This document shows positions 1 through 64,000 of a stretch of DNA of 64,000 nt, in pieces (the first letter of the stretch is position 1; every line of letters begins with the position of its first letter). The notes under the pieces are model-generated. The model searched no databases and was not told the origin of the DNA. It was given only the letters and a program-made list of their open reading frames with translations. This stretch comes from Terracidiphilus sp. (lineage in GTDB: Bacteria; Acidobacteriota; Terriglobia; Terriglobales; Acidobacteriaceae). The DNA lies in assembly GCA_035550015.1 (NCBI GenBank), contig DASZRJ010000015.1:73521-137520 (forward strand). Reading direction: 5' to 3'. The position numbers were made by a program, and so were the translations under genes.

Positions 1-1
1 G

Positions 2-280
2 ACTCACCTGCCCGAACTGGAAGCCCGCGTTACGGTTCTTGAAACATGTGCGCAGACTCTTCGCAACGATGAGGAGCCGGCTACCGCGCTCAAGGAGGCT
101 GCGTCTGCAGCGCACAAGCTTGCAGGCGTGCTCGGCACATTCGGCCTGCAACGCGGCACAGACATCGCCCGCAGCGCTGAATTGGCATGCGACAACTTCA
201 GCGGCGACAAGGCTGCGCTCGCACAATCGCTGGAGGCTATTACGAATGAGCTCCGTACCCTGCTCGCCAGCAAGGCTTAA
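2..280 (+). CDS. Hpt (histidine phosphotransfer) domain protein, 5'-truncated by window edge
   Basis: Manual translation of frame +2 is open to TAA at 278-280 and contains AAHKLAGVLGTFG, matching the Hpt phospho-His motif; helical composition. Not in the ORF track because no start codon is in the window. Confidence 0.75.
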   Translation, partial: THLPELEARVTVLETCAQTLRNDEEPATALKEAASAAHKLAGVLGTFGLQRGTDIARSAELACDNFSGDKAALAQSLEAITNELRTLLASKA

Positions 281-311
281 CTGCGGCTCGACCGGGTAAA
301 CTCAAGCCTGA

Positions 312-1718
312 GTGGCACGCGAAAAACAAATCGGCATGCAGCTTGGACTCACCTTCGATACACAGTCTCTCTCGCGGCACATCTGGGCCGTCAGCCAGAT
401 TGTGCGCACGGTACGCGAAATGGCTGAGACGGCCTTCCCCGATGTCTGGGTGGAAGGAGAGATCTCGAATCTGCGCCCCGCACCTTCAGGACATGTCTAC
501 TTCACGCTCAAAGATGCGGAAGCGCAATTGCCCGTGGTTCTCTTTCGCCGGCAAGCCATGCTGCTCCGCTTCCGGCTTGAAGACGGGCAGCACGTACTGG
601 TGCGCGGCCGCGCCAGCATCTACGAGCAGCGTGGTCAGTTGCAGCTTGTTGCCGAAACTCTAGAGCCTGTCGGCATCGGTTCCCTGCAGCTCGCCTTTGA
701 GCAACTGAAAGAGCGTCTCAATGCGGAAGGTCTTTTCAGCGCGGAGCGCAAGCGCCCGCTACCTGCCTTTCCGCGCTCGGTAGGCATTGTTACATCGCCC
801 ACAGGCGCCGTTATTCGCGATTTTCTCAACATCGTTTCGCGCCGCCATTCTGGCTTGAACGTCTGCCTTTATCCCGCAACTGTACAGGGTGAACAGGCGC
901 CCGAAGAGATCGAGGCGGCAATCGCCGCGCTGAATGCCGCCAACCTTGTCGATGTCATCGTCGTCGCACGGGGCGGCGGTTCTCTCGAAGATCTGGCAGC
1001 GTTCAACAGCGAACGCGTCGCGCGCGCCATCGCGGCTTCGCACATTCCGGTTGTGTCCGCAGTCGGCCACGAAACGGATTTCACTATCGCCGATTTTGTT
1101 GCCGATCTGCGCGCGCCAACCCCGTCGGCCGCAGCTGAACTTATTACTGACGCGCAGTACCGAATTGCCGAGCGAGTCCAGGACCTTTCAGAACGGCTTG
1201 AACGTGGAGTGCGCTACCAACTGATGCGCGCACGCAATCTGCTTGAACGTGTTGCCATCGCTCGTTCGGAGCGACGCATGACGGCGCTCCTGCATATCTC
1301 AGAGCAGCGACTCGACGATCTCTCCATGCGGCTGACTGATGCAATCGAGGAGTTGATCTTCGAACGGACATCGCAGATCAACCACCTTGAAAACAGACTT
1401 ATCATACGCGATCCACGCATTGGCATCGGGCTTGCGCAAACGCGGCTGCTCTCAGTCCGCATGCGGCTTGACCGTGCAGTCGAGCGCACCGTGCATGAAA
1501 CACGCTCGCGCTGGGATCGGCTGCATGCACAATTGCGTGAACTTTCGCCGCTGGCCGTGCTCGATCGCGGCTACGCACTCACCCAATCCGAGAGCGGCGT
1601 CATTCTTCACAGCGTTACACAAGCAAAGGCGGGAGACCGCATCGTCACGCGTTTGCGTGACGGTTCCCTCACCAGCATCGTTGAACATTCATCCAAGACC
1701 AGAAAGAGTAAGAAATAA
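312..1718 (+). CDS. xseA: Exodeoxyribonuclease VII large subunit
   Basis: N-terminal OB fold (VWVEGEISN, SGHVYFTLKD), ARGGGSLEDL, SAVGHETD, TPSAAAE, C-terminal LSPLAVLDRGY. Confidence 0.97.
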   Translation: MAREKQIGMQLGLTFDTQSLSRHIWAVSQIVRTVREMAETAFPDVWVEGEISNLRPAPSGHVYFTLKDAEAQLPVVLFRRQAMLLRFRLEDGQHVLVRGRASIYEQRGQLQLVAETLEPVGIGSLQLAFEQLKERLNAEGLFSAERKRPLPAFPRSVGIVTSPTGAVIRDFLNIVSRRHSGLNVCLYPATVQGEQAPEEIEAAIAALNAANLVDVIVVARGGGSLEDLAAFNSERVARAIAASHIPVVSAVGHETDFTIADFVADLRAPTPSAAAELITDAQYRIAERVQDLSERLERGVRYQLMRARNLLERVAIARSERRMTALLHISEQRLDDLSMRLTDAIEELIFERTSQINHLENRLIIRDPRIGIGLAQTRLLSVRMRLDRAVERTVHETRSRWDRLHAQLRELSPLAVLDRGYALTQSESGVILHSVTQAKAGDRIVTRLRDGSLTSIVEHSSKTRKSKK

Positions 1719-1722
1719 TCTC

Positions 1723-3084
1723 ATGAGTTCCTCCACTCGCAAACTCTTCGGAACCGACGGTATTCGCGGTGTTGCCGGCGAACCGCCTCTCGATGCAAAA
1801 ACTGTGTATGCAACCGGCCTTGCGTTGGCCCATTCCCTCCGGCGCCGTAACGCCACGCCACGTGTGCTGATTGGGCGCGATACACGAGAGTCGAGTCAGC
1901 AACTCACTTCCCTGCTCGCGGCCGGCCTTCGCGAAGCTGGCGCGGAAGTGCAGAGTGCGGGCGTGGTTCCCACACCTGCCGTTGCATTCCTGGCGCGCAA
2001 GCACGGCTTCGCCGCCGGCGTTGTGATCTCTGCATCGCACAATCCATGGCGCGACAATGGCATCAAGCTTTTCGGCGGAGACGGATACAAACTTCCCGAT
2101 GCGGTGGAACTCGGCATCGAGGACGAGATTCTGCATCATGCCGGACAAGTGAGCGCACCCGATTCAGCGGAGTTGCCAGTACTGGCGGATAATCCTCATC
2201 TTGCAGCCGATTACATCGACTTTCTGATTGGCACGGTACCTCAACTCAATCTGGACGGTATGCGCATCGTGGCGGACTGCGCCAATGGAGCAGCTTCAGC
2301 AATTGCGCCCGCTCTTTTCGAGCGTCTTGGAGGGGATGTAACCTTGCTCAACGTTGAGCCTACAGGGCGCAATATTAATGAGGGCTGCGGCGCATTGCAC
2401 CCTGGCTGGGTAGCTGCTGAAACGGCCACACGCAACGCGATAATCGGACTGAGCTTCGATGGCGATGCCGACCGCTGCATGCTCACCGGCGCCCACAACA
2501 ATGTGATCAATGGCGATGCCATTCTGCTGATGGCCGCGCGCGACATGCAGGCGCGTGGCCTGCTTACCGGCAATCTGGTTGTCGCCACCACAATGTCGAA
2601 CATGGGTCTTGAAGCTGCGCTTAAACGCTCAGGTATTCGCATGCTGCGCGCGCCCGTTGGCGACCGCTATGTGCTTGAGCAGATGCAGAAGAACAATGCC
2701 GCGCTGGGTGGCGAACAGTCCGGCCACATTCTTTTCCCTCATCTGGCTACAACCGGCGATGGACTCATGACCGCACTCGTCATTCTTGATTTACTGGCGC
2801 GCTCGGGCAAAAGCGTGGAAGAACTCACTGCAGACCTGAAGGTTTATCCTCAGGTGATTCTCAATGTGAAAGTCCGCGAAAAGAAACCCCTCGATACGAT
2901 TCAGGAAGTGGTTGCACGCATTCAGGCCGCCGAAAATGAGCTCGCAGATACAGGCCGTGTGGTAATCCGTTACTCCGGTACGGAAGCGCTGGCACGCGTG
3001 ATGATTGAGGCAGAGAGTGAAGAGGCGATGAATCGGCACGCGCAGGCAATCGCCGATGCGATACGATCGGAGCTTGGAATCTAG
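1723..3084 (+). CDS. glmM: Phosphoglucosamine mutase (start re-called to ATG 1723)
   Basis: KLFGTDGIRG, phosphoserine motif SASHNP, metal loop DGDADR, GGEQSGH, RYSGTE. ATG lies 4 nt after the xseA stop. Confidence 0.95.
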   Translation: MSSSTRKLFGTDGIRGVAGEPPLDAKTVYATGLALAHSLRRRNATPRVLIGRDTRESSQQLTSLLAAGLREAGAEVQSAGVVPTPAVAFLARKHGFAAGVVISASHNPWRDNGIKLFGGDGYKLPDAVELGIEDEILHHAGQVSAPDSAELPVLADNPHLAADYIDFLIGTVPQLNLDGMRIVADCANGAASAIAPALFERLGGDVTLLNVEPTGRNINEGCGALHPGWVAAETATRNAIIGLSFDGDADRCMLTGAHNNVINGDAILLMAARDMQARGLLTGNLVVATTMSNMGLEAALKRSGIRMLRAPVGDRYVLEQMQKNNAALGGEQSGHILFPHLATTGDGLMTALVILDLLARSGKSVEELTADLKVYPQVILNVKVREKKPLDTIQEVVARIQAAENELADTGRVVIRYSGTEALARVMIEAESEEAMNRHAQAIADAIRSELGI

Positions 3085-3095
3085 CGAATCAGACT

Positions 3096-5789
3096 CTATA
3101 AATCGCGCCAGTTTGGGCCGTATCCAAGATCGGCAACCAACGGAACACGCAGAGAAACTACACCCTCCATCTTCGCGCGAACAAGAGTCTCTACCTCGTC
3201 ACTTTCTTTCTCCGGGACTTCAAACAGCAATTCATCGTGCACTTGTAAAATCATCCGCGTCTTCAAACCGCGCTCTGAGATCTCGCGGTCGAGCGCAATC
3301 ATTGCCAGCTTGATCAAATTAGCTGCCGTCCCTTGTAGCGGAGTATTCACTGCCGTGCGTTCGGCGAATCCGCGCTGGTTTGGATTGCGGCTTTCAATGT
3401 CCGGGATGGGCCGCAACCGGCCGAACATGGTACGGACAATGCCATCGCGCCGTGTTGCTTCCAGAGTCTTTTCGATAAAGGCTTTTACGCCCTGGTAGCG
3501 TGCAAAATAGCGGTCAATATAAGCGCGCGCTTCTGCCTGCGGAATCCCCAGTTGCGCCGCCAGTCCAAATGCGGAAATGCCATACACGATTCCGAAATTT
3601 ACTGCCTTGGCGCGGTTGCGCGTTTCTTTGTCCATTGTTTCCGCAGGAACACCGAAGACCTCGCTCGCTGTGAGAGTGTGAATATCCTCGTTGTTCTGGT
3701 AGGCGCGCAACAATAAAGGATCTTCACTGAAGTGCGCCAGCAGCCGTAATTCAATCTGTGAGTAATCGGCGGAGAGGAGCCGTGTACCTGGTGCGGCGAC
3801 AAATGCCGCGCGAATCTCGCGTCCAAGCTCAGTACGAATAGGAATGTTCTGCAGATTGGGATTGATCGAGGAGAGCCGCCCGGTAGCCGTGGCAGCCGAC
3901 TGAAACGTGGTATGCACACGTGAATCCGAATCCGCGAGCAACGGCAGCGCATCCACGTAGTTTGATTTCAACTTCGACAAATGCCGGAACTCAAGAACAA
4001 GTTTAGGGACCTCATGCGTCTCGGCCAGTTGCTCCAGCACGTCTTGCGCAGTGGAAACACTCTTGGTTTTCCCTCGCGCGGCAGGAGCCGGCAACCCTAG
4101 GTGCGTATAGAGCACTTCGCCAAGCTGCTTGGGCGAATTGATATTGAATTGCCGGCCCGCAAGTTCGAAGATGCGGCTTCCAATCCGCCCCATTTCCGCA
4201 GCAAAGCGTGATGAAAGTCCAGCAAGCGCATCTTTATCGATACGGACGCCGCTGCGCTCCATGCGAAACAGCACAGGCGCAAGCGGAAGATCGATGTCGC
4301 GGTATACATTTGTGACTTCTGCCTTGGCTGCCTCATCCTGCAGGGTTAGCGCAAGTTTGCGCACCGCCGCAGCTGCTGCGGGCAATGATGCAGGCGGCGA
4401 CTCGTTGTGGCGCGCGGCTACATCCGCCAACGATTGTGTGGCGTGCGTGGGATTCAATGCATAAGAGAGAAGCATTGTGTCATCGACTGCTCCCTTAAGG
4501 GTGATACCCATCGATTCAAATGCGTGCAGAGCGAGCTTCCAGTCGTGAGTCTGCTTTGCGACAGATGCATCCTCAAGAAGCGCCCGAAGCTGCGTAGTCA
4601 ACTTCACCTTCAACGCCACCGCATCCGCTGCACACACCCCTGCCTGCGGCTGCGCTTTTTTCTCCGCCTTTTCCACCTCGTCAAGCAGAGAGAGCGTTGC
4701 ACCAGCTTCCGGTTCCCCCTCTTCGGATGTGTTCGCTTCGGCAGCCGCGTCCAACACAAATGCGAATCCTGATTTCCTTGCTGCCGCATAGAATTCGCTG
4801 AGCTGGGTCTCCGCAGGCTCCTCGATCAGCTCCACGTGAGCGGCGGTTCCATTCGCGCCAAGATCACGCAGCATCGAAGTAAATTCAAGCTCAGTGAAGA
4901 GCTCACGACATGCGGCGATGTCCGGCTCTTGTGTTTCAAGTACATGCAGATCCAAATCGAGCGGCACATGGCTGTCGATCGTGACGAGCTCTTTTGACAG
5001 TAGTACCGCGTCTCGATTCTGCTCGAGCGATTCTCGGTAGCTCTTTCGTTTAACTTCGGCTGCGCGGTTCAACACGGCCTCTACATTGCCAAACTGCACA
5101 ATCAGATCCACGCTCCCCTTATCGCCGATTCCCGGCGCACCCGGAACATTGTCCACTGAGTCTCCGCGCAGAGCCATTACGTCTACCACCTTCTCCGGCG
5201 GAACCCCGAGTACTTCACGCACCTTCTCAGGATCGAGAACAAGATTGTCCTTCTGCGGATTGAGAATCTTTACGTGCTCAGAAACAAGCTGCATCATGTC
5301 CTTGTCACCGCTTACGATGAAGACTTCATGCTTTTGTTCTGCCGCCTGTCGGGCCAGTGTGCCAATCACGTCGTCCGCTTCAAACCCCTCCGCCTCAAGA
5401 ATAGGAATGCGTAATGCTTCAAGCGCTTTGCGGATGTAAGGAATTTGCCGACGCAAATCTTCAGGCATGGCCTCGCGATTTGCTTTGTAACCGTCGTAGC
5501 TTACTTCTTCAAAGCTCTGCAGTCTGGCATTCCATTTGCGCAGAGTTCCAATGGCCTTGGCCTTCTCATCGCGGAATACTTCGCCACTTACGTCGAAGAC
5601 CGCGGCGAAGTACTTCGGCGAAAAGTCCTGCCGCAGCTTCTTGATCATGTTGACGAAGACATAGGTCGCGGCGGTCGGCAGTCCGGTCCTTGTAGACATC
5701 GGCCGCGAACGCTGCATCGCATGGTAGGCGCGAAAGATGAACGACATCGCGTCCAGCAGAAAAACTGGCGGTTTTTCTTGGTCAGGCAC
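3096..5789 (-). CDS. polA: DNA polymerase I (5'-3' nuclease + polymerase; proofreading domain degenerate)
   Basis: EADDVIGTL, SGDKD, GDSVDNVPG; polymerase motifs DYSQIELR, KAVNFGIVYG, QVHDELL. Confidence 0.98.
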   Translation of the reverse strand: MPDQEKPPVFLLDAMSFIFRAYHAMQRSRPMSTRTGLPTAATYVFVNMIKKLRQDFSPKYFAAVFDVSGEVFRDEKAKAIGTLRKWNARLQSFEEVSYDGYKANREAMPEDLRRQIPYIRKALEALRIPILEAEGFEADDVIGTLARQAAEQKHEVFIVSGDKDMMQLVSEHVKILNPQKDNLVLDPEKVREVLGVPPEKVVDVMALRGDSVDNVPGAPGIGDKGSVDLIVQFGNVEAVLNRAAEVKRKSYRESLEQNRDAVLLSKELVTIDSHVPLDLDLHVLETQEPDIAACRELFTELEFTSMLRDLGANGTAAHVELIEEPAETQLSEFYAAARKSGFAFVLDAAAEANTSEEGEPEAGATLSLLDEVEKAEKKAQPQAGVCAADAVALKVKLTTQLRALLEDASVAKQTHDWKLALHAFESMGITLKGAVDDTMLLSYALNPTHATQSLADVAARHNESPPASLPAAAAAVRKLALTLQDEAAKAEVTNVYRDIDLPLAPVLFRMERSGVRIDKDALAGLSSRFAAEMGRIGSRIFELAGRQFNINSPKQLGEVLYTHLGLPAPAARGKTKSVSTAQDVLEQLAETHEVPKLVLEFRHLSKLKSNYVDALPLLADSDSRVHTTFQSAATATGRLSSINPNLQNIPIRTELGREIRAAFVAAPGTRLLSADYSQIELRLLAHFSEDPLLLRAYQNNEDIHTLTASEVFGVPAETMDKETRNRAKAVNFGIVYGISAFGLAAQLGIPQAEARAYIDRYFARYQGVKAFIEKTLEATRRDGIVRTMFGRLRPIPDIESRNPNQRGFAERTAVNTPLQGTAANLIKLAMIALDREISERGLKTRMILQVHDELLFEVPEKESDEVETLVRAKMEGVVSLRVPLVADLGYGPNWRDL

Positions 5790-5884
5790 GATACAGAGTG
5801 TATCAGCGGCGACTTCACTGTTAACGGAATCGTCTTTGGCTAAATCGAAATACTCATCAGGTTGAGTAGTACTTCATTAGCCTT

Positions 5885-7231
5885 CTACGAACGTTCCTGG
5901 AGGCCCACGTTTGCCTCTGTCTCTTCTGCAGTATGCGGTTGGCGTGACCAGCGCAAATAAGCAGCAAGATAAAGAATGCCTGTTCCGAGCAACAGAAGCG
6001 GTATCGGCCTGTCGAGCACAATAACCACAATCTTATTTAAATTTCCGGTTGTAGAAGCGAGAACAGGCCGAATCATGTGTTCGCGGATAGCTGTTGGAAT
6101 ATCCCCATTGATAAAGATCGCTAAAGTGGTTAACGTAAGCGCACATTTACCCAGAATGCCTCTTCGCGACCACAGCAAAGCACAGGCTGGGATACAGAGC
6201 AAGAGCATCCGAGCATCGTCCTGCCGATGGTACACGGGCAGCAGAGTGAGTGCCGAAATAGAGGCAAGCGCAATCCATGCTCCCTCAAGATTATCTCGCG
6301 CGCGAACCACCAGAACGATCCACGCGATGACAAAGGGGGCAATAAGGAAAATACTAGCCAGGTTATAGAAACCCGGCTCGTCCCATAGAACGCTGAACTC
6401 TGTCTGCATGTCCACGATGAAATCCGCCGAATAAGCGGAAGATGATTGCGGTCCAGGGTCGTTGATATCGCCCTGCGCCGTTGTAGCAGTCAGGTTGCGA
6501 TGTATTTCAGAGGGCCAATGCGGAGCCACGCGGCTCATCCAAAGAACACCGGGCAAACCGAACAGGATCGTTAACAGCAACACATACCAAGCTCGTTTGC
6601 GATTCAATGGGGTGCTCAACAGAAAGTACAACCAGATTAAGCCTGCATCATGCGGTTTGATAAGTAGACCAATTGCCAGACATACAAGCCCAACCCAGAC
6701 AAATCGATTGCTCAAGAGCAAACAGGCCGAGATTGCGATCATGGCAACTACCAATCCCGCTGTATTCCCCACATCAACCAGCATGATACTGGTCAAGAGA
6801 AACATACAAAGGAGCGTGGCGGAAATTAATGGCGCATTGTGTGCCGTGTGCCACCATATTACATAGGACGCGGTAACCAGCCCCAGTGCAAGAACTGCCA
6901 CCCATACAACTCGCGCAATATTCCAAGGAAGAAGAGCAAATGGGGCAATCACGATAAGGCCGGTCGGGAGATTGATGTAGGTTGTAACAACGCTCCTCTG
7001 TTTGGCGTCATCTTCGGTGCGATCGCCACCCTCTTCCCTGTAGACACGCAGAAATTCGTGCTCATCATACGGGTTTACACCTTGCATCAGGCAACGCGAC
7101 GCAAAATAGACTGCCTTGAAGTCCACAAACGCTGCAGACGGTGTCATAGCCATCGCCAGGCTGGCTAAGAGAAAAAGCACAGAACCAAGCGAGAGAAGGG
7201 TGATTCCGTCCCGTCGTGCACTTGCTGTCAT
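5885..7231 (-). CDS. Multi-pass membrane glycosyltransferase, GT87/DUF2029 (GT-C fold), paralog A
   Basis: DFKAVY near N-terminus, NPY, INLPT, KPH, about 10 hydrophobic segments; typical GT87/DUF2029 layout. Confidence 0.75.
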   Translation of the reverse strand: MTASARRDGITLLSLGSVLFLLASLAMAMTPSAAFVDFKAVYFASRCLMQGVNPYDEHEFLRVYREEGGDRTEDDAKQRSVVTTYINLPTGLIVIAPFALLPWNIARVVWVAVLALGLVTASYVIWWHTAHNAPLISATLLCMFLLTSIMLVDVGNTAGLVVAMIAISACLLLSNRFVWVGLVCLAIGLLIKPHDAGLIWLYFLLSTPLNRKRAWYVLLLTILFGLPGVLWMSRVAPHWPSEIHRNLTATTAQGDINDPGPQSSSAYSADFIVDMQTEFSVLWDEPGFYNLASIFLIAPFVIAWIVLVVRARDNLEGAWIALASISALTLLPVYHRQDDARMLLLCIPACALLWSRRGILGKCALTLTTLAIFINGDIPTAIREHMIRPVLASTTGNLNKIVVIVLDRPIPLLLLGTGILYLAAYLRWSRQPHTAEETEANVGLQERS

Positions 7232-7249
7232 GCCTGTCCTTGAATGTGG

Positions 7250-8038
7250 TTATGAGCGATGAGGCATCTGCGCGTAATAGTGAGGAGCAACTTTTCGACC
7301 ACTAGCTACATAACGCGGCGATTTTCTCAAGCCCATCTTATGTGCCACAAAATCGAACGTGGTACTAATTACTCCGAATCCATAAGTCATGCTTCTCCTG
7401 AAATTGATAGAAGACGCTTCCTTGAAATATTTGGTTGGACATGAAATCTCTCCAAGCCGGAAACCGAACATCACCGCCTGGGCAATCATCTGATTATCGA
7501 AAACAAAATCATCGGAGTTTTCCAACAGCGGCAGGGTCTCAAGAAGTTCACGAGAGAAGGCGCGAAATCCCGTATGGTATTCCGACAACTTCACACCCAG
7601 AAAGAGATTTTGGAAACCGGTTAGGAACCGATTCGCCACGTATTTATAACGCGGCATCCCGCCTTTGAGAGCTCCGCCGCCAAGAATACGCGAAGCCAGA
7701 ACCATGTCATACAGGCCGCTGGCAATCATGCTTGCCATTGCTGGAACCAGCAACGGAGTGTATTGATAGTCCGGATGAACCATCACGACGATATCAGCGC
7801 CCGCAGCGAGCGCTTCGCGGTAACAGGTCTGTTGATTGCGCCCATATCCGTAGTTGGAATCATGAACAAATGTTTGTACTCCCAGCTTTCTGGAAAGTTC
7901 AGCCGTTTGGTCTTTGCTCGAGTCATCAACGAGGATCTTGATGTCCACCAAGTCTGTCAGTTCATTCACCGTGACTTCGAGAGTCTTTTCGGCGTTATAC
8001 GCCGGCATCACTACTGCGACTCGTTTGCCGTTAATCAT
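7250..8038 (-). CDS. GT2 glycosyltransferase, polyprenol-phosphate-sugar synthase (DPM1-like)
   Basis: [38 protein letters not shown]; soluble 262 aa. Confidence 0.85.
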
Positions 8039-8125
8039 GGCGAACTCCCGCTCTCAACATCATTTCTATATGCCTTGGACGGCACTCCGAATATGCTTCT
8101 GTTTCTCTCGTCATGAAATCGAGAA

Positions 8126-9454
8126 TCACGAAGCACACCCCTTTGCCGAGGACCTTTCTCTCAGGAGCCACAAGTAGAAGGCTGCGAAAAAGAGTATGCA
8201 GACTGGAACAGGATTCTCAATTAAGGCAAGGAAAAACCTACTCCCTGTGAAGGCTGTCATACTTTGCAGCTTTTCAGCAAAAATCGCAATAATTGCTCCT
8301 GGAATGTCCGCGCTCGCAGTGAGAAGACACACTGTCAAAACGAGGGCTACTGCCCGGTAGCGGTGTGTCTTTTCCCAGAGTAATGCACAAGCAGGAATGA
8401 TGAGAAGCAGTAACTTTGCATCGTATTGCCTGTGGTACACGGGCAGCAAAGCGAGCGGAACAAGGCTCGCCATTCCCAACCAAAGACGTTCACTGGGATC
8501 TGGCGCTTTATGGAAGTAGTAACACCATGTGGCCAGGAGTAGTGCGGATAAGCCCATCGAAATCGAATTATAGAATTCAGGGTTATCATCAAAATTTGAG
8601 AGTAAAGTCTGCAAACTGATGATCCTGTTTACTCCATGATTTCCTGTTGACTGCGGTCCCGGGTCATTGATTCCACCTCTGGCGGAAGTCTGAGCAATGT
8701 TGCCCCTCCAATCCCTCAACCATTCTGGTGAAATTCGACTGATCCAGCCAACAGAAAGAACACAAAGAAGGAATGCAACGCTGAAAGCCTGAAGAGCTCT
8801 TTTGCGATAGTGCTTATCTACCAGCATACAGAGAAACCAAAGTACGCCTGCGACCTGTGGCTTCAAGGCCAGACCTATCGCCAAAGCCAATACTCCAGCA
8901 GCTTCAAGATACTTCTTTCGAAAACTCCAAAATGCAAAAATACTCAGTCCGATGACGCATGCGGAGATATTGCCCATTCTGTATAGGCTCTGACAATTCG
9001 CCATCAAAAATGCGATGAGGAAGAGTGACAAACGCGGTGAAAATTCGCCCGCCATCTTCCACACAAAGAACGCGCCCAAGGACATTGATGCAAACTGCAG
9101 AAAAATCCAGATGGCTGACGCGCTTGCCCATCCCAACCAAGTGAATGGCAAGACAAAAAGCAATGTTGTCGGGGGATTTACACAGATTGGAATTCCCTGA
9201 AGAAAATTTTGCAAGTCTCTCGGGGTTGTCGGAAATTCGCCATTTTCAACTTTGTAGCGGGCAAGAAATACCGCTTCGTTGTATGGGTTTTCGCCAGAGA
9301 CTGCACAGCGCGCAGCATAATACACGGCTCGAAAGTCAGGTAATCCAGCGATTCTGGAATGTATTCCCCACAAAAGGGAACTAAGCCCAAAGATTAGAAT
9401 GACCAACGCAGCTGTACGGTCCGATACGCGATCGATTCGTGTGCGATTCGTCAT
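8126..9454 (-). CDS. GT87/DUF2029 membrane glycosyltransferase, paralog B
   Basis: DFRAVY, NPY, VNPPT, KPQ, INDPGPQS, LLPVYHRQYD; colinear with paralog A. Confidence 0.75.
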   Translation of the reverse strand: MTNRTRIDRVSDRTAALVILIFGLSSLLWGIHSRIAGLPDFRAVYYAARCAVSGENPYNEAVFLARYKVENGEFPTTPRDLQNFLQGIPICVNPPTTLLFVLPFTWLGWASASAIWIFLQFASMSLGAFFVWKMAGEFSPRLSLFLIAFLMANCQSLYRMGNISACVIGLSIFAFWSFRKKYLEAAGVLALAIGLALKPQVAGVLWFLCMLVDKHYRKRALQAFSVAFLLCVLSVGWISRISPEWLRDWRGNIAQTSARGGINDPGPQSTGNHGVNRIISLQTLLSNFDDNPEFYNSISMGLSALLLATWCYYFHKAPDPSERLWLGMASLVPLALLPVYHRQYDAKLLLLIIPACALLWEKTHRYRAVALVLTVCLLTASADIPGAIIAIFAEKLQSMTAFTGSRFFLALIENPVPVCILFFAAFYLWLLRERSSAKGCAS

Positions 9455-9608
9455 CGTTTGGCATAAATCAAATCAACTTGAAAGGATGAGTAGTCTCAAG
9501 TTGCATTCCGATTCAATCATGATACCGTCTTCACGCTTCTCTGTATCTTAACTTTTGCAGACAAGACCTTTCAGGCACCCACGCAGTAATCTCATGCCCA
9601 AATGCAAA

Positions 9609-9633
9609 CCGGGAACCGCTTTGCGGTTCCCGG
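9609..9633 (-). terminator. Intrinsic terminator after flp pilin
   Basis: Perfect 11-bp stem CCGGGAACCGC-ttt-GCGGTTCCCGG, 22 nt past the flp stop, followed by TTTGCATTT on the minus strand. Confidence 0.8.
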
Positions 9634-9655
9634 CTGATTTCTATTGCCTTGACGA

Positions 9656-9850
9656 TTAAACGTAGGAGTTAAGTGTGGTCGAAATCTTGTTGAAGGCAGC
9701 ATTGATGCCAGTGGCAAGTTGCGACATACCGGCAGTCGCGCCGAAAGCGATCAGAGCAACGACGAGTGCGTACTCGACGAGGTCCTGGCCTTCTTCACGA
9801 TCCTTGAGTTCCTGCAGCTTGATCAACAGCTTGAGGTACAGGTTATTCAT
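9656..9850 (-). CDS. flp: Flp family pilin (Tad major pilin)
   Basis: 21-aa leader ending EEG, then QDLVEY (Flp motif with E+5/Y+6) and a hydrophobic helix; 43-aa mature peptide. Confidence 0.96.
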   Translation of the reverse strand: MNNLYLKLLIKLQELKDREEGQDLVEYALVVALIAFGATAGMSQLATGINAAFNKISTTLNSYV

Positions 9851-9908
9851 GAGTAGAGTCCTTTGCGTGATTTGGGGGTCGGCCTGTGGCCGCGTTTGCT
9901 ATATTGAC

Positions 9909-9924
9909 TGCAATTCTTTTGCCA
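9909..9924 (-). promoter_or_regulatory. Sigma54 (-24/-12) promoter of flp
   Basis: Minus strand TGGCAAAAGAATTGCA: GG-N10-GC with TGGCA and TTGCA flanks, about 60 nt upstream of the ATG; a sigma54 activator is encoded in the locus. Confidence 0.75.
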
Positions 9925-9940
9925 AATCCAAAATTCTGTC

Positions 9941-9953
9941 TAATCAATTGATT
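9941..9953 (-). promoter_or_regulatory. IHF-consensus site upstream of the flp sigma54 promoter
   Basis: Minus strand AATCAATTGATTA matches WATCAANNNNTTR exactly, at about -43 to -55 from the predicted start site, in an AT-rich tract. Confidence 0.55.
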
Positions 9954-10173
9954 TTCAATAACTTGGAAATCTATCGAGTACTGGATTGTATATATCCGTA
10001 TACATCATACTCTCCCTCGAACTTCGCGGTACTCATAGCCCAAAGGTTGGCAGACATACAACTTCTGGGGCACAACTAGCACAAAAGTTGTAGTTCGCGT
10101 CTCGGCATATTTTATGCATCGGCGTGTGAGAAAATTCGAAATCTAAAGCTGAAAGAACATAAGATATGTCGAG

Positions 10174-10539
10174 TTAACCTTCACTTCCATTTTCAATCGG
10201 CTGCATTTCCAGCAGGTCCCCACACTCTGTTTGTGATTCAGCAATTGCGCCGCACGGCAACTCCAGAATGGAATGTGCAGTAAGACAAGCGGAAAGGCGC
10301 CAAGGTGCTACGCAGCGCTTCACTTTCTTCACGCGAAGAGCGCGATCCAAGTAAATAAGGTCGATTGCAAAACGCATCCAAAAGGTATGAACGGACTCGC
10401 AGGGAACAATCCACAAGCCTCCGCCATGCTCCAGACTATCCCTACCTAACAGACCTTTCGAACGCAGCCTTGGGGTATCCGCAATTCTGAGGCGATCAGC
10501 CACAACTGAATTTCTGGACTTATTGAATACGCAATACAT
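10174..10539 (-). CDS. DUF192 domain protein (start likely ATG 10539; ORF extends to 10608)
   Basis: ADTPRLRSKGLLGR, GLWIVPCESVHTFWMRFAIDLIYLD, ILELPCG. N-terminus MYCVFNKSR aligns with FCVYNRNR of the 15487 paralog. Confidence 0.85.
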   Translation of the reverse strand: MYCVFNKSRNSVVADRLRIADTPRLRSKGLLGRDSLEHGGGLWIVPCESVHTFWMRFAIDLIYLDRALRVKKVKRCVAPWRLSACLTAHSILELPCGAIAESQTECGDLLEMQPIENGSEG

Positions 10540-10737
10540 CTCTGCAACTGGCCGCTTCCCTTGATTGAGCCGATCATTATGCCCAGTCAACATACTAAGT
10601 CTCCCCATTCGAAATATCAGTCTTCACACAATTGCCCTTGGAAGCATCACATTGCTAACAGGCGCATATTTACCACTGATCTTGGGCTATTCGCCGATCA
10701 TATTTCGCAGAGTTTTACAATTCCTTCGCAAAGAAAA

Positions 10738-10765
10738 CACCCCGGCAAATCTTCGTGCCGGGGTG
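10738..10765 (-). terminator. Intrinsic terminator after cpaC
   Basis: 10-bp stem CACCCCGGCA-N8-TGCCGGGGTG followed by TTTTCTTT on the minus strand. Confidence 0.75.
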
Positions 10766-10808
10766 CTGCTTAAATTTCTCAGTGGGGGTTGATTCGCGTC
10801 ACCCATTT

Positions 10809-12452
10809 CTACGGACCAGTACTGGAACCTCCAGAACCGCCCATCATGCTCGTCCCCGATCCGGAACCGGTATTCAGTTTTTCTTCTTTCTTCTCATTAA
10901 ACTGTTTCAGCTGCTCCACCGGAATTGTCGCGGGAGGCGGCGGCAATGTATTGGCTGGAGTTTTCTCATCGGGAGTGTACATTGGTATACCCGAATTCGG
11001 AGGAAGGAATGTCCGCGGGTACTTCAGTTGCGGGAGCGGCGCACCAGCTGGAATTGGTGAAACGATCTCCGGCGTTACCAGAACTATTAATTCTGTATTT
11101 GTCCGATTCCGTTGCATCGACTGGAAGAATTTTCCAAGGACAGGGATGTCTCCCAGGAACGGGATCTTCTGAAGGGTTTCAGTTTCACGATTGTCAAGCA
11201 GACCACCAATCGCAAAGCTCTGACCATCCTGCAACTCTACCTCGGTCTCGACCCGGCGCACGGTGATAGCGGGAACTACAAATCCTGAAATTGTAACGGC
11301 GTTCGAGAAGTCGAGCGCACTTACTTCAGGCGCAACCTGCAAGCGGATCGTACCGCGCGGCGTAACGGTCGGAATGAAGGCTAAGCGCACACCGTATTGC
11401 TTGAACTGAATGGTAACCGCACCGCCCACACCGCCCGAAGATCCTTGCACCATGGGGTAGGGATATTCACCGCCGGCCAGGAAGCTCGCTTGCTTTCCAT
11501 CTTCAGCCAATAGATTTGGCTCTGCCAGAACTTCTGCGAGTCCTTTGGTCTCAAGCGCTTTCAAGGTTGCACCCAAATTGAGACCCGGATAAAAGGCAAA
11601 CAGGTTTAACTGGTCTGAAAGAGTTGCAGTTGCGCTGTCTGAGCCGCTGGGGACAGTGACAGTTGGAGGCGAAAATTGCCCCGTCGTGGCTGTTCCAATC
11701 GTGTTGCCGAATCCGGTGCTGAAGATATTTAGCCCTAACGCATTGCTCTTATTCCGATCAATACTGGCAAAGCGAACCTTCAACAAGATCTGCGGCTCTG
11801 AATTCGGAACCACGACGTTAAGAAGATTCACTACCTTACCTGCTGACGATGCAATCTGAACAGCTCTGTCGGAGCTATTCAGATCATTGACAGTACCGCG
11901 CAGAAACACGGATCCACTCTCTTCAGACACACGCAAGTGCTGACCCGGGAGCTCGATCCTCAGCTGGCGTCTCACCGCATCCAGTGCATCGTTGATCGCG
12001 AGCATGCTCTCGCGCACCGTAAGATTAAAGAATTGGCGACCGCCGGAAACGTCCCACACAATAACGCTTGTTTCGCCAACCTTCTTGCCATTTATCAGCA
12101 CCTGGGTTGGGCTCACTGCGACGGCTTCGGCAATTTCTGCGCTGCCCACGGCGATTTGTGTTACAGGCTTGGCCATGTCCAAGACCACAGACTTACCGAC
12201 CGATACCGTAAGGTCGTTTGTCGAATCCTGAGTTGGCGCAGCTACCGGCCGTGATGGCGGAGGCGGGGGAGCAGGAGGTTCGTTCTGATCCTTGTTCGCC
12301 GTTGGTGGCTTTTCCTGGCCGGAGGCAGGAGCCTGGTCCGGATTCGTCGCCGGTGCCTGCCCGGCGTCCTGTGCCCAAAGCACCGGTCCTGAGCCGGAAA
12401 CAATCGCGAAAGCAATCGCATAAAAAAATGCAGCTCTTATTCTGGCTCTCAC
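10809..12452 (-). CDS. cpaC: Tad pilus secretin CpaC/RcpA
   Basis: Signal peptide, Pro-rich linker, pilus N-domain (AVAVSPTQVLINGKKVGETSVIVW), secretin domain (LAEPNL, FLAGGEYP, KIPFLGDIPVLGKFF, ELIVLVTP). Confidence 0.93.
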   Translation of the reverse strand: MRARIRAAFFYAIAFAIVSGSGPVLWAQDAGQAPATNPDQAPASGQEKPPTANKDQNEPPAPPPPPSRPVAAPTQDSTNDLTVSVGKSVVLDMAKPVTQIAVGSAEIAEAVAVSPTQVLINGKKVGETSVIVWDVSGGRQFFNLTVRESMLAINDALDAVRRQLRIELPGQHLRVSEESGSVFLRGTVNDLNSSDRAVQIASSAGKVVNLLNVVVPNSEPQILLKVRFASIDRNKSNALGLNIFSTGFGNTIGTATTGQFSPPTVTVPSGSDSATATLSDQLNLFAFYPGLNLGATLKALETKGLAEVLAEPNLLAEDGKQASFLAGGEYPYPMVQGSSGGVGGAVTIQFKQYGVRLAFIPTVTPRGTIRLQVAPEVSALDFSNAVTISGFVVPAITVRRVETEVELQDGQSFAIGGLLDNRETETLQKIPFLGDIPVLGKFFQSMQRNRTNTELIVLVTPEIVSPIPAGAPLPQLKYPRTFLPPNSGIPMYTPDEKTPANTLPPPPATIPVEQLKQFNEKKEEKLNTGSGSGTSMMGGSGGSSTGP

Positions 12453-13300
12453 TTTTTCTCTCCGGGCGCTTCAAATTTTTGTTCGGACTTCCTGGGACCG
12501 TTGTAGACGGTCACCGTGAAAGGTTCAGCCTTCTTGGGTGCCTTACTGCGGATAGGACCCAGCCGCGGCTTTTCCTTGGAAGCATTCGGGTTTGCAAAGA
12601 GATTAGCAACTGTTGTGCTCTGCACATCGGCGACCTTCGTGTCCAGCGGATTCCGGAGAACGAGCTGAATATGCGATTCCTGTCCGGCCAAAGCCAATAC
12701 CTGTGCCTGTTCCGGAGTGACGAGAAGATTCACCACCTGTACCTGCCGAGGCTTGCCTTCCTGATCCTTTTGAATGTCTGTACCGGCTGAAAGCACTTCA
12801 ATATTCTGGAGGATGGTTCGAATCTCTGTGTTTTGCTGTCCGCCACGCGCTTCCGGGGGAACTCCCGAGACCAGCACGTCCACACGCATACCTGGAGTCA
12901 CGAAGCCTGCAACACCAACTACCTGGTCAACCTTTACAGCGATAGCGCGCATTCCCTGCTTAATGGTTGCAGCCAGACCACCTCCGGAACCCTCGGGTGC
13001 CAAGCGGCTGTCCAGTACTGGTTCACCCTTATAGATCGTCGAAATTACACCGCGCCCGATTGCCTTCTTCGCATCGACGATTGCACCCGGAGGAGCAGTT
13101 CCAACCACCTGCACCGTCGTCAAATCCGGAGCGCTGATAATAGAACCAATTTGCAGGTCCGCCGCAGCTGCAACAACTGTCGTCGTTGCCTGCGTTTTGA
13201 CGGCTGCAATGCGGCTGCCTACCAACCTATACACAATAAAGGCTGACAGCACAGCGACGAGAAACGCACTCAGGAGAATTGTTAAAAGTCGTCGGTTCAT
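12449..13300 (-). CDS. cpaB: Flp pilus assembly protein CpaB/RcpC
   Basis: N-terminal TM, SAF domain, GMRAIAVKV, GVAGFVTPGMRVDVL, NIEVLSAG, LLVTPEQAQ; 4-bp overlap with cpaC. Confidence 0.93.
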   Translation of the reverse strand: MNRRLLTILLSAFLVAVLSAFIVYRLVGSRIAAVKTQATTTVVAAAADLQIGSIISAPDLTTVQVVGTAPPGAIVDAKKAIGRGVISTIYKGEPVLDSRLAPEGSGGGLAATIKQGMRAIAVKVDQVVGVAGFVTPGMRVDVLVSGVPPEARGGQQNTEIRTILQNIEVLSAGTDIQKDQEGKPRQVQVVNLLVTPEQAQVLALAGQESHIQLVLRNPLDTKVADVQSTTVANLFANPNASKEKPRLGPIRSKAPKKAEPFTVTVYNGPRKSEQKFEAPGEKK

Positions 13301-13453
13301 TCAGAATCCTGTCTTCACCGGGCTCTCGGCACTGCTTGCTTTCCAACTCACCATCCCCAAAGAATCGATTTGCAGGAGGGGGAGGTTGGGATGCATCGTA
13401 ATCGCCGAATTGGGTCAATCGGTTGAACGATGAAGTTGTCTTGATGCCGATAG

Positions 13454-13462
13454 AGTATAGCA
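13454..13462 (-). promoter_or_regulatory. Possible extended -10 promoter for cpaB-cpaC
   Basis: Minus strand TGCTATACT (TGn + TATACT), about 150 nt upstream of cpaB. A nearby TTGACG is only 14 nt away, so it is not a canonical -35. Confidence 0.3.
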
Positions 13463-13857
13463 TTCAGCGGATGCGTCAAGCCTTGAAAAATCGCGGACTT
13501 AAACTGAAGTACCAAATGCAGCAAAGTGCCGAAATTGGCCTCCTTCGTCTCATCTTCGAGCATCACCCATGTTCGCCGAAACTGCTCACACCTCCGGCTC
13601 AACCTCGCACATCCTTCCACGTACAAGTCCGTCGAGACAAGGTCACGCAGAGAGTTTTTCGGTTACGTAAGTGCGAATTCGGTTCCCATCCAAACTATGG
13701 CAATCTTTTGAGTAAAACGATAGTTTGAGATACTGGCGTCGGACGAGGTCAAAGTGACAAGATGCAATGGAGGCAGGATTTCCCTGCGCCGGAGATTGCC
13801 ATCCCCTTTGCTTTTCATACAGGAATAATCAGCGCACTCGGAGCATGGAGGTAAAGC

Positions 13858-15462
13858 GTGGGCTCAGCCAAGCACAAAGAGTTGGAGGATCTGCTCCGGC
13901 GAATTGACGTGCCAGAAGGCGAATCAGAGTCCTCTGAGCAACTCCCTGAGCCTATTCCCATCTCATCGCAACCCGTCAGGGAATGGCGCGTATGGGGCGG
14001 TGGCGCGTCTCAGCAGCCGATTTCTCTTTTTACTGATCGCCCACCCTCCAGACAGCGTCCCGTTTCTTTTATCTTCTCGTTCTTGGTGCACAGTGCTGTT
14101 ATTTGCCTGGTTGCCTTCGGTGTTCTCTATGGCCCGCGCATTCGGTTGAATCCACTCGGACCACACATACTGGTCCGTCAGGTTAACCTCGACGAACCCG
14201 ATTCGCAGATGCAGCGTTCGTCCGGCAGCGGAGCCTACTATCCTGACGAGCAATTGAAGCAGGCGCAGAATGCGGCTGCTTCGGCCGTCAAAGCCGAGAT
14301 GGCTTCGGCCAGGCCCAAACTGCCCGTACGACATCCGGCGCCTCAGACCATCGTTCAACCGGACATTAATGTCGATAAGCTGATCCGGCAGAAGATCCCC
14401 ATGCCGGCAATGCTGCTCTGGTCAGCCAATCGTCCCAAAGTTCGTACCATTACCCCACCTAAGCCGCAGCAGTTGAATGCTTCCAGTGTCATTCCCAAGG
14501 TTGACCGCCCCAATCCGTCGCAAAACCTGAAGGACATTTCGATCACGGATTCGGCATTCAAGTCCAATTTGCCTATGCCTGAAACAAGCACAACTACTCC
14601 GCTTGTGCTTCCCGGCCCGCGCGACGTCGAAAAGATCTCCGAAACCTCTTCTGTTCAGCTTGCACAGGCCAGTGCCGCAAATGTGGCATCCATTTCCGAC
14701 CTTGCGATGAAGCAGGGAGTGGTCGCTCTTCCACCCGTAAACCAGATAGCCGCTGGAAATGGCGGCATCGGCACATCGGGCAAGAATGGCAGCGGTCAGC
14801 ACGGAGAAAAGGAAGGCAATGCAGGAAATGGTACCCGTGGAAATGCGAATGGCCATGCCGGTAGCTCAAGCGGCGCAGGCGGTGGCAATTCGGGCGGCAA
14901 AGGCGCCAGCAATGGTCACGGAACCGGATCCACCAATGGGAACAACCCTGTAGAAAGCGCGGGAAACGGCGCAGGTTTCGAACAGGGGCCTGCACCGACA
15001 CCAATCAGCCGCCCTAAAGACGGTCAGTTTGGTGTTGTTGTGGTGGGCAACTCCGTCGCGCAGGACTTTCCTCAAACAGCTCGATTCTGGAGTGACAGAA
15101 TTGTCTACACTGTTTTCCTTCACGTAGGCCTGCCCAAGACTTGGATTCTGCAGTATTCCGAACCACGCGAGGAAGATGCCTCGGCAACAGGGAACAAGCA
15201 CATCCTTGCTCCGTGGCCCTATTACATCCTGAGGCCGAACATTGATCCCGATGAGGTGAATGCCGACGCGATGATCGTTCATGGCTTTATCAGCGAGAAG
15301 GGAAAATTTGAGAATCTTCAGGTAGTCTTTCCGAACGTGAGCATGGTTGGGAGAGCAGACACTTTACTCAAACAGATTGCACAGTGGCAGTTTAAGCCCG
15401 CAACAGACAACGGCAAGCCGACTCGCGTTGAAACTCTCCTGATCATTCCCCAGGGAGATTAG
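13858..15462 (+). CDS. TonB-family-like single-pass membrane protein
   Basis: RBS GGAGG before GTG. TM FIFSFLVHSAVICL with S-x3-H-x5-L pattern, Pro-rich spacer, Gly/Asn/Ser low-complexity tract, C-terminal TonB_C-like end (HGFISEKG...QWQFKPATDNGKP). Confidence 0.7.
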   Translation: MGSAKHKELEDLLRRIDVPEGESESSEQLPEPIPISSQPVREWRVWGGGASQQPISLFTDRPPSRQRPVSFIFSFLVHSAVICLVAFGVLYGPRIRLNPLGPHILVRQVNLDEPDSQMQRSSGSGAYYPDEQLKQAQNAAASAVKAEMASARPKLPVRHPAPQTIVQPDINVDKLIRQKIPMPAMLLWSANRPKVRTITPPKPQQLNASSVIPKVDRPNPSQNLKDISITDSAFKSNLPMPETSTTTPLVLPGPRDVEKISETSSVQLAQASAANVASISDLAMKQGVVALPPVNQIAAGNGGIGTSGKNGSGQHGEKEGNAGNGTRGNANGHAGSSSGAGGGNSGGKGASNGHGTGSTNGNNPVESAGNGAGFEQGPAPTPISRPKDGQFGVVVVGNSVAQDFPQTARFWSDRIVYTVFLHVGLPKTWILQYSEPREEDASATGNKHILAPWPYYILRPNIDPDEVNADAMIVHGFISEKGKFENLQVVFPNVSMVGRADTLLKQIAQWQFKPATDNGKPTRVETLLIIPQGD

Positions 15463-15486
15463 AACTCTTTCTCATGCCTCTGGCAG

Positions 15487-16473
15487 CTATTCGCTCTTGA
15501 TCTTCTTGATGAAGCGCTCAATCGTCTTCTTGCTGGCCCCGTTGTCACTAAACGAATCGTCGCCCGATGAAGAAGCTTTCGATGGCACAAAAGCCAGTCC
15601 AACGCCGTTTTTGTCCCAGCGAGCCACGCGTGTCTGCACAGCAATAGCGTTTCCAGCTTCGTTACCGGATGTATCTGTCCGTTGCAGAGTCATCAGGATC
15701 ATCGTACCTGGAAACCAGCGCTCTTCGGTCAGCAGGAAAATACCTGTATCGCTGATATCGCCGATGTGATATGCCTGAGGCGCGCCACCGGTCCAGTAGT
15801 AGGCCACAAGGCCCGGCACAGCATGGCGCAAGGCCCGCCTGCGATCCGTGGAGAGCCATCGGAGAAAACGTTGGATAAGGGATAGTTTCTTATCTGCTTC
15901 CTTTTCCTGCTGGTCTTTTTGGTCCAGCTTTTGAATGGCGATTTGGAGTTGTCGAGTATGGTCGCGTGAAATGGACGAACGTGAAATGGTAAGGCGAGGT
16001 CCCTCGCTGCGCGAAATTGGTCTGCGTACTCCCGACGTTTGCTGAGGTGGAGGTGGCGGAGGCGCGGGCTGCGATGGATTGGCAAGCTGTGCCAACCGGT
16101 TCTCCATCTCTTCCGCCACGCAAATAACAAGCAAATCACCCGGTTGGGAATGCGACGTCTGGATTGAATGCGCAGGCAAAGCAATCACACTGGAGGCGGG
16201 CGTGGTCAGTGGTTCGATATGAGCTGTGGGGTAAGACTCAACAAGCTGGAGAATGCGATAGTCTTCATCGAGATAGACCAGATCGATCGGAGAAAGTCCA
16301 CGAACCGCAGGAACGCCGCGATATGGAGTCATCCAAAGGCCGCTATCGGCAGTCACCGCCAATTGCTCGATGAGCGATTTGAGTTTCTCCAAAGTCGTGT
16401 CCGCGACCGTGACGCTTAAGCTTAAAAAGCTCTCACGGTTTCGGTTGTACACGCAGAACTTCTGAGGGTCCAT
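15487..16473 (-). CDS. DUF192-like domain fused to C-terminal PilZ domain
   Basis: N-half resembles DUF192 (VADT, GLWMTP, PIDLVYLD, VIALPA). C-half has PilZ RxxxR (RRALR) and DxSxxG (DISDTG) and ends VARWDKNGVGLAF. Confidence 0.8.
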   Translation of the reverse strand: MDPQKFCVYNRNRESFLSLSVTVADTTLEKLKSLIEQLAVTADSGLWMTPYRGVPAVRGLSPIDLVYLDEDYRILQLVESYPTAHIEPLTTPASSVIALPAHSIQTSHSQPGDLLVICVAEEMENRLAQLANPSQPAPPPPPPQQTSGVRRPISRSEGPRLTISRSSISRDHTRQLQIAIQKLDQKDQQEKEADKKLSLIQRFLRWLSTDRRRALRHAVPGLVAYYWTGGAPQAYHIGDISDTGIFLLTEERWFPGTMILMTLQRTDTSGNEAGNAIAVQTRVARWDKNGVGLAFVPSKASSSGDDSFSDNGASKKTIERFIKKIKSE

Positions 16474-16800
16474 AGGCTCTCACCCGTCTACAAATATACG
16501 GTTTGAACTTCAACTTGCACCAAGCGGTTTTGCTATCTGCAACGCCCGGTCGAACCAAGGGGGATTAATTTTCCTTTCAGGAAAAGTGATTGGGACGGCC
16601 ACTGCACACTAGGCAAGTGAATTCATAAGCTCCCATGGAAGAGAAGGGCGCATCGGACTCTGGCGAGCGCCCCACGATTTGAAACACGGCCATCATAACG
16701 CGCCAAAAGACGGCACGCTGGCGGCCATTCACATATCAGGACGTTCCGCGCATCGAACATGCCGCAACAAACATCCAATTTCAATAAATCGCCCAGGTCT

Positions 16801-16896
16801 TTACTTGACCCTGGTGCGGCGACGCTGGATCAGAATAACCAGCACAATGACAAACAGAACCGCGGCAACTGCCCGGATGATTGTTTCATTGCTCAT
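16801..16896 (-). CDS. 31-aa single-TM small protein MSNETIIRAVAAVLFVIVLVILIQRRRTRVK (not in ORF track)
   Basis: Manual translation from ATG 16896 to TAA 16801. Purine-rich RBS GAAGGGAG upstream, 17 nt after the tadC stop; hydrophobic core plus basic tail. Confidence 0.65.
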   Translation of the reverse strand: MSNETIIRAVAAVLFVIVLVILIQRRRTRVK

Positions 16897-16913
16897 TTTG
16901 ATTCTCCCTTCCC

Positions 16914-17825
16914 TCAGTGTGAGAAAAACTTACCAAACGATTGGGCCATCGTGATCATTGCCGGTCCGAGCGTGACAAGGAACAACGATGGAAAGATAAA
17001 CAAAACCAACGGAAATAGGAGCTTGACAGAGAGCTTTGCTGCCTTCTCTTCCACTTCCTGAATCCGTTGAGTCCGAAGCGTATCCGAATGAACACGCAAA
17101 GTTTTGCCTATGCTGGTTCCAAACTGCTCCGCCTGAATCAGCATTGTGACAAGATTCCGGATTGAGTCAACATCGGTGCGTTCCGCCAAGTGTTTCCATG
17201 CCTCGGAACGGGCGCGACCAGCTCGCTGCTCCAGAGCAACGATGCCGAGTTCATCGCTTAAAGCAGGCTGGGCCTTCTTCAGTTCATCGGCAGTGCGCGC
17301 CGTGGCTTGATCAAGGCTCAGTCCGGCTTCCACACAAATAATCAGCATATCCAGCACATCGGGCAGTCCCTTGCGCATTTCCGCCTGCCGATTTGCAATC
17401 TTTCGGCCCAACCAGAAATCCGGGCCGAGAAAACCGAGAGCAGCACATATCGCAAGGACAAAGAACGGACTGAACCGGTAGACACCCGTGGCCAATGCGA
17501 TGATCAGAAGCACGACCGGAACAAGAAATTTGGCGCCGTAAAAATACTTCACGGCCGAGTCTTGGCGATAACCGGCTCGAATCAGACGCTGCTGCTGTAC
17601 CGAGGATTCTTGCTCGGATTTGGGGATGAACTTTTCAACCGATTCCACCATGCCACCGAGAACATCGCGGGTCTCGGCAAGTGTCGAAGCAATGCTCTTC
17701 TTCTTCGGCCGTGGATAAAGGGCGGTCGTAATGCGCTGCTGGATTGCGTCGCGGTAGAAGAACAGCAATCCACCGCTGGCAATCAGCAGGAACATCACGG
17801 CAAACGAAATGATTGCAAATGCCAT
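16914..17825 (-). CDS. tadC: Tad inner-membrane platform protein TadC
   Basis: LPDVLDMLIICVEAGLSLDQA, EQFGTSIGKTLR, AAKLSVKLLFPLVLFIFP. Confidence 0.93.
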   Translation of the reverse strand: MAFAIISFAVMFLLIASGGLLFFYRDAIQQRITTALYPRPKKKSIASTLAETRDVLGGMVESVEKFIPKSEQESSVQQQRLIRAGYRQDSAVKYFYGAKFLVPVVLLIIALATGVYRFSPFFVLAICAALGFLGPDFWLGRKIANRQAEMRKGLPDVLDMLIICVEAGLSLDQATARTADELKKAQPALSDELGIVALEQRAGRARSEAWKHLAERTDVDSIRNLVTMLIQAEQFGTSIGKTLRVHSDTLRTQRIQEVEEKAAKLSVKLLFPLVLFIFPSLFLVTLGPAMITMAQSFGKFFSH

Positions 17826-17834
17826 TTTTGCCTC

Positions 17835-18806
17835 TTACACGTCCAGGTTAACGATCTTACGAATAATCAATCCGCCGATAATGATCATGATGCCGGCCGC
17901 ATACATCAGCTTGATGCCGATGGGAGTCGTCCAGAGAATCCTCATCATGGTCGGATTGATGGTGTACAAAAGGCACCCGAGCACGATAGGGAGCAACGTA
18001 AGAATGACGCCCGTCAATCGTCCCTGGGCCGTATGTGTCAACACTTGACGCTTCAAGCGAAATCGTTCGCGAATGACAGAGGAGGTCTTCTCCAGCACTT
18101 CCGCCAGATTACCGCCGCTTTCGCGTTGAATCAGAATTGCGGTCGCCACGATCTTCAGATCCTGCACGGGCATCCGGGCAATCATGTTTTCCATCGCGAC
18201 TTTGAGCTCAAGACCGTAGTTCTGCTCGTCGAAGCAGGTGCGGAACTCAGTTCCGACCGGATCCGGGCACTCGCGCGATACAAGGCCGGTTGCCGCATTC
18301 AGGCTGTGTCCCACGCGAAGAGCATTCACAATCAGATCAATTGCTTCGGGAAGCCCTTGCTCAAACTTGGACAAACGCTTGTTGCGCTTAAAAACCACAT
18401 AAATCAATGGAGCTGCTGCAGCCACCAGGCCAATGAGCAAGCCGAACAAAATTGCATTCGTCCTGTAATAGACAAGCCAGCCCGCGACAAAGAAGCATCC
18501 GAAACAGAATAAGAGTAACCCGCCAACAGTCCATTTCAAGTCTGCCTGATACAACAGCCTGCGCAGACGTGGAGCCAGTTCCAACTGAGCAAGTGTGCGA
18601 TCCAGCCAGGGAATCGAACTCATCAGCTCGTTCTTGCGCACGTCCACCAAAAGGTCGCTGTTATCGGGCTTGCCCACTGCAAGCGCCGAGTCCAACCGAG
18701 CCATCACTTTCTTGCCTTGTTCCGCCTTGCCTGGGCCCGCCGCAATCATCAGCAGTGCGACGACCACAAAGGCAGCCAGAAAGACGAGGACAATGATGAT
18801 TAACAT
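17835..18806 (-). CDS. tadB: Tad inner-membrane platform protein TadB
   Basis: LPEAIDLIVNALRVGHSL, IQRESGGNLAEVL, TAQGRLTG. Confidence 0.93.
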   Translation of the reverse strand: MLIIIVLVFLAAFVVVALLMIAAGPGKAEQGKKVMARLDSALAVGKPDNSDLLVDVRKNELMSSIPWLDRTLAQLELAPRLRRLLYQADLKWTVGGLLLFCFGCFFVAGWLVYYRTNAILFGLLIGLVAAAAPLIYVVFKRNKRLSKFEQGLPEAIDLIVNALRVGHSLNAATGLVSRECPDPVGTEFRTCFDEQNYGLELKVAMENMIARMPVQDLKIVATAILIQRESGGNLAEVLEKTSSVIRERFRLKRQVLTHTAQGRLTGVILTLLPIVLGCLLYTINPTMMRILWTTPIGIKLMYAAGIMIIIGGLIIRKIVNLDV

Positions 18807-18822
18807 TGCGTGCTCCTTCCGG

Positions 18823-20103
18823 TTAGCTCACTTCCGTTGCGCGCTCAAACATAGTAGGTGGCAGGAAGATGCCAGCCGTGCGCAATTGATCGAGGAAGCG
18901 GGGACGAATGTGGCTCGGCTGGAAAACACCCTGCACCTTGCCATTTGGTCCAATTCCCTTCTTCTGGAACGTGAAAATCTCCTGCATCGAAATCACATTC
19001 TCTTCCATGCCGGTGATTTCGTGGATGCTCACGCACTTGCGGCTGCCGTCGCTCAGACGCGTACACTGAATGACCACTGTCAATGCAGAAGCAATCTGCT
19101 GACGCAGTGTCTTTTCCGGCATATTCAGGTTGCTCATAGCAACCATTGATTCCAAACGGGTTAAAGCATCGCGGGCTGTGTTGGCGTGAATCGTGGTCAT
19201 CGATCCTTCGTGACCCGTGTTCATGGCCTGCAACATATCGAAAGCTTCCTCGCCGCGGCACTCACCGATGATGATGCGATCAGGACGCATACGAAGGCAG
19301 TTGATTAGCAGCTGGCGCTGACGAACCGCGCCCTGACCTTCCACGTTTGGCGGACGCGTTTCAAGCCGCACGATGTTTTCCTGTGCGAGCTGTAGTTCGG
19401 CGGCGTCCTCAATTGTAATGACGCGCTCGTTCTGCGGGATGTACTGCGAAAGAATGTTGAGGAAGGTGGTTTTTCCTGCGCCGGTACCACCGGAAATCAG
19501 AACGCTGAGTCGCGCGCGCACCGCAGCCGACAACAACTCCATCATTTCAGCCGAGATGCTCTTCAACTGCACAAGCTGATTCGCAGCCAGGGGACCGGTG
19601 CCGAATCGGCGAATGGAGAGCGATGGGCCGTCCAGAGCCAATGGTGGAATAATTGCGTTCACACGGGAGCCGTCAGGCAAGCGAGCGTCAACCATCGGCG
19701 ACGATTCATCCACGCGACGTCCGACGCGCGACACGATGCGATCGATAATCTGCAGCAGGTGCCTGTCATCGCGGAACGAAGCATCGGCCCGCGTTAACAT
19801 GCCGCCTTTTTCGATGAAGACGTGGTCTTTATCGTTGACGAGGATATCGGAGATCTTGGGATCCTTGAGCAGGGGCTCCAAGGGACCCAGTCCAAAGACC
19901 TCGTCGAGCAAATCGGTTTGAATCTTCTCCTGCTCATCAAAGCTGAGCGGCACACGCCGTTCGCTAATGATCTCGTTGATGATGCTCGAGACTGCCTGGC
20001 GTGCCTGGCTCGAATTGATGCGCGACAGCTTCTCCAAGTCGAGCTTGGAGAGGAGGGTTCTGTGCACTTCCGCTTTGAAATTCTCAAGATTCATAGTTGC
20101 CAC
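18823..20103 (-). CDS. tadA: Tad assembly ATPase TadA/CpaF
   Basis: Walker [10 protein letters not shown], Asp box [14 protein letters not shown], His box [11 protein letters not shown]. Confidence 0.97.
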
Positions 20104-20131
20104 TCACTTGCTGCTGCATTCCATCCTGTAC

Positions 20132-21328
20132 TTACTTGAAAAGGCTGAATCCCCTTCTCTTTTCCGACTTCGGCTCCATGCCGCAGGCGGCACGGGCCAT
20201 ATCTTGAATTGCTTTTGAAATCGCCGAGTCCTCCGACGCCAGTGGAATTGCTTCATTCTGCATGCGGCGCACCGTGTAATAGTCGCTCGGTATTCTCCAT
20301 TGAATCGGCCGTGTCAGCGCTTTTTCAATATGCTCTTCGTCCACTCCCATCGACCGGCTGACGTAGCGGTTCAACACGATCTCTAGCTTGGGAGTGCTGG
20401 ATTTGAAAAATTCTGAAATCAACCGGTGCGAGTTGCGAAGTTCCGGAATTCCAGCCTGCATCACCATATAGACCGTGTCTGCACGCTGGAACCATGTGGC
20501 GCCAGTCAGGTCGAATCGCGACCCTGCATCGACCACCACCCAGTCAAACTCCTGCCTTGCAACAGTGAGCAGCTTATCGATGGCGTCATTGCTTGCCTGC
20601 ACATGCGGAAAGCGTCCAGGCGCTCCAAGTACAGGCAAACCCGAGGCATGCTTCATCAGGAGCTTATTGAAAAAGTTGGAATCGAGCCGTTCCGCGTTCT
20701 GTAATGCATCTCCCGTGGAAAACTGCGGCGTCAGTCCAAGACTCAAGGCGGCATCGCCAAGGGGAAGATCCAGGTCGATCAACACCGCGCTTTGGCCGCA
20801 CTCCTGCACCAGGGAAACTGCAAAGTTGCATGCCACCGTGGTGACGCCAGAGCCGCCCTTGCCGCCCATGAAGACAAGTAGCTTACCGCCGGACTTCTGC
20901 TGCGATTTGGGCACAGCCTTCCGCGTGCTCGCGCGATTGAGAGCCTCAGACAGAGCGTTCTGATCGATGGGGTCGGACAGGTATTCGCGAGCACCTGCCC
21001 GCATGGCGCGCACAATCCAGTTTGGATCCACGCGCGACGCATACACAATCACTGTCGATTGTCCCTGCGTAACAATCTCTTCCACCAGAGAAAGAGCGTA
21101 TTCCGGATCGGCTTCAAGATCGATAATGACCGCGTCAAAGCCCTGCTCCAGCAGACGCGGAACATCCTTCAAGGTTGGAGGATAAGTTGAGTACTCACGC
21201 ACCATCGCCGCATGCGACGTGGCAAGAGCGCTTGCCACAGTCCTGCGCCGCTGTTCGTGCGGTCCAATTAGCGCCAATTTCAGTACATGGGCGTCAAGTG
21301 GATCGGGTTCTAAGTTTGTCGTATCCAT
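20132..21328 (-). CDS. cpaE: CpaE/TadZ pilus localisation protein (receiver-like + MinD/ParA-like ATPase)
   Basis: Receiver-like N-domain (AVIID, AMRAGAREYL), deviant Walker A KGGSGVTT, LIDLDL, VVVDAG. Confidence 0.9.
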   Translation of the reverse strand: MDTTNLEPDPLDAHVLKLALIGPHEQRRRTVASALATSHAAMVREYSTYPPTLKDVPRLLEQGFDAVIIDLEADPEYALSLVEEIVTQGQSTVIVYASRVDPNWIVRAMRAGAREYLSDPIDQNALSEALNRASTRKAVPKSQQKSGGKLLVFMGGKGGSGVTTVACNFAVSLVQECGQSAVLIDLDLPLGDAALSLGLTPQFSTGDALQNAERLDSNFFNKLLMKHASGLPVLGAPGRFPHVQASNDAIDKLLTVARQEFDWVVVDAGSRFDLTGATWFQRADTVYMVMQAGIPELRNSHRLISEFFKSSTPKLEIVLNRYVSRSMGVDEEHIEKALTRPIQWRIPSDYYTVRRMQNEAIPLASEDSAISKAIQDMARAACGMEPKSEKRRGFSLFK

Positions 21329-21430
21329 CTTCTTAGTTCAAAGCTCCAGAGTGCATGCTGCTGAGCTCATGGTAATTGCTGATTTTCGGGTGCGTCGTCA
21401 GCCTACTGTACATGGCGTACTGTTCTAATC

Positions 21431-21946
21431 TCAATGAGAAAAGAAAGAGAACAGGGTACCAATGGCAATTGCCGGCGCATACGGCATCTTTCTCGCTTTG
21501 GGATTGGAAAGCACCAAATTTTCTGATGGCTTCGATCCGTGTCCCTTCCAGCCAAAAAGCAAGTCGCCCGCGCCGGTAAGCATCTCTCCCAGAAAACCTC
21601 CCCAGACCGCCATACCCAGTGCAATCAAGCCTCCAGCCATCGCGGTTACCACGATCGCAATCAGCATCTGTCCCGGGCCTATCCAGGCTCCAATGGCGGC
21701 ACATAACTTCACGTCGCCCATTCCCATGCCGCCCATGAATGCCAAAATGCCAAATACCAGCAGCCCTAGCCCCAGCCCGGCAAGACTATCTTTTAGGCCG
21801 TGCCATCCTCCCGCCCAGGTTGAGAGTGTGATCCCGGCAAGCAGGAATGAGAAATTCAGCCAATTTGGGATACGGCGGGTCCGCATATCGGTGTAGGTGG
21901 CCACGGTAATGAGCACCAGCACGGGCCACCAGGCATACGAATGCAA
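21431..21946 (-). CDS. cpaA: Prepilin peptidase CpaA/TadV (A24); start re-called to TTG 21946
   Basis: Catalytic YTD...RRIPN and GMGDVKL, MPYAPAIA. SD GGAGG precedes TTG-CAT-TCG. The longer track start overlaps a sigma54 box. Confidence 0.88.
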   Translation of the reverse strand: MHSYAWWPVLVLITVATYTDMRTRRIPNWLNFSFLLAGITLSTWAGGWHGLKDSLAGLGLGLLVFGILAFMGGMGMGDVKLCAAIGAWIGPGQMLIAIVVTAMAGGLIALGMAVWGGFLGEMLTGAGDLLFGWKGHGSKPSENLVLSNPKARKMPYAPAIAIGTLFSFFSH

Positions 21947-21990
21947 AAGGAGCCTCCTCCCCTTCTTCTTCTGGCAAACACAGGCTTTCA

Positions 21991-22006
21991 AGCAATTGTC
22001 GCTCCA
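21991..22006 (-). promoter_or_regulatory. Sigma54 (-24/-12) promoter of cpaA-cpaE-tadABC
   Basis: Minus strand TGGAGCGACAATTGCT: GG-N10-GC with TTGCT, 45 nt upstream of the re-called start. Confidence 0.55.
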
Positions 22007-22064
22007 ATTCGCCTGATGTCAAGTGCGCCTGAATTCAATGTGTTACGTGTGTGCTTGCTTTGAC

Positions 22065-22086
22065 AAGGGCCTCGGGCCCTTTCTTT
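22065..22086 (+). terminator. Terminator-like hairpin with plus-strand U-tract in a divergent intergenic region
   Basis: AAGGGCC-TCG-GGCCCTT followed by TCTTT; no plus-strand gene ends nearby. Confidence 0.4.
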
Positions 22087-22484
22087 GCAAAGAGGTAATG
22101 TGACGCTCGATTGAGCTCACGCCGTATAACGCTGCAGCGCCCATATCAGGTACCTAAAGTTGCAACTGGATGCTAAATCCCGTAACGGTGCGCATACTAC
22201 CCGGGCTCGTTACTATGGAGCAATAGGCGATTGGTATTCCCGTTGAATTACGGCTTTAGAACACCGATTATAATGGCAACCAATCACAGGGAAGGTTGTT
22301 TATGAGAATGCGTTTTTTCCTCCTGAAGAGTTCCAGAACGCATTGACATAGTAGACTTTCCACACAGAGTAGATAGTAGAGTTTGTGTCCTGGTTCTCCT
22401 GCAGGGTATGGTTTTTTGTTTTCTATTGCCGCAACCGACACAAGAATTGCATTGGCACTTCCAAGGAAGACGGAAGACAAACGG

Positions 22485-23879
22485 ATGATACGAATTGGAC
22501 TTATTTCCGAAGATCCGCAAATGCACATGCTTCTGTCCTCAGGCATGGGCAGAGAATTCCGCGTCTTCCGAGAATCCAATATTAATGGCATTGAAAAGAA
22601 ACTGGCTTCTTCCGGCTATGAAGTGCTCATCCTCGACTTCGCCACAATGGCCGATGTGACAGCCAATCATCTTGAACGAATTGAAACGATTCTGGCCTTC
22701 CGCGTCCCCATGATTGTTATGGCCGAAGAGGAACTGCAGACGAAAGCCGATGAAGTCATTGAAATGGGCGCCCTTCGCAGTTGCCGTCGTCCACCTTCAA
22801 TTCGCGACCTGAAAGAAATGGTACTTCGCGCCAAGGAATCCTGTGATGGCGAATCACCCGCGCAGAATTCTTCAGCGATCATCGACTCCGATTCCAGCTG
22901 CGACCGTATGTTGGGCAGCAGCACCCGCATGCGTGCCGTTTACCGACAGGTACGGCAGGTAGCCAATATCAACGCCGCCGTACTCGTACAGGGAGAAAGC
23001 GGCTCGGGCAAGGAGCTTATCGCGCGCGCGATTCACAATCTTGGCTCCCGCGCCGGCAAACCCTTCATTGCTGTCTCTTGCAGCGCAATTCCGGAAACGC
23101 TCATTGAGTCTGAGCTTTTTGGCCACGAAAAGGGCGCTTTCACCGGCACTGTTGGCTCACGTGAGGGCTTTTTTGAACAGGCGCAGGATGGAACACTTTT
23201 CCTTGATGAAATCGGCGATCTGAGCCCATTCACTCAGGTAAAGCTACTGCGCGTCCTTCAGGAAATGGAGTTCAATCGACTCGGCAGCACTCGTATCATT
23301 CCGCTGCGGGCTCGCCTCATCTTTGCCACGCACCAGAATCTTCCCAAACTCATCGCCGAGGGTAAATTCCGCCAGGACCTCTATTACCGCATCAACGTGA
23401 TTCGCATCGAAGCTCCTCCGCTGGCTGAGCACCCTGAAGATATTCCGCAGATTGTCTCGCATTTCCTGCGCCAGTACTCCACGCTCTTTGACAAGCCAAT
23501 GGATTCGATCGAACCTGAAGCCTTGGCCGTTCTGCAGAGCTACTCGTGGCCCGGAAATGTGCGCGAGCTGGAAAATCTCGTCCAGCGCGCAATTGCCATG
23601 GCGCCCGGACGTGTTTTACGCGCTGAAGACCTGCCCATCACCCTGCCCTCCGACAAGGTGATAGAGTTCAACGAAATCAATCCCGAAGGCTCGTTTGAAG
23701 AACAGTTGCGTGAATACAAAATCAAGATTGCAACGGATGCTGTTCGCCAGCACAACGGCAACAAGACCCTTGCCGCCCGCAGTCTCGGCATCTCGCGCGC
23801 CTACCTGCACCGGCTCATCCGGCCTACGGATTCGGAAACCCCCTTCGATCAGGATGACGTGGGCTCGGCATCGATGTAG
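22485..23879 (+). CDS. Sigma54-dependent enhancer-binding protein (NtrC/Fis family) with atypical receiver domain
   Basis: GESGSGKE, ESELFGHEKGAFTGT, LFLDEI, FRQDLYYRIN, WPGNVRELEN, Fis-type HTH (GNKTLAARSLGISR). Start re-called to ATG 22485. Confidence 0.92.
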   Translation: MIRIGLISEDPQMHMLLSSGMGREFRVFRESNINGIEKKLASSGYEVLILDFATMADVTANHLERIETILAFRVPMIVMAEEELQTKADEVIEMGALRSCRRPPSIRDLKEMVLRAKESCDGESPAQNSSAIIDSDSSCDRMLGSSTRMRAVYRQVRQVANINAAVLVQGESGSGKELIARAIHNLGSRAGKPFIAVSCSAIPETLIESELFGHEKGAFTGTVGSREGFFEQAQDGTLFLDEIGDLSPFTQVKLLRVLQEMEFNRLGSTRIIPLRARLIFATHQNLPKLIAEGKFRQDLYYRINVIRIEAPPLAEHPEDIPQIVSHFLRQYSTLFDKPMDSIEPEALAVLQSYSWPGNVRELENLVQRAIAMAPGRVLRAEDLPITLPSDKVIEFNEINPEGSFEEQLREYKIKIATDAVRQHNGNKTLAARSLGISRAYLHRLIRPTDSETPFDQDDVGSASM

Positions 23880-23995
23880 TTAACAGACCGCAGATCGCAG
23901 CGCCTCAAATTCCTTAAATCCGAACCCCATCGGTACTACCTTCGTGACCTTGGGAATGACTCGTTCCCTGTCGTGTCTGTTGTATCCTTCAAACC

Positions 23996-25000
23996 ATGCT
24001 GAGACAAAGAGCCGTTCTGCTCGCGTGGTTTGCGGTGTCTGTTCTGCCCGCCGGTCTCATCGCGCAGAATCCCGCCACACAGCTTCCAGCTCCGTCCAGC
24101 TCAGGCCAGCCGCGCCAACAACAGACTCAGGCACGTCCGGCTACCCAAGCCCCTCCACCTGTCACCACGAAGACATCGCCGCTCTCAGCCACGCAACCAA
24201 ATACAACTCCTTCAACTGCTCCGCAAAATCCAAATTCTGCGCCTGCTTCCGATGACACCGCTGCCGGTTTTGGCGAACCCGACAACGGTAATCCCCACCA
24301 GCCGCAGATCATTGTCTCCAGCCCGCCTCCTACGCCCTCTGAGTGGACCTGGCATGACCGCGTTCTGTGGGGTGCCTATGTCATTCTTGCTTTCCTCGGC
24401 TATGTGGCCATCATGGTCGCGCTGCGGACCTTGAAGAGCATCGAGCGCCACACCGAATCTTCTCTGGCAACTTCCAAGGCCGCACTGGGCAGCGCCGCGG
24501 CGGCACTGCTGCGCACCCAGGCTGTTGTCGAAGCCGAACGCCCTTGGATCGTTGTCACCGTTGAGCCCTTCCTGACCGTGGAAAACAGCTTTAAGGTTGT
24601 CGCGCAAAACCGCGGCCGTACGCCGGCGCAGCTTATCTCCACGGTTGACCAGATCAGGGTTGCGGTCGACGAATCGAATCTTCCCGATCAACCTGAGTTC
24701 AGCGAAGAAGAATTGAATAATCTGGAATCTCCTATGATTCTTCTCCCTGGTGAATCGGTAGGTATCCGTCCCTTTAGCCGCGACGAAGTCAACACCATCT
24801 GCAAAACGCGCGAAGAGTTTGAACGTATCGAGCTGTGGGAGGAGAAGATCTTCCTGTATGGCAAGGTCACTTACCGCGAACTGATCAATTCCCCCAACAG
24901 CGTCGATCACGAGACCATCTGGTGCTGCCGCTACATTCACGGCGAATCGAAGAGCGCGCTCGTTATTACTGGTCCTCCAGCCTACAATCACCACACCTAA
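23996..25000 (+). CDS. Hypothetical exported/membrane protein (signal peptide, P/Q/T-rich linker, TM, beta-rich C-domain)
   Basis: Signal-like N-terminus, low-complexity linker, TM VLWGAYVILAFLGYVAIMVAL, ERPWIVV, terminal globular domain. Confidence 0.7.
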   Translation: MLRQRAVLLAWFAVSVLPAGLIAQNPATQLPAPSSSGQPRQQQTQARPATQAPPPVTTKTSPLSATQPNTTPSTAPQNPNSAPASDDTAAGFGEPDNGNPHQPQIIVSSPPPTPSEWTWHDRVLWGAYVILAFLGYVAIMVALRTLKSIERHTESSLATSKAALGSAAAALLRTQAVVEAERPWIVVTVEPFLTVENSFKVVAQNRGRTPAQLISTVDQIRVAVDESNLPDQPEFSEEELNNLESPMILLPGESVGIRPFSRDEVNTICKTREEFERIELWEEKIFLYGKVTYRELINSPNSVDHETIWCCRYIHGESKSALVITGPPAYNHHT

Positions 25001-25160
25001 TAGATGATTCCCCTCCGCTACAGATTTGCGCCTCGACGTATTCATAGAGCACGCATACTTCGTCTGCGCATTCGCCTCATGCCGCTTTGATACACTCAAG
25101 CCTGTTTGCCGCTTCGCGCAGCATCGTTCGCTCCATTTGCCACCCCCTCCAGGAGAAACA

Positions 25161-26063
25161 ATGGCGATCGTCGAACTCGACCGCATCACCAAAGCCTACG
25201 AAAACAAAGTCGCCGTCAAAGAGCTCAGCCTGCGCATTGAGCCTGGGCAGATGTTCGGCCTTCTTGGCCCTAATGGCGCAGGAAAAACCAGTTCCATCCG
25301 CATGATGATCGGCATCACTATGCCCGATTCGGGGACAGTAAAGCTCTTTAACAGGAACTTCGATCGCACCAGCCTTGAGCACGTTGGCTACCTTCCCGAG
25401 GAGCGCGGCCTTTATAAGAAGATGAAAGTCATTGAGCAGCTCGCCTTCTTTGGCCAGTTGCATGGGCTCACTGCCCATGATGCACACGCCCGCGCCGTCA
25501 GCTGGGCGAAGCGGCTCGAGATCGATTCTGCACTCGAAAAAAGAACTGAAGAACTCTCCAAGGGCATGCAACAAAAGATTCAGTTCATCGGATCACTCTT
25601 GCACAACCCCGGTCTCATCATCATGGACGAGCCCTTCAGCGGCCTCGATCCAGTCAACGCCAAGCTGCTTGAGCAAACCCTGCTCGAACTGAAAGACGAA
25701 GGCAAGGCGATCATTTTCTCTACGCACCGAATGGACCAGGTAGAGAAGCTCTGCGACTCTATCTGCCTCATTAATCATGGTGAGGCTGTTGTCTCAGGCA
25801 AAGTGCGCGACATCAAATCCCGCTACGAGCGCGACCATGTCATCGTTGAATTCGATGGAAGCGCCGAATTCCTTAAGAGCAGCGAAATTGCCGAAGCCAG
25901 CAACTTCTCAGGCCACGCGGAAATTCGTCTCAAACCGCATGGCGACGCGCAAAAACTCTTGAAAGAAGCTTCTGCGGTAGCCACCATCTACCGTTTTGAG
26001 CTCGTCGAGCCGTCGCTTGAAGAAATCTTTATCCGCGCTGTGGGAGGTAAGGCCGATGCGTAA
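25161..26063 (+). CDS. ABC transporter ATP-binding protein (NatA-like, DUF4162 tail)
   Basis: GPNGAGKT, LSKGMQQK, MDEPFSGLD, STH; RBS AGGAG before ATG 25161. Confidence 0.92.
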   Translation: MAIVELDRITKAYENKVAVKELSLRIEPGQMFGLLGPNGAGKTSSIRMMIGITMPDSGTVKLFNRNFDRTSLEHVGYLPEERGLYKKMKVIEQLAFFGQLHGLTAHDAHARAVSWAKRLEIDSALEKRTEELSKGMQQKIQFIGSLLHNPGLIIMDEPFSGLDPVNAKLLEQTLLELKDEGKAIIFSTHRMDQVEKLCDSICLINHGEAVVSGKVRDIKSRYERDHVIVEFDGSAEFLKSSEIAEASNFSGHAEIRLKPHGDAQKLLKEASAVATIYRFELVEPSLEEIFIRAVGGKADA

Positions 26064-27303
26064 TATGCTGCTCGTCGCAAAACGCGAGTACCTGGAACAG
26101 GTACGCGGCCGCGCCTTCAAAATGACCACTTTCGGTCTGCCGGCCATCTTTGCCGCCATTCTTGCCGTCGGCTATTTTTCCAGCCTCGGCATCGGCAGCA
26201 ACCGCCATTTGGCCATTGCCGCCGACGATCCGACCCTCGCGCAGCTTCTCCGCAGCCGCATCCTCGGCAATAAGGACTCAAAGGCCACTGTCGACGTCAT
26301 AGCTCCAGCCTCACCCGCTGACAAACAGCAACTCGTTGACGAACTACGTACTAAATCGCTCGACGGCGTGCTCTGGGTGGAGGACTCTGCGAGCCCGCAA
26401 CCCAAAGCAACCTATATGGCGCCCTCTGCCGGAGATTTCATTACCGATGCCCGCCTGGAATCCGCGCTCAACAAAGCACTCGTCGATGAGCACCTCATCA
26501 AGGGCGGCATGGAGAAGCAGCAGGCCGAACAGATTTCCAAAGGCGTGGACCTTGCGACTTACCAGGTCAAATCCGATGGAAGCGTCATCAAGAGCAATGC
26601 CGAAGCTTCCTTTTGGAAGGGCTATGTCATGGCCATCCTTCTCTCCATGACCACCATGATCTACGGCATGAATGTGGCTCGCTCCATCATTCAGGAGAAG
26701 ACCTCGCGTATCTTTGAAGTGATGCTGGCTATCGCCAAGCCCAGTGACCTGCTCGCAGGAAAACTTGTCGGCGTCTGCGCTGTGGGACTTACGCAAATTG
26801 CTATCTGGCTCATCGCCGCAGCCGTCCTTCTTGCCACGCCGCTGGCCGCAACAATCATGACTGGTAACCTCGCGATTCACATCTCCGCGACGGAAGCCAT
26901 CCTCTTCCCCGTCTACTTCGTACTCGGCTATTTGCTCTTTAGCTCGCTCTTCGCTGGTCTCGCCGCCACCTGTGAAACCGAGCAGGAACTGCAGATGTAT
27001 ATGCCATTGGCCGCTGCGCCCACCTGGCTCAGCTTCGCGCTCATTGTCCTCATCATGAATGACTCCAACTCCGTCTGGTCGGTTGCCGCATCGCTCTTTC
27101 CACCCACCGCGCCGGTCATCATGTTTCTGCGCATGGCTTCGGAAATGCCGCCCGTGTGGCAGTTTGTCGTCTCCATCGGACTGCTTGCGCTCAGCATCGT
27201 GGCGGTGCTCTGGTTCTCCACCAAGCTCTATCGCATTGGCATTCTCATGTATGGCAAGCGCGCCACGCTGCCGGAAATCTTCCGCTGGATTCGCTATTCG
27301 TGA
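26056..27303 (+). CDS. ABC-2 type permease (NatB/YhaP-like)
   Basis: AKREY, EKTSRIFEVML, LAGKLVG, 6 TM; start overlaps the ATPase stop, RBS GGAGG. Confidence 0.88.
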   Translation: MRNMLLVAKREYLEQVRGRAFKMTTFGLPAIFAAILAVGYFSSLGIGSNRHLAIAADDPTLAQLLRSRILGNKDSKATVDVIAPASPADKQQLVDELRTKSLDGVLWVEDSASPQPKATYMAPSAGDFITDARLESALNKALVDEHLIKGGMEKQQAEQISKGVDLATYQVKSDGSVIKSNAEASFWKGYVMAILLSMTTMIYGMNVARSIIQEKTSRIFEVMLAIAKPSDLLAGKLVGVCAVGLTQIAIWLIAAAVLLATPLAATIMTGNLAIHISATEAILFPVYFVLGYLLFSSLFAGLAATCETEQELQMYMPLAAAPTWLSFALIVLIMNDSNSVWSVAASLFPPTAPVIMFLRMASEMPPVWQFVVSIGLLALSIVAVLWFSTKLYRIGILMYGKRATLPEIFRWIRYS

Positions 27304-27432
27304 TCGCCTGTAGCCTGGCATGTTCATTGCCTGAGCCACAGCAACTTCACCGCAGAAACCTGGTTCACCAGCCCGGGCCTCTCGCATATAGTGGATGCAT
27401 TCTGTTTCCCCACTCCTGAGAGGCCATTCGAC

Positions 27433-29535
27433 GTGCGTTTTCGCAGCCGGTTTTCGCTCGCCTTGCTGTTGGTGGTGTTTGCTTCGGGTATCAGTTCCGC
27501 CGCAACTGAGCCATCACAAAATTCCACGCCCCGAAATACGGCCGGTTCAATTCAGCCATCCTCAGCAGGAGAAAGTATCTCTCTCGGCCGTGCTGCGGTT
27601 CCTCTCTACAAACATTGGAAGTTCACCACAGGCGACTCGCCCATCGATCCGCAAACCGGCCGGCCTCTCTGGGCCGAACCAGGCTTCGACGATTCACATT
27701 GGGAAGACGTTAACCTGACTCCCGCCGAAGGTGCACAAAACCCCATTACCGGAACATCCGGTTACGTGCCGGGCTGGACGGCCAAAGGACACCCAAATTA
27801 CTGGGGATATGCATGGTATCGCATCCGCGTGCGCGTCAGCTCGGAGCCCGGCGTCAGCTTCGCTCTCGCAGGTCCCGCAGTTGACGATGCTTACCAAATC
27901 TATGACAACGGAACTTATTCAGGGCATTTCGGCGAATTCCTGCCGCATGGCTTCAGACTCTATTACTCGCAGCCGGTAATGTTTGAGCTTCCGTCAGCCT
28001 CAATCGACTCCGCAGGCCAATCCACGCATGTTCTCGCCTTCCGTGTCTACATGCAGCCGTCGACACTCTACCAGGGATCGGGTGTTGGCGGATTTGAAGC
28101 TGCGCCTGTCATCGGAGAGAGTTCCGCAATCGCTCTCGTTCATCAGTCCCACCGTAATCAGCTCATCCGCACATATCTCTGGGAACCCATTGAGGCAGTT
28201 GTCTTCTTTCTCCTTGGCTTACTTGCGTTCAGTCTTGCCTTCTTTGACCGTTCCGATCGCGTTTACCTGTGGATTGGTGCGTTGTTGCTGATTACCGCCA
28301 TCGATGCGACCTCTGGCGCCCTCGCCGTGTGGACTACGTACATCGATGCACGCTACGACCTCGTCTCGCATAACTATGTCTTGTTCTCACTGGAGTATGC
28401 GAGTTGGGTGATGATTTGGCGTGTCTGGTTTCGTCAGAAGCGCCCCACGTGGATGCCATGGGCTCTCATCCCGCTTATTCTCATTCTCTGTGTGGCCCAG
28501 GCACTCAGCGAAAATTTCTTCAGCGCCACGGCGGGTACCGCATTCACATCCATTGGGCACACGGTTTCCCTGCTCTTGCGGCTCACACTGGCAGGCTTTC
28601 TGCTTTTCATCGTTGTCAAGGCAATCCGCGAACAGGGTATTGAGGGTTGGCTGGTATTGCCGGCGGTTTTGCTTGAAAGCGCCGCCGAATTTTCACATGA
28701 AATCTCAGTGCTCGGCAGTCGTGCCTCGTGGTTCCCCTTCGGTGTCCAGATCACACTCCCCGTCGCGTCGCATCTGATCCTTGTCCTTGTGCTCACCGTG
28801 CTTCTGGTGCGCAGGCTCATCCTCTCTCTTCGCCGTCAGCGCATTCTCGCGCTCGATGTAAAACAGGCGCAGGAAGTGCAGCGCGTCATTCTGCCTGAAG
28901 CCCGCACCATGGTACCCGGCTTGTCGATTGAAAGCATCTATCGTCCGGCACGCGAAGTGGGCGGCGATTTCTTCCAGGTCATGGCTCATCCCACCGACGG
29001 CAGTGTTCTCATCGTTGCAGGAGATGTCGCAGGCAAGGGCCTTCAAGCGGGCATGCTCGTGGCTCTGCTGGTCGGCGCCATTCGCTCCACGGCGGAAGCC
29101 ACTGCCGACCCGTTATCGTTGATCCAGGCGCTTAACCGCCGCCTCATTGGCCGTGGAGAAGCTCACGCCACGTGCCTCGCTCTTCGCATCGCTGCCACAG
29201 GATCCGTCGCGCTCGCCAACGCGGGCCATTTGCCGCCTTATCTCAACGGAAATCCCATCGCGATGGAGGGCGCGCTCCCGCTCGGTTCCTTCGAGGAAGC
29301 CGAGTTCTCCGTCACGCATTTTCAATTGCAGCCCAATGACCGCCTCGTGCTCGTCTCGGACGGCCTAGCCGAAGCCATGAACCCGCAGGGAGAGCTCTTC
29401 GGATTTCCGCGTGTTCAGGAGCTGGTTCAGACTGGCATTTCTGCCTCTGATTTGGCCAATGCCGTTCAAACTTTCGGACAGGAGGACGATATCAGCATCA
29501 TCGCCCTTACCAGAACCGCCAGCGCAATCGCCTGA
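27433..29535 (+). CDS. PP2C/SpoIIE (RsbU-like) phosphatase with periplasmic sugar-binding-like domain and about 7 TM
   Basis: GGDFF, GDVAGKG, NAGH, SDGLAE, EDDISII; periplasmic WKFTTGD...GYAWYR beta-sandwich. GTG 27433 is the probable start (ORF open from 27391). Confidence 0.85.
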   Translation: MRFRSRFSLALLLVVFASGISSAATEPSQNSTPRNTAGSIQPSSAGESISLGRAAVPLYKHWKFTTGDSPIDPQTGRPLWAEPGFDDSHWEDVNLTPAEGAQNPITGTSGYVPGWTAKGHPNYWGYAWYRIRVRVSSEPGVSFALAGPAVDDAYQIYDNGTYSGHFGEFLPHGFRLYYSQPVMFELPSASIDSAGQSTHVLAFRVYMQPSTLYQGSGVGGFEAAPVIGESSAIALVHQSHRNQLIRTYLWEPIEAVVFFLLGLLAFSLAFFDRSDRVYLWIGALLLITAIDATSGALAVWTTYIDARYDLVSHNYVLFSLEYASWVMIWRVWFRQKRPTWMPWALIPLILILCVAQALSENFFSATAGTAFTSIGHTVSLLLRLTLAGFLLFIVVKAIREQGIEGWLVLPAVLLESAAEFSHEISVLGSRASWFPFGVQITLPVASHLILVLVLTVLLVRRLILSLRRQRILALDVKQAQEVQRVILPEARTMVPGLSIESIYRPAREVGGDFFQVMAHPTDGSVLIVAGDVAGKGLQAGMLVALLVGAIRSTAEATADPLSLIQALNRRLIGRGEAHATCLALRIAATGSVALANAGHLPPYLNGNPIAMEGALPLGSFEEAEFSVTHFQLQPNDRLVLVSDGLAEAMNPQGELFGFPRVQELVQTGISASDLANAVQTFGQEDDISIIALTRTASAIA

Positions 29536-29568
29536 TATCGCTTCGGCCAATCCGTTCAAGGCGCTCTC

Positions 29569-32001
29569 TCACTCGTACCGCAACGCCGCCATCGGGTTCA
29601 TCTTCATGGCGCGCCGCGCCGGAATTAGAATTGCCAGCAGCGCCGCAGCCAGAAGAAGCAGGACTGCGCCTCCCAGCGCTACAGGATCCGATGGCCGCAC
29701 AGCAAACAGAAGTCCTTTGATCAACTGCGTCAGAGCCAGCGACAGCATCACGCCTACGGCAAGCCCAATCGCAATCGTCGACATGCCGCTGCGCACCATC
29801 ATGCGCATCACCTGGCCTCGGTCGGCGCCCAGCGCCATACGCACTCCAATCTCCACCTGCCGTTGCGCCACGCCGTATGACATCACTCCGTAAATTCCAA
29901 TGGAGGCCAGCAGCAATGCAAGACTGGCAAAGCATCCAAGCAGAATCAGCGCCAGTTTTCTCCGTTGTAGTGAATCGCCCATTACTTCCTTCATCGTCAG
30001 CACGTGATACACCGGCAGGTCCGGATCAAGTGACAGCACCTGCCGCTGAATCGTCGAAGCAAGGTTCATTGGATTCCCCGAAACTTTCACTGCCAGCGTC
30101 ATGCTGCGATACGCCGTCTGATTCTCCGGCCAATACACCTCCACGCGTGAGCGTGCCTCCAGAGTTCGATTCCGCACCGGACGCACAACGCCAATCACGG
30201 TCGCCCAGGGGCTCGCCGAGCCCGGACCTCCCGTGTGTACCCGCTTGCCAATTGGGTCCTGATTTGGCCAATACCGCTCCGCCAGACTCTCGTCCACAAT
30301 CGCCACCGGAGGAGCGCCGTCTGTATCCCGCGCCTCAAACGCGCGCCCTCGCAGCAGTGAAATGCCCATCGCCTTGAAATAGCCTGGCGTCGCCACACGC
30401 TGATCCGCTTCCGGTGCTCTGTCTTCCATCGGAACCGACTGCGTATCGACGGTTAGCGTTCCCGACCCTCCGTCGCCGCTCAGGGGCAAGCCAGAAACCG
30501 CTCCAGTCGCTTCCACTCCCGGCAACCGCCGCACGCGATCCAGCAATTCGTTGTAAAATGCGCGCCGCTGTTCCGGCTTGTTATAAATCGCATCGGGCAG
30601 AGAAACGCGCATTGTCAGCACGCCATCCGGCTTAAATCCAGAGTCAACCTGCAGAATCTGCGCAAAGCTGCGTAGCAGTAATCCAGTACCGGCAATCAAC
30701 AGCATGGAGAGTGCCGTTTCGCAAATTACAAGAGTGTTGCGCAACCGCCTCGAACGCTTCCCCTCTGTGGTGCGAGCACTTTTCAATCCGTCGAACTGCT
30801 TCTTGCGCGCAGCCTGCCATGCCGGCGCCAGACCGAACAGAATTCCGGCCGCAATTGTGATTGCGGCCGTTACCACCAGCGCGCGCCAATCCACTGAAGT
30901 CGAAACCGCGCGCGGCAGCGTCTTCGCCGCCATGGCGACCAAGCCGCGCAGCAGCCACGGAGTCACTGCCAGGCCAACTACTCCTCCAGCGCAGGCCAGA
31001 ATCACGCTCTCCGTGAGCAACTGCCGCGCCAGCCGCGTGCCGCTTGCTCCCAGCGCCATGCGCGTTTCCATTTCGCGCTGCCGCTCGGTTGACCTTGCCA
31101 GCAGCAGGTTTGCGATATTCACACACGCAATTAGCAGAACAAGTCCCACGGCAGCCATCAGCACCAGCAGAGAAGGCTTCACATCGCCCACCGTCTCCTC
31201 CAGCAACGGATGCAAAATGATGCCGAAGTCGAACTTCGAGTACGGGTATGACGCGTGCTCCTTCATCATCGTCTGGCCCACACGATTCATATCGTCCTGC
31301 ACCTGAGCCATGCTCAGACCTGGCTTGATGCGGCCAATCACTTCGAGGCCATGATTGCCGCGGCTGTCCTCGCTCAGTGCGCCCGGACTAAACGCCATCG
31401 GCCCCCATATCTCCGACTCTTCCGGATACGAAAACCCCTTCGGCATCACGCCCACCACTGCCATCGGCACACCGTCAATGTCAATCGTGCGGCCCACAAC
31501 TGTGCGGTCGCCCGCATACACACGCTGCCAAAGCCCGTAGCTCAGCACTACCTCGTTATCGCGTCCAGGCTGCGCTTCTTCGGGCAGAAATGTTCTTCCA
31601 AGTAACGGCTGCACACCGAGCATCGAGAACAGTTCCGGCGATACGCTGGCGCCTACCACGCGCAAAGCGCTTCCCTTCGCGCCAAGATTCACCGAGCCAT
31701 ATCCCATCGCGGCCAGAGATTCAAAACTGTGATTGAGCTGTTTAAAATCCTGAAATTCCGGCGCAGACACCGCATTTTGGTCATTCGGTAGGCCAATGCC
31801 CGTGAAGCGTGTCCATACTTTCACCAGCTTTTCCGGCTGTGAGTATGGCAATGGCTTTAACAGCACTGCATCCAGCACACTGAAAATCGCCGCATTCGCG
31901 CCAATACCCAGCGCCATCGTCAGCACAACCACAGCCGTAAATCCGGGCTTCTTCGCCATCTGGCGAACAGCAAAACGCACATCCTGCAGCAGCACACTCA
32001 T
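29569..32001 (-). CDS. Duplicated MacB/FtsX-type ABC permease (ADOP-like)
   Basis: [43 protein letters not shown] twice; RBS AAGGAG before ATG 32001; no ATPase adjacent. Confidence 0.9.
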
Positions 32002-32243
32002 GGGCAATCTCCTTCGATCGTTTGAAAGGTACAGCTCAGCAGCGCGGCGAACCGCAGGCCACCTGGATACAGATTCATCGTTAAGTGCATGCAAGCGCTC
32101 TGCCAATCGCTTTACCCCTAAGTCGCTGAATCTTAGAAGCCCAATTGGCCATACCGGCGATTTGCGGTGTTCACATCGCTTCCTCACTGTTCGAAATCGC
32201 ACATATAAATCCGCCGGAAGGATGCACCGCTAAAATCATCTGA

Positions 32244-32936
32244 GTGACTTCGACTTCCAGAACTACCTTCACCTTCGGCCAGCGGATCACGCTCTTCTTT
32301 GTCCCGCGCATCGTCTGGGCGCTGCTCTGGATCGTAGGCCGCACCTGGCGCTTTGAAGTCATCGCAGAAGAGGGCGTCACACCGGTGCTCTTCGGCCAAA
32401 AACCCGGCCCGGAGATCTACTGCTTCTGGCACCAGTGCGTACTGCCCTGCACCGTGTACTTTCGCCATTCGCTCTCGTACATCCTCATCAGCCGCAGCTT
32501 CGACGGTGAACTCATCACGCGTATTCTTCTGAAATTCAACTACGGCGCAGTCCGCGGTTCCAGTTCGCGCGGTGCCAGAGAGGGCCTGCTCGGCCTCAAA
32601 CGCGTCATTGAAAAAGGCGATACAGCAATCTTCACCGCCGATGGCCCGCGCGGGCCCATCTACCAGACAAAAATGGGCCCCATTAAACTCGCGCAAATCA
32701 CAGGTGCGCCCATTGGCTGTTTTCACCTCGAGCCCGAGCATGCCTGGACGCTCAACTCCTGGGATCGCTTCCTTATTCCCAAACCCTTCACCCGCATTTG
32801 TGTGAGCTGGGCTGCTTGGACGCACGTTCCGCGCGACGCGGATGAATCGCAATTCGAGCCACTGCGCCAGCAGTTGAATGATGCAATGGAACGCGCCCGC
32901 TTGCGTGCCTATGCGCATTTTGGGAAGGTCGTTTGA
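32244..32936 (+). CDS. Lysophospholipid acyltransferase family protein (DUF374)
   Basis: [38 protein letters not shown]. Confidence 0.85.
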
Positions 32937-34012
32937 TGACCGATCTGCGCGTTTCCGATTTTGATTTCCATCTGCCCGAGGAGCTTATCGCGCAGCAGCC
33001 TCCGGCCGAGCGCGGTACAAGCCGCATGCTCGTTGTCGATCGCGCAAACGGCAATCTGCTGGACGCCTCCTTTGCGCACTTCCCATCGCTTCTCAATCCA
33101 GGCGATGTGCTTGTACTCAACGATAGCCGCGTGATTCCCGCACGTCTCTTTGCGCGCCGCACCACAGTGCGCCAACGGCAAGCCACAACAGGCCTCATTG
33201 AGGTCTTGCTCACAGAGCCCGTCGGTCCCGATGAATGGCGGGCTCTCGTGAAGCCCGGAAAGAAAGTTGGCATTAGCGACAGACTCATTTTTCCGTCCAC
33301 CTCTGGCGCCATCGAACTCGAAGCAGAAGTTCTCGACCGCGGCGACTTCGGTGAACGGCTCCTTCGATTTGAACCTTCGCAGGACTTTTTCGCCGCACTG
33401 GACCGCATCGGGCACATGCCGCTTCCGCCTTACATCCATCGCGACGACCAGGCCGCCGATCGTAGCCGCTATCAGACCATCTTCGCGCGCGATCCCGGCT
33501 CTGTCGCCGCCCCCACCGCAGGCCTTCACTTCACATCTGAAACTCTTGCCGCAATTGCCTCGCGCGGCGTTGAAGTTGTCCGCATCACGCTGCATGTTGG
33601 ACTCGGTACTTTCGCCCCTCTGCGTGTCGAGCGCGTCGCCGATGTGCAACTCCATCGAGAGCGCTACACTCTCCCTGCGGAAACCGCCTCAGCCCTCAAT
33701 CGTGCACGCACTGAAGGACGGCGCATTGTCGCCGTCGGCACCACCGTGGTTCGCACACTTGAGCACTGCGCTCTACAGGCCGGCGCAGAGCCACTCATAC
33801 CGCACTCTGGCGCGACGCAGATCTTCATTTCGCCCAGTTTTCGCTTCCAGTTGGTGAATGCGCTTCTCACCAACTTCCATCTGCCGCAATCCAGCCTGCT
33901 CATGCTCGTCAGCGCTTTCGCAGGCCGTGAACAAACCCTCGCGGCCTATGCACACGCTGTTCAAGAGCGGTATCGCTTCTTCAGCTACGGCGACTGCATG
34001 TTTCTGTGCTGA
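32933..34012 (+). CDS. queA: S-adenosylmethionine:tRNA ribosyltransferase-isomerase
   Basis: [54 protein letters not shown]. Confidence 0.97.
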
Positions 34013-34091
34013 CTATTGGCCTGTTACCGAAAGATTTCCCGCACGCTGAATCTGCTTCCAAGCGGTCTCTCGCCGCGCATAACGTAGTGAT

Positions 34092-35660
34092 ATGGATTTG
34101 CCCTCGACCGAGCAGCACGCACAGGGATCGACCGCAGTCGCGCCTACTTTCATGCAGCGCATCTTCACACGCAACTTCATGAACGTCGCATTGCTGATGC
34201 TGATGCCCATGCTGTTTTCATCGTTCCTCAATCTGCAGCGGCTTCTCGTTATTGATCCTGACGTATGGTGGCACCTCGCCAACGCGCGTATGCTCTTTGC
34301 CACGCATCACTTTATCTGGGCCGACACCTACTCCTTCACCGTGCATGGCCAGTTGTGGGTCAATCCCGAATGGCTCTCTGAAATTCCCCTCTGGCTCAGC
34401 TACCGCATATTCAATCTGCAGGGACTCTACCTCGTAGCCTGGCTTGGCATATGCGCCAACATCTTATTCGTCTACTGGCGGGCCATGCGCGTGTCGAACC
34501 ACGTCGGCGCTGCATTTTACGCAGCCGGTATCGCCAGCCTGATGATGACCGTCAACTGCAGCCCGCGCACCATTCAATTTGCCTATATCGCTCTGTCTGC
34601 TGAGCTCGCCATCCTTGAGACCGGCACCCCAAAACGGCAAAAGCTCCTCTGGCTTCTGCCCCCGCTATTTTGCGTCTGGATCAATCTGCACGGCACCTGG
34701 ATCATCGGCCTCGCCCTGCTTGGGCTCTATATCGTAAGCGGGCTCTTCTCGTTCAATAAAGGTGTCTTTGAACAGACCGCCTTCTCCGCGCCCGAACGCA
34801 AACGCCTGATTACTGTCTTCGCGCTTTCTGCCGCCGCACTCTTCATCAATCCCTATGGCTGGCGGCTCGTATGGAATCCATTCGACATGATGTTCAACCA
34901 GTCCACAAACATTGGAAATATCTCCGAATGGACGCCTCTCACCTTCGGCTCAATGGAGGGTGTTGCGGTACTGAGCGGAATCGCCATCATGATTCTTGCC
35001 GCCTGCCTGCGCCCCCGCAAGTGGCGCATTCATGAGCTGGCATTTGTTCTTTTCGCCTGGTTCGCCGCGCTCGATCACCATCGCTTCGCCTATTTGGCTG
35101 CAGTTATCACCACGCCTTTCGTTGCTGCTGACTTCGCCCGTACATTCTTCTCCGAGCCTGACAACAAGACCATCCCCGCAATGAATGCTCTGCTCGCCGC
35201 TGTCGCTGCCGTCGCCATGTTTTTCCTTTTCCCTTCGCAGAAGGCACTGCGTGAAGGCATTGACACATGGTTCCCGCCACGCCTGCTCGCTTCCATCCAG
35301 CCAACCTGGCGCACTTGGGCATGGGATGACCTTGGCGGAATGATGATTTTCATGGGGAAACCTGTTTTCTACGACTCGCGTGTCGATATCTTCGACCACA
35401 ACGGAATTCTGCAGGACTATCTGACCGCCATGCACGGCAGAGATGTTTTTGAAATGCTCGACAAGTACAAGATCGATCATGTTCTGGTAATGAAGAACAT
35501 GCCAATGGCGTACATCCTTTCCCGCTCATCCGGTTGGCAACTGACCGGCACTGAGGAAAGGCATGATCAGGTCTTCGTCATGTTCGCAAAAGACACTTCA
35601 TCTCATCTTGTGCCGGAGGATGCGAAGCCTATTTCGCCCCAAAGACACACGGGACATTGA
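34092..35660 (+). CDS. Polytopic membrane protein, probable GT-C-fold glycosyltransferase
   Basis: IDPDVWWHL acidic loop after TM1, WVNPEWL, WINLHG, INPYG, ISEW, about 11 TM, C-terminal periplasmic domain (FYDSRVD). Confidence 0.6.
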   Translation: MDLPSTEQHAQGSTAVAPTFMQRIFTRNFMNVALLMLMPMLFSSFLNLQRLLVIDPDVWWHLANARMLFATHHFIWADTYSFTVHGQLWVNPEWLSEIPLWLSYRIFNLQGLYLVAWLGICANILFVYWRAMRVSNHVGAAFYAAGIASLMMTVNCSPRTIQFAYIALSAELAILETGTPKRQKLLWLLPPLFCVWINLHGTWIIGLALLGLYIVSGLFSFNKGVFEQTAFSAPERKRLITVFALSAAALFINPYGWRLVWNPFDMMFNQSTNIGNISEWTPLTFGSMEGVAVLSGIAIMILAACLRPRKWRIHELAFVLFAWFAALDHHRFAYLAAVITTPFVAADFARTFFSEPDNKTIPAMNALLAAVAAVAMFFLFPSQKALREGIDTWFPPRLLASIQPTWRTWAWDDLGGMMIFMGKPVFYDSRVDIFDHNGILQDYLTAMHGRDVFEMLDKYKIDHVLVMKNMPMAYILSRSSGWQLTGTEERHDQVFVMFAKDTSSHLVPEDAKPISPQRHTGH

Positions 35661-35752
35661 ACATCACGGTACGATAAGCTCCGGTTCTACGTTCTTTGGG
35701 GAATCGAAATAATTTATTTATTTTGTTGATTTTATAGAAATGAACATGTCTT

Positions 35753-35768
35753 CGTGACTGCCATCACA
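35753..35768. promoter_or_regulatory. CRP-like box
   Basis: CGTGA-ctgcca-TCACA, one mismatch from TGTGA-N6-TCACA, about 100 nt upstream of a cNMP-domain gene and next to an AT-rich tract. Confidence 0.45.
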
Positions 35769-35870
35769 ATCATCCTTTCGGTTGAGTGAAAGGATAGACC
35801 GCAGTTGTTGCACCCGATTTCAATTCCGTGATTTGGGGGCGGTATTTGTCCCCGTTTTTGGAGCCTAAAG

Positions 35871-36284
35871 TTGAAACTCGACCCCTCGGCATTCATAGCG
35901 CAAAAATCGCTTGTCGATGCGCTTGGAAATATCGCAACTCCAGTGCCTATCGACCATGACCGCATTCTGTTTCAGCAGGGTGATGAAGCCCACGCGCTCT
36001 ATATCCTCTACTCCGGTCAGGCCACTCTCACCATGACGGCGCCGAATGGCGAGAATGTGCTGCGCGAAACAGCACTCAGCGGTTCCTTGTTCGGATTGCC
36101 CGGCGTTGTCGGTGGTGTGCCCTATTCTCTCAGTGTCACCGCACTTGCAGGCGCAAAAGTCAGTTACATCTCGCGCGAGGACTTCTCCAAAATGATGCTG
36201 AATGAGCCGGCGCTCGCCGTACAGGTTTTACAGGTGCTCGCTGCGGAGGTTCGCTCCGCACGCAGCGGCATGGTCTCTTGCTGA
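35871..36284 (+). CDS. Stand-alone cyclic-nucleotide-binding-domain protein (no HTH)
   Basis: LFQQGDEA, LYILYSGQ, ISREDF, C-helix EPALAVQVLQVLAAEVR. Confidence 0.8.
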   Translation: MKLDPSAFIAQKSLVDALGNIATPVPIDHDRILFQQGDEAHALYILYSGQATLTMTAPNGENVLRETALSGSLFGLPGVVGGVPYSLSVTALAGAKVSYISREDFSKMMLNEPALAVQVLQVLAAEVRSARSGMVSC

Positions 36285-36347
36285 GCACACAGGTTTTCAA
36301 GAATCCGTGGCGTCCGCCTCAAGGTCCAATACGATAGCATCCGGAAT

Positions 36348-38663
36348 GTGTCCGGCAGCGAATTCAATTTCAAACTCGATACGCCTATTCAATACGTACG
36401 CGGCGTTGGCCCTCGTGTGGCCCAGATTCTTGCCGGCAAAGACATCCTCACCGCCGAAGATCTTCTCTACCATCTCCCCTTCCGTTACGAAGACCGCCAG
36501 AACCCACGCAGCCTCGACGAACTGAAGCCCGGCGAAACCGCCAGCGTCATCGCGGAAGTCCGCGGTTCTTTGCTTATGCGCACGCGCCGCATGCCGCTCT
36601 TCGAGCTGACAGTGGGTCAGGGGACACAGCGCGCTCTCAAATGCCTGTGGTTCCATGCAACCTGGCTCGAGGGTAAATTCCGTGCCGGACAAACCGTTGC
36701 TCTTTACGGAAAACTTGAACCTTCCCGCTCCTCCAGCAACCTGAAGATGATTCAGCCGCAATATGAGCTGCTGCCGGATTCATCCGACGACGCGGAAACC
36801 CGTCTACTCGAAGTTGGCCGCATCACCCCCGTTTACGAGTCGCTCAGTGGCTCCATGCTTGCCTCACGCTGGCAGCGCAAGGTTATCTTTCATTTGCTCG
36901 AAAGCTTGCGAGGAGCGGTCCCTGAATGTCTTCCGCAACGCATGTTGGAACGACTCGGCATGCCCGATCGTGAAACCGCGCTGCGCGAAGTTCATTTCCC
37001 CTCCGAAAACACCGCAATGACCGATCTACAGGCCTTCGCTACACCCGCGCATCGCCGGCTCATTTTTGAAGAGCTCTTTTTTCTTGAGCTCGGCCTTGAA
37101 CTCAAACGGAAGCGCATGCGCGAGCGCCCTGGCATCGCATTCAGCACCGGCGACAAAGTCCGCGAAGCCATCCGCGAAGTACTCCCCTTTCATCCCACCG
37201 CCGCGCAAAAGCGTACACTCGGTGAAATTGTCTCCGACATGCGCCAGCCCAGCCCGATGCGCCGCCTTCTCCAGGGAGACGTCGGCTCCGGCAAGACCAT
37301 CGTCGCTCTGCAGGCCATGCTCGTCGCCATGGAGAACGGCTACCAGGCCGCCCTCATGGCGCCTACTGAAATCCTTGCCACGCAGCACTTCCTCGCCGCG
37401 CGCAAGCTTCTCGAGCGCTCTTCGCGCCGTTATCGCATTGAGTTGCTCACCGGCTCGCTCGACGAAGACCGCAAGCGCCGTGTGCGCGGCCTCATCAATC
37501 GCGGAGAAGCGCATCTGGTTATCGGCACGCACGCGCTGATCGAAGAAAAAGTTGAATTTGACCGTCTTGGCCTCGTCGTGGTCGATGAGCAGCACCGCTT
37601 CGGCGTTTTGCAGCGCTTCCGCCTCATGAAGAAGCCCTCGCAAGCGGAGCCTGATGTCCTCGTGATGACCGCTACCCCGATTCCCCGTACGCTCGCGCTT
37701 TCGCTCTATGGTGATCTTGACGTCAGTGTGCTTGACGAACTTCCTCCCGGCCGTACACCCATCGTTACCCGCCGTGCACCTGCCGAACGCGTCGACGAGG
37801 TATGGGACTTCGTCAATAAGCAGGTCAAACAGGGCCGTCAGGCATATGTCGTCTATCCGGTAATCGAAGGAACAAAAGACGACCAGCCCGAACTCGACTT
37901 CGCGCATGACGATCCATCTGCCGAAGCCGGCATGCCACCGCAGGAGATGCAACGCACCGCTCCACGCAAGGGCAAGTCCGGCGATCTGTTTCCTGGCATG
38001 AAAAAGCAAGCGGCTTCGAAGAAGAAATCTCGCAACCAATCGGATCTCAAATCTGCGGTCGACATGTTCAGACATCTCTCCGCCGGACCGCTTGCCGGAC
38101 TGCGCATTGGCCTTCTCCACGGCCGCCTCAGTGCCGACGACAAGGAAATCACCATGCGCCGCTTCCAGCGAGGTGAGATTGATGTTCTCGTTTCCACAAC
38201 CGTCATTGAAGTCGGTGTTGATGTGCCCAACGCGTCCGTCATGGTCATCGAGCAGGCGGAGCGCTTTGGCCTCGCACAGTTGCATCAGTTGCGTGGGCGT
38301 GTTGGCCGCGGCTCCGCCAAAAGCTACTGCCTCCTCGTCACAGGCAAAAAAGTATCGCCCGCCGCAGAAGAGCGTCTCGAAGCCATGGTGCGTACGCAGG
38401 ATGGCTTCGAACTCGCAGAGCTCGATCTTGCCATGCGCGGCCCCGGCGAAGTTTTCGGAACACGCCAGGCTGGCCTGCCTGACTTTCGCGTCGCCAATCT
38501 CGTACGCGACAGGAAGATGCTCGAGCTTGCGCGCATGGAGGCGGAGCGATTCGTCCATGCAAAGCAAGATGCATTTGAAGCAACGGACGCCGAAAAGGCC
38601 CGAGTTTGGGCGAGGCTCAAAATTGCCTGGCAACGCCGCTATGGTCTCGTCGAGGCCGGCTGA
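36348..38663 (+). CDS. recG: ATP-dependent DNA helicase RecG
   Basis: LQGDVGSGKT, APTEILA, DEQHRFG, MTATPIPRTL, TTVIEVGVD, QLRGRVGRG, TRQAG. Confidence 0.98.
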   Translation: MSGSEFNFKLDTPIQYVRGVGPRVAQILAGKDILTAEDLLYHLPFRYEDRQNPRSLDELKPGETASVIAEVRGSLLMRTRRMPLFELTVGQGTQRALKCLWFHATWLEGKFRAGQTVALYGKLEPSRSSSNLKMIQPQYELLPDSSDDAETRLLEVGRITPVYESLSGSMLASRWQRKVIFHLLESLRGAVPECLPQRMLERLGMPDRETALREVHFPSENTAMTDLQAFATPAHRRLIFEELFFLELGLELKRKRMRERPGIAFSTGDKVREAIREVLPFHPTAAQKRTLGEIVSDMRQPSPMRRLLQGDVGSGKTIVALQAMLVAMENGYQAALMAPTEILATQHFLAARKLLERSSRRYRIELLTGSLDEDRKRRVRGLINRGEAHLVIGTHALIEEKVEFDRLGLVVVDEQHRFGVLQRFRLMKKPSQAEPDVLVMTATPIPRTLALSLYGDLDVSVLDELPPGRTPIVTRRAPAERVDEVWDFVNKQVKQGRQAYVVYPVIEGTKDDQPELDFAHDDPSAEAGMPPQEMQRTAPRKGKSGDLFPGMKKQAASKKKSRNQSDLKSAVDMFRHLSAGPLAGLRIGLLHGRLSADDKEITMRRFQRGEIDVLVSTTVIEVGVDVPNASVMVIEQAERFGLAQLHQLRGRVGRGSAKSYCLLVTGKKVSPAAEERLEAMVRTQDGFELAELDLAMRGPGEVFGTRQAGLPDFRVANLVRDRKMLELARMEAERFVHAKQDAFEATDAEKARVWARLKIAWQRRYGLVEAG

Positions 38664-38687
38664 CAATCGACGCTTGCGCACGCAGCT

Positions 38688-39146
38688 TCACGTTGCATGT
38701 ATTTCTTCCATTGTCTTCAACAGATCCTTGGAGAATGTCTGAATCTCCAGGTCAATTCCCACCACTTCGCTGGCATGCTCGTCCGTCTGGAAGATTGTGC
38801 AATGACACAGTTCGGTAAATCGAATATGGCTGCTTTGGCTCAATTCAAGGCCCGCTGCCACAACCGTGCTGTAAATGTCGATACACGCCTGCCGCTCAAA
38901 TTCAAAGAGCATATTCACGATGCCGCTGTCATTTGCGCTGCGGCTTAAGATCCAGCCGCCGCAGTCCAGAATCGCATTGGAAAGGGTATCCAGCAGATCG
39001 ACTGGATCCCCCATCGAAATTGCGCGCATCTGGATTGACCAACCTTCCGGCGAGGCCACTTGTCTGGAAACCATTGGAGCTGCATGGCTCATGCCTCCTT
39101 CATCGGCAAGCTCTTTGGCTTCTTCACTTTTCTCTGGCGCTTGCAC
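38688..39146 (-). CDS. Hypothetical protein, possible ACT-like fold (start uncertain, 39146/39092/39074)
   Basis: Alternating beta/alpha pattern (QMRAISMGD...CGGWILSR...MLFEF); fills the gap between recG and acpS. Confidence 0.55.
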   Translation of the reverse strand: MQAPEKSEEAKELADEGGMSHAAPMVSRQVASPEGWSIQMRAISMGDPVDLLDTLSNAILDCGGWILSRSANDSGIVNMLFEFERQACIDIYSTVVAAGLELSQSSHIRFTELCHCTIFQTDEHASEVVGIDLEIQTFSKDLLKTMEEIHAT

Positions 39147-39210
39147 GGCGGCTTCGCGGTCTAAATCCCGCCGGCGCCCCGGATTCTGATGTTGTAGTTT
39201 GTTGGAAGAG

Positions 39211-39597
39211 ATGATTGTCGGCAGCGGTATTGATCTGGTTGAAATTCATCGCATCCGCGAGTCGTGGGAGCGCTACGGTCAGCGTTTCCTTGACCGCATC
39301 TACACGCCCGCCGAACAGGCCTACTGTCTGCGCAAACGCAATGCCGCCGAAAGTCTTGCCGCCCGCTTCGCCGCTAAAGAGGCTGGCGCCAAGGCCCTCG
39401 GCACAGGCATCAGCCGCGGCGTCTCGTGGCTTGAAATTGAAATTACGCGCGAGCCTGGAAGTCGGCCAGCCATTGTCTTTCACGGCCGCGCCGCGGAACG
39501 GGCAGCCCGCCTCGGTGCCACCCATGCCGCACTTTCCATCACCCACACAGACAAACTCGCCATGGCCAATGTTCTGCTCGAGGACAATCACCGGTAA
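39211..39597 (+). CDS. acpS: Holo-[acyl-carrier-protein] synthase
   Basis: GIDLVE, LAARFAAKEA, LSITH. Confidence 0.96.
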   Translation: MIVGSGIDLVEIHRIRESWERYGQRFLDRIYTPAEQAYCLRKRNAAESLAARFAAKEAGAKALGTGISRGVSWLEIEITREPGSRPAIVFHGRAAERAARLGATHAALSITHTDKLAMANVLLEDNHR

Positions 39598-39758
39598 TTT
39601 ATTGCACCCAATCCGACTCCGCATGAGTCTTAACTGTAGTGTCTTGTGCATCTTCTGGACTGGGGCCGCGTGAAAACGGTCTGCTCCACAAACCCTCATC
39701 TGCTATCCTCTAGGCGTTGTACCCGTTTGCCGCGGGCCAGCCCAGCCAGGGAGAGACC

Positions 39759-40835
39759 ATGCCATCGCAGAAAGAAATTCAATGGTCCCAATTGCGGGTT
39801 GGTGCACTCGTTCTCGCGGGAATCGGCGTCCTCATCGCGGCTATCTTTCTCATGTCCGGCTCCACAGGCGGCCCATTCTCCAAAAAACTGATTCTGCGCT
39901 CTTACTTCGCCAATGCCTCCGGCCTTAAGAACGGTGCTCCGGTCACGCTGGAAGGCGTTACTGTCGGCAATGTCATCAATATCCGTGTCGTTCCAGATCG
40001 CAACCCAAAGCCGGTTGAAGTCACTATGCGCGTCGGTATGGAATACCTCTATGACATCCACATCGATTCCACCACTTCTATCGCGCAAGCCGGCGTACTG
40101 GGCGACAGTTATGTGGATATCTCGTCAGTGAACGCCACTGGACCGGCTCCCAAGGAAAATGCGGAATTGCACACGACCGGCTCCCCCAGCATTCAGGATG
40201 TGATTCGTACCAGCGAGACCGGAATTCAGGACGTCAGTACCCTTATGCGCAAAGTCGGCGTATTGATCGATACGCTCAACTCAAGCAGGGGCACAATCGG
40301 CGCATTGATCAACGACAAAGCCTTCTACAGCAAGGTCTCGCGTATTACGGAGAACCTTGAGGAAATTACTGCAGCCATCAATCAGGGCAAAGGCTCGCTC
40401 GGCAAGCTCGTCAATGATGACTCGCTCTACAACCATGCCAACTCTGCCATCGCCCACATCGACAATGTCGCGGATGCCATGGACAGCGGCAATGGCTCCA
40501 TCGGCAAACTGATCAAAGACGACACGTTCTACAAGAACCTGAATGAATCTGTCGCCAACATCAACCAGTTGACCGCCAGCATCAATGAAGGCAAGGGTGC
40601 CATGGGCAAGCTCGCCAAGGATCCCGCCTTCGCTAAAAAGCTCGACGACACCGTCACGCGCCTCGACAACATTCTGCGCAGCATTGACGAGGGTCAGGGC
40701 ACCATCGGCCAGTTGATGAAGAATCGCTCGCTCTATGACCACACCGATGAAACCATGAGCCAGTCGTCGCAGCTCATCAAGGCCATCCGCGAGAATCCCA
40801 AGAAGTATTTCGTCATCCGGCTCAAGCTGTTCTAG
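39759..40835 (+). CDS. MlaD/MCE family protein with repeated helical tail
   Basis: N-terminal TM, FANASGLKNGAPVTLEGVTVGNV, AGVLGDSYVDI, ENPKKY; RBS GGGAG before ATG 39759. Confidence 0.9.
   Translation: MPSQKEIQWSQLRVGALVLAGIGVLIAAIFLMSGSTGGPFSKKLILRSYFANASGLKNGAPVTLEGVTVGNVINIRVVPDRNPKPVEVTMRVGMEYLYDIHIDSTTSIAQAGVLGDSYVDISSVNATGPAPKENAELHTTGSPSIQDVIRTSETGIQDVSTLMRKVGVLIDTLNSSRGTIGALINDKAFYSKVSRITENLEEITAAINQGKGSLGKLVNDDSLYNHANSAIAHIDNVADAMDSGNGSIGKLIKDDTFYKNLNESVANINQLTASINEGKGAMGKLAKDPAFAKKLDDTVTRLDNILRSIDEGQGTIGQLMKNRSLYDHTDETMSQSSQLIKAIRENPKKYFVIRLKLF
40287..40796 (+). repeat. Five tandem 34-aa repeats (GxG-S/T-l-GkL-x-x-D-xx-F/L-Y) in the MlaD tail
   Basis: RGTIGALINDKAFY / KGSLGKLVNDDSLY / NGSIGKLIKDDTFY / KGAMGKLAKDPAFA / QGTIGQLMKNRSLY, counted at a 34-residue period. 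Confidence 0.9.
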
Positions 40836-40908
40836 GCCCGTCCCCGCTCAACTCGGAGCTCTCCTTCAGTCCCTCGCGTATATCCTCTTAAGCAATGAGG
40901 AGGTACTT

Positions 40909-41538
40909 GTGCCCCGCAAGACCCTTTTTGCCCTGGCAACCTGCGCCGTTCTTTTCGCAGTCTTCCTGCTCACGCAACGTTCGCAGCACGCATTCGCCGC
41001 AAATTCAGATATACCTGCCTACGCCGCCAACGGAGACATGCTCCCCATCCCTCACTACCGCGAATGGATCTACCTCACCTCCGGCATCAACATGAGCTAC
41101 TCGCCCAAGGCTGAACAAACACCGGACCACGCCATGTTCGACAATGTCTTCGTTAACCCTGCCTCGTATAAGAGCTTCCTCGCCACCGGCACATGGCCCG
41201 ATAAGACAATCCTTGTCCTTGAGATTCGCGGTGCTCGGAGCAAGGGCTCCATCAACCACCGCGGTCACTTTCAAAGCACAGAGTTGATGGGGATGGAAGT
41301 TCACGTGAAAGACGAGAAGCGCTTCCCTGGCGGCTGGGCCTTCTTTGACTTCGATTCACCGGACAAGGATGGCACTCTTATTCCCGCCGGCGCTCCTTGC
41401 TACACTTGCCATCGAGGCCACGGCGCCGTCGACACCACATTTGTGCAGTTCTACCCCACACTGCTTCCCATCGCGAAACAGAAGGGCACACTCAGCAAAG
41501 AATTTCTGAAGGAAGAACGCGAGACAGCTGCTGAATAG
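40909..41538 (+). CDS. Cytochrome P460/c'-beta family protein
   Basis: Signal peptide, YREW, VFVNP...TGTWPDKT, KDEKRFPGGWAFF, C-terminal CYTCH, FVQFYP; RBS GAGGAGG. Confidence 0.88.
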   Translation: MPRKTLFALATCAVLFAVFLLTQRSQHAFAANSDIPAYAANGDMLPIPHYREWIYLTSGINMSYSPKAEQTPDHAMFDNVFVNPASYKSFLATGTWPDKTILVLEIRGARSKGSINHRGHFQSTELMGMEVHVKDEKRFPGGWAFFDFDSPDKDGTLIPAGAPCYTCHRGHGAVDTTFVQFYPTLLPIAKQKGTLSKEFLKEERETAAE

Positions 41539-42474
41539 CTATTGACTCTGGGCCTGAACTGCCGGCTTTTCGCCGCGATATGTACGCCAGAACTCGACCA
41601 TCGCCTTCAGCCGCACTACATGAAAGTAGTCGCTTGCCACAAAGAAAAAAACAATCGCTGCCATCGTCACCACATGCAGCGCTTCAGGACCAAGCTGATC
41701 GCTGAAGGGCAAAGGCGCGGCGGAGAACACCATCGTCAGCACAATCAGTGCCAGCTTCACAATGCCCATCACCAGGCCGATTTCCAGCAATTGATTCGTG
41801 AACTTCTTGCCTAGCCGGAAACTCGCACCCAACGCGCTCAGCGCTCCACGGTCTTCCTTAAGCACAAGAATGGGAGCCACGGCCGGAGGCCAGCTGATGA
41901 CCGCCCACAAGGAAAAGATCCCCAGTGAAAAGAAAATCAGCCATTGCGCGTAGCCAACCAGCTCCGCCTCAACCGGCTGCTGAATATGCGCCCATGCTAC
42001 CCACTGCATCACGCGAAACCAGAACCACAGCGTCGCCGTCAGCAATGCCACCCAAACAGTCTGTACCGCAATGAATGGAATCGGCCTGAACTTTGAGCCT
42101 GGCTCCAGCACCTTCAACACCAATGCTCGCCCTACGCCCGAAAATACAATCCACGCCACCACGCCCAGTGGGAGCAGCCAATGAAAGGCCGCGTAGACGA
42201 TCGGTTCGTACTTGTCTACGATCACATCGATCTGGCGTACAGCTACCCACGGATTCTGCCCATCCACCTCATTCCAGCCTGAAAGCTCCAGCGGTAGAAC
42301 GGAGAACACGTGGTTCATCTGTCTTTGAGCAAGCAGAAGAAACGGAATGCCGACGGCCCAACGCCAGGCAATTTCCATCACAGAAAGCCATGGGCGTTTC
42401 CACACCCACCCCATCTGGTCGACCATCGTCTGCGTGCCGCGCACGGGCGGCGTCGTGGCAGCCCCTGTATTCAC
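41539..42474 (-). CDS. Hypothetical polytopic membrane protein
   Basis: 6-7 hydrophobic segments; GTG start 1 nt after the leuS stop. Confidence 0.7.
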   Translation of the reverse strand: MNTGAATTPPVRGTQTMVDQMGWVWKRPWLSVMEIAWRWAVGIPFLLLAQRQMNHVFSVLPLELSGWNEVDGQNPWVAVRQIDVIVDKYEPIVYAAFHWLLPLGVVAWIVFSGVGRALVLKVLEPGSKFRPIPFIAVQTVWVALLTATLWFWFRVMQWVAWAHIQQPVEAELVGYAQWLIFFSLGIFSLWAVISWPPAVAPILVLKEDRGALSALGASFRLGKKFTNQLLEIGLVMGIVKLALIVLTMVFSAAPLPFSDQLGPEALHVVTMAAIVFFFVASDYFHVVRLKAMVEFWRTYRGEKPAVQAQSQ

Positions 42475-42475
42475 C

Positions 42476-44974
42476 TCACCTCACAACCAGATTGACTAGC
42501 TTTCCGGGAACGACAATTACTTTTGCAACGGTCTTGCCGTCAATCCTCATCTGCACCTTGCCGTCAGCCAATGCCGCTTTCCGCAAAGTATCCTGGTCGG
42601 CCCCGGCCTCCACACGCACAACCGTAACCAGCTTGCCATTTACCTGCACCGGCACTTCGATCTCATCTTCCTTCGCCAGTTCGGGATCGCTCTTGGGCCA
42701 CGGAGCGCGCAGAACAGCACCTTCCTCGCCAAGCTCTTCCCACAGCTCCGCCGCCACAAACGGCGCAAACGGCGCCATCAGCAGCACCAGCGTGCGCAGT
42801 AGTTCATGCATTGCTGCCGCGGGAACCTCACCCGCTGACAACTCCGCATCCGCCGCCTGCAGATCGTTCACCAGCATCATGATGGCCGCCACACACGTGT
42901 TGAAGTGCCAGCGCCCCTCAAAATCCTGCGTAATTTTCGCCGTCGTCTGATGCATCTTGCGCAGCAGCTTCAGCGTCACGCCTTGCGGAGTTTCAATCGT
43001 CTGCCCACGTCCTGCACGTGCCGCTTCCGCATGTTTCGCCACAAGCCGCCACACACGTCCCAGGAACCGGCTCACACCGGCAACGCCGTCTTCCTGCCAG
43101 TCCAGATCACGGTCCGGCGGTGCCGCAAACAACGCATACATGCGCGTCGCATCCGCTCCATAGCGCGCAACCATATCGTCGGGAGAAACCACATTCCCCT
43201 TCGACTTGGACATCTTCGCGCCGTCTTTGATCACCATGCCCTGTGTGAACAACCGCTCGGCGGGCTCGTTGTTCTTCGTCAGCCCAAGGTCGCGCATCAC
43301 CCGCGTCCAGAAGCGCGAGTAAATCAAATGCAGAATCGCGTGCTCTACGCCGCCAATGTACTGGTCGATAGGAAACCAGTAGTCCGCGCGCTCAGGTGCA
43401 AATGGCGCGTTCGCATTTTTTGCGTCGATGTAGCGGTAGAAATACCAGCTCGAGTCGACAAAGGTATCCATCGTGTCGGTCTCACGCTTCGCCGCACCGC
43501 CGCACTTCGGGCAGGTCACGTTCACAAACTCGGGCACGCGCCCCAGCGGCGAACCACCCTGCTGCGTAATCTCAATCTGCTCGGGCAACAGCACCGGCAA
43601 CTGCTCGTCTGGCACCGGCACCATGCCATCCTTCTCGCAGTGAATCATCGGAATCGGTGTGCCCCAGTAGCGCTGGCGGCTCACACCCCAGTCCTTCAAG
43701 CGGAACGTCACCTTCGCTTCACCGAAGGCGCCACTTGCCGCGATCACCTGCAGCTTCTTCTGCGCCGCTTCGCATGTGAGTCCGTCATACTCGCCTGAAT
43801 TGATCAGTACGCCCTCTTCGCTCACAAACGGCAGCTCAGGCTCTTCGCTGCCGGCCGCTGAAGCAATCACCCGTCGAATCTCAATCCCGTACTTGGTCGC
43901 GAACTCAAAGTCGCGCTCATCGTGCGCAGGCACGCTCATAATCGCGCCTGTCCCGTAGTCGGCCAAAATGTAGTTCGCAACCCAGATCGGCACCTTCTCG
44001 CCGTTATATGGGTTAATCGCAAACTTACCCGTCGGCACACCATGCTTCTCAATCGCGCCAATGTCGCCCGTCTCGCGTGCCTTCTTCTGCTCGGCGATCA
44101 TCTCGTCGACCTTCGCCTGCAACTCTGCATTGTCGGCAGCCAGGGTACATACCAGCGCATGCTCCGGCGCAAGCTGCACGCTCGTCGCACCAAAGATCGT
44201 GTCTACACGCGTAGTAAATACGCGAATCTTCTCGCCGGTCCCCTCTAAAGAGAAATCGACCTCTGTTCCCTCGCTTCGGCCGATCCAGTTGCGCTGCATG
44301 GTACGCACTTTTTCCGGCCACCCGTCCAGCTTGTCCAGGCCCTCCAGCAGTTCGTCTGCATACTCGGTAATGCGGAAGAACCACTGCACCAGATCGCGCT
44401 GCTCCACAATTGTGTCTTCGTGCCGCCAGCAGCGCCCGTCAATCACCTGCTCGTTGGCCAGCACCGTAGCGCACTCGGGGCACCAATTCACCTTGCTCTT
44501 TTTGCGATAGGCTAGACCCTTTTCATACATCCGCAAAAAGAACCACTGGTTCCAGCGGTAGTAGTCCGGCAGGCACGTGGTCACTTCCGTAGCCCAGTCA
44601 TAGCCCAGGCCCAGCCGCTGCATCTGCCGTTTCATCGCGGCAATATTGCTCAGCGTCCAGTCCCGTGGAGGCGTATTGTTCTTGAGCGCCGCATTTTCTG
44701 CCGGCAACCCGAACGCATCCCACCCCATCGGGTGCAGCACGTTATAGCCGCGCATCCACATATGCCGCGCCAGCGCGTCGCCAATCGAGTAGTTGCGCAC
44801 ATGGCCCATGTGCAGTTGCCCGCTCGGGTAGGGCAGCATTTCCAGCACGTAATATTTCGGTTTGCCGCTCGCAGCCGGCTCGGCCGCATACAGAGCGGGG
44901 TTGGCAGCCCAGCGCTGCTGCCATTTCGTCTCAATTTCCGCCGGGTCGTATTTAAATTCTTTCTCGTCCGCCAT
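42476..44974 (-). CDS. leuS: Leucine--tRNA ligase
   Basis: MLPYPSG, HMGH, CP1 editing domain (GTGAIMSVPAHDERD), GGVEHA, KMSKS; start re-called to ATG 44974. Confidence 0.98.
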   Translation of the reverse strand: MADEKEFKYDPAEIETKWQQRWAANPALYAAEPAASGKPKYYVLEMLPYPSGQLHMGHVRNYSIGDALARHMWMRGYNVLHPMGWDAFGLPAENAALKNNTPPRDWTLSNIAAMKRQMQRLGLGYDWATEVTTCLPDYYRWNQWFFLRMYEKGLAYRKKSKVNWCPECATVLANEQVIDGRCWRHEDTIVEQRDLVQWFFRITEYADELLEGLDKLDGWPEKVRTMQRNWIGRSEGTEVDFSLEGTGEKIRVFTTRVDTIFGATSVQLAPEHALVCTLAADNAELQAKVDEMIAEQKKARETGDIGAIEKHGVPTGKFAINPYNGEKVPIWVANYILADYGTGAIMSVPAHDERDFEFATKYGIEIRRVIASAAGSEEPELPFVSEEGVLINSGEYDGLTCEAAQKKLQVIAASGAFGEAKVTFRLKDWGVSRQRYWGTPIPMIHCEKDGMVPVPDEQLPVLLPEQIEITQQGGSPLGRVPEFVNVTCPKCGGAAKRETDTMDTFVDSSWYFYRYIDAKNANAPFAPERADYWFPIDQYIGGVEHAILHLIYSRFWTRVMRDLGLTKNNEPAERLFTQGMVIKDGAKMSKSKGNVVSPDDMVARYGADATRMYALFAAPPDRDLDWQEDGVAGVSRFLGRVWRLVAKHAEAARAGRGQTIETPQGVTLKLLRKMHQTTAKITQDFEGRWHFNTCVAAIMMLVNDLQAADAELSAGEVPAAAMHELLRTLVLLMAPFAPFVAAELWEELGEEGAVLRAPWPKSDPELAKEDEIEVPVQVNGKLVTVVRVEAGADQDTLRKAALADGKVQMRIDGKTVAKVIVVPGKLVNLVVR

Positions 44975-45051
44975 CAACTTCAAGTGTAACCGGTGGGGTG
45001 TTGCCGGGCGTCCCGCACAAAAAGCTGCGTCTGGCCCGGTTTTGCCCAGGA

Positions 45052-46314
45052 CTACTCCACCCACTCGCCTTTGCGCATCAGCGGCTCTGCCGTGCCGGTC
45101 GCTGTAATCCCATCAATGTCCAACTCGCCTGACCCGATCATCCAGTCCACATGAATCAGGCTGTCGTTCGCGCCCTTCGCCGCTAGCTCTTCCTTGCTCA
45201 TCTTGTCGCCGTCTTTCACGCACGAGCTGTATGCCTGCCCCAGCGCAATGTGGCTGGCCGCATTCTCGTCAAACAGCGTATTGAAAAACGTCAACCCGCT
45301 CTGGGAAATCGGCGACGAATGCGGCACAAGCGCCACTTCTCCCAGCCGCCGCGCCCCCTCGTCTGTATCGATCAGCTTCTCCAGCACTCCCTGTCCCTTC
45401 GACGCATGTACCTCCACAATGCGCCCCTTCTCAAACTTCACCTGGATGTTCTCAATCATCGATCCATACAGCGACAGAGGCTTGGTCGCCGTCACCACGC
45501 CATCCGCGCGGTCCTTATGCGGCGTCGAGAATACTTCCTCGGTCGGCATATTCGGAATACAGTAGTTCCCATTCCCCGCCGTCGTTCCGCCGCCCATCCA
45601 CACGTGGTCGTCCGCCAGGCCCAGCGTAAAATCCGTTCCCGGCCCCTTGTACTTCAGCGCCGAGTAGCGCTTCTCGTTCATGCGCGTCGCACGTGCAATC
45701 AATGTCTTGTCGTGTTCGCGCCACGCACTCGCCGGGTCGTTGCCCGCAATACGCGTCGTCTTGAAAATCGCCTCCCACTGCTTGGCCAGCGCTACTTCCG
45801 GCTCGTCGTCGGGAAACATCAGCGCAGCCCACGCCGGCGTCGCCGCCGCCACAATTGTCCAGTTAATCTCGTGCCGTGTAATGAGCTCCAGAGCCGGCCG
45901 GTAGGCCTTTGACTGCGCGCGATTCGCGCGCCCTACCTTGTCTGGGTCCTCATTCGCCAGCAACGCCGGATTGCCGCCCGTAATCGCCAGCCGTGCCGCA
46001 CCGCTTTTGTACGCCTCGCCCATCCCCTCGTAAAGCCACGCCGCCGCGCGGTCAAAGCTCTCGTCCGGCGCATACTTGTAACGCAGCTTCGTCTCCTGCT
46101 CGTCGTTATAAAGAACCGTCACCAGCGATGCGCCTGCCTTATACGCCTGTTCCACAATCCTGCGCGCAAGCGGCAGTGCATCCAGTGAGGCCGTCATCAC
46201 CAGTTCCTGCCCCTTGGCCAGCCCCAATCCCACGTTGATCGCCACTTCCGCCAGTTGATTCAACTTCCGTTCGTGTTCTGCCGTTGCAATCGTCATCTGT
46301 TCCGCAGTTGCCAT
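45052..46314 (-). CDS. Aminopeptidase, M29 (AmpT/AmpS/PepS type)
   Basis: NMPTEEVF, LGEVALV, DENAASHIALG, SLIHVDWMIG. Confidence 0.93.
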   Translation of the reverse strand: MATAEQMTIATAEHERKLNQLAEVAINVGLGLAKGQELVMTASLDALPLARRIVEQAYKAGASLVTVLYNDEQETKLRYKYAPDESFDRAAAWLYEGMGEAYKSGAARLAITGGNPALLANEDPDKVGRANRAQSKAYRPALELITRHEINWTIVAAATPAWAALMFPDDEPEVALAKQWEAIFKTTRIAGNDPASAWREHDKTLIARATRMNEKRYSALKYKGPGTDFTLGLADDHVWMGGGTTAGNGNYCIPNMPTEEVFSTPHKDRADGVVTATKPLSLYGSMIENIQVKFEKGRIVEVHASKGQGVLEKLIDTDEGARRLGEVALVPHSSPISQSGLTFFNTLFDENAASHIALGQAYSSCVKDGDKMSKEELAAKGANDSLIHVDWMIGSGELDIDGITATGTAEPLMRKGEWVE

Positions 46315-46356
46315 CGCTCTCTCCAGTCACTCTGTCAAAAAAGGTTTAGCCCGCTT

Positions 46357-47214
46357 TTACTTCTTCACCAGGCTCTTCATCACGCGCACATTGCGCTCCT
46401 CGTCGCCTTCCTCATCCACGGGCGTCTCGGCAATAAACGCGCAGTGCGCAAACTTCTTCTCGTTCAGCAGCCGCCGGAACGGCTCCACGCCCATCGTTCC
46501 CTGTCCAATGTGCTCATGCCTGTCCAGTTTCGATCCGCGCTCCGCCTTCGCATCGTTGCAATGCCACACGCGCACGGATTCAAACGTCACCGTCTCACCA
46601 ATCAGCTTCAGCGTTTCGTCGTAGCCTTCCTCGCTCACCAGGTCGTAACCGGCTACATGCGTATGGCACGTGTCCAGACACACCGCAACGGGAGCCGTCT
46701 TGCGCAGCCGCTCCACCAACTCAGCCACCTGCTCAAAACTGCCGCCCAGGCTAAACTCCGCACCCGCGGTGTTCTCAATCAGGATCGTGAATGGCGTTCC
46801 CTGCCACGTCAGCCCGTCAATTGCCGTCGTGATTGACTCCGCGGCCAGCCGCAATCCTTCCTCGCGCGTCAATCCCTTCCATGAGCCCGGATGCAGCACC
46901 AGATACTCCGCGCCCCATGCCAACGCGCGTTCAATCTCACCGCGAAACGCGCCTATGCTCTTCTGCCGCGTCTCTTCATTCTGGCTGCACACATTCACCA
47001 GATAACTGGTGTGAATCACCAACGGCCCCACATCCAGCGCTTTACGCTGCTCGCGCATCTTCTCGCCAGCCGCCGGGTCCACGCTCGGTGCCTTCCACAT
47101 CCTCGGGCTCGACGAGAAAAACTGAAATGTGTTCGCGCCAATCTCCCGCGCACGTTGCACCGTCTTCCACGCGCCGCCCGCCGTTCCCAAATGAATTCCG
47201 ATTCGTTTCGTCAT
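46357..47214 (-). CDS. nfo: Endonuclease IV
   Basis: IHTSY, VLHPG, ENTAG, DTCH, WHCND, DRHEHIG, ETP metal ligands. Confidence 0.94.
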   Translation of the reverse strand: MTKRIGIHLGTAGGAWKTVQRAREIGANTFQFFSSSPRMWKAPSVDPAAGEKMREQRKALDVGPLVIHTSYLVNVCSQNEETRQKSIGAFRGEIERALAWGAEYLVLHPGSWKGLTREEGLRLAAESITTAIDGLTWQGTPFTILIENTAGAEFSLGGSFEQVAELVERLRKTAPVAVCLDTCHTHVAGYDLVSEEGYDETLKLIGETVTFESVRVWHCNDAKAERGSKLDRHEHIGQGTMGVEPFRRLLNEKKFAHCAFIAETPVDEEGDEERNVRVMKSLVKK

Positions 47215-47247
47215 CTCTTCAAATCCTAACGCCTGCATTGCAACCAA

Positions 47248-47290
47248 ATGAAAAGCCCGCCGCGCATTCTGCGTCAGGCGGACTTTTCAT
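47248..47290. terminator. Hairpin between oxidoreductase and nfo (bidirectional-looking)
   Basis: ATGAAAAG(C)CCGCC...GGCGG(A)CTTTTCAT, with TTTT on both strands. Confidence 0.6.
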
Positions 47291-47309
47291 CGCGACACAA
47301 CCACATTCG

Positions 47310-48656
47310 CTAGCTCAGCAGCTTCATCGCATCCGGATCCCACTTCACCACCTGGCCGCGCTGCATACTCAGGTTGCTCAGCAGAGCCGCGCCCGCCGCG
47401 CGATAGCCAAACACCGCATCCTCCACTACCGGTTCACGCGAACGCACTGATGCGATGAAGTTCTTCAGGTGGTCGTAGCTGTCGCTATAGCCATCCGGCG
47501 CCACATATTTCTCCACGCGCGCAGGCGGCGCCCCCACAGGATGCTGCAACGGATACTTCTGCCGGTACTCATACTCGATCTGCCGCTGCATGGCCTCCGT
47601 AAACGTGTTCACTGTGAGCCCCGGCTCCTTCTCGCGTGGAACACGGCTCAGCGTCACTGAATTTCCGCCAATCTCCAGTGTTCCTTCCGAACCCGTAAAG
47701 ACCAGCCCTTCGCTTTCTTCGCCGCCGTCCACAAAGTTCACCCGCACATTCAGGTTGAAACCTTCCCTGTAGTCGAATAGACCCAGCACAACGTCGTCGG
47801 CATCGCGCCCGTCCTTCCAGTAGCGAATTCCTCCGGTCGCCATTCCGCGCACAGGCCCATGAGAACCCGTCACAAAATGCGTCCCGCTGAACAGGTGCAC
47901 AAACAAATCGCCGGCCACACCCGAGCCGTAGTCCTTCCACTTCCTCCACTGGAAGAACCGCTCCGCGCTCCACGCTCGCTTCGGCGCGGTTCCCAGAAAA
48001 CGTGTCCAGTCGCACGTCTGCTCATTCGCATCCAGCGGAATTGTGTAATCCCACGCGCCGATCGCCGAGTTGCGGTCCCAGTGTGCGGTCACCATATTCA
48101 GCTTGCCAATCGCGCCCTGCGCCAGCAGTTCCTTTGCCTTCGCATACAGGATCGAACTCACGCGCTGGCTGCCAATTTGGAGAATACGTCCGCTCTTTTT
48201 GGCCGTGTCGATCATCTCCGGCCCGTCAGAATACTCGTGGATCATGGGCTTCTCACAATACACATCCTTGCCCATCTCCATCGCGTCAATCGAAACCTGC
48301 TTGTGCCAGTGGTCGGGTGTACCCACAATCACTGCATCGATATCCGAGCGCGTCGTCACCTCGCGATAGTCGCGCGTCGTGAAGATGTCCTCCCCCCACA
48401 TCTCCTTGCAGTGGTCCAGCCGCCCCTGGTAACAATCGGCCACGGCCACCAGCTTCACGCCCGGCACCTCGAGCGCAATACGCGTGTCATATTGCCCTTG
48501 TCCGCCTGCGCCAATCAGCGCAATCTGTACATGATCGTTCGCGGAAACAGGCCGCGGCATGTTCTGTTGAGCGGTCAGCGCGTGAATCTTCGCTCCCGCA
48601 ATGGCATTGGCTGAGGCTGCCCCCGCAACCTTCAGAAAGCTCCTGCGATCCAGCAT
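47310..48656 (-). CDS. Tat-exported Gfo/Idh/MocA oxidoreductase
   Basis: DRRSFLK twin-arginine signal, IGAGGQG, TPDHWH, YCEKP, DLFVH. Confidence 0.9.
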   Translation of the reverse strand: MLDRRSFLKVAGAASANAIAGAKIHALTAQQNMPRPVSANDHVQIALIGAGGQGQYDTRIALEVPGVKLVAVADCYQGRLDHCKEMWGEDIFTTRDYREVTTRSDIDAVIVGTPDHWHKQVSIDAMEMGKDVYCEKPMIHEYSDGPEMIDTAKKSGRILQIGSQRVSSILYAKAKELLAQGAIGKLNMVTAHWDRNSAIGAWDYTIPLDANEQTCDWTRFLGTAPKRAWSAERFFQWRKWKDYGSGVAGDLFVHLFSGTHFVTGSHGPVRGMATGGIRYWKDGRDADDVVLGLFDYREGFNLNVRVNFVDGGEESEGLVFTGSEGTLEIGGNSVTLSRVPREKEPGLTVNTFTEAMQRQIEYEYRQKYPLQHPVGAPPARVEKYVAPDGYSDSYDHLKNFIASVRSREPVVEDAVFGYRAAGAALLSNLSMQRGQVVKWDPDAMKLLS

Positions 48657-48710
48657 TTGTCTATGTCCTTCCCCATAAGGAACTTTTCAAATCGCATACC
48701 ACCATACACG

Positions 48711-48730
48711 AACCGGCCTTGCGGCCGGTT
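48711..48730 (-). terminator. Hairpin downstream of the propeller-phosphoesterase gene
   Basis: AACCGGCC-N4-GGCCGGTT (GCAA loop on the minus strand); weak U-tract. Confidence 0.5.
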
Positions 48731-48768
48731 TATGCATTCACTATCTGGTTATTCTTTGCCACCGATCG

Positions 48769-51603
48769 CTAATCGTCGTCGTCATCCTTATGCGGCGCCT
48801 TCTTCTTGGCCGTAATCATCGCCGGCACCGGAGCATCGCCCTTCGCCGCCTTCCACAGAATTACATTCAGCTGCTGGGCCGGCGCGCGGTCCGCATGGCG
48901 AAAATCCATCTTCATGCTCTGCATCGCGCCGAACATCGATTTCTTATTCGCCTTGTAGATCAACCCGTTTTCGCGGTTGGACGCATCCGCCACATACGGC
49001 GCTTGGTTGCCACGCCCCGTAAACAGCGACCCAATCATAGGCGCGAATGCATCGTTATTATTCATCGGCGGCAAGCCTAGCAGCGACTCCATCGTGCGTA
49101 TCACGCTTACCGTGGAGTAGAAGTGGCTGTCCACATATGCATGACCATCCTTGCCGTGCGGCGCATACTTGCTCACCACCAGAGCATAGCTGCGGTGCGC
49201 GTCCACGTGGTCCGCTCCGTCCTGCGCGTCGTCCTCCAGAATGAAGAACGCCGTTGAATCCCAGAATGGCGAATGCGAAATCAAATCCACCGCGCGTCCC
49301 ACGGCCAGGTCGTTGTCGGCTACGGACGCATTCGGCGTTGGGCCACCGGGCCGCGTGCCCATTGTGTGGTCATCTCCCAGCCGCAGCATCACAAAGTTCG
49401 GCATCGTGTCCTTGCCGTTCTTCATATCCGCAATCCAGCCGTTCAGATGCTGCTCAAAAATATTTACGCGAATCTGGTCGGGAACCCACAGATTAAAGTC
49501 CGGAGCTTCCTTCGCAAAGTGCCCCACCAGTTCCGGCTTCGTCGCCGTATTCGATGCAATTATCGGAATTGCCCACGGCCATTGATTGACACCTCCGCCC
49601 CAGTTCGCGGGTAGTTGCTGCCCAGGCTTCACTGCTGGATGCGCGCAGTTTTGGCCCTGCAACATCGGCCCTTGCTGGGGATTCGCCGTCCGCACTTCGT
49701 CGCAGAACTTGGTCGCAATGTACTCGCCAAAGTGGTAGTAGCTCTTCCCGTGCGCGGCCAGGTTACCCCACAAATAGCCGCTGGCCGGCTCATTCACATC
49801 GGGAATGTTCTGCTCCAGCGGCAGTCCTTCGGCCACCACGCCCTCATAGTCGTAGGTACGCTGCCCCCCGCGATACGACTGCTGCCAGGTCTTCTCCAGA
49901 TAATCCGTTCCAATCGCGGCATTCGACCAAACGTGTCCGTCGCCAGACACTTCGCCCGAATCGTAGAAGTTGTCCAGCACGCCAAACCGCAGCGCCAGCT
50001 TGTGAATGTTCGGCGTCACCGCCGCACCATACATCGTCAACTGCGGGTCGCCATTTCCCACCGGCTTCCCATCCTGTTCCAAATCGCCCAGTACCTGATC
50101 GTATGTGCGGTTCTCTTTAATGATGTAAATCACATGCTTGATAGGATTGGACCCGCTAGCAAAGTGAATCTTCTCCTGTGCCGCCTTCAGCCGATTGTCA
50201 GAAATCGCCTGCTCGGTCCACGTCGGCAAATCATCCCAGATCTGCTTCACGTCAACGCCCGCAATCGATCCATGCAGCATCGATGCGATGTACGTATACC
50301 GCCGCAGAAAGTGTTTCCCTTTTGCGTTATCGGTCTCCTTCATTGGCTCGCCATTCGGTCCGGTGCCCTTGCCTTTGGCCGTCGCAATGTAGATCCGTTC
50401 TCCCTTGAGCGTGGGCGCATATGCCACGCACATTGGCATCCATTCAGTGGGAATAAATCCGGTTGGCTCCACCATTCCCTTCTCGGCCGCTTCCTTGGTC
50501 AGATTCTTCGGATCAAGCACGGCCACGGCGTCAATCGCTGCATTCGCCACATACACCCGCCGCGTATTCGGATTCTGCGTCAGCCCCACAGGCTCAGCGC
50601 CAAAATAGCTCTGTCCCGGCAGTCGAGTATCGAAATAACCCTTCAGTTTGAAGTTCTTTCCCTCAATATTGATTGCCGCAACGGCATCTCGATTTGACAA
50701 CGCAACATAGAGCGTCTTTCCGCTGCCCGAAACCAGCAACGCGCTTGGATGCGATCCGGGAGCTACCCTGCTCGAAGGCTTCAGGAGTGCCAACTTGCGC
50801 TTCACCTGCAGCTTGTTCAGATCGAGCTCGACCACTTCCGAAGCATTCCACAGCGCCACAAACGCACGTTTCTCATCCTTTGTTACCGCCAAAGCAATCG
50901 GATACGTGGACGGCACCGCGCTATTTTCCGTCAGATCGAATTTGTGCTCGATAGCGCCCGTTTCAGGATCGAGGAGCAATACATCGTCGCTCAGGTTTTC
51001 AGCCACCAGGAGCTTCTCCGTCCCGTGCACCATCACGTCCGCAATCGCCGCAGGAAATGGAATCGCCAGATCTCCATCCTTATCATTCAACAGCTTAGTC
51101 ACATGACCTGAGCTCAGATGCTGCAATGGCAGCTTTATGAATCTATCCGCCTTGATTTTTCCTGCGTCAAATCGATAGACCACCACACCGCTGCCTGTGT
51201 CGCCTGGCCTCTCACCCAGTGGATCGGTAATCGACCCCATGCTCGCATAGAGATAGTTGCCGTCGCGGCTGAATGCCAGTCCCGAATAGAGCGTTTGCTT
51301 TGCCTGCACCAGCGTGCGTGAGTCTGGAAAGTCCTCCAGTTTTCCCGTCAGCGAATCCAACACGGCAATCGACTGGTCATAGTCCGACTCATACGTGCCG
51401 TAACCCGCATTTACCGTCACCACGTAGCGGTTATTCGGCGAAACAATCATTGTCATGGGCAGACTATTGATGCTTCGCGGCGCCCCCGGCACCGGTTCAG
51501 TCAGCAGTTTGCTCGTAGGAAGGTCCTTGGTCTGCGCCGGGACGTGAATGGCCGTCAGGACCGCGAGAGAACAGGCAATCAGGGAAAAGGCTCGCGTCTG
51601 CAT
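48769..51603 (-). CDS. Secreted YncE-type beta-propeller + phosphoesterase/alkaline-phosphatase-superfamily protein
   Basis: Signal peptide, propeller repeats (PIALAV, HPSALLV, LYVALSNRDAVA), HVIYIIKENRTYD, SGDGHVWS, EDDAQDGADHVDAHRS. Confidence 0.85.
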   Translation of the reverse strand: MQTRAFSLIACSLAVLTAIHVPAQTKDLPTSKLLTEPVPGAPRSINSLPMTMIVSPNNRYVVTVNAGYGTYESDYDQSIAVLDSLTGKLEDFPDSRTLVQAKQTLYSGLAFSRDGNYLYASMGSITDPLGERPGDTGSGVVVYRFDAGKIKADRFIKLPLQHLSSGHVTKLLNDKDGDLAIPFPAAIADVMVHGTEKLLVAENLSDDVLLLDPETGAIEHKFDLTENSAVPSTYPIALAVTKDEKRAFVALWNASEVVELDLNKLQVKRKLALLKPSSRVAPGSHPSALLVSGSGKTLYVALSNRDAVAAINIEGKNFKLKGYFDTRLPGQSYFGAEPVGLTQNPNTRRVYVANAAIDAVAVLDPKNLTKEAAEKGMVEPTGFIPTEWMPMCVAYAPTLKGERIYIATAKGKGTGPNGEPMKETDNAKGKHFLRRYTYIASMLHGSIAGVDVKQIWDDLPTWTEQAISDNRLKAAQEKIHFASGSNPIKHVIYIIKENRTYDQVLGDLEQDGKPVGNGDPQLTMYGAAVTPNIHKLALRFGVLDNFYDSGEVSGDGHVWSNAAIGTDYLEKTWQQSYRGGQRTYDYEGVVAEGLPLEQNIPDVNEPASGYLWGNLAAHGKSYYHFGEYIATKFCDEVRTANPQQGPMLQGQNCAHPAVKPGQQLPANWGGGVNQWPWAIPIIASNTATKPELVGHFAKEAPDFNLWVPDQIRVNIFEQHLNGWIADMKNGKDTMPNFVMLRLGDDHTMGTRPGGPTPNASVADNDLAVGRAVDLISHSPFWDSTAFFILEDDAQDGADHVDAHRSYALVVSKYAPHGKDGHAYVDSHFYSTVSVIRTMESLLGLPPMNNNDAFAPMIGSLFTGRGNQAPYVADASNRENGLIYKANKKSMFGAMQSMKMDFRHADRAPAQQLNVILWKAAKGDAPVPAMITAKKKAPHKDDDDD

Positions 51604-51699
51604 GCCAGAACAATAGCAAAATAACCTCCCTCCCCGCGTCACGGTTCGGTAACAATCTCGAAACAAACGCCGCCCCGCTGCGGCTGCGATAATGAAGCC

Positions 51700-52866
51700 A
51701 TGCGCACCGTCCTCACTGCTAAACGCCTTTGGGATGGCAGTCGCGTTGTCTCAAATCCGGTTGTTGTTCTGGAAGACAATCGCATCGACTCCATCGCAGC
51801 GCATGACTCCGCACCTCTCTCCGGAAACGCACAGCACATCGATCTTCCAGGAGCCACGCTCGCACCCGCATTCTTTGATGTGCACATTCACGGCGCAGCG
51901 GGGCACGATGTCATGGAAGCCACACCGGACGCGCTCGATGCCGTCGGCAGCTTTCTTGCTACACGCGGTACAGGCAATTACTTCGCCACCACCGTTACGG
52001 CCACCGTCGACTCCACCCTCCGCGCCGTCAATGGCATCGCCAAACGCATCGCGGCCGCACCAGTGCCCGGTCAGGCACAACCCATCGGCATTCATCTTGA
52101 GGGTCCGTTTCTCTCGCACGCCAAGCGTGGCGTTCACCCGCCTGATTTGCTGCTCGCGCCCGATATTGCGCTCTTTGATCGCATCTGCGAAGCCGCCGAG
52201 GGCCATGTCCGTCTGATCACCCTCGCACCGGAGTTACCCGGCGCGGCGGAATTCGCCGCACACGCCACAGCGCGCGGCGTGCGTGTATCTGTCGGTCACT
52301 CAAACGCCACTGCCGCGGAAACAAATTCCACAATCGCCGCGGGAGCCGTCAGCGCCACACACACCTTTAACGCCATGCGCCCGCTCGATCATCGCGAGCC
52401 AGGCATCCTCGGCACGGTCCTTACAAAGAAATCCCTCTTTGCCGAGCTCATCTGTGATGGCATTCACACTGCGCCGGAAATGGTTCAGCTCTGGTGGAGT
52501 GCCAAGGGGCCTGAACGCGGCATCCTCGTTACGGACGCCATGAGTGCCACTGGCATGCCAGACGGCCAGTATCAACTTGGCGGCTTCACCGTCGACGTCG
52601 CGAACGGCCGCGCCATGGCGAATGGCGTCCTCGCCGGCAGCGTCCTCACGCTCGACCGCGCGCTCACAAACTTCATCTCATTTACAGGTGCAAATCTCGA
52701 CGAAGCTCTTCAGCTGCTCACGGTAAATCCGGCATCAATGACCGGACTCGCATCGCGTGCCGGCGCACTCGCCGCGGGCGGTCCCGCCAATCTCGTCGCT
52801 GTCGACGATTCCGGCGTGCTGCTTGCCTCTATCGTGCACGGCAAACTCACGCATATGCGGAACTAG
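51700..52866 (+). CDS. nagA: N-acetylglucosamine-6-phosphate deacetylase
   Basis: DVHIHG, HLEGPF, KRGVH, GHSNA, HTFNAM, DGIH, TDAM, AGS. Confidence 0.95.
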   Translation: MRTVLTAKRLWDGSRVVSNPVVVLEDNRIDSIAAHDSAPLSGNAQHIDLPGATLAPAFFDVHIHGAAGHDVMEATPDALDAVGSFLATRGTGNYFATTVTATVDSTLRAVNGIAKRIAAAPVPGQAQPIGIHLEGPFLSHAKRGVHPPDLLLAPDIALFDRICEAAEGHVRLITLAPELPGAAEFAAHATARGVRVSVGHSNATAAETNSTIAAGAVSATHTFNAMRPLDHREPGILGTVLTKKSLFAELICDGIHTAPEMVQLWWSAKGPERGILVTDAMSATGMPDGQYQLGGFTVDVANGRAMANGVLAGSVLTLDRALTNFISFTGANLDEALQLLTVNPASMTGLASRAGALAAGGPANLVAVDDSGVLLASIVHGKLTHMRN

Positions 52867-53777
52867 GTCCGCGTCACGAGTCTCTGCGCGCGCCACACTG
52901 CGCCGTCAATGCCTGCAACTTCCGTTTCGCACACGGACATTGAGGGTGCCGCCGCATGCAATCCCGCAAAAAACGACGCGCGCACCAGCCGCGACTTTCC
53001 AATTACGCTGCCAATCCACGCCACAGGAACCTCTTCCGTCACACCATGCTTGCGCCGGATCTTTTCGCGCACCAGCAACACACTCGCCACCAGATCCGCC
53101 GCCGCCTGTTGCAACACATCCAGCGCAACCTTGTCGCCTGCCTCCGCCAGCTCGCTGATCGCCGGCGCGAGTGCCGCAAAATCCGGCCCCGGCGTACTGT
53201 CGCCCAGGTTCACCAGTTCTTCAATGGTTGGTGTGCCCCACATCTTGCCCACCACTTCCAGAACCTTCGTCGGCTCCTCGCGGTCATGCGCCTTCAGTGC
53301 GCGACGCACCGCATGCAGCCCAATCCAATAACCTGACCCCTCATCGCCCAGCCGCGAACTCCAGCCGCCCGCACATTCGCGCTTTCCGTCCGGTGCGCGG
53401 CCAATGCAGTTGGAACCCGTACCCGCGATTTGCAGTATTCCAGGACCGCCCTTGAATGCGGCATCCAGCGCAATTACCTCGTCACCCACAACCTCGATGC
53501 GCTCCGCGCCAAACTCGTGAAGTACATCCTGAATCCACTCTGAAACGCCCGGCATCGCGGCGCTCGCCACCCCGGCCGAAGCGGCGGCCACACCCTTCAC
53601 TCCTGCCTGTGTAAAGACTTCATTTAAAATCCAGCGAAGGTTAGCCTCTGCCTTCCCGGCCCCCACTCGAAGACGTTTGATCGATCCATTCTCTGCGAAT
53701 GCAAGAACGTTGTCTCCGTCTACTAAGGAAGCGCGTGTACGCGTGCCTCCGCCATCAATTCCAAGAACAACACTCAT
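52863..53777 (-). CDS. BadF/BadG-type sugar kinase (GlcNAc/MurNAc kinase-like)
   Basis: GIDGGGTRT, GD, IAGTGS, AGGW...LGDEGSGYWIG; stop overlaps the nagA stop (convergent). Confidence 0.88.
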   Translation of the reverse strand: MSVVLGIDGGGTRTRASLVDGDNVLAFAENGSIKRLRVGAGKAEANLRWILNEVFTQAGVKGVAAASAGVASAAMPGVSEWIQDVLHEFGAERIEVVGDEVIALDAAFKGGPGILQIAGTGSNCIGRAPDGKRECAGGWSSRLGDEGSGYWIGLHAVRRALKAHDREEPTKVLEVVGKMWGTPTIEELVNLGDSTPGPDFAALAPAISELAEAGDKVALDVLQQAAADLVASVLLVREKIRRKHGVTEEVPVAWIGSVIGKSRLVRASFFAGLHAAAPSMSVCETEVAGIDGAVWRAQRLVTRT

Positions 53778-53784
53778 CCGCGGC

Positions 53785-55101
53785 TCAATCCTTTTGTCCC
53801 TCGGAGTCACCGTTGTCGCGCAGCGTTCCCGCCAATACGTTCAGGCTTCCATCATTCTTCGCTGCACGCAATCCGAGCAGGTGCGCCATCCAGGGATACA
53901 GGTTCACATTTTCAAACGGGGCCACTGTCACACCTTGCTTGATATCTGGTCCCGTTGCAAAAAAACTTGCCTTCATTTCAGGCATTGTGTGCGGGTCGTA
54001 ACCATGCATTCCCGCAGGCGGCTTCCGGTCCGCTTTACCCGCTTCCGGGCCGTGCGCACGTATCATGAACGGTCCCGTTGGAATCACCACCGGGTCGCCT
54101 TCGCGCGCATTTTCGTTGTAATGCAGATCCGCTGGTACTAGCTTGCGCCGGTACACCACAAAATCAGACGAAATCTTCTTCAATTGGTTGTAGACGTGTT
54201 CGCGATCTTTTTCGCTCTCGCTATAGAGAAGCCCACCATCCGTCTCGAATCCTTTCAGATTCGAAAACTTGTCCAGCGTAATCCAGCCGCCCTCCACTTT
54301 CGCCATGCCGTGGTCGCTCACTACCACCAGGTCGATTGGTAAACCGGTCGCGTCCAGCTCTTTCTTTAGCTCACCCACCAGGGCATCCACCGTATGGATC
54401 GCCTCGTGCGTCTCCGGTGCGTCCGGTCCGTACATGTGCCCCGCGTGATCTACGTTCGAGTAGTACAGCGTAATGAAGTGAGGACGCTCCTCGGCCGGCA
54501 GTTTCAGCCATGCGATCACCTGGTGAATCCGCTCTGTGTCGTCCACCTTGTCGTTGAAGTGCGCATAAAACGTGGGCCGCTCTCCGGCAATTTCCGCTTC
54601 ACTCCCCGGCCAGAACAGGCACGCGGCGCGCATTCCCTGGCTCTCGGCAAGGCTCCACAACGGCACACCGCTGTACCACGTCCCATCCAATGCGGTCTCG
54701 GCCGAGCGGTACGAGTAGTGTTTCTTCCGCTCCGGGTCGTAGAACTCATTGGCAATAATGCCGTGGTGTTCGGGATAGAGACCCGTGATGATTGCAAGAT
54801 GATTGGGAAACGTCAGCGATGGAAAGCTGGGCAGCATTCCCTCTGGTGCCCACACACCCTCTTTACCCAGGGCAAGCAGATGTTCGGCTTTGTCGCGTGT
54901 TGCATAATCCCACCGGAACCCATCCAGTGAAACCAGTACCACATAATGCGCTGCCTGCGCCGCCTGTGAGTTGGGTCCGTGGTCGGTGTGGATTATCTCA
55001 AGCTTCGGGGATGTCTGGGCGCAGATCCCGAGAGGCAAAAGCGCCGTCAACAACACACTCAGAATGCCAGGCGCTTTACTAAACCGCTTCAGCCGCCACA
55101 T
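53785..55101 (-). CDS. Nucleotide pyrophosphatase/phosphodiesterase (NPP) family, secreted
   Basis: VSLDGFR, catalytic PSLTFPNH, DHAGH, SDHGM, GMHGYD; ends 7 nt before the kinase start. Confidence 0.92.
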   Translation of the reverse strand: MWRLKRFSKAPGILSVLLTALLPLGICAQTSPKLEIIHTDHGPNSQAAQAAHYVVLVSLDGFRWDYATRDKAEHLLALGKEGVWAPEGMLPSFPSLTFPNHLAIITGLYPEHHGIIANEFYDPERKKHYSYRSAETALDGTWYSGVPLWSLAESQGMRAACLFWPGSEAEIAGERPTFYAHFNDKVDDTERIHQVIAWLKLPAEERPHFITLYYSNVDHAGHMYGPDAPETHEAIHTVDALVGELKKELDATGLPIDLVVVSDHGMAKVEGGWITLDKFSNLKGFETDGGLLYSESEKDREHVYNQLKKISSDFVVYRRKLVPADLHYNENAREGDPVVIPTGPFMIRAHGPEAGKADRKPPAGMHGYDPHTMPEMKASFFATGPDIKQGVTVAPFENVNLYPWMAHLLGLRAAKNDGSLNVLAGTLRDNGDSEGQKD

Positions 55102-55329
55102 CTGCCTATCCCCCACTTTAGATTACAGTACGGTTTGAGTTCACTCGGCATGACGGACATGAACGGGAAAACACACACGCCCATCAAATCCGCGCGTGCG
55201 TGCCTGAAAATGAAATCGAACAAACCGCAGAAGGGTTGCAATCGGGCGCAGCGGTCACGGAAACCACAGCTATACCTGCCTGCGGTATGTGTACAGCGAT
55301 CGTGTCTGCCCAGACATTCAGTAATGCGC

Positions 55330-55360
55330 AACGGCCCAGCCGGTAAAAGGCTGGGCCGTT
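55330..55360 (-). terminator. Terminator-like hairpin after cytochrome c
   Basis: 12-bp perfect stem AACGGCCCAGCC-N7-GGCTGGGCCGTT, 3 nt after the stop; weak U-tract. Confidence 0.65.
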
Positions 55361-55363
55361 ATC

Positions 55364-55867
55364 TTACTGCTGGCTCTGTGGAGCGGCTGCTGGTTGTGGA
55401 GCAGCTTCTGGCGGAGCCGCGGGCGTAGTGACTGGATTATCCTTGGCCAATTGGCGTACATACGCAATCAGGTCGTGTATCTCATTGTCCTTTGCGCGTG
55501 CCTCGGCTTCCGGCGGCATCTTATCTTTGCCTTTGCGAATCAGGTCGAATATCTGCTGATCTGTCATTTTGGCCACGGTCGTCGGATCGCCAAAAGCGGG
55601 AATCGCCAGCTTCATCTCTTTCGCGATATCCGTATCGCCTGTGCCCTTGTCGCCATGGCACAGCGCGCAGTCTATCTCGTACAGTTTCTTTGCTTTGTCC
55701 ATCGCATCGGCCTTCGCATCGGCTGACGCATTCGCCGGCTCTTCGGCTGACGCCTTCGCCGCGCTCTTCTGCGTGTGCTTGGCGGTCTGGCCTGCATTCG
55801 TTTGCATTGCTACCGGCGCCACTCCAAATGCCGTCGCGGCAGCAATCAACAGCACGGACTTCCACAT
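55364..55867 (-). CDS. Class I c-type cytochrome
   Basis: Signal peptide, CALCH, distal Met KMPP, Ala/Lys linker and Pro/Ala tail. Confidence 0.9.
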   Translation of the reverse strand: MWKSVLLIAAATAFGVAPVAMQTNAGQTAKHTQKSAAKASAEEPANASADAKADAMDKAKKLYEIDCALCHGDKGTGDTDIAKEMKLAIPAFGDPTTVAKMTDQQIFDLIRKGKDKMPPEAEARAKDNEIHDLIAYVRQLAKDNPVTTPAAPPEAAPQPAAAPQSQQ

Positions 55868-56044
55868 AGCATTCTCCTTGTCGAGCAGGTGTCGGGAATG
55901 GGCATCTGCTGCTTAATTTACTGTTCGGGCCGCATTATAGGCCGATTTTTCCGGCTTGTGCAGTATTCGCTATCGCATATCTCAGTTAAGAACCTTAGCT
56001 ATCATCGCTCCGCAGTTTTGTATTCCATGTGATATACGTTCCAC

Positions 56045-57427
56045 ATGTTTTTGCGCATTGCTGCAATTGCCGCCATTCTTTCTGCTTCTGCCATTCCCTT
56101 TTTGCCGTCTGCCGACCATAAGCTCGCCTCCACTCCACCCATGGGCTGGAATAGCTGGGACTCCTACGGCCTCACCATCGATGAAGCCGATTACCGCGCC
56201 AATACCAAAATCCTCGCCTCCATGCAGAAATACGGCTGGGAATACTCGGTCATTGACGAAGGCTGGTACATGCAGGACCCCTTCGCCTCCACTGTCGAAA
56301 CGCGCAAATATGTCTGGGACGACAACGGCATTCTCGTCCCCGCCGCTGACCGCTTCCCCTCCGCGGCCAATGGAGCCGGCTTCAAGCCGCTCGCCGACTG
56401 GGTTCATGATCAGGGCCTCAAATTCGGCATTCATATCGTCCGCGGTATCCCGCGCCAGGTCGTGAAAGAAAATCTCCCCATCGCCGGCACCAATTTCCAT
56501 GCCGCCGATGCCGCCGATGTCAACGAAACCTGTCCCTGGGATGAAGGCAACTACGGCGTCAGGGACAACGCCGCCGGCCAGGCCTATTACGACTCCATGA
56601 TGAAGCTCTACGCCTCATGGGGTCTCGACTTCATCAAGGTCGACTGCATCAGCGATCACCCCTACCGCCCTACTGAAATCCGCCAGATCGCCGAAGCTAT
56701 CAGGAAATCAGGCCGCCCCATTGTCCTCAGTCTCTCGCCCGGCCCCACGCAGTTGGAGCACGCTGCGGAGGTCGCCAAATACGCACAAATGTGGCGCATT
56801 ACCGACGACCACTGGGATGGCTGGGACTTTGAGCATCACGGCGCCAGCGAATTCCCTCTCGGCCTCTCCGGCGAATTCGACCGCATCGCCAAATGGGCGC
56901 CATACGCCAAGCCCGGAAATTGGCCCGATCCCGACATGCTCCCCGAAGGCTATCTCGGCCCCCATCCCGGCCTCGGCGACCCGCGTCAGACTCGCTACAC
57001 ACACGACGAGCAGCGTTCCGAGTTCACTCTCTGGGCCATCTCGCGCTCGCCGCTCATCATGGGCGCCAACCTCACCAAACTCGACGACTTCACTCGCTCC
57101 CTGATGACCAACGAGGAAGTCCTCGACCTCAACCAGAACGCCGTTGAAAGCGGCCCTGGAATTCTGCCCATGCGCAACGGCAAAAACGATACTTTCCCTG
57201 AACGCTTCTGGTATGCCCGCACCGGCGGAGTTCACGGCAAGTACTATATTGCCGTCTTCAACCTTGAAGACCACGACACATCGTCTACGCTTCCCTGGCA
57301 AATCTTCCATCTCAGCGACAAGCCCCATGCTGTCTACGATGTCTGGAACCAGAAGCACCTGCTCAAATCGCGCGCGCTCCATGTCGATCTGCCTCCGCAC
57401 GGCTGCGCATTGTTCCGGCTGGAGTAG
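56045..57427 (+). CDS. GH27 glycoside hydrolase (alpha-galactosidase-like), secreted
   Basis: TPPMGWNSW, IDEGW, DFIKVD, WRITDD, WPDPDML, SPLIMG. Confidence 0.92.
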   Translation: MFLRIAAIAAILSASAIPFLPSADHKLASTPPMGWNSWDSYGLTIDEADYRANTKILASMQKYGWEYSVIDEGWYMQDPFASTVETRKYVWDDNGILVPAADRFPSAANGAGFKPLADWVHDQGLKFGIHIVRGIPRQVVKENLPIAGTNFHAADAADVNETCPWDEGNYGVRDNAAGQAYYDSMMKLYASWGLDFIKVDCISDHPYRPTEIRQIAEAIRKSGRPIVLSLSPGPTQLEHAAEVAKYAQMWRITDDHWDGWDFEHHGASEFPLGLSGEFDRIAKWAPYAKPGNWPDPDMLPEGYLGPHPGLGDPRQTRYTHDEQRSEFTLWAISRSPLIMGANLTKLDDFTRSLMTNEEVLDLNQNAVESGPGILPMRNGKNDTFPERFWYARTGGVHGKYYIAVFNLEDHDTSSTLPWQIFHLSDKPHAVYDVWNQKHLLKSRALHVDLPPHGCALFRLE

Positions 57428-57546
57428 CCGCGCGGCTCGATGAGCGCATTCTGAAATGCCTGTCACAGCGGAACCGCATCCGTTGTGAGAAACTGTTCTT
57501 CGGCCAACCACGCAAATGCAGTTCTGCTGGCGCCAAATCAAAAGCG

Positions 57547-58470
57547 ATGCCACTCCTTCGTTCCGCCTTCATCGCCCTCTCGCGCAGCCGCGCCGTCCGC
57601 CGTTTTAGCGAGCACTCACGCGCAGGCACCAAACTCAGTTCGCGCTTCGTCGCCGGACTCACCCTTGAAGATGCTCTGCGCACCACTGAAGCCGTCAATC
57701 GCCAGGGAATCCACGTCACGCTGGACTCGCTCGGCGAATCCGTTACCTCGCCGGACCAGGCTCACAAAGCTGCGGCCATCTACCATCATCTTCTCGACGA
57801 AATCGCCGCACGCAAGCTTGATTCCAACATCAGCGTCAAGCTCACTCAGATGGGCCTTGAGCTCGACCCCGCTCTCGCTGAATCCATCGCGGAAAAGCTC
57901 GCCGAACATGCCGCCGCAACGGGTAACTTCCTCCGCGTCGACATGGAAGACTCCTCGCTCACCCAGGTCACGCTCGACATTGTTCGCCGCCTGCACGCAC
58001 GGCCCAATCTGCGCAGCCACATCGGCATCGTCATCCAGTCGTATCTTTACCGCTCCAAGGACGATATCGAGCAACTCATTGCCGACGGTATTCGCGTGCG
58101 CCTCTGCAAGGGCGCATACAAGGAACCCGAATCCGTCGCCTTTCCCAAAAAATCCGACGTCGATGCAAACTATGTCCACCTCAGCGGCATGTTGCTTTCG
58201 AGCCCCATCTATCACGGCCTCGCCACGCACGACGAAGCCATGATCGAAGCCGCAAAAGCCTACGCACGCGCACACAACATTGAGCCCGCTCGCTTTGAAT
58301 TTCAAATGTTGTATGGGGTGCGCCGCGATCTGCAGCGCAGGCTGGTCGCCGAGGGCTACAACGTCCGGGTCTATGTTCCCTTCGGTACCGAGTGGTACCC
58401 GTACTTCATGCGCCGTCTGGCTGAACGGCCCGCCAACGCTCTCTTCATCCTGAAAAATTTGCTGCGCTAA
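57547..58470 (+). CDS. Monofunctional proline dehydrogenase
   Basis: RFVAG, VDMED, VRLCKGAY, ATHD, EFQMLYG, YFMRRLAERP. Confidence 0.95.
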   Translation: MPLLRSAFIALSRSRAVRRFSEHSRAGTKLSSRFVAGLTLEDALRTTEAVNRQGIHVTLDSLGESVTSPDQAHKAAAIYHHLLDEIAARKLDSNISVKLTQMGLELDPALAESIAEKLAEHAAATGNFLRVDMEDSSLTQVTLDIVRRLHARPNLRSHIGIVIQSYLYRSKDDIEQLIADGIRVRLCKGAYKEPESVAFPKKSDVDANYVHLSGMLLSSPIYHGLATHDEAMIEAAKAYARAHNIEPARFEFQMLYGVRRDLQRRLVAEGYNVRVYVPFGTEWYPYFMRRLAERPANALFILKNLLR

Positions 58471-58512
58471 TCCTGCCGGATAATCGGCAATTCATCGCAA
58501 CGTCGCCCGCGC

Positions 58513-58752
58513 TCATTCGCCCACGCGCATCTCAGTTGTGCTCGCATCGTTCCATTCTGATTCGCGATGTGCACGCTTGCCTCGCAGATGAACGTACTGC
58601 GTCACCCGGCAAACAGGACATTCCCATGGGTAGTAGCCGAATATGGCATAGATATTCTTCTGCATGAACCCTTCGCGTGGAAGCCTCCGCATGCGGCTGC
58701 CGCCGCACTGTTTGCAGTAGACCTCATGCATACCTTTGTTCTTTGGTGTCAT
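58513..58752 (-). CDS. Small zinc-ribbon-like protein (79 aa)
   Basis: CKQC...YYPWECPVC (two CxxC pairs), basic; ATG 58752 is the probable start. Confidence 0.65.
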   Translation of the reverse strand: MTPKNKGMHEVYCKQCGGSRMRRLPREGFMQKNIYAIFGYYPWECPVCRVTQYVHLRGKRAHRESEWNDASTTEMRVGE

Positions 58753-59002
58753 TGCCTGTCTTCCAGGGGGAGGAAGCTTCATCGGTATCCATGCGCATGC
58801 AACTGAATCTGACCCCGCCTCTGCTGTTGCGCCGCGCATGCGGAATCGAGATTCATTGTCCTGTCTCGATTCGCGACCGAATCCATGTGAGTGTATCGAA
58901 GTTCACTGCTCATTTGGATAGAAAAATGGTGCCGGAATCAAAACTCAAAAACGATAAATCTGGCTACGCCGGTAATTCCATTCTTCGGGTTCCGTAAATC
59001 CC

Positions 59003-59980
59003 TCAGGCTGTTGACGATGCCATCCGCTTCAGCCCTTCTTCCGCCAGCTCCGCCACTGCGTGCGCCAGCATTGGAGATGCATTCAACGATTCCGGCCTCT
59101 CCAGCCGCAGCCCCAACCTCTTCGCGTGTTCTTTGAAGGCGATATCTACGTCGTACAAAATCTCCACGTGATCGCAGAGAAATCCGATCGGCTGCAGCAC
59201 AACCGTTTTCACGCCCTCGGTTGCAATCTTCTCCAGTGTTTCTTCCACTGTGGGCCCAATCCACGGCCCCCCGCTCGCACCCTGGCTTTGGAACGCAAAC
59301 CACCACTTCGGAATCTCCGGCACACGCTCTGCCACCAGAGCCGCAGTCGTGCGCGCATCTTCCGCATAAGGGTCGGGTCCTTGTCCGGCAGGCCAGTGCC
59401 GCGGCGCGCCTGTCTCTCCAGCTGCGGGCGGCTCCACCGTCCTGGTCGGCACAGAATGTGCCGTAAACAATACCGGAGGAATATCCCCTGTCTCTGCCTT
59501 CACCTCACCCAGCTTCGCCCGCAGGCGCTCTGCAAACGCATCGGCCAGCAGCCCATTCCGCGCCCACCCTTCGGTGAAATCGAATTTCAACGTTCCGGCT
59601 TCTGCTTCCACCGCGCGTTTGTAAAGCCCCACGCTCGTGCGAGAATTCTGCGGAGCCAGGCAAATTACCGCCGCCTCTTCCACGCCATCGGCACGCATCT
59701 GCTTCACCACATCGGGAATATAGGGCCGCCAGTTGCGCATACCCACATACACCTTCACAGCCGCACCCTTCGCGGCCAACTCGGCCTCCACAAGCCGCGC
59801 ATGTTCCATCGTCAGCTCGGTCAGCGGGCTCCGCCCAATCAGCCCATACCGGTGCTGAATCTCTTCCACCACATGTTGCGGCATCGGCCGCCCGCTCACC
59901 ACATTGCGCAAATATTCCGGAATCTGCTCCACCGTCTCCGGCGTTCCATGCGCCAGCAACAGCACTGCCCGCTTCCCCAT
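59003..59980 (-). CDS. hemH: Ferrochelatase (coproporphyrin-ferrochelatase-like sequence)
   Basis: LLAHGTP, RYGLIGRSPL, FTAHSVP, FQSQG, WIGP, GFLCDHVEILYDVD. Confidence 0.93.
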   Translation of the reverse strand: MGKRAVLLLAHGTPETVEQIPEYLRNVVSGRPMPQHVVEEIQHRYGLIGRSPLTELTMEHARLVEAELAAKGAAVKVYVGMRNWRPYIPDVVKQMRADGVEEAAVICLAPQNSRTSVGLYKRAVEAEAGTLKFDFTEGWARNGLLADAFAERLRAKLGEVKAETGDIPPVLFTAHSVPTRTVEPPAAGETGAPRHWPAGQGPDPYAEDARTTAALVAERVPEIPKWWFAFQSQGASGGPWIGPTVEETLEKIATEGVKTVVLQPIGFLCDHVEILYDVDIAFKEHAKRLGLRLERPESLNASPMLAHAVAELAEEGLKRMASSTA

Positions 59981-60038
59981 CGCTACCCTTTCTCAATCAC
60001 CGCGGCAGAATCAGTCTCAAGCGTCTGTTGTGCCACAT

Positions 60039-60073
60039 CCACTGAACACTGATCACTGACCTCTGATCACTGT
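60039..60073 (+). repeat. Five tandem imperfect heptamers (NCACTGA) over the hemE stop
   Basis: CCACTGA ACACTGA TCACTGA CCTCTGA TCACTGT. Confidence 0.8.
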
Positions 60074-61137
60074 TCAAGCCGAAAGGCTTGAACCATCTTC
60101 GCCACCGCTTGCACATGCTCCACCGGCGTGCCCGGCACAATTCCATGCCCAAGGTTGAAGATGTGTCCCGGCCGTCCATTCGCCGCGCGCAGAATCTCCT
60201 TCACCCGCTGCTCCAGAATCTCCAGCGGCGCAAACAGAGTAATCGGATCCAGGTTGCCCTGCACCGCATGATGCTCGCCTACCGCGCGCCAGCCTTCGTC
60301 CAGTGGCTGCCGCCAATCCAGGCCGATCACGTCCGCGCCCGTCTCGGCCATCTGCGTCAGCAGACCCGCCGTCTCCACGCCGAAATAGATCACCGGCACG
60401 CCCATCTCCTGCACTGCGCGTACCAGTCGTTTCGACGCTTCAAACGCATAATCGCGATAATCCGTCAGGCTCAGCGCACCCACCCACGAGTCGAAAATCT
60501 GAATCACATCCGCGCCTGCCTGCACCTGCTGGCGGCAATACTCCGTCAGCACGGTAACAATCTTTTCCAACAGGCCATTCCATGCCGCGGTGTTCTGATA
60601 CATCAGCTTTTTCGTCTCGATGTAATTCCGAGAGCCGCCGCCCTCGATCATGTAGCTTGCCAGCGTAAACGGCGCGCCGCAAAATCCTATGATGCCCAGC
60701 CTGTCGCGAAAGTGCGCTGCTACCTTCTCGATCGCGCGCGCCACGTAGCCAAGTTCCGCCGCACGATCCGTGCGTAGCGCGAGTACGTCTTCAGCCGTTC
60801 GCACCGGCCTGTGTACCACCGGCCCCTCGCCTGCCTGGAACTCAAAGTCCAGTCCCATCGGTTCCAGCGGCAATAACAGATCGGCAAAGATAATCGCCGC
60901 ATCCACGCCCAGCTTCTCTGCCGCGGTAATCGTAACCTCGGCCGCCAGCTCAGGCTGCTTGCAGATTTCCACCAGCGTATGGTGCTTGCGCACATCGCGA
61001 TACTCCTGCATGTACCGCCCCGCCTGCCGCAAAAACCACACCGGCGTGCGATCTACAGGCTTGCGCAAGCACGCCCTCACGAAGCGCGTTCCACTCAGCA
61101 CCGAGTCCTCGGCGCTGTCCGTCACAATCGAACTCAT
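60067..61137 (-). CDS. hemE: Uroporphyrinogen decarboxylase
   Basis: PVWFLRQAGRY, AAIIFADLL, IGFCGAPFTLASY, QIFDSW, QGNLDP, FNLGHG. Confidence 0.97.
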   Translation of the reverse strand: MSSIVTDSAEDSVLSGTRFVRACLRKPVDRTPVWFLRQAGRYMQEYRDVRKHHTLVEICKQPELAAEVTITAAEKLGVDAAIIFADLLLPLEPMGLDFEFQAGEGPVVHRPVRTAEDVLALRTDRAAELGYVARAIEKVAAHFRDRLGIIGFCGAPFTLASYMIEGGGSRNYIETKKLMYQNTAAWNGLLEKIVTVLTEYCRQQVQAGADVIQIFDSWVGALSLTDYRDYAFEASKRLVRAVQEMGVPVIYFGVETAGLLTQMAETGADVIGLDWRQPLDEGWRAVGEHHAVQGNLDPITLFAPLEILEQRVKEILRAANGRPGHIFNLGHGIVPGTPVEHVQAVAKMVQAFRLEQ

Positions 61138-61277
61138 ATACACACAATTTTACCGGCTCGTGTGGCACAAGATGTGTTTCCAGTGATATGGCTTTGCATT
61201 TCACGGGAACCGCCGCCCTGTGTTGTTCGTATCATGCATTAACCCGAACTCTGTCCGTCCATTCCCGAGAGGTTCCC

Positions 61278-61976
61278 ATGCACTACCCTTCGCATGATCC
61301 TTTGTGGATGCACGCTCTTCTTGCCCTTCACGTGACAGCCGGAGCCGCCGCCTTCGTCTTCGCCCCCATAGCCCTCGTTACGGCCAAAGGCAGCCGCGCG
61401 CATCGCCGTTGGGGTGGCTTTTATTTCTGGTGCATGATGATTGTTGCTGCCACTGCGCTCGTCATGGCCCTCTGGCGGCCCATCCTCTTCCTTGCACTCA
61501 TCGCCGTCTTTAGCGCCTACACGGCCTTTGCAGCCCGTCGAGTACTCGCGCAAAAGGCTGCGGCATACGGCAAGCCCGTCACAAAACCCATTGACTGGGT
61601 CGCCGCCGCGCTCTGCATGGCCGCAGGAGCAGCACTCGTCGTGCTCGGCTTCTTCCGCCCTCAGCTCGTCAGTAACCTGCGCATCCCGGCCGTCATTTTC
61701 GGTCTCGTCGCCATGCGCATCGCCGCGCGTTCCATCCAGCGCTTTCTCTATCCGCCTGCCGACAAAATGTTCTGGTGGTACGCCCATCTGCAGGGCATGA
61801 TCGGCAGCTACCTCGCCGCATGGACCGCCTTCACTCTCGTCACCATCGGCCCGCTGCTCCCCGGAGCCTGGTGGCTTTGGCTCGTCCCCATCTCCGTCGG
61901 CATCCCAGCCATCATCGCAACAACCGCGTATTATCAGCGCAAGTTCAACGCGCGCACCACGGCGGCCGTCAGCTAG
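61278..61976 (+). CDS. DUF2306-like membrane protein
   Basis: LHVTAG...KGSRAHRRWG, WWYAHLQGMIGSY, 6-7 TM; RBS GAGG before ATG 61278. Confidence 0.75.
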   Translation: MHYPSHDPLWMHALLALHVTAGAAAFVFAPIALVTAKGSRAHRRWGGFYFWCMMIVAATALVMALWRPILFLALIAVFSAYTAFAARRVLAQKAAAYGKPVTKPIDWVAAALCMAAGAALVVLGFFRPQLVSNLRIPAVIFGLVAMRIAARSIQRFLYPPADKMFWWYAHLQGMIGSYLAAWTAFTLVTIGPLLPGAWWLWLVPISVGIPAIIATTAYYQRKFNARTTAAVS

Positions 61977-62175
61977 ATAGCCGCGCCCAGCCTTGCACAA
62001 AGCGCAGCGGCAGCATACTCAGCCACAAATTGCACGTCCATCAATGGTTTTCTGCCTTCAGTACTAACTCATACCACTTGCGCCTCTCTCCTCATGTGCA
62101 ATCCGCCGCGAAAATCTGTATCGTATCTACTGAGTTCCGTAACACAACGCGAGGCAATGCCGCACACTGTTCACT

Positions 62176-62206
62176 TGGATGAAGGAATCATTCTGCACTT
62201 CATCCA
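62176..62206. promoter_or_regulatory. 9-bp inverted repeat upstream of the DUF2946-like uORF
   Basis: TGGATGAAG-N13-CTTCATCCA, with an inner GAAT-C-ATTC. Confidence 0.45.
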
Positions 62207-62209
62207 CAG

Positions 62210-62716
62210 ATGCAGCCGCCAAGCTTCCCCTCGCAAACCACAAACAGGAGCATTCACGCACCGGTGACATTTTGGCCACGATGGACGCACGCGCTGGCTC
62301 CTTCCCGCTGGAAGTGGCTGAACACAGACGTCTGTGCGCATGCGCTGCTCAGCCTGTTTCTGGTTCTGCCCATGCTGTCTCCGCTCCTCGTCTTCCCCTC
62401 GGAAACCGGCATGCAGACCGCCTGCTGCTGCAAGAGCGACAGTGAATGCCACTGTCCCCTCTGCAAAATGCACAAGCACGCACATCCGCAATCCGGCCAA
62501 ACCGTTTTCTCCGCGCCGGGGTCGAAATGCCCGTGCTGCCCATCCCAGTTGCCCGGTCAACTGTCCATCCAGTTCACTCTTGGCTCGGTAAATCCAGTCG
62601 TTGCCGGCCTGATCGCGCATCCCGCTGGCCTTCCGCAAACTGAAGCGCGCCAGCGCCTCACCAATATTCGCGTTCGCCAGAAGCGCGGACCGCCCTCTCT
62701 CCTCATCGCAAGCTAG
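62210..62716 (+). CDS. DUF2946/CruR-like Cys/His-rich leader protein with C-terminal RGPP (start uncertain, 62210 or GTG 62264)
   Basis: Hydrophobic N-segment, ACCCKSDSECHCPLCKMHKHAH, CPCC, RQKRGPP at 62684-62695; 84 nt upstream of a TonB-dependent receptor. Confidence 0.72.
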   Translation: MQPPSFPSQTTNRSIHAPVTFWPRWTHALAPSRWKWLNTDVCAHALLSLFLVLPMLSPLLVFPSETGMQTACCCKSDSECHCPLCKMHKHAHPQSGQTVFSAPGSKCPCCPSQLPGQLSIQFTLGSVNPVVAGLIAHPAGLPQTEARQRLTNIRVRQKRGPPSLLIAS

Positions 62717-62720
62717 GCAA

Positions 62721-62762
62721 GCACCGCGATTCACCTGGGTCTTCGCACTCAGGCGGTGGTGC
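62721..62762 (+). promoter_or_regulatory. Stem-loop between uORF and receptor
   Basis: Inner stem CCTGGGT-cttcgc-ACTCAGG (one G-U), outer GCACC/GGTGC, followed by GTTTATT. Confidence 0.5.
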
Positions 62763-62800
62763 GTTTATTCCCCTGCATCAACGATATAGGAGAGTCAATA

Positions 62801-64000
62801 ATGCAATTTCGCCGCGGGCTGGCAATTACCGCCCTCTGTACCGCAATCATGCTCTTATTCCCCGCCCTTGCTGCCGCCCAATCCGGCAGCGCGCAGATTC
62901 ACGGCAGCCTTACCGACCGCACTGGCGCTGTGCTCACCGGCGCAACCGTAACCGTTCGCGACGCCGCAACAGGCCAAAGCTCGAGCGTCACCACAAACTC
63001 CACTGGTAATTACTCCATCACCGGACTCGCGCCAGGCCGTTATACCCTTCGCGTTAACCAGAGCGGCTTCTCGCAGCTCGTCACCACCGTCCGCCTCCGC
63101 GCCGGCCAGGATCTCGACGAGCCTCTCGTACTCGGTCTCGCCTCCGTTGTGCAGCAGGTCACCGTCTCCAGCGGGCCCACAGACGACGGCCTCACTTCGA
63201 AGACCATCCGCGAAGGCGGCGCGCGTGATCTCGGTGAAGCCACATCGAATCTCGCCGGCGTTGACATGGTCCGCAAAGCCGCCGTCGCCAATGACATCGC
63301 CATCCGCGGCATGTTCCACAGCAACATCGCCATGAGCTTTGACGGCGAGCGCATGTACGGCGCCTGCACCAGTCAGATGGACCCCGCTGCCTATCACGTC
63401 GATCTCTCCGAAGTCGATCACGTCGACGTCGTCAAGGGGCCTTTCGATGTCACCACCCAGGGCTCCATGGGCGGCTATGTCAAAGTCATCACCAAAACGC
63501 CTGACGCCAGCGGCTTCCTGCTTCGCACCAACGTCTCCACCGGCTCTTACGGTTACTACAACCCCTCAGGCACACTGCAAATCGGCGGAGACAACCTCCA
63601 TTCGCTCTTCGGCTACTCGTATCGCACCTCCGAGTTCTACCGCGATGGCGATGGCAATAACGTCGCCAGCCTTGCCTCTTATCGAAACGGCAATGAGAAC
63701 CTGCAGGCCTTTCGCACGCAAAGCATATGGACCAAACTCGCCTTCCAGCCCACCGCCAACCAGCGCGGAGAAATTGCCTACACCCGCCAGCAGAGCGGCG
63801 AAGTGCTCTATCCCTACATGATGATGGACGGCATCTTCGACAATGGCGATCGCTTCGATCTGCGCTACGACATCCTCAAGCCGCACGGCTGGGTCAATGC
63901 CGCCCATGGCCAGGCCTACCTCGACAAGGTCAACCACCTCATGGACAATCGCCTTCGCGCCAGCGCCGGTTCGCTTCCCAATTCCATGAGCGCGCAAGTG
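62801..64000 (+). CDS. TonB-dependent receptor, OprC/NosA-like copper transporter, 3'-truncated (not in ORF track)
   Basis: RBS AGGAGAG, ATG 62801, signal peptide, carboxypeptidase-regulatory-like domain (GSLTDRTGAVLTGATVTV), plug (IRG, VKGPFD), CTSQMD (Cys189, Met193) and HLMDN (His379, Met381); frame open to the window end. Confidence 0.88.
   Translation, partial: MQFRRGLAITALCTAIMLLFPALAAAQSGSAQIHGSLTDRTGAVLTGATVTVRDAATGQSSSVTTNSTGNYSITGLAPGRYTLRVNQSGFSQLVTTVRLRAGQDLDEPLVLGLASVVQQVTVSSGPTDDGLTSKTIREGGARDLGEATSNLAGVDMVRKAAVANDIAIRGMFHSNIAMSFDGERMYGACTSQMDPAAYHVDLSEVDHVDVVKGPFDVTTQGSMGGYVKVITKTPDASGFLLRTNVSTGSYGYYNPSGTLQIGGDNLHSLFGYSYRTSEFYRDGDGNNVASLASYRNGNENLQAFRTQSIWTKLAFQPTANQRGEIAYTRQQSGEVLYPYMMMDGIFDNGDRFDLRYDILKPHGWVNAAHGQAYLDKVNHLMDNRLRASAGSLPNSMSAQV

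Follow-up and report, generated by a model that had tools for sequence, protein, structure and literature searches.

The window, meaning the whole 64,000-nucleotide stretch of DNA that was analysed, probably encodes a functional pilus system of the Tad class (type IVc) from an Acidobacteriaceae bacterium of soil, equipped with lineage-specific add-ons; this reading, with the mechanism proposed below, is held with moderate confidence. The core set is complete, with prepilin peptidase, TadZ, TadA, TadB, TadC, CpaB, the CpaC secretin and Flp. Throughout the family this core also has four additional genes fixed within it, which encode a standalone DUF192 protein, a DUF192-PilZ fusion, a 31-aa membrane peptide and a protein resembling TonB. 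All genes that a sequence-only reading had named between 5885 and 23879 were found where it had placed them, and most exceed the Pfam gathering scores. The features are given below by their positions in the window.

5885-7231, minus strand: GT87a, GT-C membrane glycosyltransferase (Pfam PF09594, 39.5 bits, cutoff 25)
7250-8038, minus strand: GT2, polyprenyl-phosphate hexose synthase-like, predicted donor-making step (Pfam Glycos_transf_2, 66 bits)
8126-9454, minus strand: GT87b, second GT-C glycosyltransferase, in the slot directly downstream of flp (Pfam PF09594, 53.4 bits)
9609-9633, minus strand: terminator-like hairpin 3' of flp (11 bp, 9 of them GC; RNA contigs stop at 9643-9646)
9656-9850, minus strand: flp, 64-aa Flp prepilin, leader ...REEG followed by QDLVEYAL (Pfam Flp_Fap PF04964, 33.1 bits, cutoff 32.2)
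9880-9892, minus strand: small leader hairpin, close to where the flp mRNA begins, CGGCC-ACA-GGCCG
9909-9924, minus strand: flp promoter of the sigma-54 type (-24/-12), TGGCAAAAGAATTGCA
9948-9966, minus strand: IHF-like site with one mismatch, lying upstream of the flp promoter (conserved block AAGTTATTGATTTCTAAT)
10174-10608, minus strand: standalone leaderless DUF192 (Pfam, 68 bits; likely start Met24, at 10539)
10736-10767, minus strand: terminator-like hairpin 3' of cpaC (12-bp stem, then a T-rich tail)
10809-12452, minus strand: cpaC/rcpA secretin (Pfam Secretin, 166 bits, and T2SS-T3SS_pil_N)
12449-13300, minus strand: cpaB/rcpC (Pfam RcpC, 102 bits, and SAF)
13858-15462, plus strand: TonB-like inner-membrane-anchored protein, 534 aa, divergent from cpaB
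15487-16473, minus strand: DUF192-PilZ fusion, predicted c-di-GMP receptor (PilZ, 28.2 bits, cutoff 22.5)
16801-16896, minus strand: 31-aa single-pass membrane peptide, just after tadC
16914-17825, minus strand: tadC (Pfam T2SSF)
17835-18806, minus strand: tadB (Pfam T2SSF)
18823-20103, minus strand: tadA/cpaF ATPase (Pfam T2SSE, 213 bits)
20132-21328, minus strand: cpaE/tadZ, receiver-like domain and ParA/MinD ATPase
21431-21991, minus strand: cpaA/tadV prepilin peptidase, A24 domain only (Pfam Peptidase_A24, 70.7 bits)
22022-21995, minus strand: sigma-70-like promoter of cpaA and the machine operon (promoter scan)
22383-23879, plus strand: NtrC-type sigma-54 activator, divergent from cpaA (Pfam Sigma54_activat, 227 bits, AAA_lid_14 and HTH_8)

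The locus appears to be organised in about seven transcription units. The Tad cluster is real, and contigs from RNA-labelled runs, whose RNA nature is presumed, indicate that it is expressed. Six such runs gave flp-only contigs of about 250 nt, all within 9643-9896, with a depth above that of neighbouring fragments, and the contigs are identical to 9643-9889 of the window. Their 5' ends at 9876-9896 fit a flp transcript start near 9898, just downstream of the -24/-12 element. The glycosyltransferase block, the TonB-like gene and both DUF192 genes are without RNA-labelled contigs. DNA runs, unlike the RNA-labelled ones, cover the locus evenly.

The -24/-12 element lies about 74 nt (71-81) before the flp ATG in 44 of 54 loci and occurs upstream of flp only. 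An exact WATCAANNNNTTR IHF consensus is found 40-49 nt upstream of the -24 in 19 of 47 loci and is almost absent elsewhere in 400 nt. The leader hairpin is present in nearly all orthologous leaders, with compensatory changes at two of its four pairs. The adjacent activator, with a likely start near 22485 and a GAFTGT loop, occupies the same position in only 6 of 60 genomes, the most distant ones, L072 and L079, among them. The machine had been called sigma-54-activated from the sequence; this stands for the pilin gene, but not for the machine operon, which has a sigma-70-like promoter, and the activator is rarely kept beside it. In the proposed mechanism, pilin supply would be set at transcription by an NtrC-type activator, adjacent in this genome, acting on the flp -24/-12 promoter. 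DNA bending at the IHF-like site would assist the activator, and the machine genes would be transcribed from ordinary promoters.

Synteny was compared in 80 species-representative genomes, all of one family (Acidobacteriaceae), and the counts were taken from the 60 genomes with full flanks. The divergently transcribed TonB-like gene and the standalone DUF192 gene each lie within the tad core in 57 of these 60, the 31-codon peptide does so in 53, and the DUF192-PilZ gene adjoins tad genes in 58. With some 57 of the 60 related genomes showing it, the arrangement is far from chance. The sequence-only reading had proposed a variant Tad machine and had made it depend on the accessories being syntenic with tad in relatives; they are, and the proposal is upheld. 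That this combination was undescribed was borne out in part: Tad pilins under sigma-54 control have been described before (PMC3333781), as have PilZ genes in the vicinity of tad loci (Bdellovibrio, bioRxiv 10.64898/2026.07.08.737194), whereas no paper linking DUF192 to pili was found.

At the sequence level, the 31-aa peptide is under purifying selection. Its roughly 70 orthologues almost always have exactly 31 codons, an ATG start and a GAAGGGAGA ribosome-binding site, and mismatches by codon position number 204/124/745.

The DUF192 part of the fusion scores 23.3 bits, under the cutoff of 27, and was confirmed by hhalign against the standalone DUF192 (98.7%) and by its fold: two DUF192 structures, 3PJY and 3M7A, are matched by the N-domain. 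The fusion lacks residues C47, E48, H51, C85 and H89 of the standalone form. In its PilZ domain, the RRxxxR and DxSxxG motifs are invariant across 44 homologues, and the Foldseek matches are the c-di-GMP-bound PilZ domains of Alg44, PA0012 and YcgR. At the level of sequence and fold, these results support the c-di-GMP gating suggested earlier.

The standalone DUF192 also matches PDB 3M7A and 3PJY by profile. No leader sequence was found in any of the 49 DUF192 proteins checked, and the Tad-linked subfamily carries the motif KGLLGR...P-x-x-S-V-H-T-[FL]-x-M-R-F. Unrelated bacteria have leaderless DUF192 genes within or next to their Tad genes as well, on plasmids of Moraxella, Streptomyces and Alkaliphilus, and the same holds for 19 of 24 non-Acidobacteriaceae metagenome loci (flank of at least 3 kb; GC 0.35-0.73). 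The leaderless DUF192 may be an overlooked pilus component. Its site of action would be cytoplasmic, and the TadA motor, the TadB/C platform or the peptidase would be the part of the machine it works on. The fusion, a DUF192 paralogue that has lost the conserved residues and gained PilZ, would dock in the same way and make pilus activity responsive to c-di-GMP. We infer this docking role purely, because to our knowledge DUF192 has no known biochemical function.

The identity of the TonB-like protein is plausible from sequence and fold comparison. The full-length protein has no Pfam match, and its C-terminus alone reaches 19.3 bits to TonB_C, under the cutoff of 24.6. The best Foldseek matches are TonB C-terminal domains, none reaching an E of 0.001, and a sequence-profile search of the PDB found nothing. 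Among the 120 homologues listed of 778, none has a Pfam domain or a functional name. A TM helix spans residues 68-91, in which S74 and H78 (SxxxH) are invariant in 36 homologues; the SxxxH anchor of TonB contacts ExbBD. In the preferred reading, the protein would span the periplasm from this anchor to a TonB-type C-terminal domain, contact an outer-membrane partner, probably the secretin, and replace the missing TadD/RcpB-type components. It may be powered by an ExbBD-type motor encoded elsewhere, and may be coupled to the proton-motive force (PMF). Somewhat less likely, though credible, is that the protein is a passive periplasmic scaffold, or a peptidoglycan or secretin tether, standing in for TadD/RcpB-type parts without PMF coupling. 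ExbB and ExbD genes are absent from the 64-kb window, the TonB-like end has a further conserved domain, rich in beta structure, ahead of it (residues 380-450), and the family is restricted to its own lineage, all of which suits such a scaffold; the invariant SxxxH pair argues against it.

The glycosyltransferase block is a separate case. The accessories had been described as interleaved with the tad genes, which fails for the GT87-GT2-GT87 block here, sited at the flp-distal end between flp and polA, although GT87 is found between DUF192 and flp in some relatives. Characterised GT87 enzymes are lipoglycan mannosyltransferases. In NCBIfam, GT2 scores best against dolichyl-P hexose transferase, AglJ and PpgS, in each case far under the equivalog cutoff. 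It is plausible, from gene content and position, that the cassette glycosylates the Flp pilin. GT2 would load hexose onto polyprenyl phosphate; in the periplasm the GT87 enzymes would pass the sugar on, and its most likely acceptor would be the C-terminal tail of Flp, which is rich in Ser/Thr. A swappable cassette would then give strain-specific pilus glycans. In most genomes flp is flanked by membrane glycosyltransferases, and the cassette has been exchanged from one relative to another: 44 of 60 genomes have GT87 homologues no more than 10 kb away from the tad core, the GT2 ortholog is kept in only 16 of 60, and the closest relative (L001) has an unrelated 571-aa polytopic protein in the GT87b slot.

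The cassette could instead modify another envelope molecule, such as a lipoglycan, LPS, an exopolysaccharide, or the secretin or CpaB, and sit by flp only since genes for surface structures cluster and are exchanged together. This is the less probable reading, though a substantial one. It draws on the lipoglycan role of the GT87 family, on the variable cassette with GT2 often missing, on a fall in GC to 0.47-0.50 across 6-10 kb that suggests a mobile island, on abundant flp RNA with no contigs across the glycosyltransferase genes, and on an orthologue alignment in which Flp tails are Ser/Thr-rich with or without a nearby GT87. The Caulobacter Tad pilin, which shows no glycan density (PMC10710030), also counts against Flp glycosylation. 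What speaks for the pilin as target is that about 40 genomes, differing among themselves in gene order, have a GT-C-type gene directly next to flp, a pattern as in Pseudomonas, where pilin-specific glycosylation genes lie downstream of pilA (TfpW, bioRxiv 10.1101/2020.04.19.049825).

A Tad-like apparatus that serves contact-dependent killing, secretion, DNA uptake or some other end than adhesion is unlikely. The window holds no TadD and no minor pilins (TadE/F/G), and the DUF192-bearing Tad loci of Moraxella and Streptomyces adjoin RHS or polymorphic toxin genes; against this, the Tad locus here and its surroundings contain no genes for toxins or effectors, and no transcript is more abundant than flp, which fits a major filament subunit. 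That the four accessories are unrelated neighbours kept together by shared ancestry is very improbable: with a single family supplying all 80 genome loci, descent could partly explain the synteny, but gene order is kept although protein identity among loci drops to 36-50%, the genes flanking the block (polA, the activator and hyp334) are not retained in the 60 genomes, and DUF192 independently adjoins Tad genes in other phyla and on GC-diverse metagenome contigs.

Compared with the Caulobacter Cpa and the Aggregatibacter and Pseudomonas Tad systems (type IVc), the locus shares the core set, including the Flp G/xxxxEY processing site, an A24-only peptidase, TadZ/CpaE, a single TadA/CpaF ATPase, two platform proteins, CpaB/RcpC and the CpaC/RcpA secretin. 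It differs in its split into about seven units, in lacking RcpB as well as TadD and TadE/F/G within 64 kb, in the four added genes, and in control of flp by sigma-54 rather than CtrA or PprB. In PilR-PilS systems and with Desulfovibrio DVU2114, which acts on Tad-type pilins (PMC3333781), a -24/-12 promoter likewise directly precedes the major pilin gene, with an NtrC-family activator nearby; here the activator has a degenerate receiver-like N-terminus and no kinase gene beside it, and its linkage is lost in most relatives while the promoter is kept.

In Pseudomonas type IVa pili (the GT-C arabinosyltransferase TfpW; TfpO/PilO), a polytopic GT-C-type enzyme also adjoins the major pilin gene, and the strain-variable cassette, lipid-linked donor and periplasmic action are further likenesses (bioRxiv 10.1101/2020.04.19.049825; 10.1101/150227). 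The pilus class is different, Flp pilins having no globular domain, and the enzyme here is a GT87 or an unclassified 571-aa protein with a predicted role in glycosylation. Similarly, TonB and Myxococcus GltG/GltJ (PMC11761067, PMC9946355) have an N-terminal SxxxH anchor, an extended periplasmic spacer of low complexity and a C-terminal fold of the TonB type, with the gene inside a surface-appendage locus; the protein here has no ExbBD/AglRQS-type motor nearby, a C-terminal domain too diverged for Pfam and the extra conserved domain ahead of it.

As with PilZ-FimX-PilB, MshE and YcgR on the flagellar motor, a predicted c-di-GMP-binding module is encoded with the machine, with RxxxR and DxSxxG intact and the PilZ fold confirmed. 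In this locus the fusion partner of PilZ is a degenerate DUF192 domain, an architecture not found described in the literature, and the intact paralogue lies in the same locus. The Tad-linked form shares fold and family with DUF192/UPF0127 (PF02643; PDB 3M7A, 3PJY), but the Tad-linked subfamily is leaderless, whereas a signal peptide or a membrane anchor is present in the members of known structure and in typical ones.

The locus at 5885-23879 encodes a real Tad pilus system that is expressed, and its accessory genes form a lineage-specific, strongly conserved set. Gene identities were assigned by ORF listing, translation, and Pfam and NCBIfam scans of the window. Every gene named in the sequence-only reading was confirmed in this way, and the anatomy described there was right. 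The features are as follows.

Features of the tad locus
5885-7231, minus strand: GT87 gene (GT87a), Pfam 39.5 bits (cutoff 25); polA comes next
7250-8038, minus strand: GT2 gene, from the ORF listing and Pfam/NCBIfam scans
8126-9454, minus strand: GT87 gene (GT87b), Pfam 53.4 bits (cutoff 25)
9633-9609, minus strand: terminator-like hairpin 3' of flp
9656-9850, minus strand: flp pilin gene, PF04964, 33.1 bits (cutoff 32.2)
10174-10608, minus strand: standalone DUF192, Pfam 68 bits
10767-10736, minus strand: terminator-like hairpin 3' of cpaC
10809-12452, minus strand: cpaC (RcpA secretin), Pfam
12449-13300, minus strand: cpaB (RcpC), Pfam
13858-15462, plus strand: TonB-like 534-aa protein, convergent with DUF192-PilZ and divergent from cpaB
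15487-16473, minus strand: DUF192-PilZ fusion
16801-16896, minus strand: 31-codon ORF
16914-17825, minus strand: tadC, T2SSF platform protein
17835-18806, minus strand: tadB, T2SSF platform protein
18823-20103, minus strand: tadA (TadA/CpaF ATPase), Pfam/NCBIfam scans
20132-21328, minus strand: cpaE/tadZ, Pfam/NCBIfam scans
21431-21991, minus strand: cpaA, 186 aa, sole domain Peptidase_A24, 70.7 bits
Upstream of cpaA, minus strand: sigma-70-like promoter, from a promoter scan
22383-23879, plus strand: NtrC-type sigma-54 activator, divergent from cpaA

The Tad core thus comprises one TadA/CpaF ATPase, two T2SSF platform proteins, TadZ/CpaE, the RcpA/CpaC secretin and RcpC/CpaB. The CpaA peptidase has no methyltransferase domain, and the Flp processing motif EEG-QDLVEY (G/xxxxEY type) is kept across the aligned flp orthologues. 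The TadD pilotin and the TadE/TadF/TadG pseudopilins, which are accessory in current Tad system models, were absent among ORFs of at least 110 aa in the 64-kb window and may lie elsewhere in the genome. The hairpins, the sigma-70-like promoter, the intergenic gaps and the strand changes suggest that the locus is split into about seven transcription units. Since Rfam gave no family match across the whole window, a c-di-GMP riboswitch is absent from it. The remainder of the window consists of housekeeping genes. At 23996-25000 (plus strand), the gene for a 334-aa protein separates the tad locus from an ABC transporter and is there in 27 of 60 relatives; the protein combines a signal-like N-terminus and a single TM helix with a spacer rich in Pro, Thr and Gln, and its C-terminal domain belongs to no known family. 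A Pfam-negative 522-aa multi-pass membrane protein with GT-C-type-like topology (34092-35660, plus strand) is positionally unrelated to the tad locus.

Conservation was measured in relatives. A scan of one genome per species gave 148 loci, and the best 80 of the 148 were taken with 10-kb flanks; nearly all of these carry an Acidobacteriaceae or Terracidiphilus label. One (L052) comes from a cultured bacterium, Occallatibacter savannae AB23, and contains flp, DUF192, DUF192-PilZ and the TonB-like gene along with the core. Every window protein was mapped onto the 80 loci by tblastn, and counts were made on the 60 Acidobacteriaceae loci with full flanks. cpaA and tadC were each present in 58/60, the TonB-like protein and the standalone DUF192 each in 57/60, the 31-aa ORF in 53/60, flp in 47/60, GT87 in 44/60, a GT2 ortholog in 16/60 and the activator in 6/60. 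Gene order and strand are retained even though protein identity drops to 36-50%, and the genes flanking the tad block are not retained. The sequence-only reading would have been refuted by a lack of synteny between the accessory genes and tad in relatives; such a lack is contradicted for DUF192, DUF192-PilZ, the TonB-like protein and the 31-aa peptide, and is partly the case for GT2 and the activator.

The sequence-only reading did not contain what proved most interesting, namely that Tad genes of unrelated bacteria are accompanied by a subfamily of leaderless DUF192 proteins. The standalone DUF192 matched structure 3M7A by profile (E = 1.2e-5), and a plasmid search seeded with it returned 16 records. 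DUF192 lies between tadC and tadE on a Moraxella bovis plasmid, after the prepilin peptidase in Alkaliphilus, and as the last gene of a cpaF-tadB-tadC-flp-tadE-tadE-tadG-LysM operon on the Streptomyces plasmids (four inspected of 13 records). The Halomonas match has an N-terminal anchor and no Tad linkage, and no further taxa came from plasmid searches that used the Moraxella and Alkaliphilus proteins as queries. The Tad-linked proteins share the motifs KGLLGR and P-x-x-S-V-H-T-[FL]-x-M-R-F. A metagenome scan with the DUF192 motif gave 80 loci, of which 54 are not of Acidobacteriaceae type by similarity (GC 0.35-0.73). Flanks of 3 kb or more were available for 24 of these non-Acidobacteriaceae loci; core tad genes were present in the flanks of 19 and came within 500 bp in 11 of the 19, usually in the order tadA-tadB-tadC-DUF192. 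No hydrophobic leader was seen in any of the 49 metagenome DUF192 proteins with a resolvable N-terminus. No paper assigning DUF192 a function or tying it to pili was found in the literature.

A Cys/His cluster in the acidobacterial DUF192 (C47, H51, C85, H89) was considered as a metal site. It cannot define the function of the family, because the Moraxella, Streptomyces and Alkaliphilus proteins retain only H51/T52. RHS-repeat or polymorphic-toxin (HINT) genes follow the DUF192-bearing Tad-like loci of the Moraxella bovis plasmid NZ_CP087831 and the Streptomyces plasmid NZ_CP107897, and an Imm21 immunity gene is found at the S. albidoflavus plasmid locus. The proximity of these genes to plasmid Tad loci hints that the Tad machinery there could serve in toxin delivery.

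The DUF192-PilZ fusion has 537 database relatives, and the few with a named source come from Terracidiphilus. The PilZ domain scored 28.2 bits in Pfam against a cutoff of 22.5. Within the RxxxR and [D/N]xSxxG motifs, R212, R216, D239, S241 and G244 are invariant among 44 homologues, and R211 nearly so. Foldseek searches with the AlphaFold model (mean pLDDT 77) placed the C-terminal domain close to the c-di-GMP-bound PilZ domains of Alg44, PA0012 and YcgR (target TM-scores 0.58-0.70). The invariant motifs and the matching fold support the c-di-GMP potential that had been predicted for this protein. The N-terminal domain resembles the DUF192 structures 3PJY and 3M7A in Foldseek, and hhalign establishes its homology with the standalone DUF192 (98.7%). 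Its Pfam DUF192 score is 23.3 bits, under the cutoff of 27, and the invariant residues of the standalone protein are missing from it. We read the fusion as a degenerate docking copy bearing a predicted c-di-GMP sensor. Second, divergent copies of DUF192-PilZ occur in two relatives' loci (L049 and L078), and L049 shares its chromosome with a tad-linked copy, L018. Since both second copies stand away from tad genes, the fusion has spread beyond the pilus locus.

A very large number of bacteria use Tad pili to attach to surfaces. If DUF192 travels with Tad genes in distant lineages, it becomes a concrete candidate for switching or regulation of the single Tad ATPase, and in Acidobacteriaceae this candidate component also exists as a predicted c-di-GMP-sensing fusion. 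We propose, with more doubt than conviction, that leaderless DUF192 may be a general, unrecognised cytoplasmic component of Tad/Flp systems in Acidobacteriota, Pseudomonadota, Actinomycetota and Bacillota, and that the Acidobacteriaceae copy was duplicated and fused to PilZ, which would bring c-di-GMP input through a DUF192 docking surface to a single bidirectional Tad motor.

The 31-aa ORF has an ATG start codon preceded by a GAAGGGAGA ribosome-binding site, lies 19-50 nt 3' of tadC in most loci, and has exactly 31 codons almost always among about 70 orthologues. Mismatches among the orthologues number 204, 124 and 745 at codon positions 1, 2 and 3. The predicted product spans the membrane once and has a basic C-terminal end (IQRRRTRVK); the ORF is a real gene. 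A contig from one RNA run (X24, depth 7) covers 16544-16733, in the 328-bp non-coding gap between this ORF and DUF192-PilZ. The gap was considered as a structured RNA element and dropped despite the RNA contig: apart from a terminator-like stem, its column identity in relatives is 43%. Poor conservation of the gap makes it likely that the contig represents untranslated sequence, 3' or 5'.

Sigma-54 activation had been claimed for the system; it is supported for flp and not beyond the pilin gene. A sigma-54-type element with -24 GG and -12 GC, TGGCAAAAGAATTGCA, lies at 9924-9909 on the minus strand, 74 nt before the flp ATG. The window contains 41 such -24/-12-like matches against 42 expected, which is chance level, so only positional conservation across loci carries weight. 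A match 70-79 nt before the ATG is present in 44/54 loci, always ahead of the first flp copy and of no other gene, which points to a promoter at a fixed position. In 19/47 loci the -24 element is preceded, at 40-49 nt, by an exact IHF consensus, which occurs nearly nowhere else in 400 nt. A motif near the start of cpaA, which recurs in just 11/71 loci, was rejected. In Desulfovibrio, Tad-type pilins are already known to be under sigma-54 control (PMC3333781).

The activator itself has an intact AAA+ domain with a GAFTGT loop (GAFTGA-type; Sigma54_activat 227 bits). It occupies the cpaA-adjoining position in only six of 60 genomes. Since two of the six (L072 and L079) belong to the most distant loci, linkage to tad may have been ancestral and lost later. 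In two metagenome loci not of Acidobacteriaceae type (L143, at 7300-13300, and L103), sigma-54 activator homologues stand beside a leaderless DUF192 and tad genes, and the order in L143 is activator-DUF192-...-cpaA-cpaB-cpaC-cpaE. The activator-Tad-DUF192 association may recur outside Acidobacteriaceae.

Short contigs over 9643-9896 were recovered in six probable-RNA runs and contain the flp ORF and its leader, with nothing beyond. They are identical to the window in the four RNA-labelled runs compared, and their depth is 12-25 in three RNA-labelled runs. Fragments of cpaC, cpaB, tadC, the 31-aa ORF, cpaE and the activator are mostly of depth 2-10, with one cpaB fragment at about 20; the RNA run type is a guess, and zero depth elsewhere does not mean that RNA was absent. 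DNA runs cover the whole tad locus evenly. The 5' limits of the RNA-run contigs, which are assembly limits and not mapped 5' ends, fall at 9876-9896, and the predicted start is at about 9898, some 12 nt after the -12 GC. A hairpin, CGGCC-ACA-GGCCG, lies at 9880-9892 (minus strand), just inside the predicted flp mRNA and within a few nucleotides of its start. A leader hairpin (CCAGNC...GNCTGG) is present in nearly all of the 80 relatives' loci, with compensatory changes in 2/4 pairs, and may be a 5' stabiliser of an abundant pilin mRNA. Family-wide conservation of the locus, together with pilin mRNA in RNA-labelled runs, makes it probable that Acidobacteriaceae, which are abundant and poorly studied soil bacteria, use this pilus as a main means of attachment.

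The full-length TonB-like protein had no Pfam or NCBIfam match, and among the 120 listed of its 778 relatives none has a Pfam domain or a functional name. Its C-terminus in isolation matched TonB_C at 19.3 bits, under the Pfam cutoff of 24.6, and a PDB sequence-profile search with this domain gave noise only. In the AlphaFold model, a TM helix at 68-91 (pLDDT 87-90) and the last 150 residues are predicted with confidence, with disorder between them; the spacer at about 95-375 (pLDDT <50) is rich in P, G, N and S and has no classical Pro-Glu/Pro-Lys repeat. The best Foldseek matches are TonB C-terminal domains, all with E >0.001: the P. aeruginosa TonB-FoxA complex (6i97_D, probability 1.00), followed by E. 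coli TonB, FusB and Neisseria TonB. S74 and H78 of the membrane helix are invariant among 36 homologues and form an SxxxH pair, the mark of the TonB membrane anchor. Given this anchor, the Foldseek matches and the sub-cutoff TonB_C match, "TonB-like" is a fair description. ExbB and ExbD, with which TonB works, were absent from the 64-kb window, and the PMF coupling raised in the sequence-only reading is as yet unproven. The protein provides a testable parallel to surface machines elsewhere that transmit force in a TonB-like way.

The GT2 product is nearest to polyprenyl-phosphate sugar synthases, and every NCBIfam score is far under the equivalog cutoffs. In relatives, flp almost always adjoins one or two GT87 genes, with or without GT2, or else a gene for a 571-aa polytopic protein, which replaces GT87b even in a 91%-identical relative (L001, 17115-18830). 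This 571-590-aa family lies directly 3' of flp, in the GT87b slot, also in L009, L012, L016, L023, L051, L065 and L071. Neither Pfam nor PDB gave a match for the 571-aa protein, and profile comparison showed no similarity to GT87; from its topology we guess that it is a GT-C enzyme, and the family may be an unclassified pilin-modifying enzyme. GC is 0.47-0.50 over GT87-GT2-GT87-flp (6001-10000) against 0.55-0.60 around it, and this drop fits a horizontally exchanged cassette. DNA run X2 contains a co-occurring strain with about 20 differences in 190 bp (9592-9782), over the flp 3' half and terminator region, and sparse differences elsewhere in the tad locus. The cluster fits diversifying selection or recombination on an exposed pilin tail.

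The Flp tails are Ser/Thr-rich in all orthologues aligned, and Flp, which the sequence-only reading took to be glycosylated, is a candidate, as yet unproven, acceptor for the GT cassette. The Caulobacter Tad pilin shows no glycan (PMC10710030). In their adjacency to flp and in the Ser/Thr-rich tails, the GT genes here parallel the pilin-adjacent glycosylation cassettes of Pseudomonas, and the swappable cassette beside flp provides a testable parallel to pilin glycosylation.

Follow-up and report, generated by a model that had tools for sequence, protein, structure and literature searches.

The Tad (type IVc) pilus locus of a Terracidiphilus sp. contains, on the minus strand at positions 15487 to 16473 of the 64,000-nucleotide stretch of DNA analysed here (the window), a gene for a protein of 328 amino acids (plus stop codon) in which a divergent but strongly conserved paralog of DUF192 is fused to a PilZ domain. 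Across the Acidobacteriaceae this gene holds a fixed position after TadC, in a locus that also encodes a free copy of DUF192. We give an even chance to the explanation that we prefer, namely that the fusion serves the Tad pilus machine of this family as its own cytoplasmic receptor for c-di-GMP.

From its N- to its C-terminus, the fusion consists of a DUF192-fold domain (residues 1-131, positions 16081 to 16473, recognised by BLASTP, hhalign, Foldseek and AF2), a disordered Pro-rich linker (residues 132-171, 15961 to 16080), a charged and then amphipathic helical stretch (residues 172-208, 15850 to 15960) and a PilZ domain (residues 209-328, 15490 to 15849, recognised by Pfam, motifs and fold). 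The linker contains NPSQPAPPPPPPQQ, has a pLDDT below 50 at residues 135-171 in the AF2 model, and varies within the family in both sequence and length. The helical stretch, which AF2 models as two helices at residues 172-195 and 199-208, ends in RFLRWL just before the RxxxR motif; W206 is invariant and L207 nearly so in the family alignment, and both the long-linker paralogs and a stand-alone PilZ paralog likewise keep the F/L-x-R-W-L/F motif. The linker and helix that the first-pass annotation had placed between the two domains are thus both found in the model. Among the 537 homologs retrieved, nearly all of the 120 listed span the full length of the protein, and their aligned N-termini (ME.QKYCVYN) support the start codon. 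The fusion and the free DUF192 both lack a signal peptide, and both copies in the window are therefore expected in the cytoplasm. The pTM of the AF2 model is 0.42, and the model is therefore silent on contact between the two domains of the fusion.

The PilZ domain is predicted from its profile, motifs and fold to be of the canonical c-di-GMP-binding type. It matches the Pfam PilZ profile (PF07238) at residues 210-297 with 28.2 bits (cut-off 22.5). Neither the N-domain nor any other part of the protein matches YcgR (PF07317) or YcgR_2 (PF12945) in Pfam even at E<=1. Both c-di-GMP motifs are intact, as the annotation had proposed: RRRALR (R212, R216) and DISDTG (D239, S241, G244) are invariant in an alignment of 38 sequences, and each of the 80 species-level genomic orthologs carries both RxxxR and DxSxxG. 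The AF2 model shows the six-stranded β-barrel followed by a C-terminal helix (strands at residues 222-295, helix at 315-327, pLDDT ~81-90), and its Foldseek matches for this part include Alg44, PA0012, MapZ, YcgR, MotI and PlzD.

The relationship of the N-terminal domain to DUF192 emerges from pairwise, profile and fold comparisons. Its score against the Pfam DUF192 profile (PF02643), 23.3 bits, lies under the cut-off of 27, in a match that spans profile positions 2-94 of 96 (residues 20-115). Fusion and free copy share 29% identity over 112 amino acids (BLASTP, E 3e-16), and the alignments of the two families match each other in hhalign with a probability of 99.1% (E 1.8e-18, 111 columns). 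As a tblastn query, the free copy finds the fusion N-domain in 79 of 80 related loci, and an HMM of the N-domain matches all 28 DUF192 proteins tested. The scores obtained with the N-domain profile are graded (41-61 bits for acidobacterial free copies, 14-43 for other leaderless copies and 10.9 for a leader-bearing copy), which is consistent with a local duplication and marks the domain as a lineage-specific paralog. The fold agrees: the best PDB matches of the fusion model, in which the pLDDT of this domain is mostly 79-95, are 3pjy and 3m7a (Foldseek, TM 0.60-0.65 normalised to the target), followed by the c-di-GMP-bound PilZ domains of Alg44 and PA0012. Searching the PDB by sequence with the fusion and the free DUF192 retrieved no relatives.

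What the N-domain has given up is selective. Of the ten residues that are invariant in free DUF192 (numbered as in the free copy), the fusion family has replaced five, R26 by Q/K, G29 by V/A/S, H51 by P, M55 by G and E93 by V/A, and has retained A20, L30, P46, I59 and G107, so that structural residues stay. The HTF/MRF core is absent, as had been noted from the sequence; the HTFWM block reads PAVRG at the same spacing, with H changed to P in 37 and M changed to G in 35 of the 38 family members. Because five family-invariant residues are replaced, the domain is best regarded as a divergent paralog and an atypical member. It has invariant residues of its own (Y9, N10, R13, S15-L19, W47, G53, E79, S80, P82, H102, G112 and D113), and its conservation equals that of the PilZ domain, with ~30 invariant positions in 38 sequences. 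Judged by these alignments, the N-domain has been repurposed and is not decaying. The first-pass description of a degenerate DUF192 copy is therefore right as to homology, albeit with a Pfam score under the cut-off, and misleading in its adjective, since the domain is divergent yet strongly conserved.

These properties also bear on the reading in which only the PilZ domain matters, either because the N-domain is an inert remnant or because the PilZ domain does not bind the ligand and serves as an adaptor, as the Xanthomonas/Pseudomonas PilZ protein does in bridging FimX and PilB. Such adaptors for pilus ATPases exist, according to a review, and a score below the Pfam cut-off together with the disappearance of the canonical DUF192 motifs could be taken to indicate a remnant. 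However, a remnant would hardly be confidently folded and as conserved as its partner domain, and non-binding adaptors lack RxxxR and DxSxxG, which every ortholog of the fusion retains. We regard this reading as very improbable.

The free DUF192 lies on the minus strand at 10174 to 10539. Its open reading frame extends from 10174 to 10608, and the true start at M24 yields a leaderless protein of 121 amino acids, which contains SVHTFWMRFAIDLIYLD. As anticipated, this copy is canonical (68.1 bits against the Pfam cut-off of 27), and its AF2 model (pLDDT 91.7) resembles 3pjy and 3m7a with a TM of 0.75-0.79 in Foldseek. DUF192 (UPF0127) occurs widely; the family has two crystal structures and, to our knowledge, no established function.

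Both DUF192 copies reside inside one Tad/Flp locus, in agreement with the assignment of the two to a single pilus locus in the first-pass annotation. In the order of transcription on the minus strand, this locus encodes the prepilin peptidase TadV/CpaA (21431 to 21991; Pfam Peptidase_A24, 70.7 bits), a CpaE/TadZ-like protein with a receiver-like and a ParA/MinD ATPase domain (20132 to 21328; Pfam AAA_31 and CbiA, with Response_reg just below cut-off), the CpaF/TadA ATPase (18823 to 20103; T2SSE, 213.5 bits), the platform proteins TadB (17835 to 18806; T2SSF, 63.6 bits) and TadC (16914 to 17825; T2SSF, 67.3 bits), a 31-aa micro-ORF with one transmembrane segment and an RRRTRVK tail (16801 to 16896) and the fusion. 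These are followed by CpaB/RcpC (12449 to 13300; RcpC, 102.6 bits, and SAF), the secretin CpaC/RcpA (10809 to 12452; Secretin, 166.6 bits, and T2SS-T3SS_pil_N), the free DUF192 and the Flp pilin (9656 to 9850; Flp_Fap, 33.1 bits). A conserved membrane protein of 534 amino acids is encoded on the plus strand at 13858 to 15462, convergent with the fusion; it has no Pfam match at E 0.001, and its C-terminus weakly resembles TonB_C (15 bits, under the cut-off). A σ54 enhancer-binding protein (22383 to 23879, plus strand; Sigma54_activat, 227 bits) is divergent from the tad operon. A 123-aa open reading frame at 21333 to 21704, considered as a conserved unknown, is spurious and overlaps the prepilin peptidase gene in another frame. 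The region from 29.5 to 52 kb of the window is housekeeping, and none of the ten large open reading frames scanned there carries a Tad-related or c-di-GMP-turnover domain.

Throughout the Acidobacteriaceae, fusion and free DUF192 belong to the Tad locus as fixed components; one carrier of the fusion, Occallatibacter savannae AB23 (L051), is cultivable. In the short-linker orthologous group, which comprises 80 species-level loci at 40-91% identity (some counts are over 70 loci), the order TadV-CpaE-CpaF-TadB-TadC-(micro-ORF)-fusion ... CpaB-CpaC-DUF192-Flp is conserved, with TadC right before the fusion in 77 of the 80. The free DUF192 follows CpaC in 63 of 70 loci, and the 534-aa membrane protein is present on the opposite strand in 65 of 70. 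The micro-ORF, found in 67 of 80 loci as one or two tandem copies and always in the gap between TadC and the fusion, is judged to be coding from the way its variation is distributed over codon positions.

The gap between TadC and the fusion measures 395-924 nt across loci (median 604; 440 in the window). Between micro-ORF and fusion, a leader of ~330 nt is kept in length, and sequence conservation within it across the related loci is confined to the ribosome-binding region; the fusion may therefore have its own regulation. A scan of this leader for σ70 promoters and terminators performed no better than on shuffled sequences, and a σ54 element precedes the fusion in 3 of 80 loci, which is chance level. 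The Flp gene of the window is preceded by a σ54-type -24/-12 element (TGGCAAAAGAATTGCA, 9909 to 9924, minus strand), and 44 of 76 Flp genes of related loci have a comparable element 71-79 nt before their ATG. The whole window gave zero matches to Rfam at gathering thresholds and thus contains no c-di-GMP riboswitch by this measure. A putative RNA run covers parts of the Tad locus, including the leader of the fusion, with the highest depth at Flp.

An alternative that deserves more weight than the PilZ-only reading, although we still consider it unlikely, is that the fusion belongs to a general acidobacterial family of c-di-GMP effectors with a new, non-pilus target, its position after TadC reflecting only the site of duplication. 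Relatives of the fusion form 540 representative clusters at E<=1e-30; the 150 best listed include many long forms of 550-890 amino acids that carry the same two end domains on either side of a disordered linker of roughly 300-650 residues. In Telmatobacter and Terracidiphilus these long-linker paralogs occupy a conserved non-Tad neighbourhood consisting of a BON protein, a 79-aa open reading frame, the paralog and a stand-alone PilZ protein; Telmatobacter sp. DSM 110680 is one of the carriers of the long form. Three of the 80 short copies (L048, L071 and L073) lie outside Tad loci as well, L048 beside an ECF σ factor, and the exchange of half of the family-invariant residues for new ones and the long non-conserved leader would also suit a protein that has left the pilus. 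Against this, TadC is directly upstream of the fusion in 77 of 80 loci despite identities as low as 40%, and the micro-ORF and the free DUF192 are retained alongside, which makes a functional link hard to avoid, and paralogs encoded elsewhere could act in trans on the same machine.

The association of DUF192 with Tad genes extends beyond the Acidobacteriota. In nine of ten non-acidobacterial contexts sampled from Pseudomonadota, Actinomycetota and Bacillota genomes and from unassigned metagenomic contigs, genes for leaderless DUF192 proteins of ~110 amino acids lie within Tad/type IV pilus loci or next to them, the named carriers being Moraxella (including M. bovis), Streptomyces (on plasmids), Bacillus, Virgibacillus and Alkaliphilus. 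This sample is small, because the word-indexed search with the Moraxella DUF192 gave only 24 proteins, and it is biased toward relatives of one Moraxella query and toward plasmids; a metagenome scan with an alignment of leaderless DUF192 added no taxonomic breadth, since its best 80 matches were all acidobacterial orthologs. The tad operons of Bulleidia extructa and Helcococcus ovis carry at their 3' end a DUF192 gene (112 aa) that is consistently Tad-adjacent (2025 paper, PMC12786226). The linkage of leaderless DUF192 to Tad genes thus spans four phyla, the Acidobacteriota, Pseudomonadota, Actinomycetota and Bacillota, and this cross-phylum link is new. The suggestion that DUF192 is a Tad-associated module accordingly has comparative support for the leaderless subfamily and does not extend to the only leader-bearing protein checked, a canonical DUF192 of Halomonas with a transmembrane leader and no Tad context. 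For the fusion and for leaderless DUF192 alike, the link to Tad is strong. We know of no DUF192 gene in the gene lists of the classical model Tad loci (Aggregatibacter, Caulobacter and Pseudomonas), and DUF192 would for this reason be an accessory rather than a core component. CpaM of Caulobacter was considered as a possible DUF192 protein and ruled out, as papers describe it as a polysaccharide deacetylase.

The position of DUF192 within these loci is relevant to a further proposal, in which DUF192 acts on the pilin substrate, either by chaperoning or otherwise handling the leader of the Flp prepilin in the cytoplasm or by helping TadV, and the fusion gates pilin supply by c-di-GMP. In the window and in related loci, Flp comes immediately after the free DUF192; in Bacillus and Virgibacillus DUF192 is divergent from Flp-TadV, in Alkaliphilus it is directly 3' of the prepilin peptidase gene, and TadE pseudopilin genes adjoin it in Moraxella and L176 and lie nearby in L174. 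In addition, R, H and E, which are invariant in the family, could together make up a site for peptide binding or catalysis. Yet four non-acidobacterial contexts have DUF192 immediately 3' of the second T2SSF gene (its start codon overlaps the preceding stop codon in L088 and L176), and this is the slot that the fusion occupies after TadC. The fold search with the free DUF192 model retrieved no functionally characterised structural relative and none with a known peptide-handling function, and gene adjacency is equally compatible with a pilin and with a motor/platform target. On balance, a pilin-directed role seems to us distinctly unlikely.

If the fusion is instead a receptor dedicated to the Tad machine, as we prefer, we infer its ligand, its partner and the sign of its regulation as follows. 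The leaderless DUF192 accessory gene of the Tad locus would have been duplicated, and one copy fused to a PilZ domain, with a disordered tether and a helix in between. In the cytoplasm, the free DUF192 would assist the inner-membrane/cytoplasmic Tad core, at the TadB/TadC platform, at the CpaF ATPase or at the prepilin/peptidase step. In the fusion, the DUF192 fold is kept and the invariant polar core (R, H and E, plus G and M) has been traded for a new conserved surface, so that the N-domain could dock on the same machine, or on the free DUF192 itself, without performing the function of the free protein. Binding of c-di-GMP to RxxxR/DxSxxG may reorder the RxxxR arm and the adjoining RFLRWL helix, and this reordering may alter the ability of the tethered N-domain to engage. 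The level of c-di-GMP could thereby gate pilus assembly or the balance between extension and retraction. The first-pass interpretation of the fusion as a c-di-GMP-switchable partner or antagonist is supported in part: the domain assignments, the motifs and the Tad linkage bear it out, and the fusion might act in either role. A bolder version, to which we attach a rather small probability, holds that leaderless DUF192 is an unrecognised cytoplasmic Tad component of monoderm and diderm bacteria, and that the fusion is a c-di-GMP switch that competes with it or captures it, toggling the bifunctional CpaF motor and TadB/TadC between assembly and retraction.

These proposals touch on the control of Tad pili, in which a single ATPase drives both extension and retraction by a switching mechanism that a review describes as unresolved. 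c-di-GMP has been implicated in Caulobacter surface colonisation, and PilZ genes near Bdellovibrio tad genes have received a passing mention; the literature searched contained no characterised PilZ receptor or dedicated c-di-GMP effector for Tad pili. An obvious candidate for such an effector is a PilZ receptor that is carried by a Tad-accessory paralog and has a fixed place in the locus. DUF192 also gains a concrete and testable context, its leaderless subfamily being Tad-linked and often encoded right after the second platform gene. Moreover, the fusion may illustrate how a sensor can originate, by duplicating an accessory of a machine, stripping its functional core and tethering it to a second-messenger domain. 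It also suggests that adhesion is under c-di-GMP control in the Acidobacteria, a soil phylum that is abundant and hard to culture.

Among known systems, the flagellar brakes of the YcgR/FlgZ/MotI type resemble the fusion in being cytoplasmic proteins with an N-terminal β-rich domain and a C-terminal canonical PilZ domain (RxxxR, DxSxxG), and in being encoded with, and proposed to act on, the motor of a surface appendage. The fusion differs from them in its N-domain, which is a DUF192 paralog and not a PilZ-derived PilZN/xPilZ barrel, in the ~80 amino acids of disorder and helix that take the place of a short c-di-GMP-binding linker, and in its machine, which is a Tad pilus and not a flagellum. 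Control of type IV filaments through a cytoplasmic ATPase or platform, linked to c-di-GMP as proposed here, is also a feature of the PilZ (PA2960/XAC1133)-FimX-PilB and MshEN systems. MshE binds c-di-GMP through its own N-terminal domain; adaptors of the PA2960/XAC1133 type are without c-di-GMP-binding motifs (review). In contrast to these type IVa/MSHA systems, the present type IVc (Tad) locus encodes a canonical PilZ domain fused to a paralog of a pilus-locus accessory protein. The fold common to the free copy and the fusion N-domain is that of 3PJY (S. meliloti R01717) and 3M7A (N. aromaticivorans Saro_0823), both structural-genomics entries; 3PJY has been described as a protein with a signal peptide, and DUF192 receives mention in a paper on the periplasmic proteome of N. 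aromaticivorans, whereas the copies in the window are leaderless and lie inside a Tad locus. Closest in context are the DUF192 proteins of Bulleidia and Helcococcus, which like the leaderless class described here are short and Tad-adjacent; that report (PMC12786226) covers one Bacillota lineage, with neither a mechanism nor a PilZ fusion, whereas the acidobacterial locus combines the free copy with the fusion.

The gene at 15487-16473 on the minus strand encodes a 328-aa protein (hereafter the fusion) in which a DUF192-like N-terminal domain is joined through a Pro-rich linker and a helical segment to a PilZ domain. Each element of the first-pass annotation, which paired this protein with a free DUF192 in one pilus locus, proved real when the open reading frame, Pfam matches, alignments, AF2 and PDB folds and the free copy were inspected. 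Residues 210-297 match PilZ with 28.2 bits (Pfam cut-off 22.5), and both c-di-GMP motifs, described as intact, occur in 80/80 fusion orthologs. Residues 20-115 match DUF192 with 23.3 bits, below the cut-off of 27, over profile positions 2-94 of 96. An AF2 model based on 38 homologs (mean pLDDT 76) has four parts: residues 1-131 form a well-folded N-domain, 135-171 are disordered (pLDDT <50), 172-208 make up two helices, and 222-327 a β-barrel with a C-terminal helix. The closest PDB folds are 3pjy and 3m7a, both solved DUF192 proteins, followed by the PilZ domains of Alg44 and PA0012 with c-di-GMP bound. In all that sequence and structure comparison can address, the fusion is a PilZ protein; homology and fold also place it with DUF192, but its Pfam score and its loss of invariant residues do not.

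The free DUF192, a leaderless stand-alone protein (10174-10608, minus strand; 10174-10539 from the realistic start M24), is canonical as annotated, scoring 68.1 bits in Pfam and carrying SVHTFWMRFAIDLIYLD; its AF2 model (pLDDT 91.7) has TM of 0.75-0.79 to 3pjy and 3m7a. The fusion is 29% identical to it across 112 residues (E 3e-16), and family-versus-family hhalign relates the two domains with a probability of 99.1% (E 1.8e-18). The HTF/MRF core is indeed lacking: with exact spacing, GLWMTPYRGVPAVRGLSPIDLVYLD in the fusion stands opposite GLWIVPCESVHTFWMRFAIDLIYLD of the free copy, and H-T-F-x-M is kept by none of the 80 orthologs. When 27 leaderless DUF192 proteins were compared column by column with 38 fusion N-domains, ten columns never varied among the free proteins (A20, R26, G29, L30, P46, H51, M55, I59, E93 and G107), of which the fusion family retains A20, L30, P46, I59 (as I/V) and G107. 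R26 is replaced by Q/K, G29 by V/A/S, H51 by P (37/38), M55 by G (35/38) and E93 by V/A. The fusion family has invariants of its own (Y9, N10, R13, S15-L19, W47, G53, E79, S80, P82, C118, E122 and M123), and H102 is nearly so (36/38). The term degenerate, initially given to this domain, thus holds for the loss of canonical residues but not for decay: because replacement is selective and the family has its own invariant residues, the N-domain is, on these alignments, a repurposed paralog under strong constraint. That the N-domain is inert, or that the PilZ domain does not bind, is contradicted by these conservation data and is very improbable. Acidobacterial free copies give the N-domain profile its highest scores (41-61 bits); other leaderless copies reach 14-43, and a canonical DUF192 with a leader comes last at 10.9. 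This ranking fits duplication of the Tad-locus DUF192 gene within the acidobacterial lineage.

Both genes lie in a minus-strand Tad locus. A first block begins with a prepilin peptidase (21431-21991; Peptidase_A24, 70.7 bits), whose presence makes the tad operon complete, and runs through a CpaE/TadZ-like protein (20132-21328), CpaF/TadA (18823-20103), TadB (17835-18806), TadC (16914-17825) and a 31-aa micro-ORF (16801-16896) to the fusion. A 123-aa ORF that a mechanical ORF list shows at 21333-21704 (minus strand) is spurious; it overlaps the 186-aa frame of the peptidase. The second block contains CpaB, the CpaC secretin, the free DUF192, the Flp pilin (9656-9850) and three glycosyltransferases, GT87-GT2-GT87 (5885-9454), directly after Flp, an arrangement that recurs in many related loci and suggests that glycosylation of the pilin or the surface is coupled to the pilus locus. 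Between fusion and CpaB, convergent with the fusion, a plus-strand gene (13858-15462) encodes a 534-aa protein that has a single transmembrane segment and a long low-complexity middle rich in Gly, Asn and Ser, and whose C-terminus weakly resembles TonB_C (15 bits, below the cut-off); it occupies the same place on the opposite strand in 65/70 loci. The micro-ORF, MSNETIIRAVAAVLFVIVLVILIQRRRTRVK, has one transmembrane segment, a basic tail and no Pfam match. It occurs in 67/80 related loci as one or two tandem copies, always in the TadC-fusion gap, and is absent from all three non-Tad paralog loci among the 80. Variation affects every one of the 24 third codon positions examined, compared with 16 first and 11 second positions, and this concentration indicates a real coding gene under strong purifying selection. 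A sigma-54-type -24/-12 element, TGGCAAAAGAATTGCA (9909-9924, minus strand), lies ~60 nt upstream of the Flp start, and in related loci 44/76 Flp genes are preceded by a matching element at a distance of 71-79 nt. Since this element is recurrent and a divergent sigma-54 activator gene (22383-23879, plus strand) flanks the locus, pilin transcription is probably sigma-54 dependent. In one sequencing run, contigs 100% identical to the locus cover Flp (greatest depth), CpaC, CpaB and TadC as well as the leader that precedes the fusion (16544-16733), a weak hint of expression because the run was only guessed to be RNA and DNA carry-over is possible.

A word-indexed search returned 537 fusion homologs; among the 120 listed, almost all are full-length, mostly 318-350 aa, and those named are Terracidiphilus MAGs. 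A scan of one genome per species gave 141 loci. Nearly all of the best 80, among them one from the isolate Occallatibacter savannae AB23, bear the label Acidobacteriaceae, Terracidiphilus or Acidobacteriota. Mapping the window proteins onto these 80 loci placed TadC directly upstream of the fusion in 77, and the free DUF192 after CpaC in 63 of the 70 with enough flank. Three of the seven exceptions are extra paralog copies outside Tad loci, and three carry an ~8 kb insertion after the fusion, so that a CpaB-CpaC-DUF192 block, if present, would lie past the fetched flank. The sole bin among the 80 labelled Alphaproteobacteria (L004, CAWAVJ010000031.1, 'uncultured Alphaproteobacteria bacterium') is probably mislabelled or contaminated, since this mapping gives its Tad locus coordinates and percent identities equal to those found for an Acidobacteriaceae MAG (L005).

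An exhaustive profile search (2033 matches, 540 at E<=1e-30) recovered, besides the ~320-aa form, many proteins of 550-890 aa, those with a named source belonging to Terracidiphilus MAGs or to Telmatobacter sp. DSM 110680, with the same N-domain, helix and PilZ domain separated by ~300-650 low-complexity residues. Further variants start with an additional PilZ or end in a receiver domain. All three long-linker genes looked up, which encode paralogs of 700-890 aa whose disordered linker spans hundreds of residues, share one conserved non-Tad neighbourhood (L091 6977-12400; also L092 and L093). In it a BON-domain protein and a 79-aa ORF precede the paralog, and a 147-aa stand-alone helix-plus-PilZ paralog with the same RWL helix and both motifs comes after it. 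By gene context the family thus extends beyond the Tad locus, in which only its short-linker orthologous group is embedded. These non-Tad paralogs favour a reading of the fusion as a general c-di-GMP effector unrelated to pili, which we consider a minor possibility.

The main new result, obtained by comparing gene neighbourhoods, is the linkage of DUF192 to Tad genes outside Acidobacteria. A plasmid tblastn search with the free copy (16 records) and a protein search with the Moraxella DUF192 (24 more proteins) led to the order CpaB-secretin-ATPase-TadB-TadC-DUF192-TadE on a Moraxella bovis plasmid, CpaF-TadB-TadC-small ORF-TadE-TadE-TadG-LysM-DUF192 on three Streptomyces plasmids, prepilin peptidase-DUF192 on an Alkaliphilus plasmid, and a DUF192 divergent from Flp-TadV-TadE-Tad-RcpC-TadZ-CpaF-TadB-TadC in Bacillus and Virgibacillus. 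Metagenomic contigs gave T2SSE-T2SSF-polysaccharide deacetylase-DUF192 (L087), T2SSF-DUF192 with a 4-nt overlap (L088), T2SSF-T2SSF-DUF192-TPR-TadE-RHS (L174) and RcpC-secretin-FHA/T2SSE-T2SSF-T2SSF-DUF192-TadE (L176). Of the ten contexts inspected for leaderless DUF192, nine show linkage to genes of Tad or type IV pili; the tenth, on contig L175, has no pilus genes. The neighbourhood of a Halomonas plasmid DUF192 with a transmembrane leader lacks them too. A 112-aa DUF192 with no function assigned also ends the tad operon of Bulleidia and Helcococcus (PMC12786226). In four contexts DUF192 directly follows the second platform gene, the slot of the fusion. Adjacency to Flp, TadV and TadE would instead suit action of the fusion or DUF192 at the pilin or peptidase step, not at the platform or motor, which seems rather improbable.

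In Moraxella-type Tad loci (L081 9344-14914, L174 2519-8663, L176 8335-14523) DUF192 is closely followed downstream by a large gene of the TadE family and by one for an RHS/YD-repeat toxin; L174 has an intervening TPR gene and L176 an intervening SLT gene. This order hints that these variants serve contact-dependent toxin delivery. The polysaccharide deacetylase gene directly upstream of DUF192 in L087 shares its annotation with Caulobacter CpaM. An ICMT/PEMT-like membrane methyltransferase gene adjoins or lies near DUF192 in two unrelated Tad loci, L087 and L088. The regions concerned are L087 7014-7877 and 10780-11451 and L088 8387-9046.

For the fusion, the comparisons show which domains it has, that its motifs are conserved, and its paralogy and gene linkage. 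The most likely reading, to which we give an even chance, is that it serves the Tad machine as a c-di-GMP receptor. Its ligand binding, partner and sign of control are what we infer from comparison. The PilZ domain would sense c-di-GMP, and binding would change the conformation of the RxxxR arm together with that of the conserved RFLRWL helix next to it. The tethered DUF192-like domain might then engage or release either the free DUF192 itself or the site which that protein uses at the machine's cytoplasmic face. A widespread DUF gains a concrete, cross-phylum context from evidence that is all comparative, and c-di-GMP control of Tad pili a candidate effector in an architecture that a survey of PilZ domains does not discuss. 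By the proposed mechanism, the fusion would resemble YcgR-type receptors, in which PilZ is likewise joined to a motor-docking domain at the N-terminus; it falls outside the YcgR family because that N-domain is DUF192 and not PilZN.

Follow-up and report, generated by a model that had tools for sequence, protein, structure and literature searches.

The gene that starts at position 62801 and runs off the end of the window (the whole stretch of 64,000 nucleotides that was analysed, C15:73521-137520 of a 4.76-Mb genome in 64 contigs from a soil bacterium of the Acidobacteriaceae) most probably encodes a TonB-dependent outer-membrane transporter of the OprC/NosA family for the uptake of ionic copper, a reading to which we give a probability of roughly 0.8. 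Judged from its sequence, the protein is a distant and architecturally extended member of this family and not a curated orthologue, and it shares with OprC (PA3790, Pseudomonas aeruginosa) and NosA (P. stutzeri) the arrangement of a plug and a 22-strand barrel. To our knowledge, outer-membrane uptake of ionic copper has been structurally characterised for OprC alone. Sequence comparison indicates that the OprC-type four-residue site, and also its pairing with a CruR-type leader, reaches into the Acidobacteriota, a phylum that is abundant in soil and genetically hard to study. No report of OprC-type copper uptake in Acidobacteriota was found in the literature searched, and OprC, unlike the receptor described here, has been described from Proteobacteria (PMC8610252). 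The finding adds a member to the known OprC family and no new mechanism or principle; the gene and its relatives provide a concrete, testable handle on acidobacterial copper acquisition, together with natural variants for structure-function work, namely Cys-to-Gly forms, richer methionine loops and an added N-terminal domain.

The whole receptor gene was located on the genome contig at C15:136321-138666 (L001:322-2667), where it encodes a product of 781 amino acids. The first-pass annotation had described the receptor as missed by the ORF track; the frame is indeed unlisted, because it runs off the window edge, and this is no more than an edge effect, an open-ended ORF listing giving the frame from 62756 and leaving it 3'-open at the edge. 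The ATG at 62801 was preferred as the start over the upstream in-frame GTG at 62756 because an AGGAGAG sequence lies 6 nt before it. The parts of the gene that fall inside the window are as follows.

62788-62794, plus strand: Shine-Dalgarno sequence AGGAGAG, 6 nt ahead of the ATG at 62801
62801-64000, plus strand: OprC-type TonB-dependent receptor gene, codons 1-400 of 781, 3'-open at the window end
62801-62878, plus strand: Sec signal peptide (MQFRRGLAITALCTAIMLLFPALAAA, followed by Q), read from the sequence; helix 3-25 in the AF2 model
62894-63118, plus strand: CarboxypepD_reg N-terminal domain, residues 32-106 (Pfam, E 5e-19)
63146-63166, plus strand: TonB-box-like VVQQVTV, residues 116-122, kept in the clade consensus
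63191-63475, plus strand: Plug domain, residues 131-225 (Pfam, E 3.6e-11)

The full-length protein also carries the barrel domain PF00593 (precomputed domains), and an AF2 model built from 49 homologues (pLDDT 83.6, pTM 0.80) shows the plug and 22 barrel strands. The segment VVQQVTV, which follows the CarboxypepD_reg domain, would be the TonB box, to judge by its resemblance to known TonB boxes.

The central evidence for the copper reading comes from four residues, which are divided between the plug and the barrel.

63365-63379, plus strand: plug half of the predicted copper site, C189-T-S-Q-M193 within GACTSQMDP (codons TGC-ACC-AGT-CAG-ATG), aligned to OprC C143...M147
63935-63943, plus strand: barrel half of the predicted copper site, H379-L-M381 (codons CAC-CTC-ATG), at the outer end of strand 7, aligned to OprC H323-I-M325

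Both motifs, CTSQM and HLM, had been picked out beforehand as an OprC-type site, and both fall exactly where they had been placed and on the OprC ligand columns. In OprC, Cys143, Met147, His323 and Met325 are the copper ligands in the crystal structure (PMC8610252). The CxxxM plug ligands and HxM barrel ligands thus stand at homologous positions in OprC/NosA and in the window receptor, and the flanking GAC..MD and.H.MD. match as well: in the HMMER alignment GACTSQMD lies on OprC GACPNRMD and NHLMDN on OprC DHIMDN. The signal peptide aside, C189 is the only cysteine of the receptor, and its only HxM is H379-x-M381. All four residues are retained in 45 of 49 homologues, which range from 86% down to 22% identity; across the 49-sequence alignment the histidine is invariant, and the cysteine and both methionines are each more than 90% conserved. 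A phylum-wide genome search yielded 15 further loci, every one of which has GAC(P/T)xxMDP and xHxM(T/D/S)D with a constant Cys-to-His spacing of 188-190 residues. When the receptor's own genome was searched, only the window receptor, out of 56 receptor-like ORFs found through the shared N-terminal domain and plug, had a CxxxM separated by 150-230 residues from an HxM. We consider the CxxxM-HxM pair to be above chance because of its column-for-column alignment with the OprC ligands, its deep conservation and its occurrence in 1 of these 56 ORFs. From the TM of 0.86 between the model and Cu-bound OprC and from the identical alignment columns, the four side chains are predicted to meet around a single metal.

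The exceptions to this conservation are few. One long-branch homologue is without both site methionines, and in a single clade (P0019, P0034 and P0037; support 100/98) the cysteine is replaced by glycine while the M/H/M residues are kept. The OprC cysteine is needed for high-affinity Cu(II) binding, and by analogy these three homologues may represent naturally occurring variants that have a low affinity or bind Cu(I) only.

Closeness to OprC in particular, beyond TonB-dependent receptors in general, was seen at the level of both sequence and fold. In a search of PDB sequences, OprC chains alone passed E<0.001 (E 6e-24; residues 140-776 on OprC 94-723), at an identity of about 22%. Among the NCBIfam models, TIGR01778, 'TonB-dependent copper receptor', came first (E 5.7e-56) with 190.5 bits, 70 more than the next, a score that falls far short of the equivalog cutoff of this model (472.45 bits). 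In Foldseek comparisons of the AF2 model against the PDB (OprC structures 6FOK, 6Z8Q etc.), the top 28 matches were all OprC chains (E 1e-55 to 1e-49; TM 0.82-0.86, normalised to OprC), followed by PhuR at 2e-41 and then by other haem, Zn and siderophore receptors, so that 14 orders of magnitude separate OprC from the next receptor. Plug-barrel paralogues at E<1e-3 were not found in the receptor's own genome. Aligning and modelling the full gene against OprC, which had been proposed as the check on the copper site, thus placed the ligands of the two proteins in the same columns and OprC at the head of the fold matches.

These comparisons bear directly on whether the protein is instead an ordinary TonB-dependent receptor whose substrate is organic (haem, a siderophore or a glycan) and in which the C/M/H/M residues are structural or coincidental. 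The secondary NCBIfam matches are the haem-receptor models TIGR01785/01786, the genes hemH (ferrochelatase) and hemE (uroporphyrinogen decarboxylase) are found upstream (window 59003-61143, minus strand), and some sources name the homologues 'iron complex outer membrane receptor'. However, the haem receptors trail by 70 bits in sequence score and by 14 orders of magnitude in fold match, the haem genes are encoded on the other strand with another gene in between, the 'iron' names are generic pipeline labels, and four residues at fixed spacing across the phylum and into Proteobacteria are not a coincidence. We therefore regard an organic substrate as very improbable.

Besides the four ligands, the first-pass annotation had pointed to additional methionines (GMFH, AMSF and YMMMDG) and had cited the methionine track of OprC. 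The coordinates of all three motifs hold; as a track, only M342 of YMMMDG stood up, and the two plug methionines did not.

63308-63319, plus strand: GMFH, with plug residue M171
63329-63340, plus strand: AMSF, with plug residue M178
63815-63832, plus strand: YMMMDG of loop L3, with M342, which aligns to OprC Met286
63977-63988, plus strand: PNSM, with M396, which aligns to OprC Met343

Plug methionines are weakly conserved, M171 being present in 10 and M178 in 5 of 33 close homologues. M342, in contrast, is invariant in 49/49 sequences (the other methionines of YMMMDG are not), and M396, which was added to the track here, is kept in 33/33 close homologues. In the OprC crystal Met286 and Met343 are Ag(I) ligands, Met286 being a ligand of the Ag(I)/Cu(I) track and Met343 common to both Ag sites (PMC8610252). 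Equivalents of these two extracellular methionines are thus shared between the proteins, while the OprC track residues Met339 and Met341 are without counterpart in the receptor, where the aligned residues are L and N. Overall methionine content is 3.5%, compared to a paralogue median of 1.3% among the 56 receptor-like ORFs. When the 28 methionines of the receptor were mapped onto the strand topology of the AF2 model, all 20 that lie in the barrel were found in extracellular loops or in the outer half of strands: 20 of 338 outer-half or loop positions are methionine, against 0 of 206 periplasmic-half or turn positions (Fisher p 5.9e-5). Clade-specific clusters occur at the L5 hairpin tip (YMIMTMMGMPMQM, mostly conserved) and in L7 and L8, all beyond the window end, and are far more elaborate than the aligned OprC segments.

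The same richness of L5, L7 and L8 is one of the points that would fit an OprC-family receptor with a different substrate, either a thiophilic metal other than copper (Ag, Zn, Cd, Ni) or chelated copper in a complex of the chalkophore type. The identity of about 22% to OprC and the score under the equivalog cutoff point the same way, as does the metal-ion transporter ZnuD (Neisseria meningitidis, PDB 4RDR/4RDT), whose buried Zn site in the barrel almost coincides with the OprC copper site (PMC8610252). Against this, the ZnuD match is far below those to OprC (fold match E 8e-38), and the four ligands of the window receptor are chemically identical to those of OprC, unlike the His/Asp/Glu set of a Zn site; ZnuD itself has Zn ligands in place of Cys/Met. 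A Cys/His/2Met set is typical of copper proteins (PMC8610252), two of the track methionines correspond by homology to residues that bind Ag(I)/Cu(I) in OprC, and no chalkophore biosynthesis genes were found among the neighbours. Such a site could also take Ag, and possibly other soft metals, and we consider it unlikely that one of these, or a copper chelate, is the substrate. From the established family relationship and the conserved ligands we infer that the receptor binds and transports copper.

With respect to architecture, the receptor differs from OprC in the CarboxypepD_reg domain ahead of the TonB box, as had been noted from the translated sequence, although this domain proved to be standard among the receptors of the genome. 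Among the homologues, the Pfam CarboxypepD_reg match is confined to 37 that form one clade (support 99/98), which implies a single acquisition in an OprC-like lineage. Because the module is common to the 56 receptor-like ORFs of the genome, which were themselves found through it, we take it to be the usual N-terminal extension of the lineage and not a copper adaptation. Unlike OprC, the receptor also continues beyond its terminal Phe with a charged tail of 5 residues. Residues after the terminal aromatic residue are unusual for an outer-membrane beta-signal. Such a tail, usually of 5 amino acids (e.g. GSGEE, GRGAR), was present in 34 of 34 close homologues, whereas 15 of 15 distant homologues stop at the C-terminal aromatic residue (alignment A1). 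In the genome itself, the short, mostly charged tail occupies C15:138649-138666, beyond the window. Selenocysteine was considered in this connection, since most homologues of 36-38% identity had been flagged with one internal TGA in the phylum search and NCBIfam lists receptors with Sec motifs. Re-translation ruled this out, the TGA being the regular stop codon that directly follows the C-terminal aromatic residue, and it had been counted as internal because the query receptor carries the extra 5-residue tail.

The tail and a patchy distribution could suggest that the receptor gene is a decaying or inactive remnant. The gene was found in 8 of 151 genomes of the family and 24 of 301 genomes of the phylum (~8%), it was absent from the three further genomes searched within the genus, and one OprC-type homologue, L011, has an internal stop. 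Yet the 781-codon frame is intact, with a ribosome-binding site, signal peptide and TonB box, the AF2 model is confident, and the protein is 86% identical to an intact orthologue that has the same leader and spacer; the tail, being present in all 34 close homologues, is evidently tolerated. That the gene is a remnant is thus hardly credible. The link to an acidic-soil lineage suggested in the first-pass annotation is conjectural, and it has to be set beside the same patchy occurrence. The L011 homologue (G089:C16:104576-106621) has its TAA at codon 300 of the match and is possibly a pseudogene or an assembly error.

Upstream of the receptor gene is a gap of 825 bp, and within it we identified an unannotated leader ORF followed by a hairpin.

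62264-62716, plus strand: unannotated leader ORF, 150 amino acids from the GTG at 62264, identified by protein-level conservation
62684-62695, plus strand: codons for RGPP in the leader, a predicted core of ribosome arrest from alignment to the arrest motif
62721-62769, plus strand: GC-rich hairpin followed by GTTTATT, beginning 5 nt past the leader stop

A conserved AGGAGC stands 18 nt upstream of the GTG, and the protein encoded in the plus-strand frame is conserved between the window, L002, L003 and L007, with a spacer between leader and receptor of 81-99 nt; in eight leader loci with known gene coordinates the gap from the leader to the downstream gene is 52-108 nt. Two other reading frames were rejected as unconserved at the protein level: a minus-strand ORF (62171-62734) that overlaps the conserved plus frame, and a 201-amino-acid minus-strand gene that the gene caller placed over the leader in L003/L004. 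The leader is laid out as a signal/TM segment, CCC...CHCPLC, CPCCP, 48 residues, QKRGPP, 6 residues and the stop. In four copies at 24-78% identity, CPC and QKRGPP are invariant and the interval between them is ungapped, and K, R, G, P and P are invariant across 58 sequences of the leader family, which comprises at least 158 clusters, every one of them labelled hypothetical.

This leader resembles CruR (Bp2923, the leader of the bfrG operon in Bordetella pertussis), a DUF2946 protein in which a nascent CXXC senses copper, relieves an arrest at RAPP and shuts off the downstream TonB-dependent receptor (PMC9426467). Like CruR, it is a small exported ORF that stands first in its operon, 80-100 nt ahead of a co-directional TonB-dependent receptor gene, and has a Cys motif whose distance to the RAPP-like core at the C-terminus is fixed. 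The two differ in the core (RGPP versus RAPP), in the spacing (48 versus 45 residues) and in the cysteines, the window leader having CPC(C) and an extra CC(C)..H.C cluster where CruR has a single CXXC. Experimentally, RGPP is the strongest RAPP-like arrest core, and small secreted proteins encoded upstream of TonB-related genes are enriched in it at their C-terminus (PMC12992588). The window copy went unseen by Pfam, with no match to DUF2946 (PF11162) even at E<=10 and empty Pfam and NCBIfam searches, whereas DUF2946 was matched by 26 of the 58 leader-family members (which matched nothing else of note), two of them above the PF11162 gathering score and collinear with the profile to position 117/117, where RGPP falls on RAPP. 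By sequence homology, then, the window leader is a divergent relative of CruR/DUF2946. Since P. aeruginosa oprC is likewise preceded by a cruR homologue (PMC9426467), a leader ORF of the cruR type precedes both oprC and the window receptor gene. Taken with the OprC-specific sequence and fold similarity, the homologous and conserved ligands and the polarity of the barrel methionines, this CruR-like leader supports the proposal of an OprC-type copper site.

As to the hairpin, structurally equivalent hairpins of differing sequence were found at L002:5917-6000, L003:5920-6000 and L007:1402-1500; an equivalent was not found at L019 or L021. The folding energy by itself is not significant (z -1.5 to -1.9). 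Recurrence with different sequences suggests a possible intrinsic terminator, statistically not a strong case, and the U-rich tail after the leader stop suggests that such a terminator acts instead of, or alongside, the Rho of the CruR system. The C>G bubble expected of a Rho site was not taken as evidence for one: C-G does peak, at +14 to +21, at the 3' end of the leader in each of the four loci, but the receptor gene is just as rich in C here, and the skew is not distinctive in this genome.

Based on these features, a working model can be outlined. Cu(I)/Cu(II) would be caught extracellularly by the Met-rich funnel of loops L3, L4, L5, L7 and L8 and passed to the buried tetrahedral site formed by Cys189 and Met193 of the plug and His379 and Met381 of the barrel; TonB would then engage the box behind CarboxypepD_reg and remodel the plug, and copper would be released to the periplasm. 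The CruR-like leader probably couples receptor expression to copper supply, and from its homology we infer both the direction and the mechanism of this regulation; a search for RNA-seq runs found none. While a ribosome is stalled at RGPP, the hairpin/terminator region further downstream would be unable to act, and binding of metal by the Cys motifs of the nascent leader would relieve the arrest, so that the receptor is switched off. We put forward only tentatively, and with some doubt, the broader idea that the leader, hairpin and receptor together make up an acidobacterial switch for copper uptake, with RGPP arrest acting on an intrinsic terminator and not on a Rho site, and that the leader family has radiated across the Acidobacteriota to receptors without the copper site, some of its members perhaps sensing other metals or thiol-reactive signals.

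The distribution of the leader shows that it does not always accompany the copper site. It is present at 6 of the 18 OprC-type loci examined (the window, L002, L003, L007, L008 and L010) and absent at L006 and L009. At L021 a leader-family member precedes a receptor that has the copper site, and the family also precedes receptors without CxxxM-HxM (L018:5001-7811, L019:5001-8199 and L020:5001-9788). The leader is thus no proof of copper specificity, because its family heads varied receptors, a point that also fits an OprC-family receptor with another substrate. Among the L018-L020 loci, one operon combines two receptors with a BNR-repeat protein; a second adjoins a CDF cation-efflux gene.

The genomic surroundings of the receptor are otherwise unremarkable with respect to copper. 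No copper genes were found among the neighbours, which speaks against the copper reading, and, in contrast to oprC, the receptor gene has no PepSY_TM or other partner gene downstream, where an aldo/keto reductase, a Zn-dependent dehydrogenase, an AraC regulator and a MacB-type permease are encoded. Cuproenzymes are encoded elsewhere in the genome, with two COX2 genes and one for a multicopper oxidase, and the ordinary copper demand that follows from them favours the copper reading. Between the leader and the haem genes is a gene for a 262-amino-acid polytopic membrane protein with weak similarity to DUF2306 (window 61188-61976, plus strand), with hemH and hemE lying upstream of it, and L002 retains the hemH/hemE synteny.
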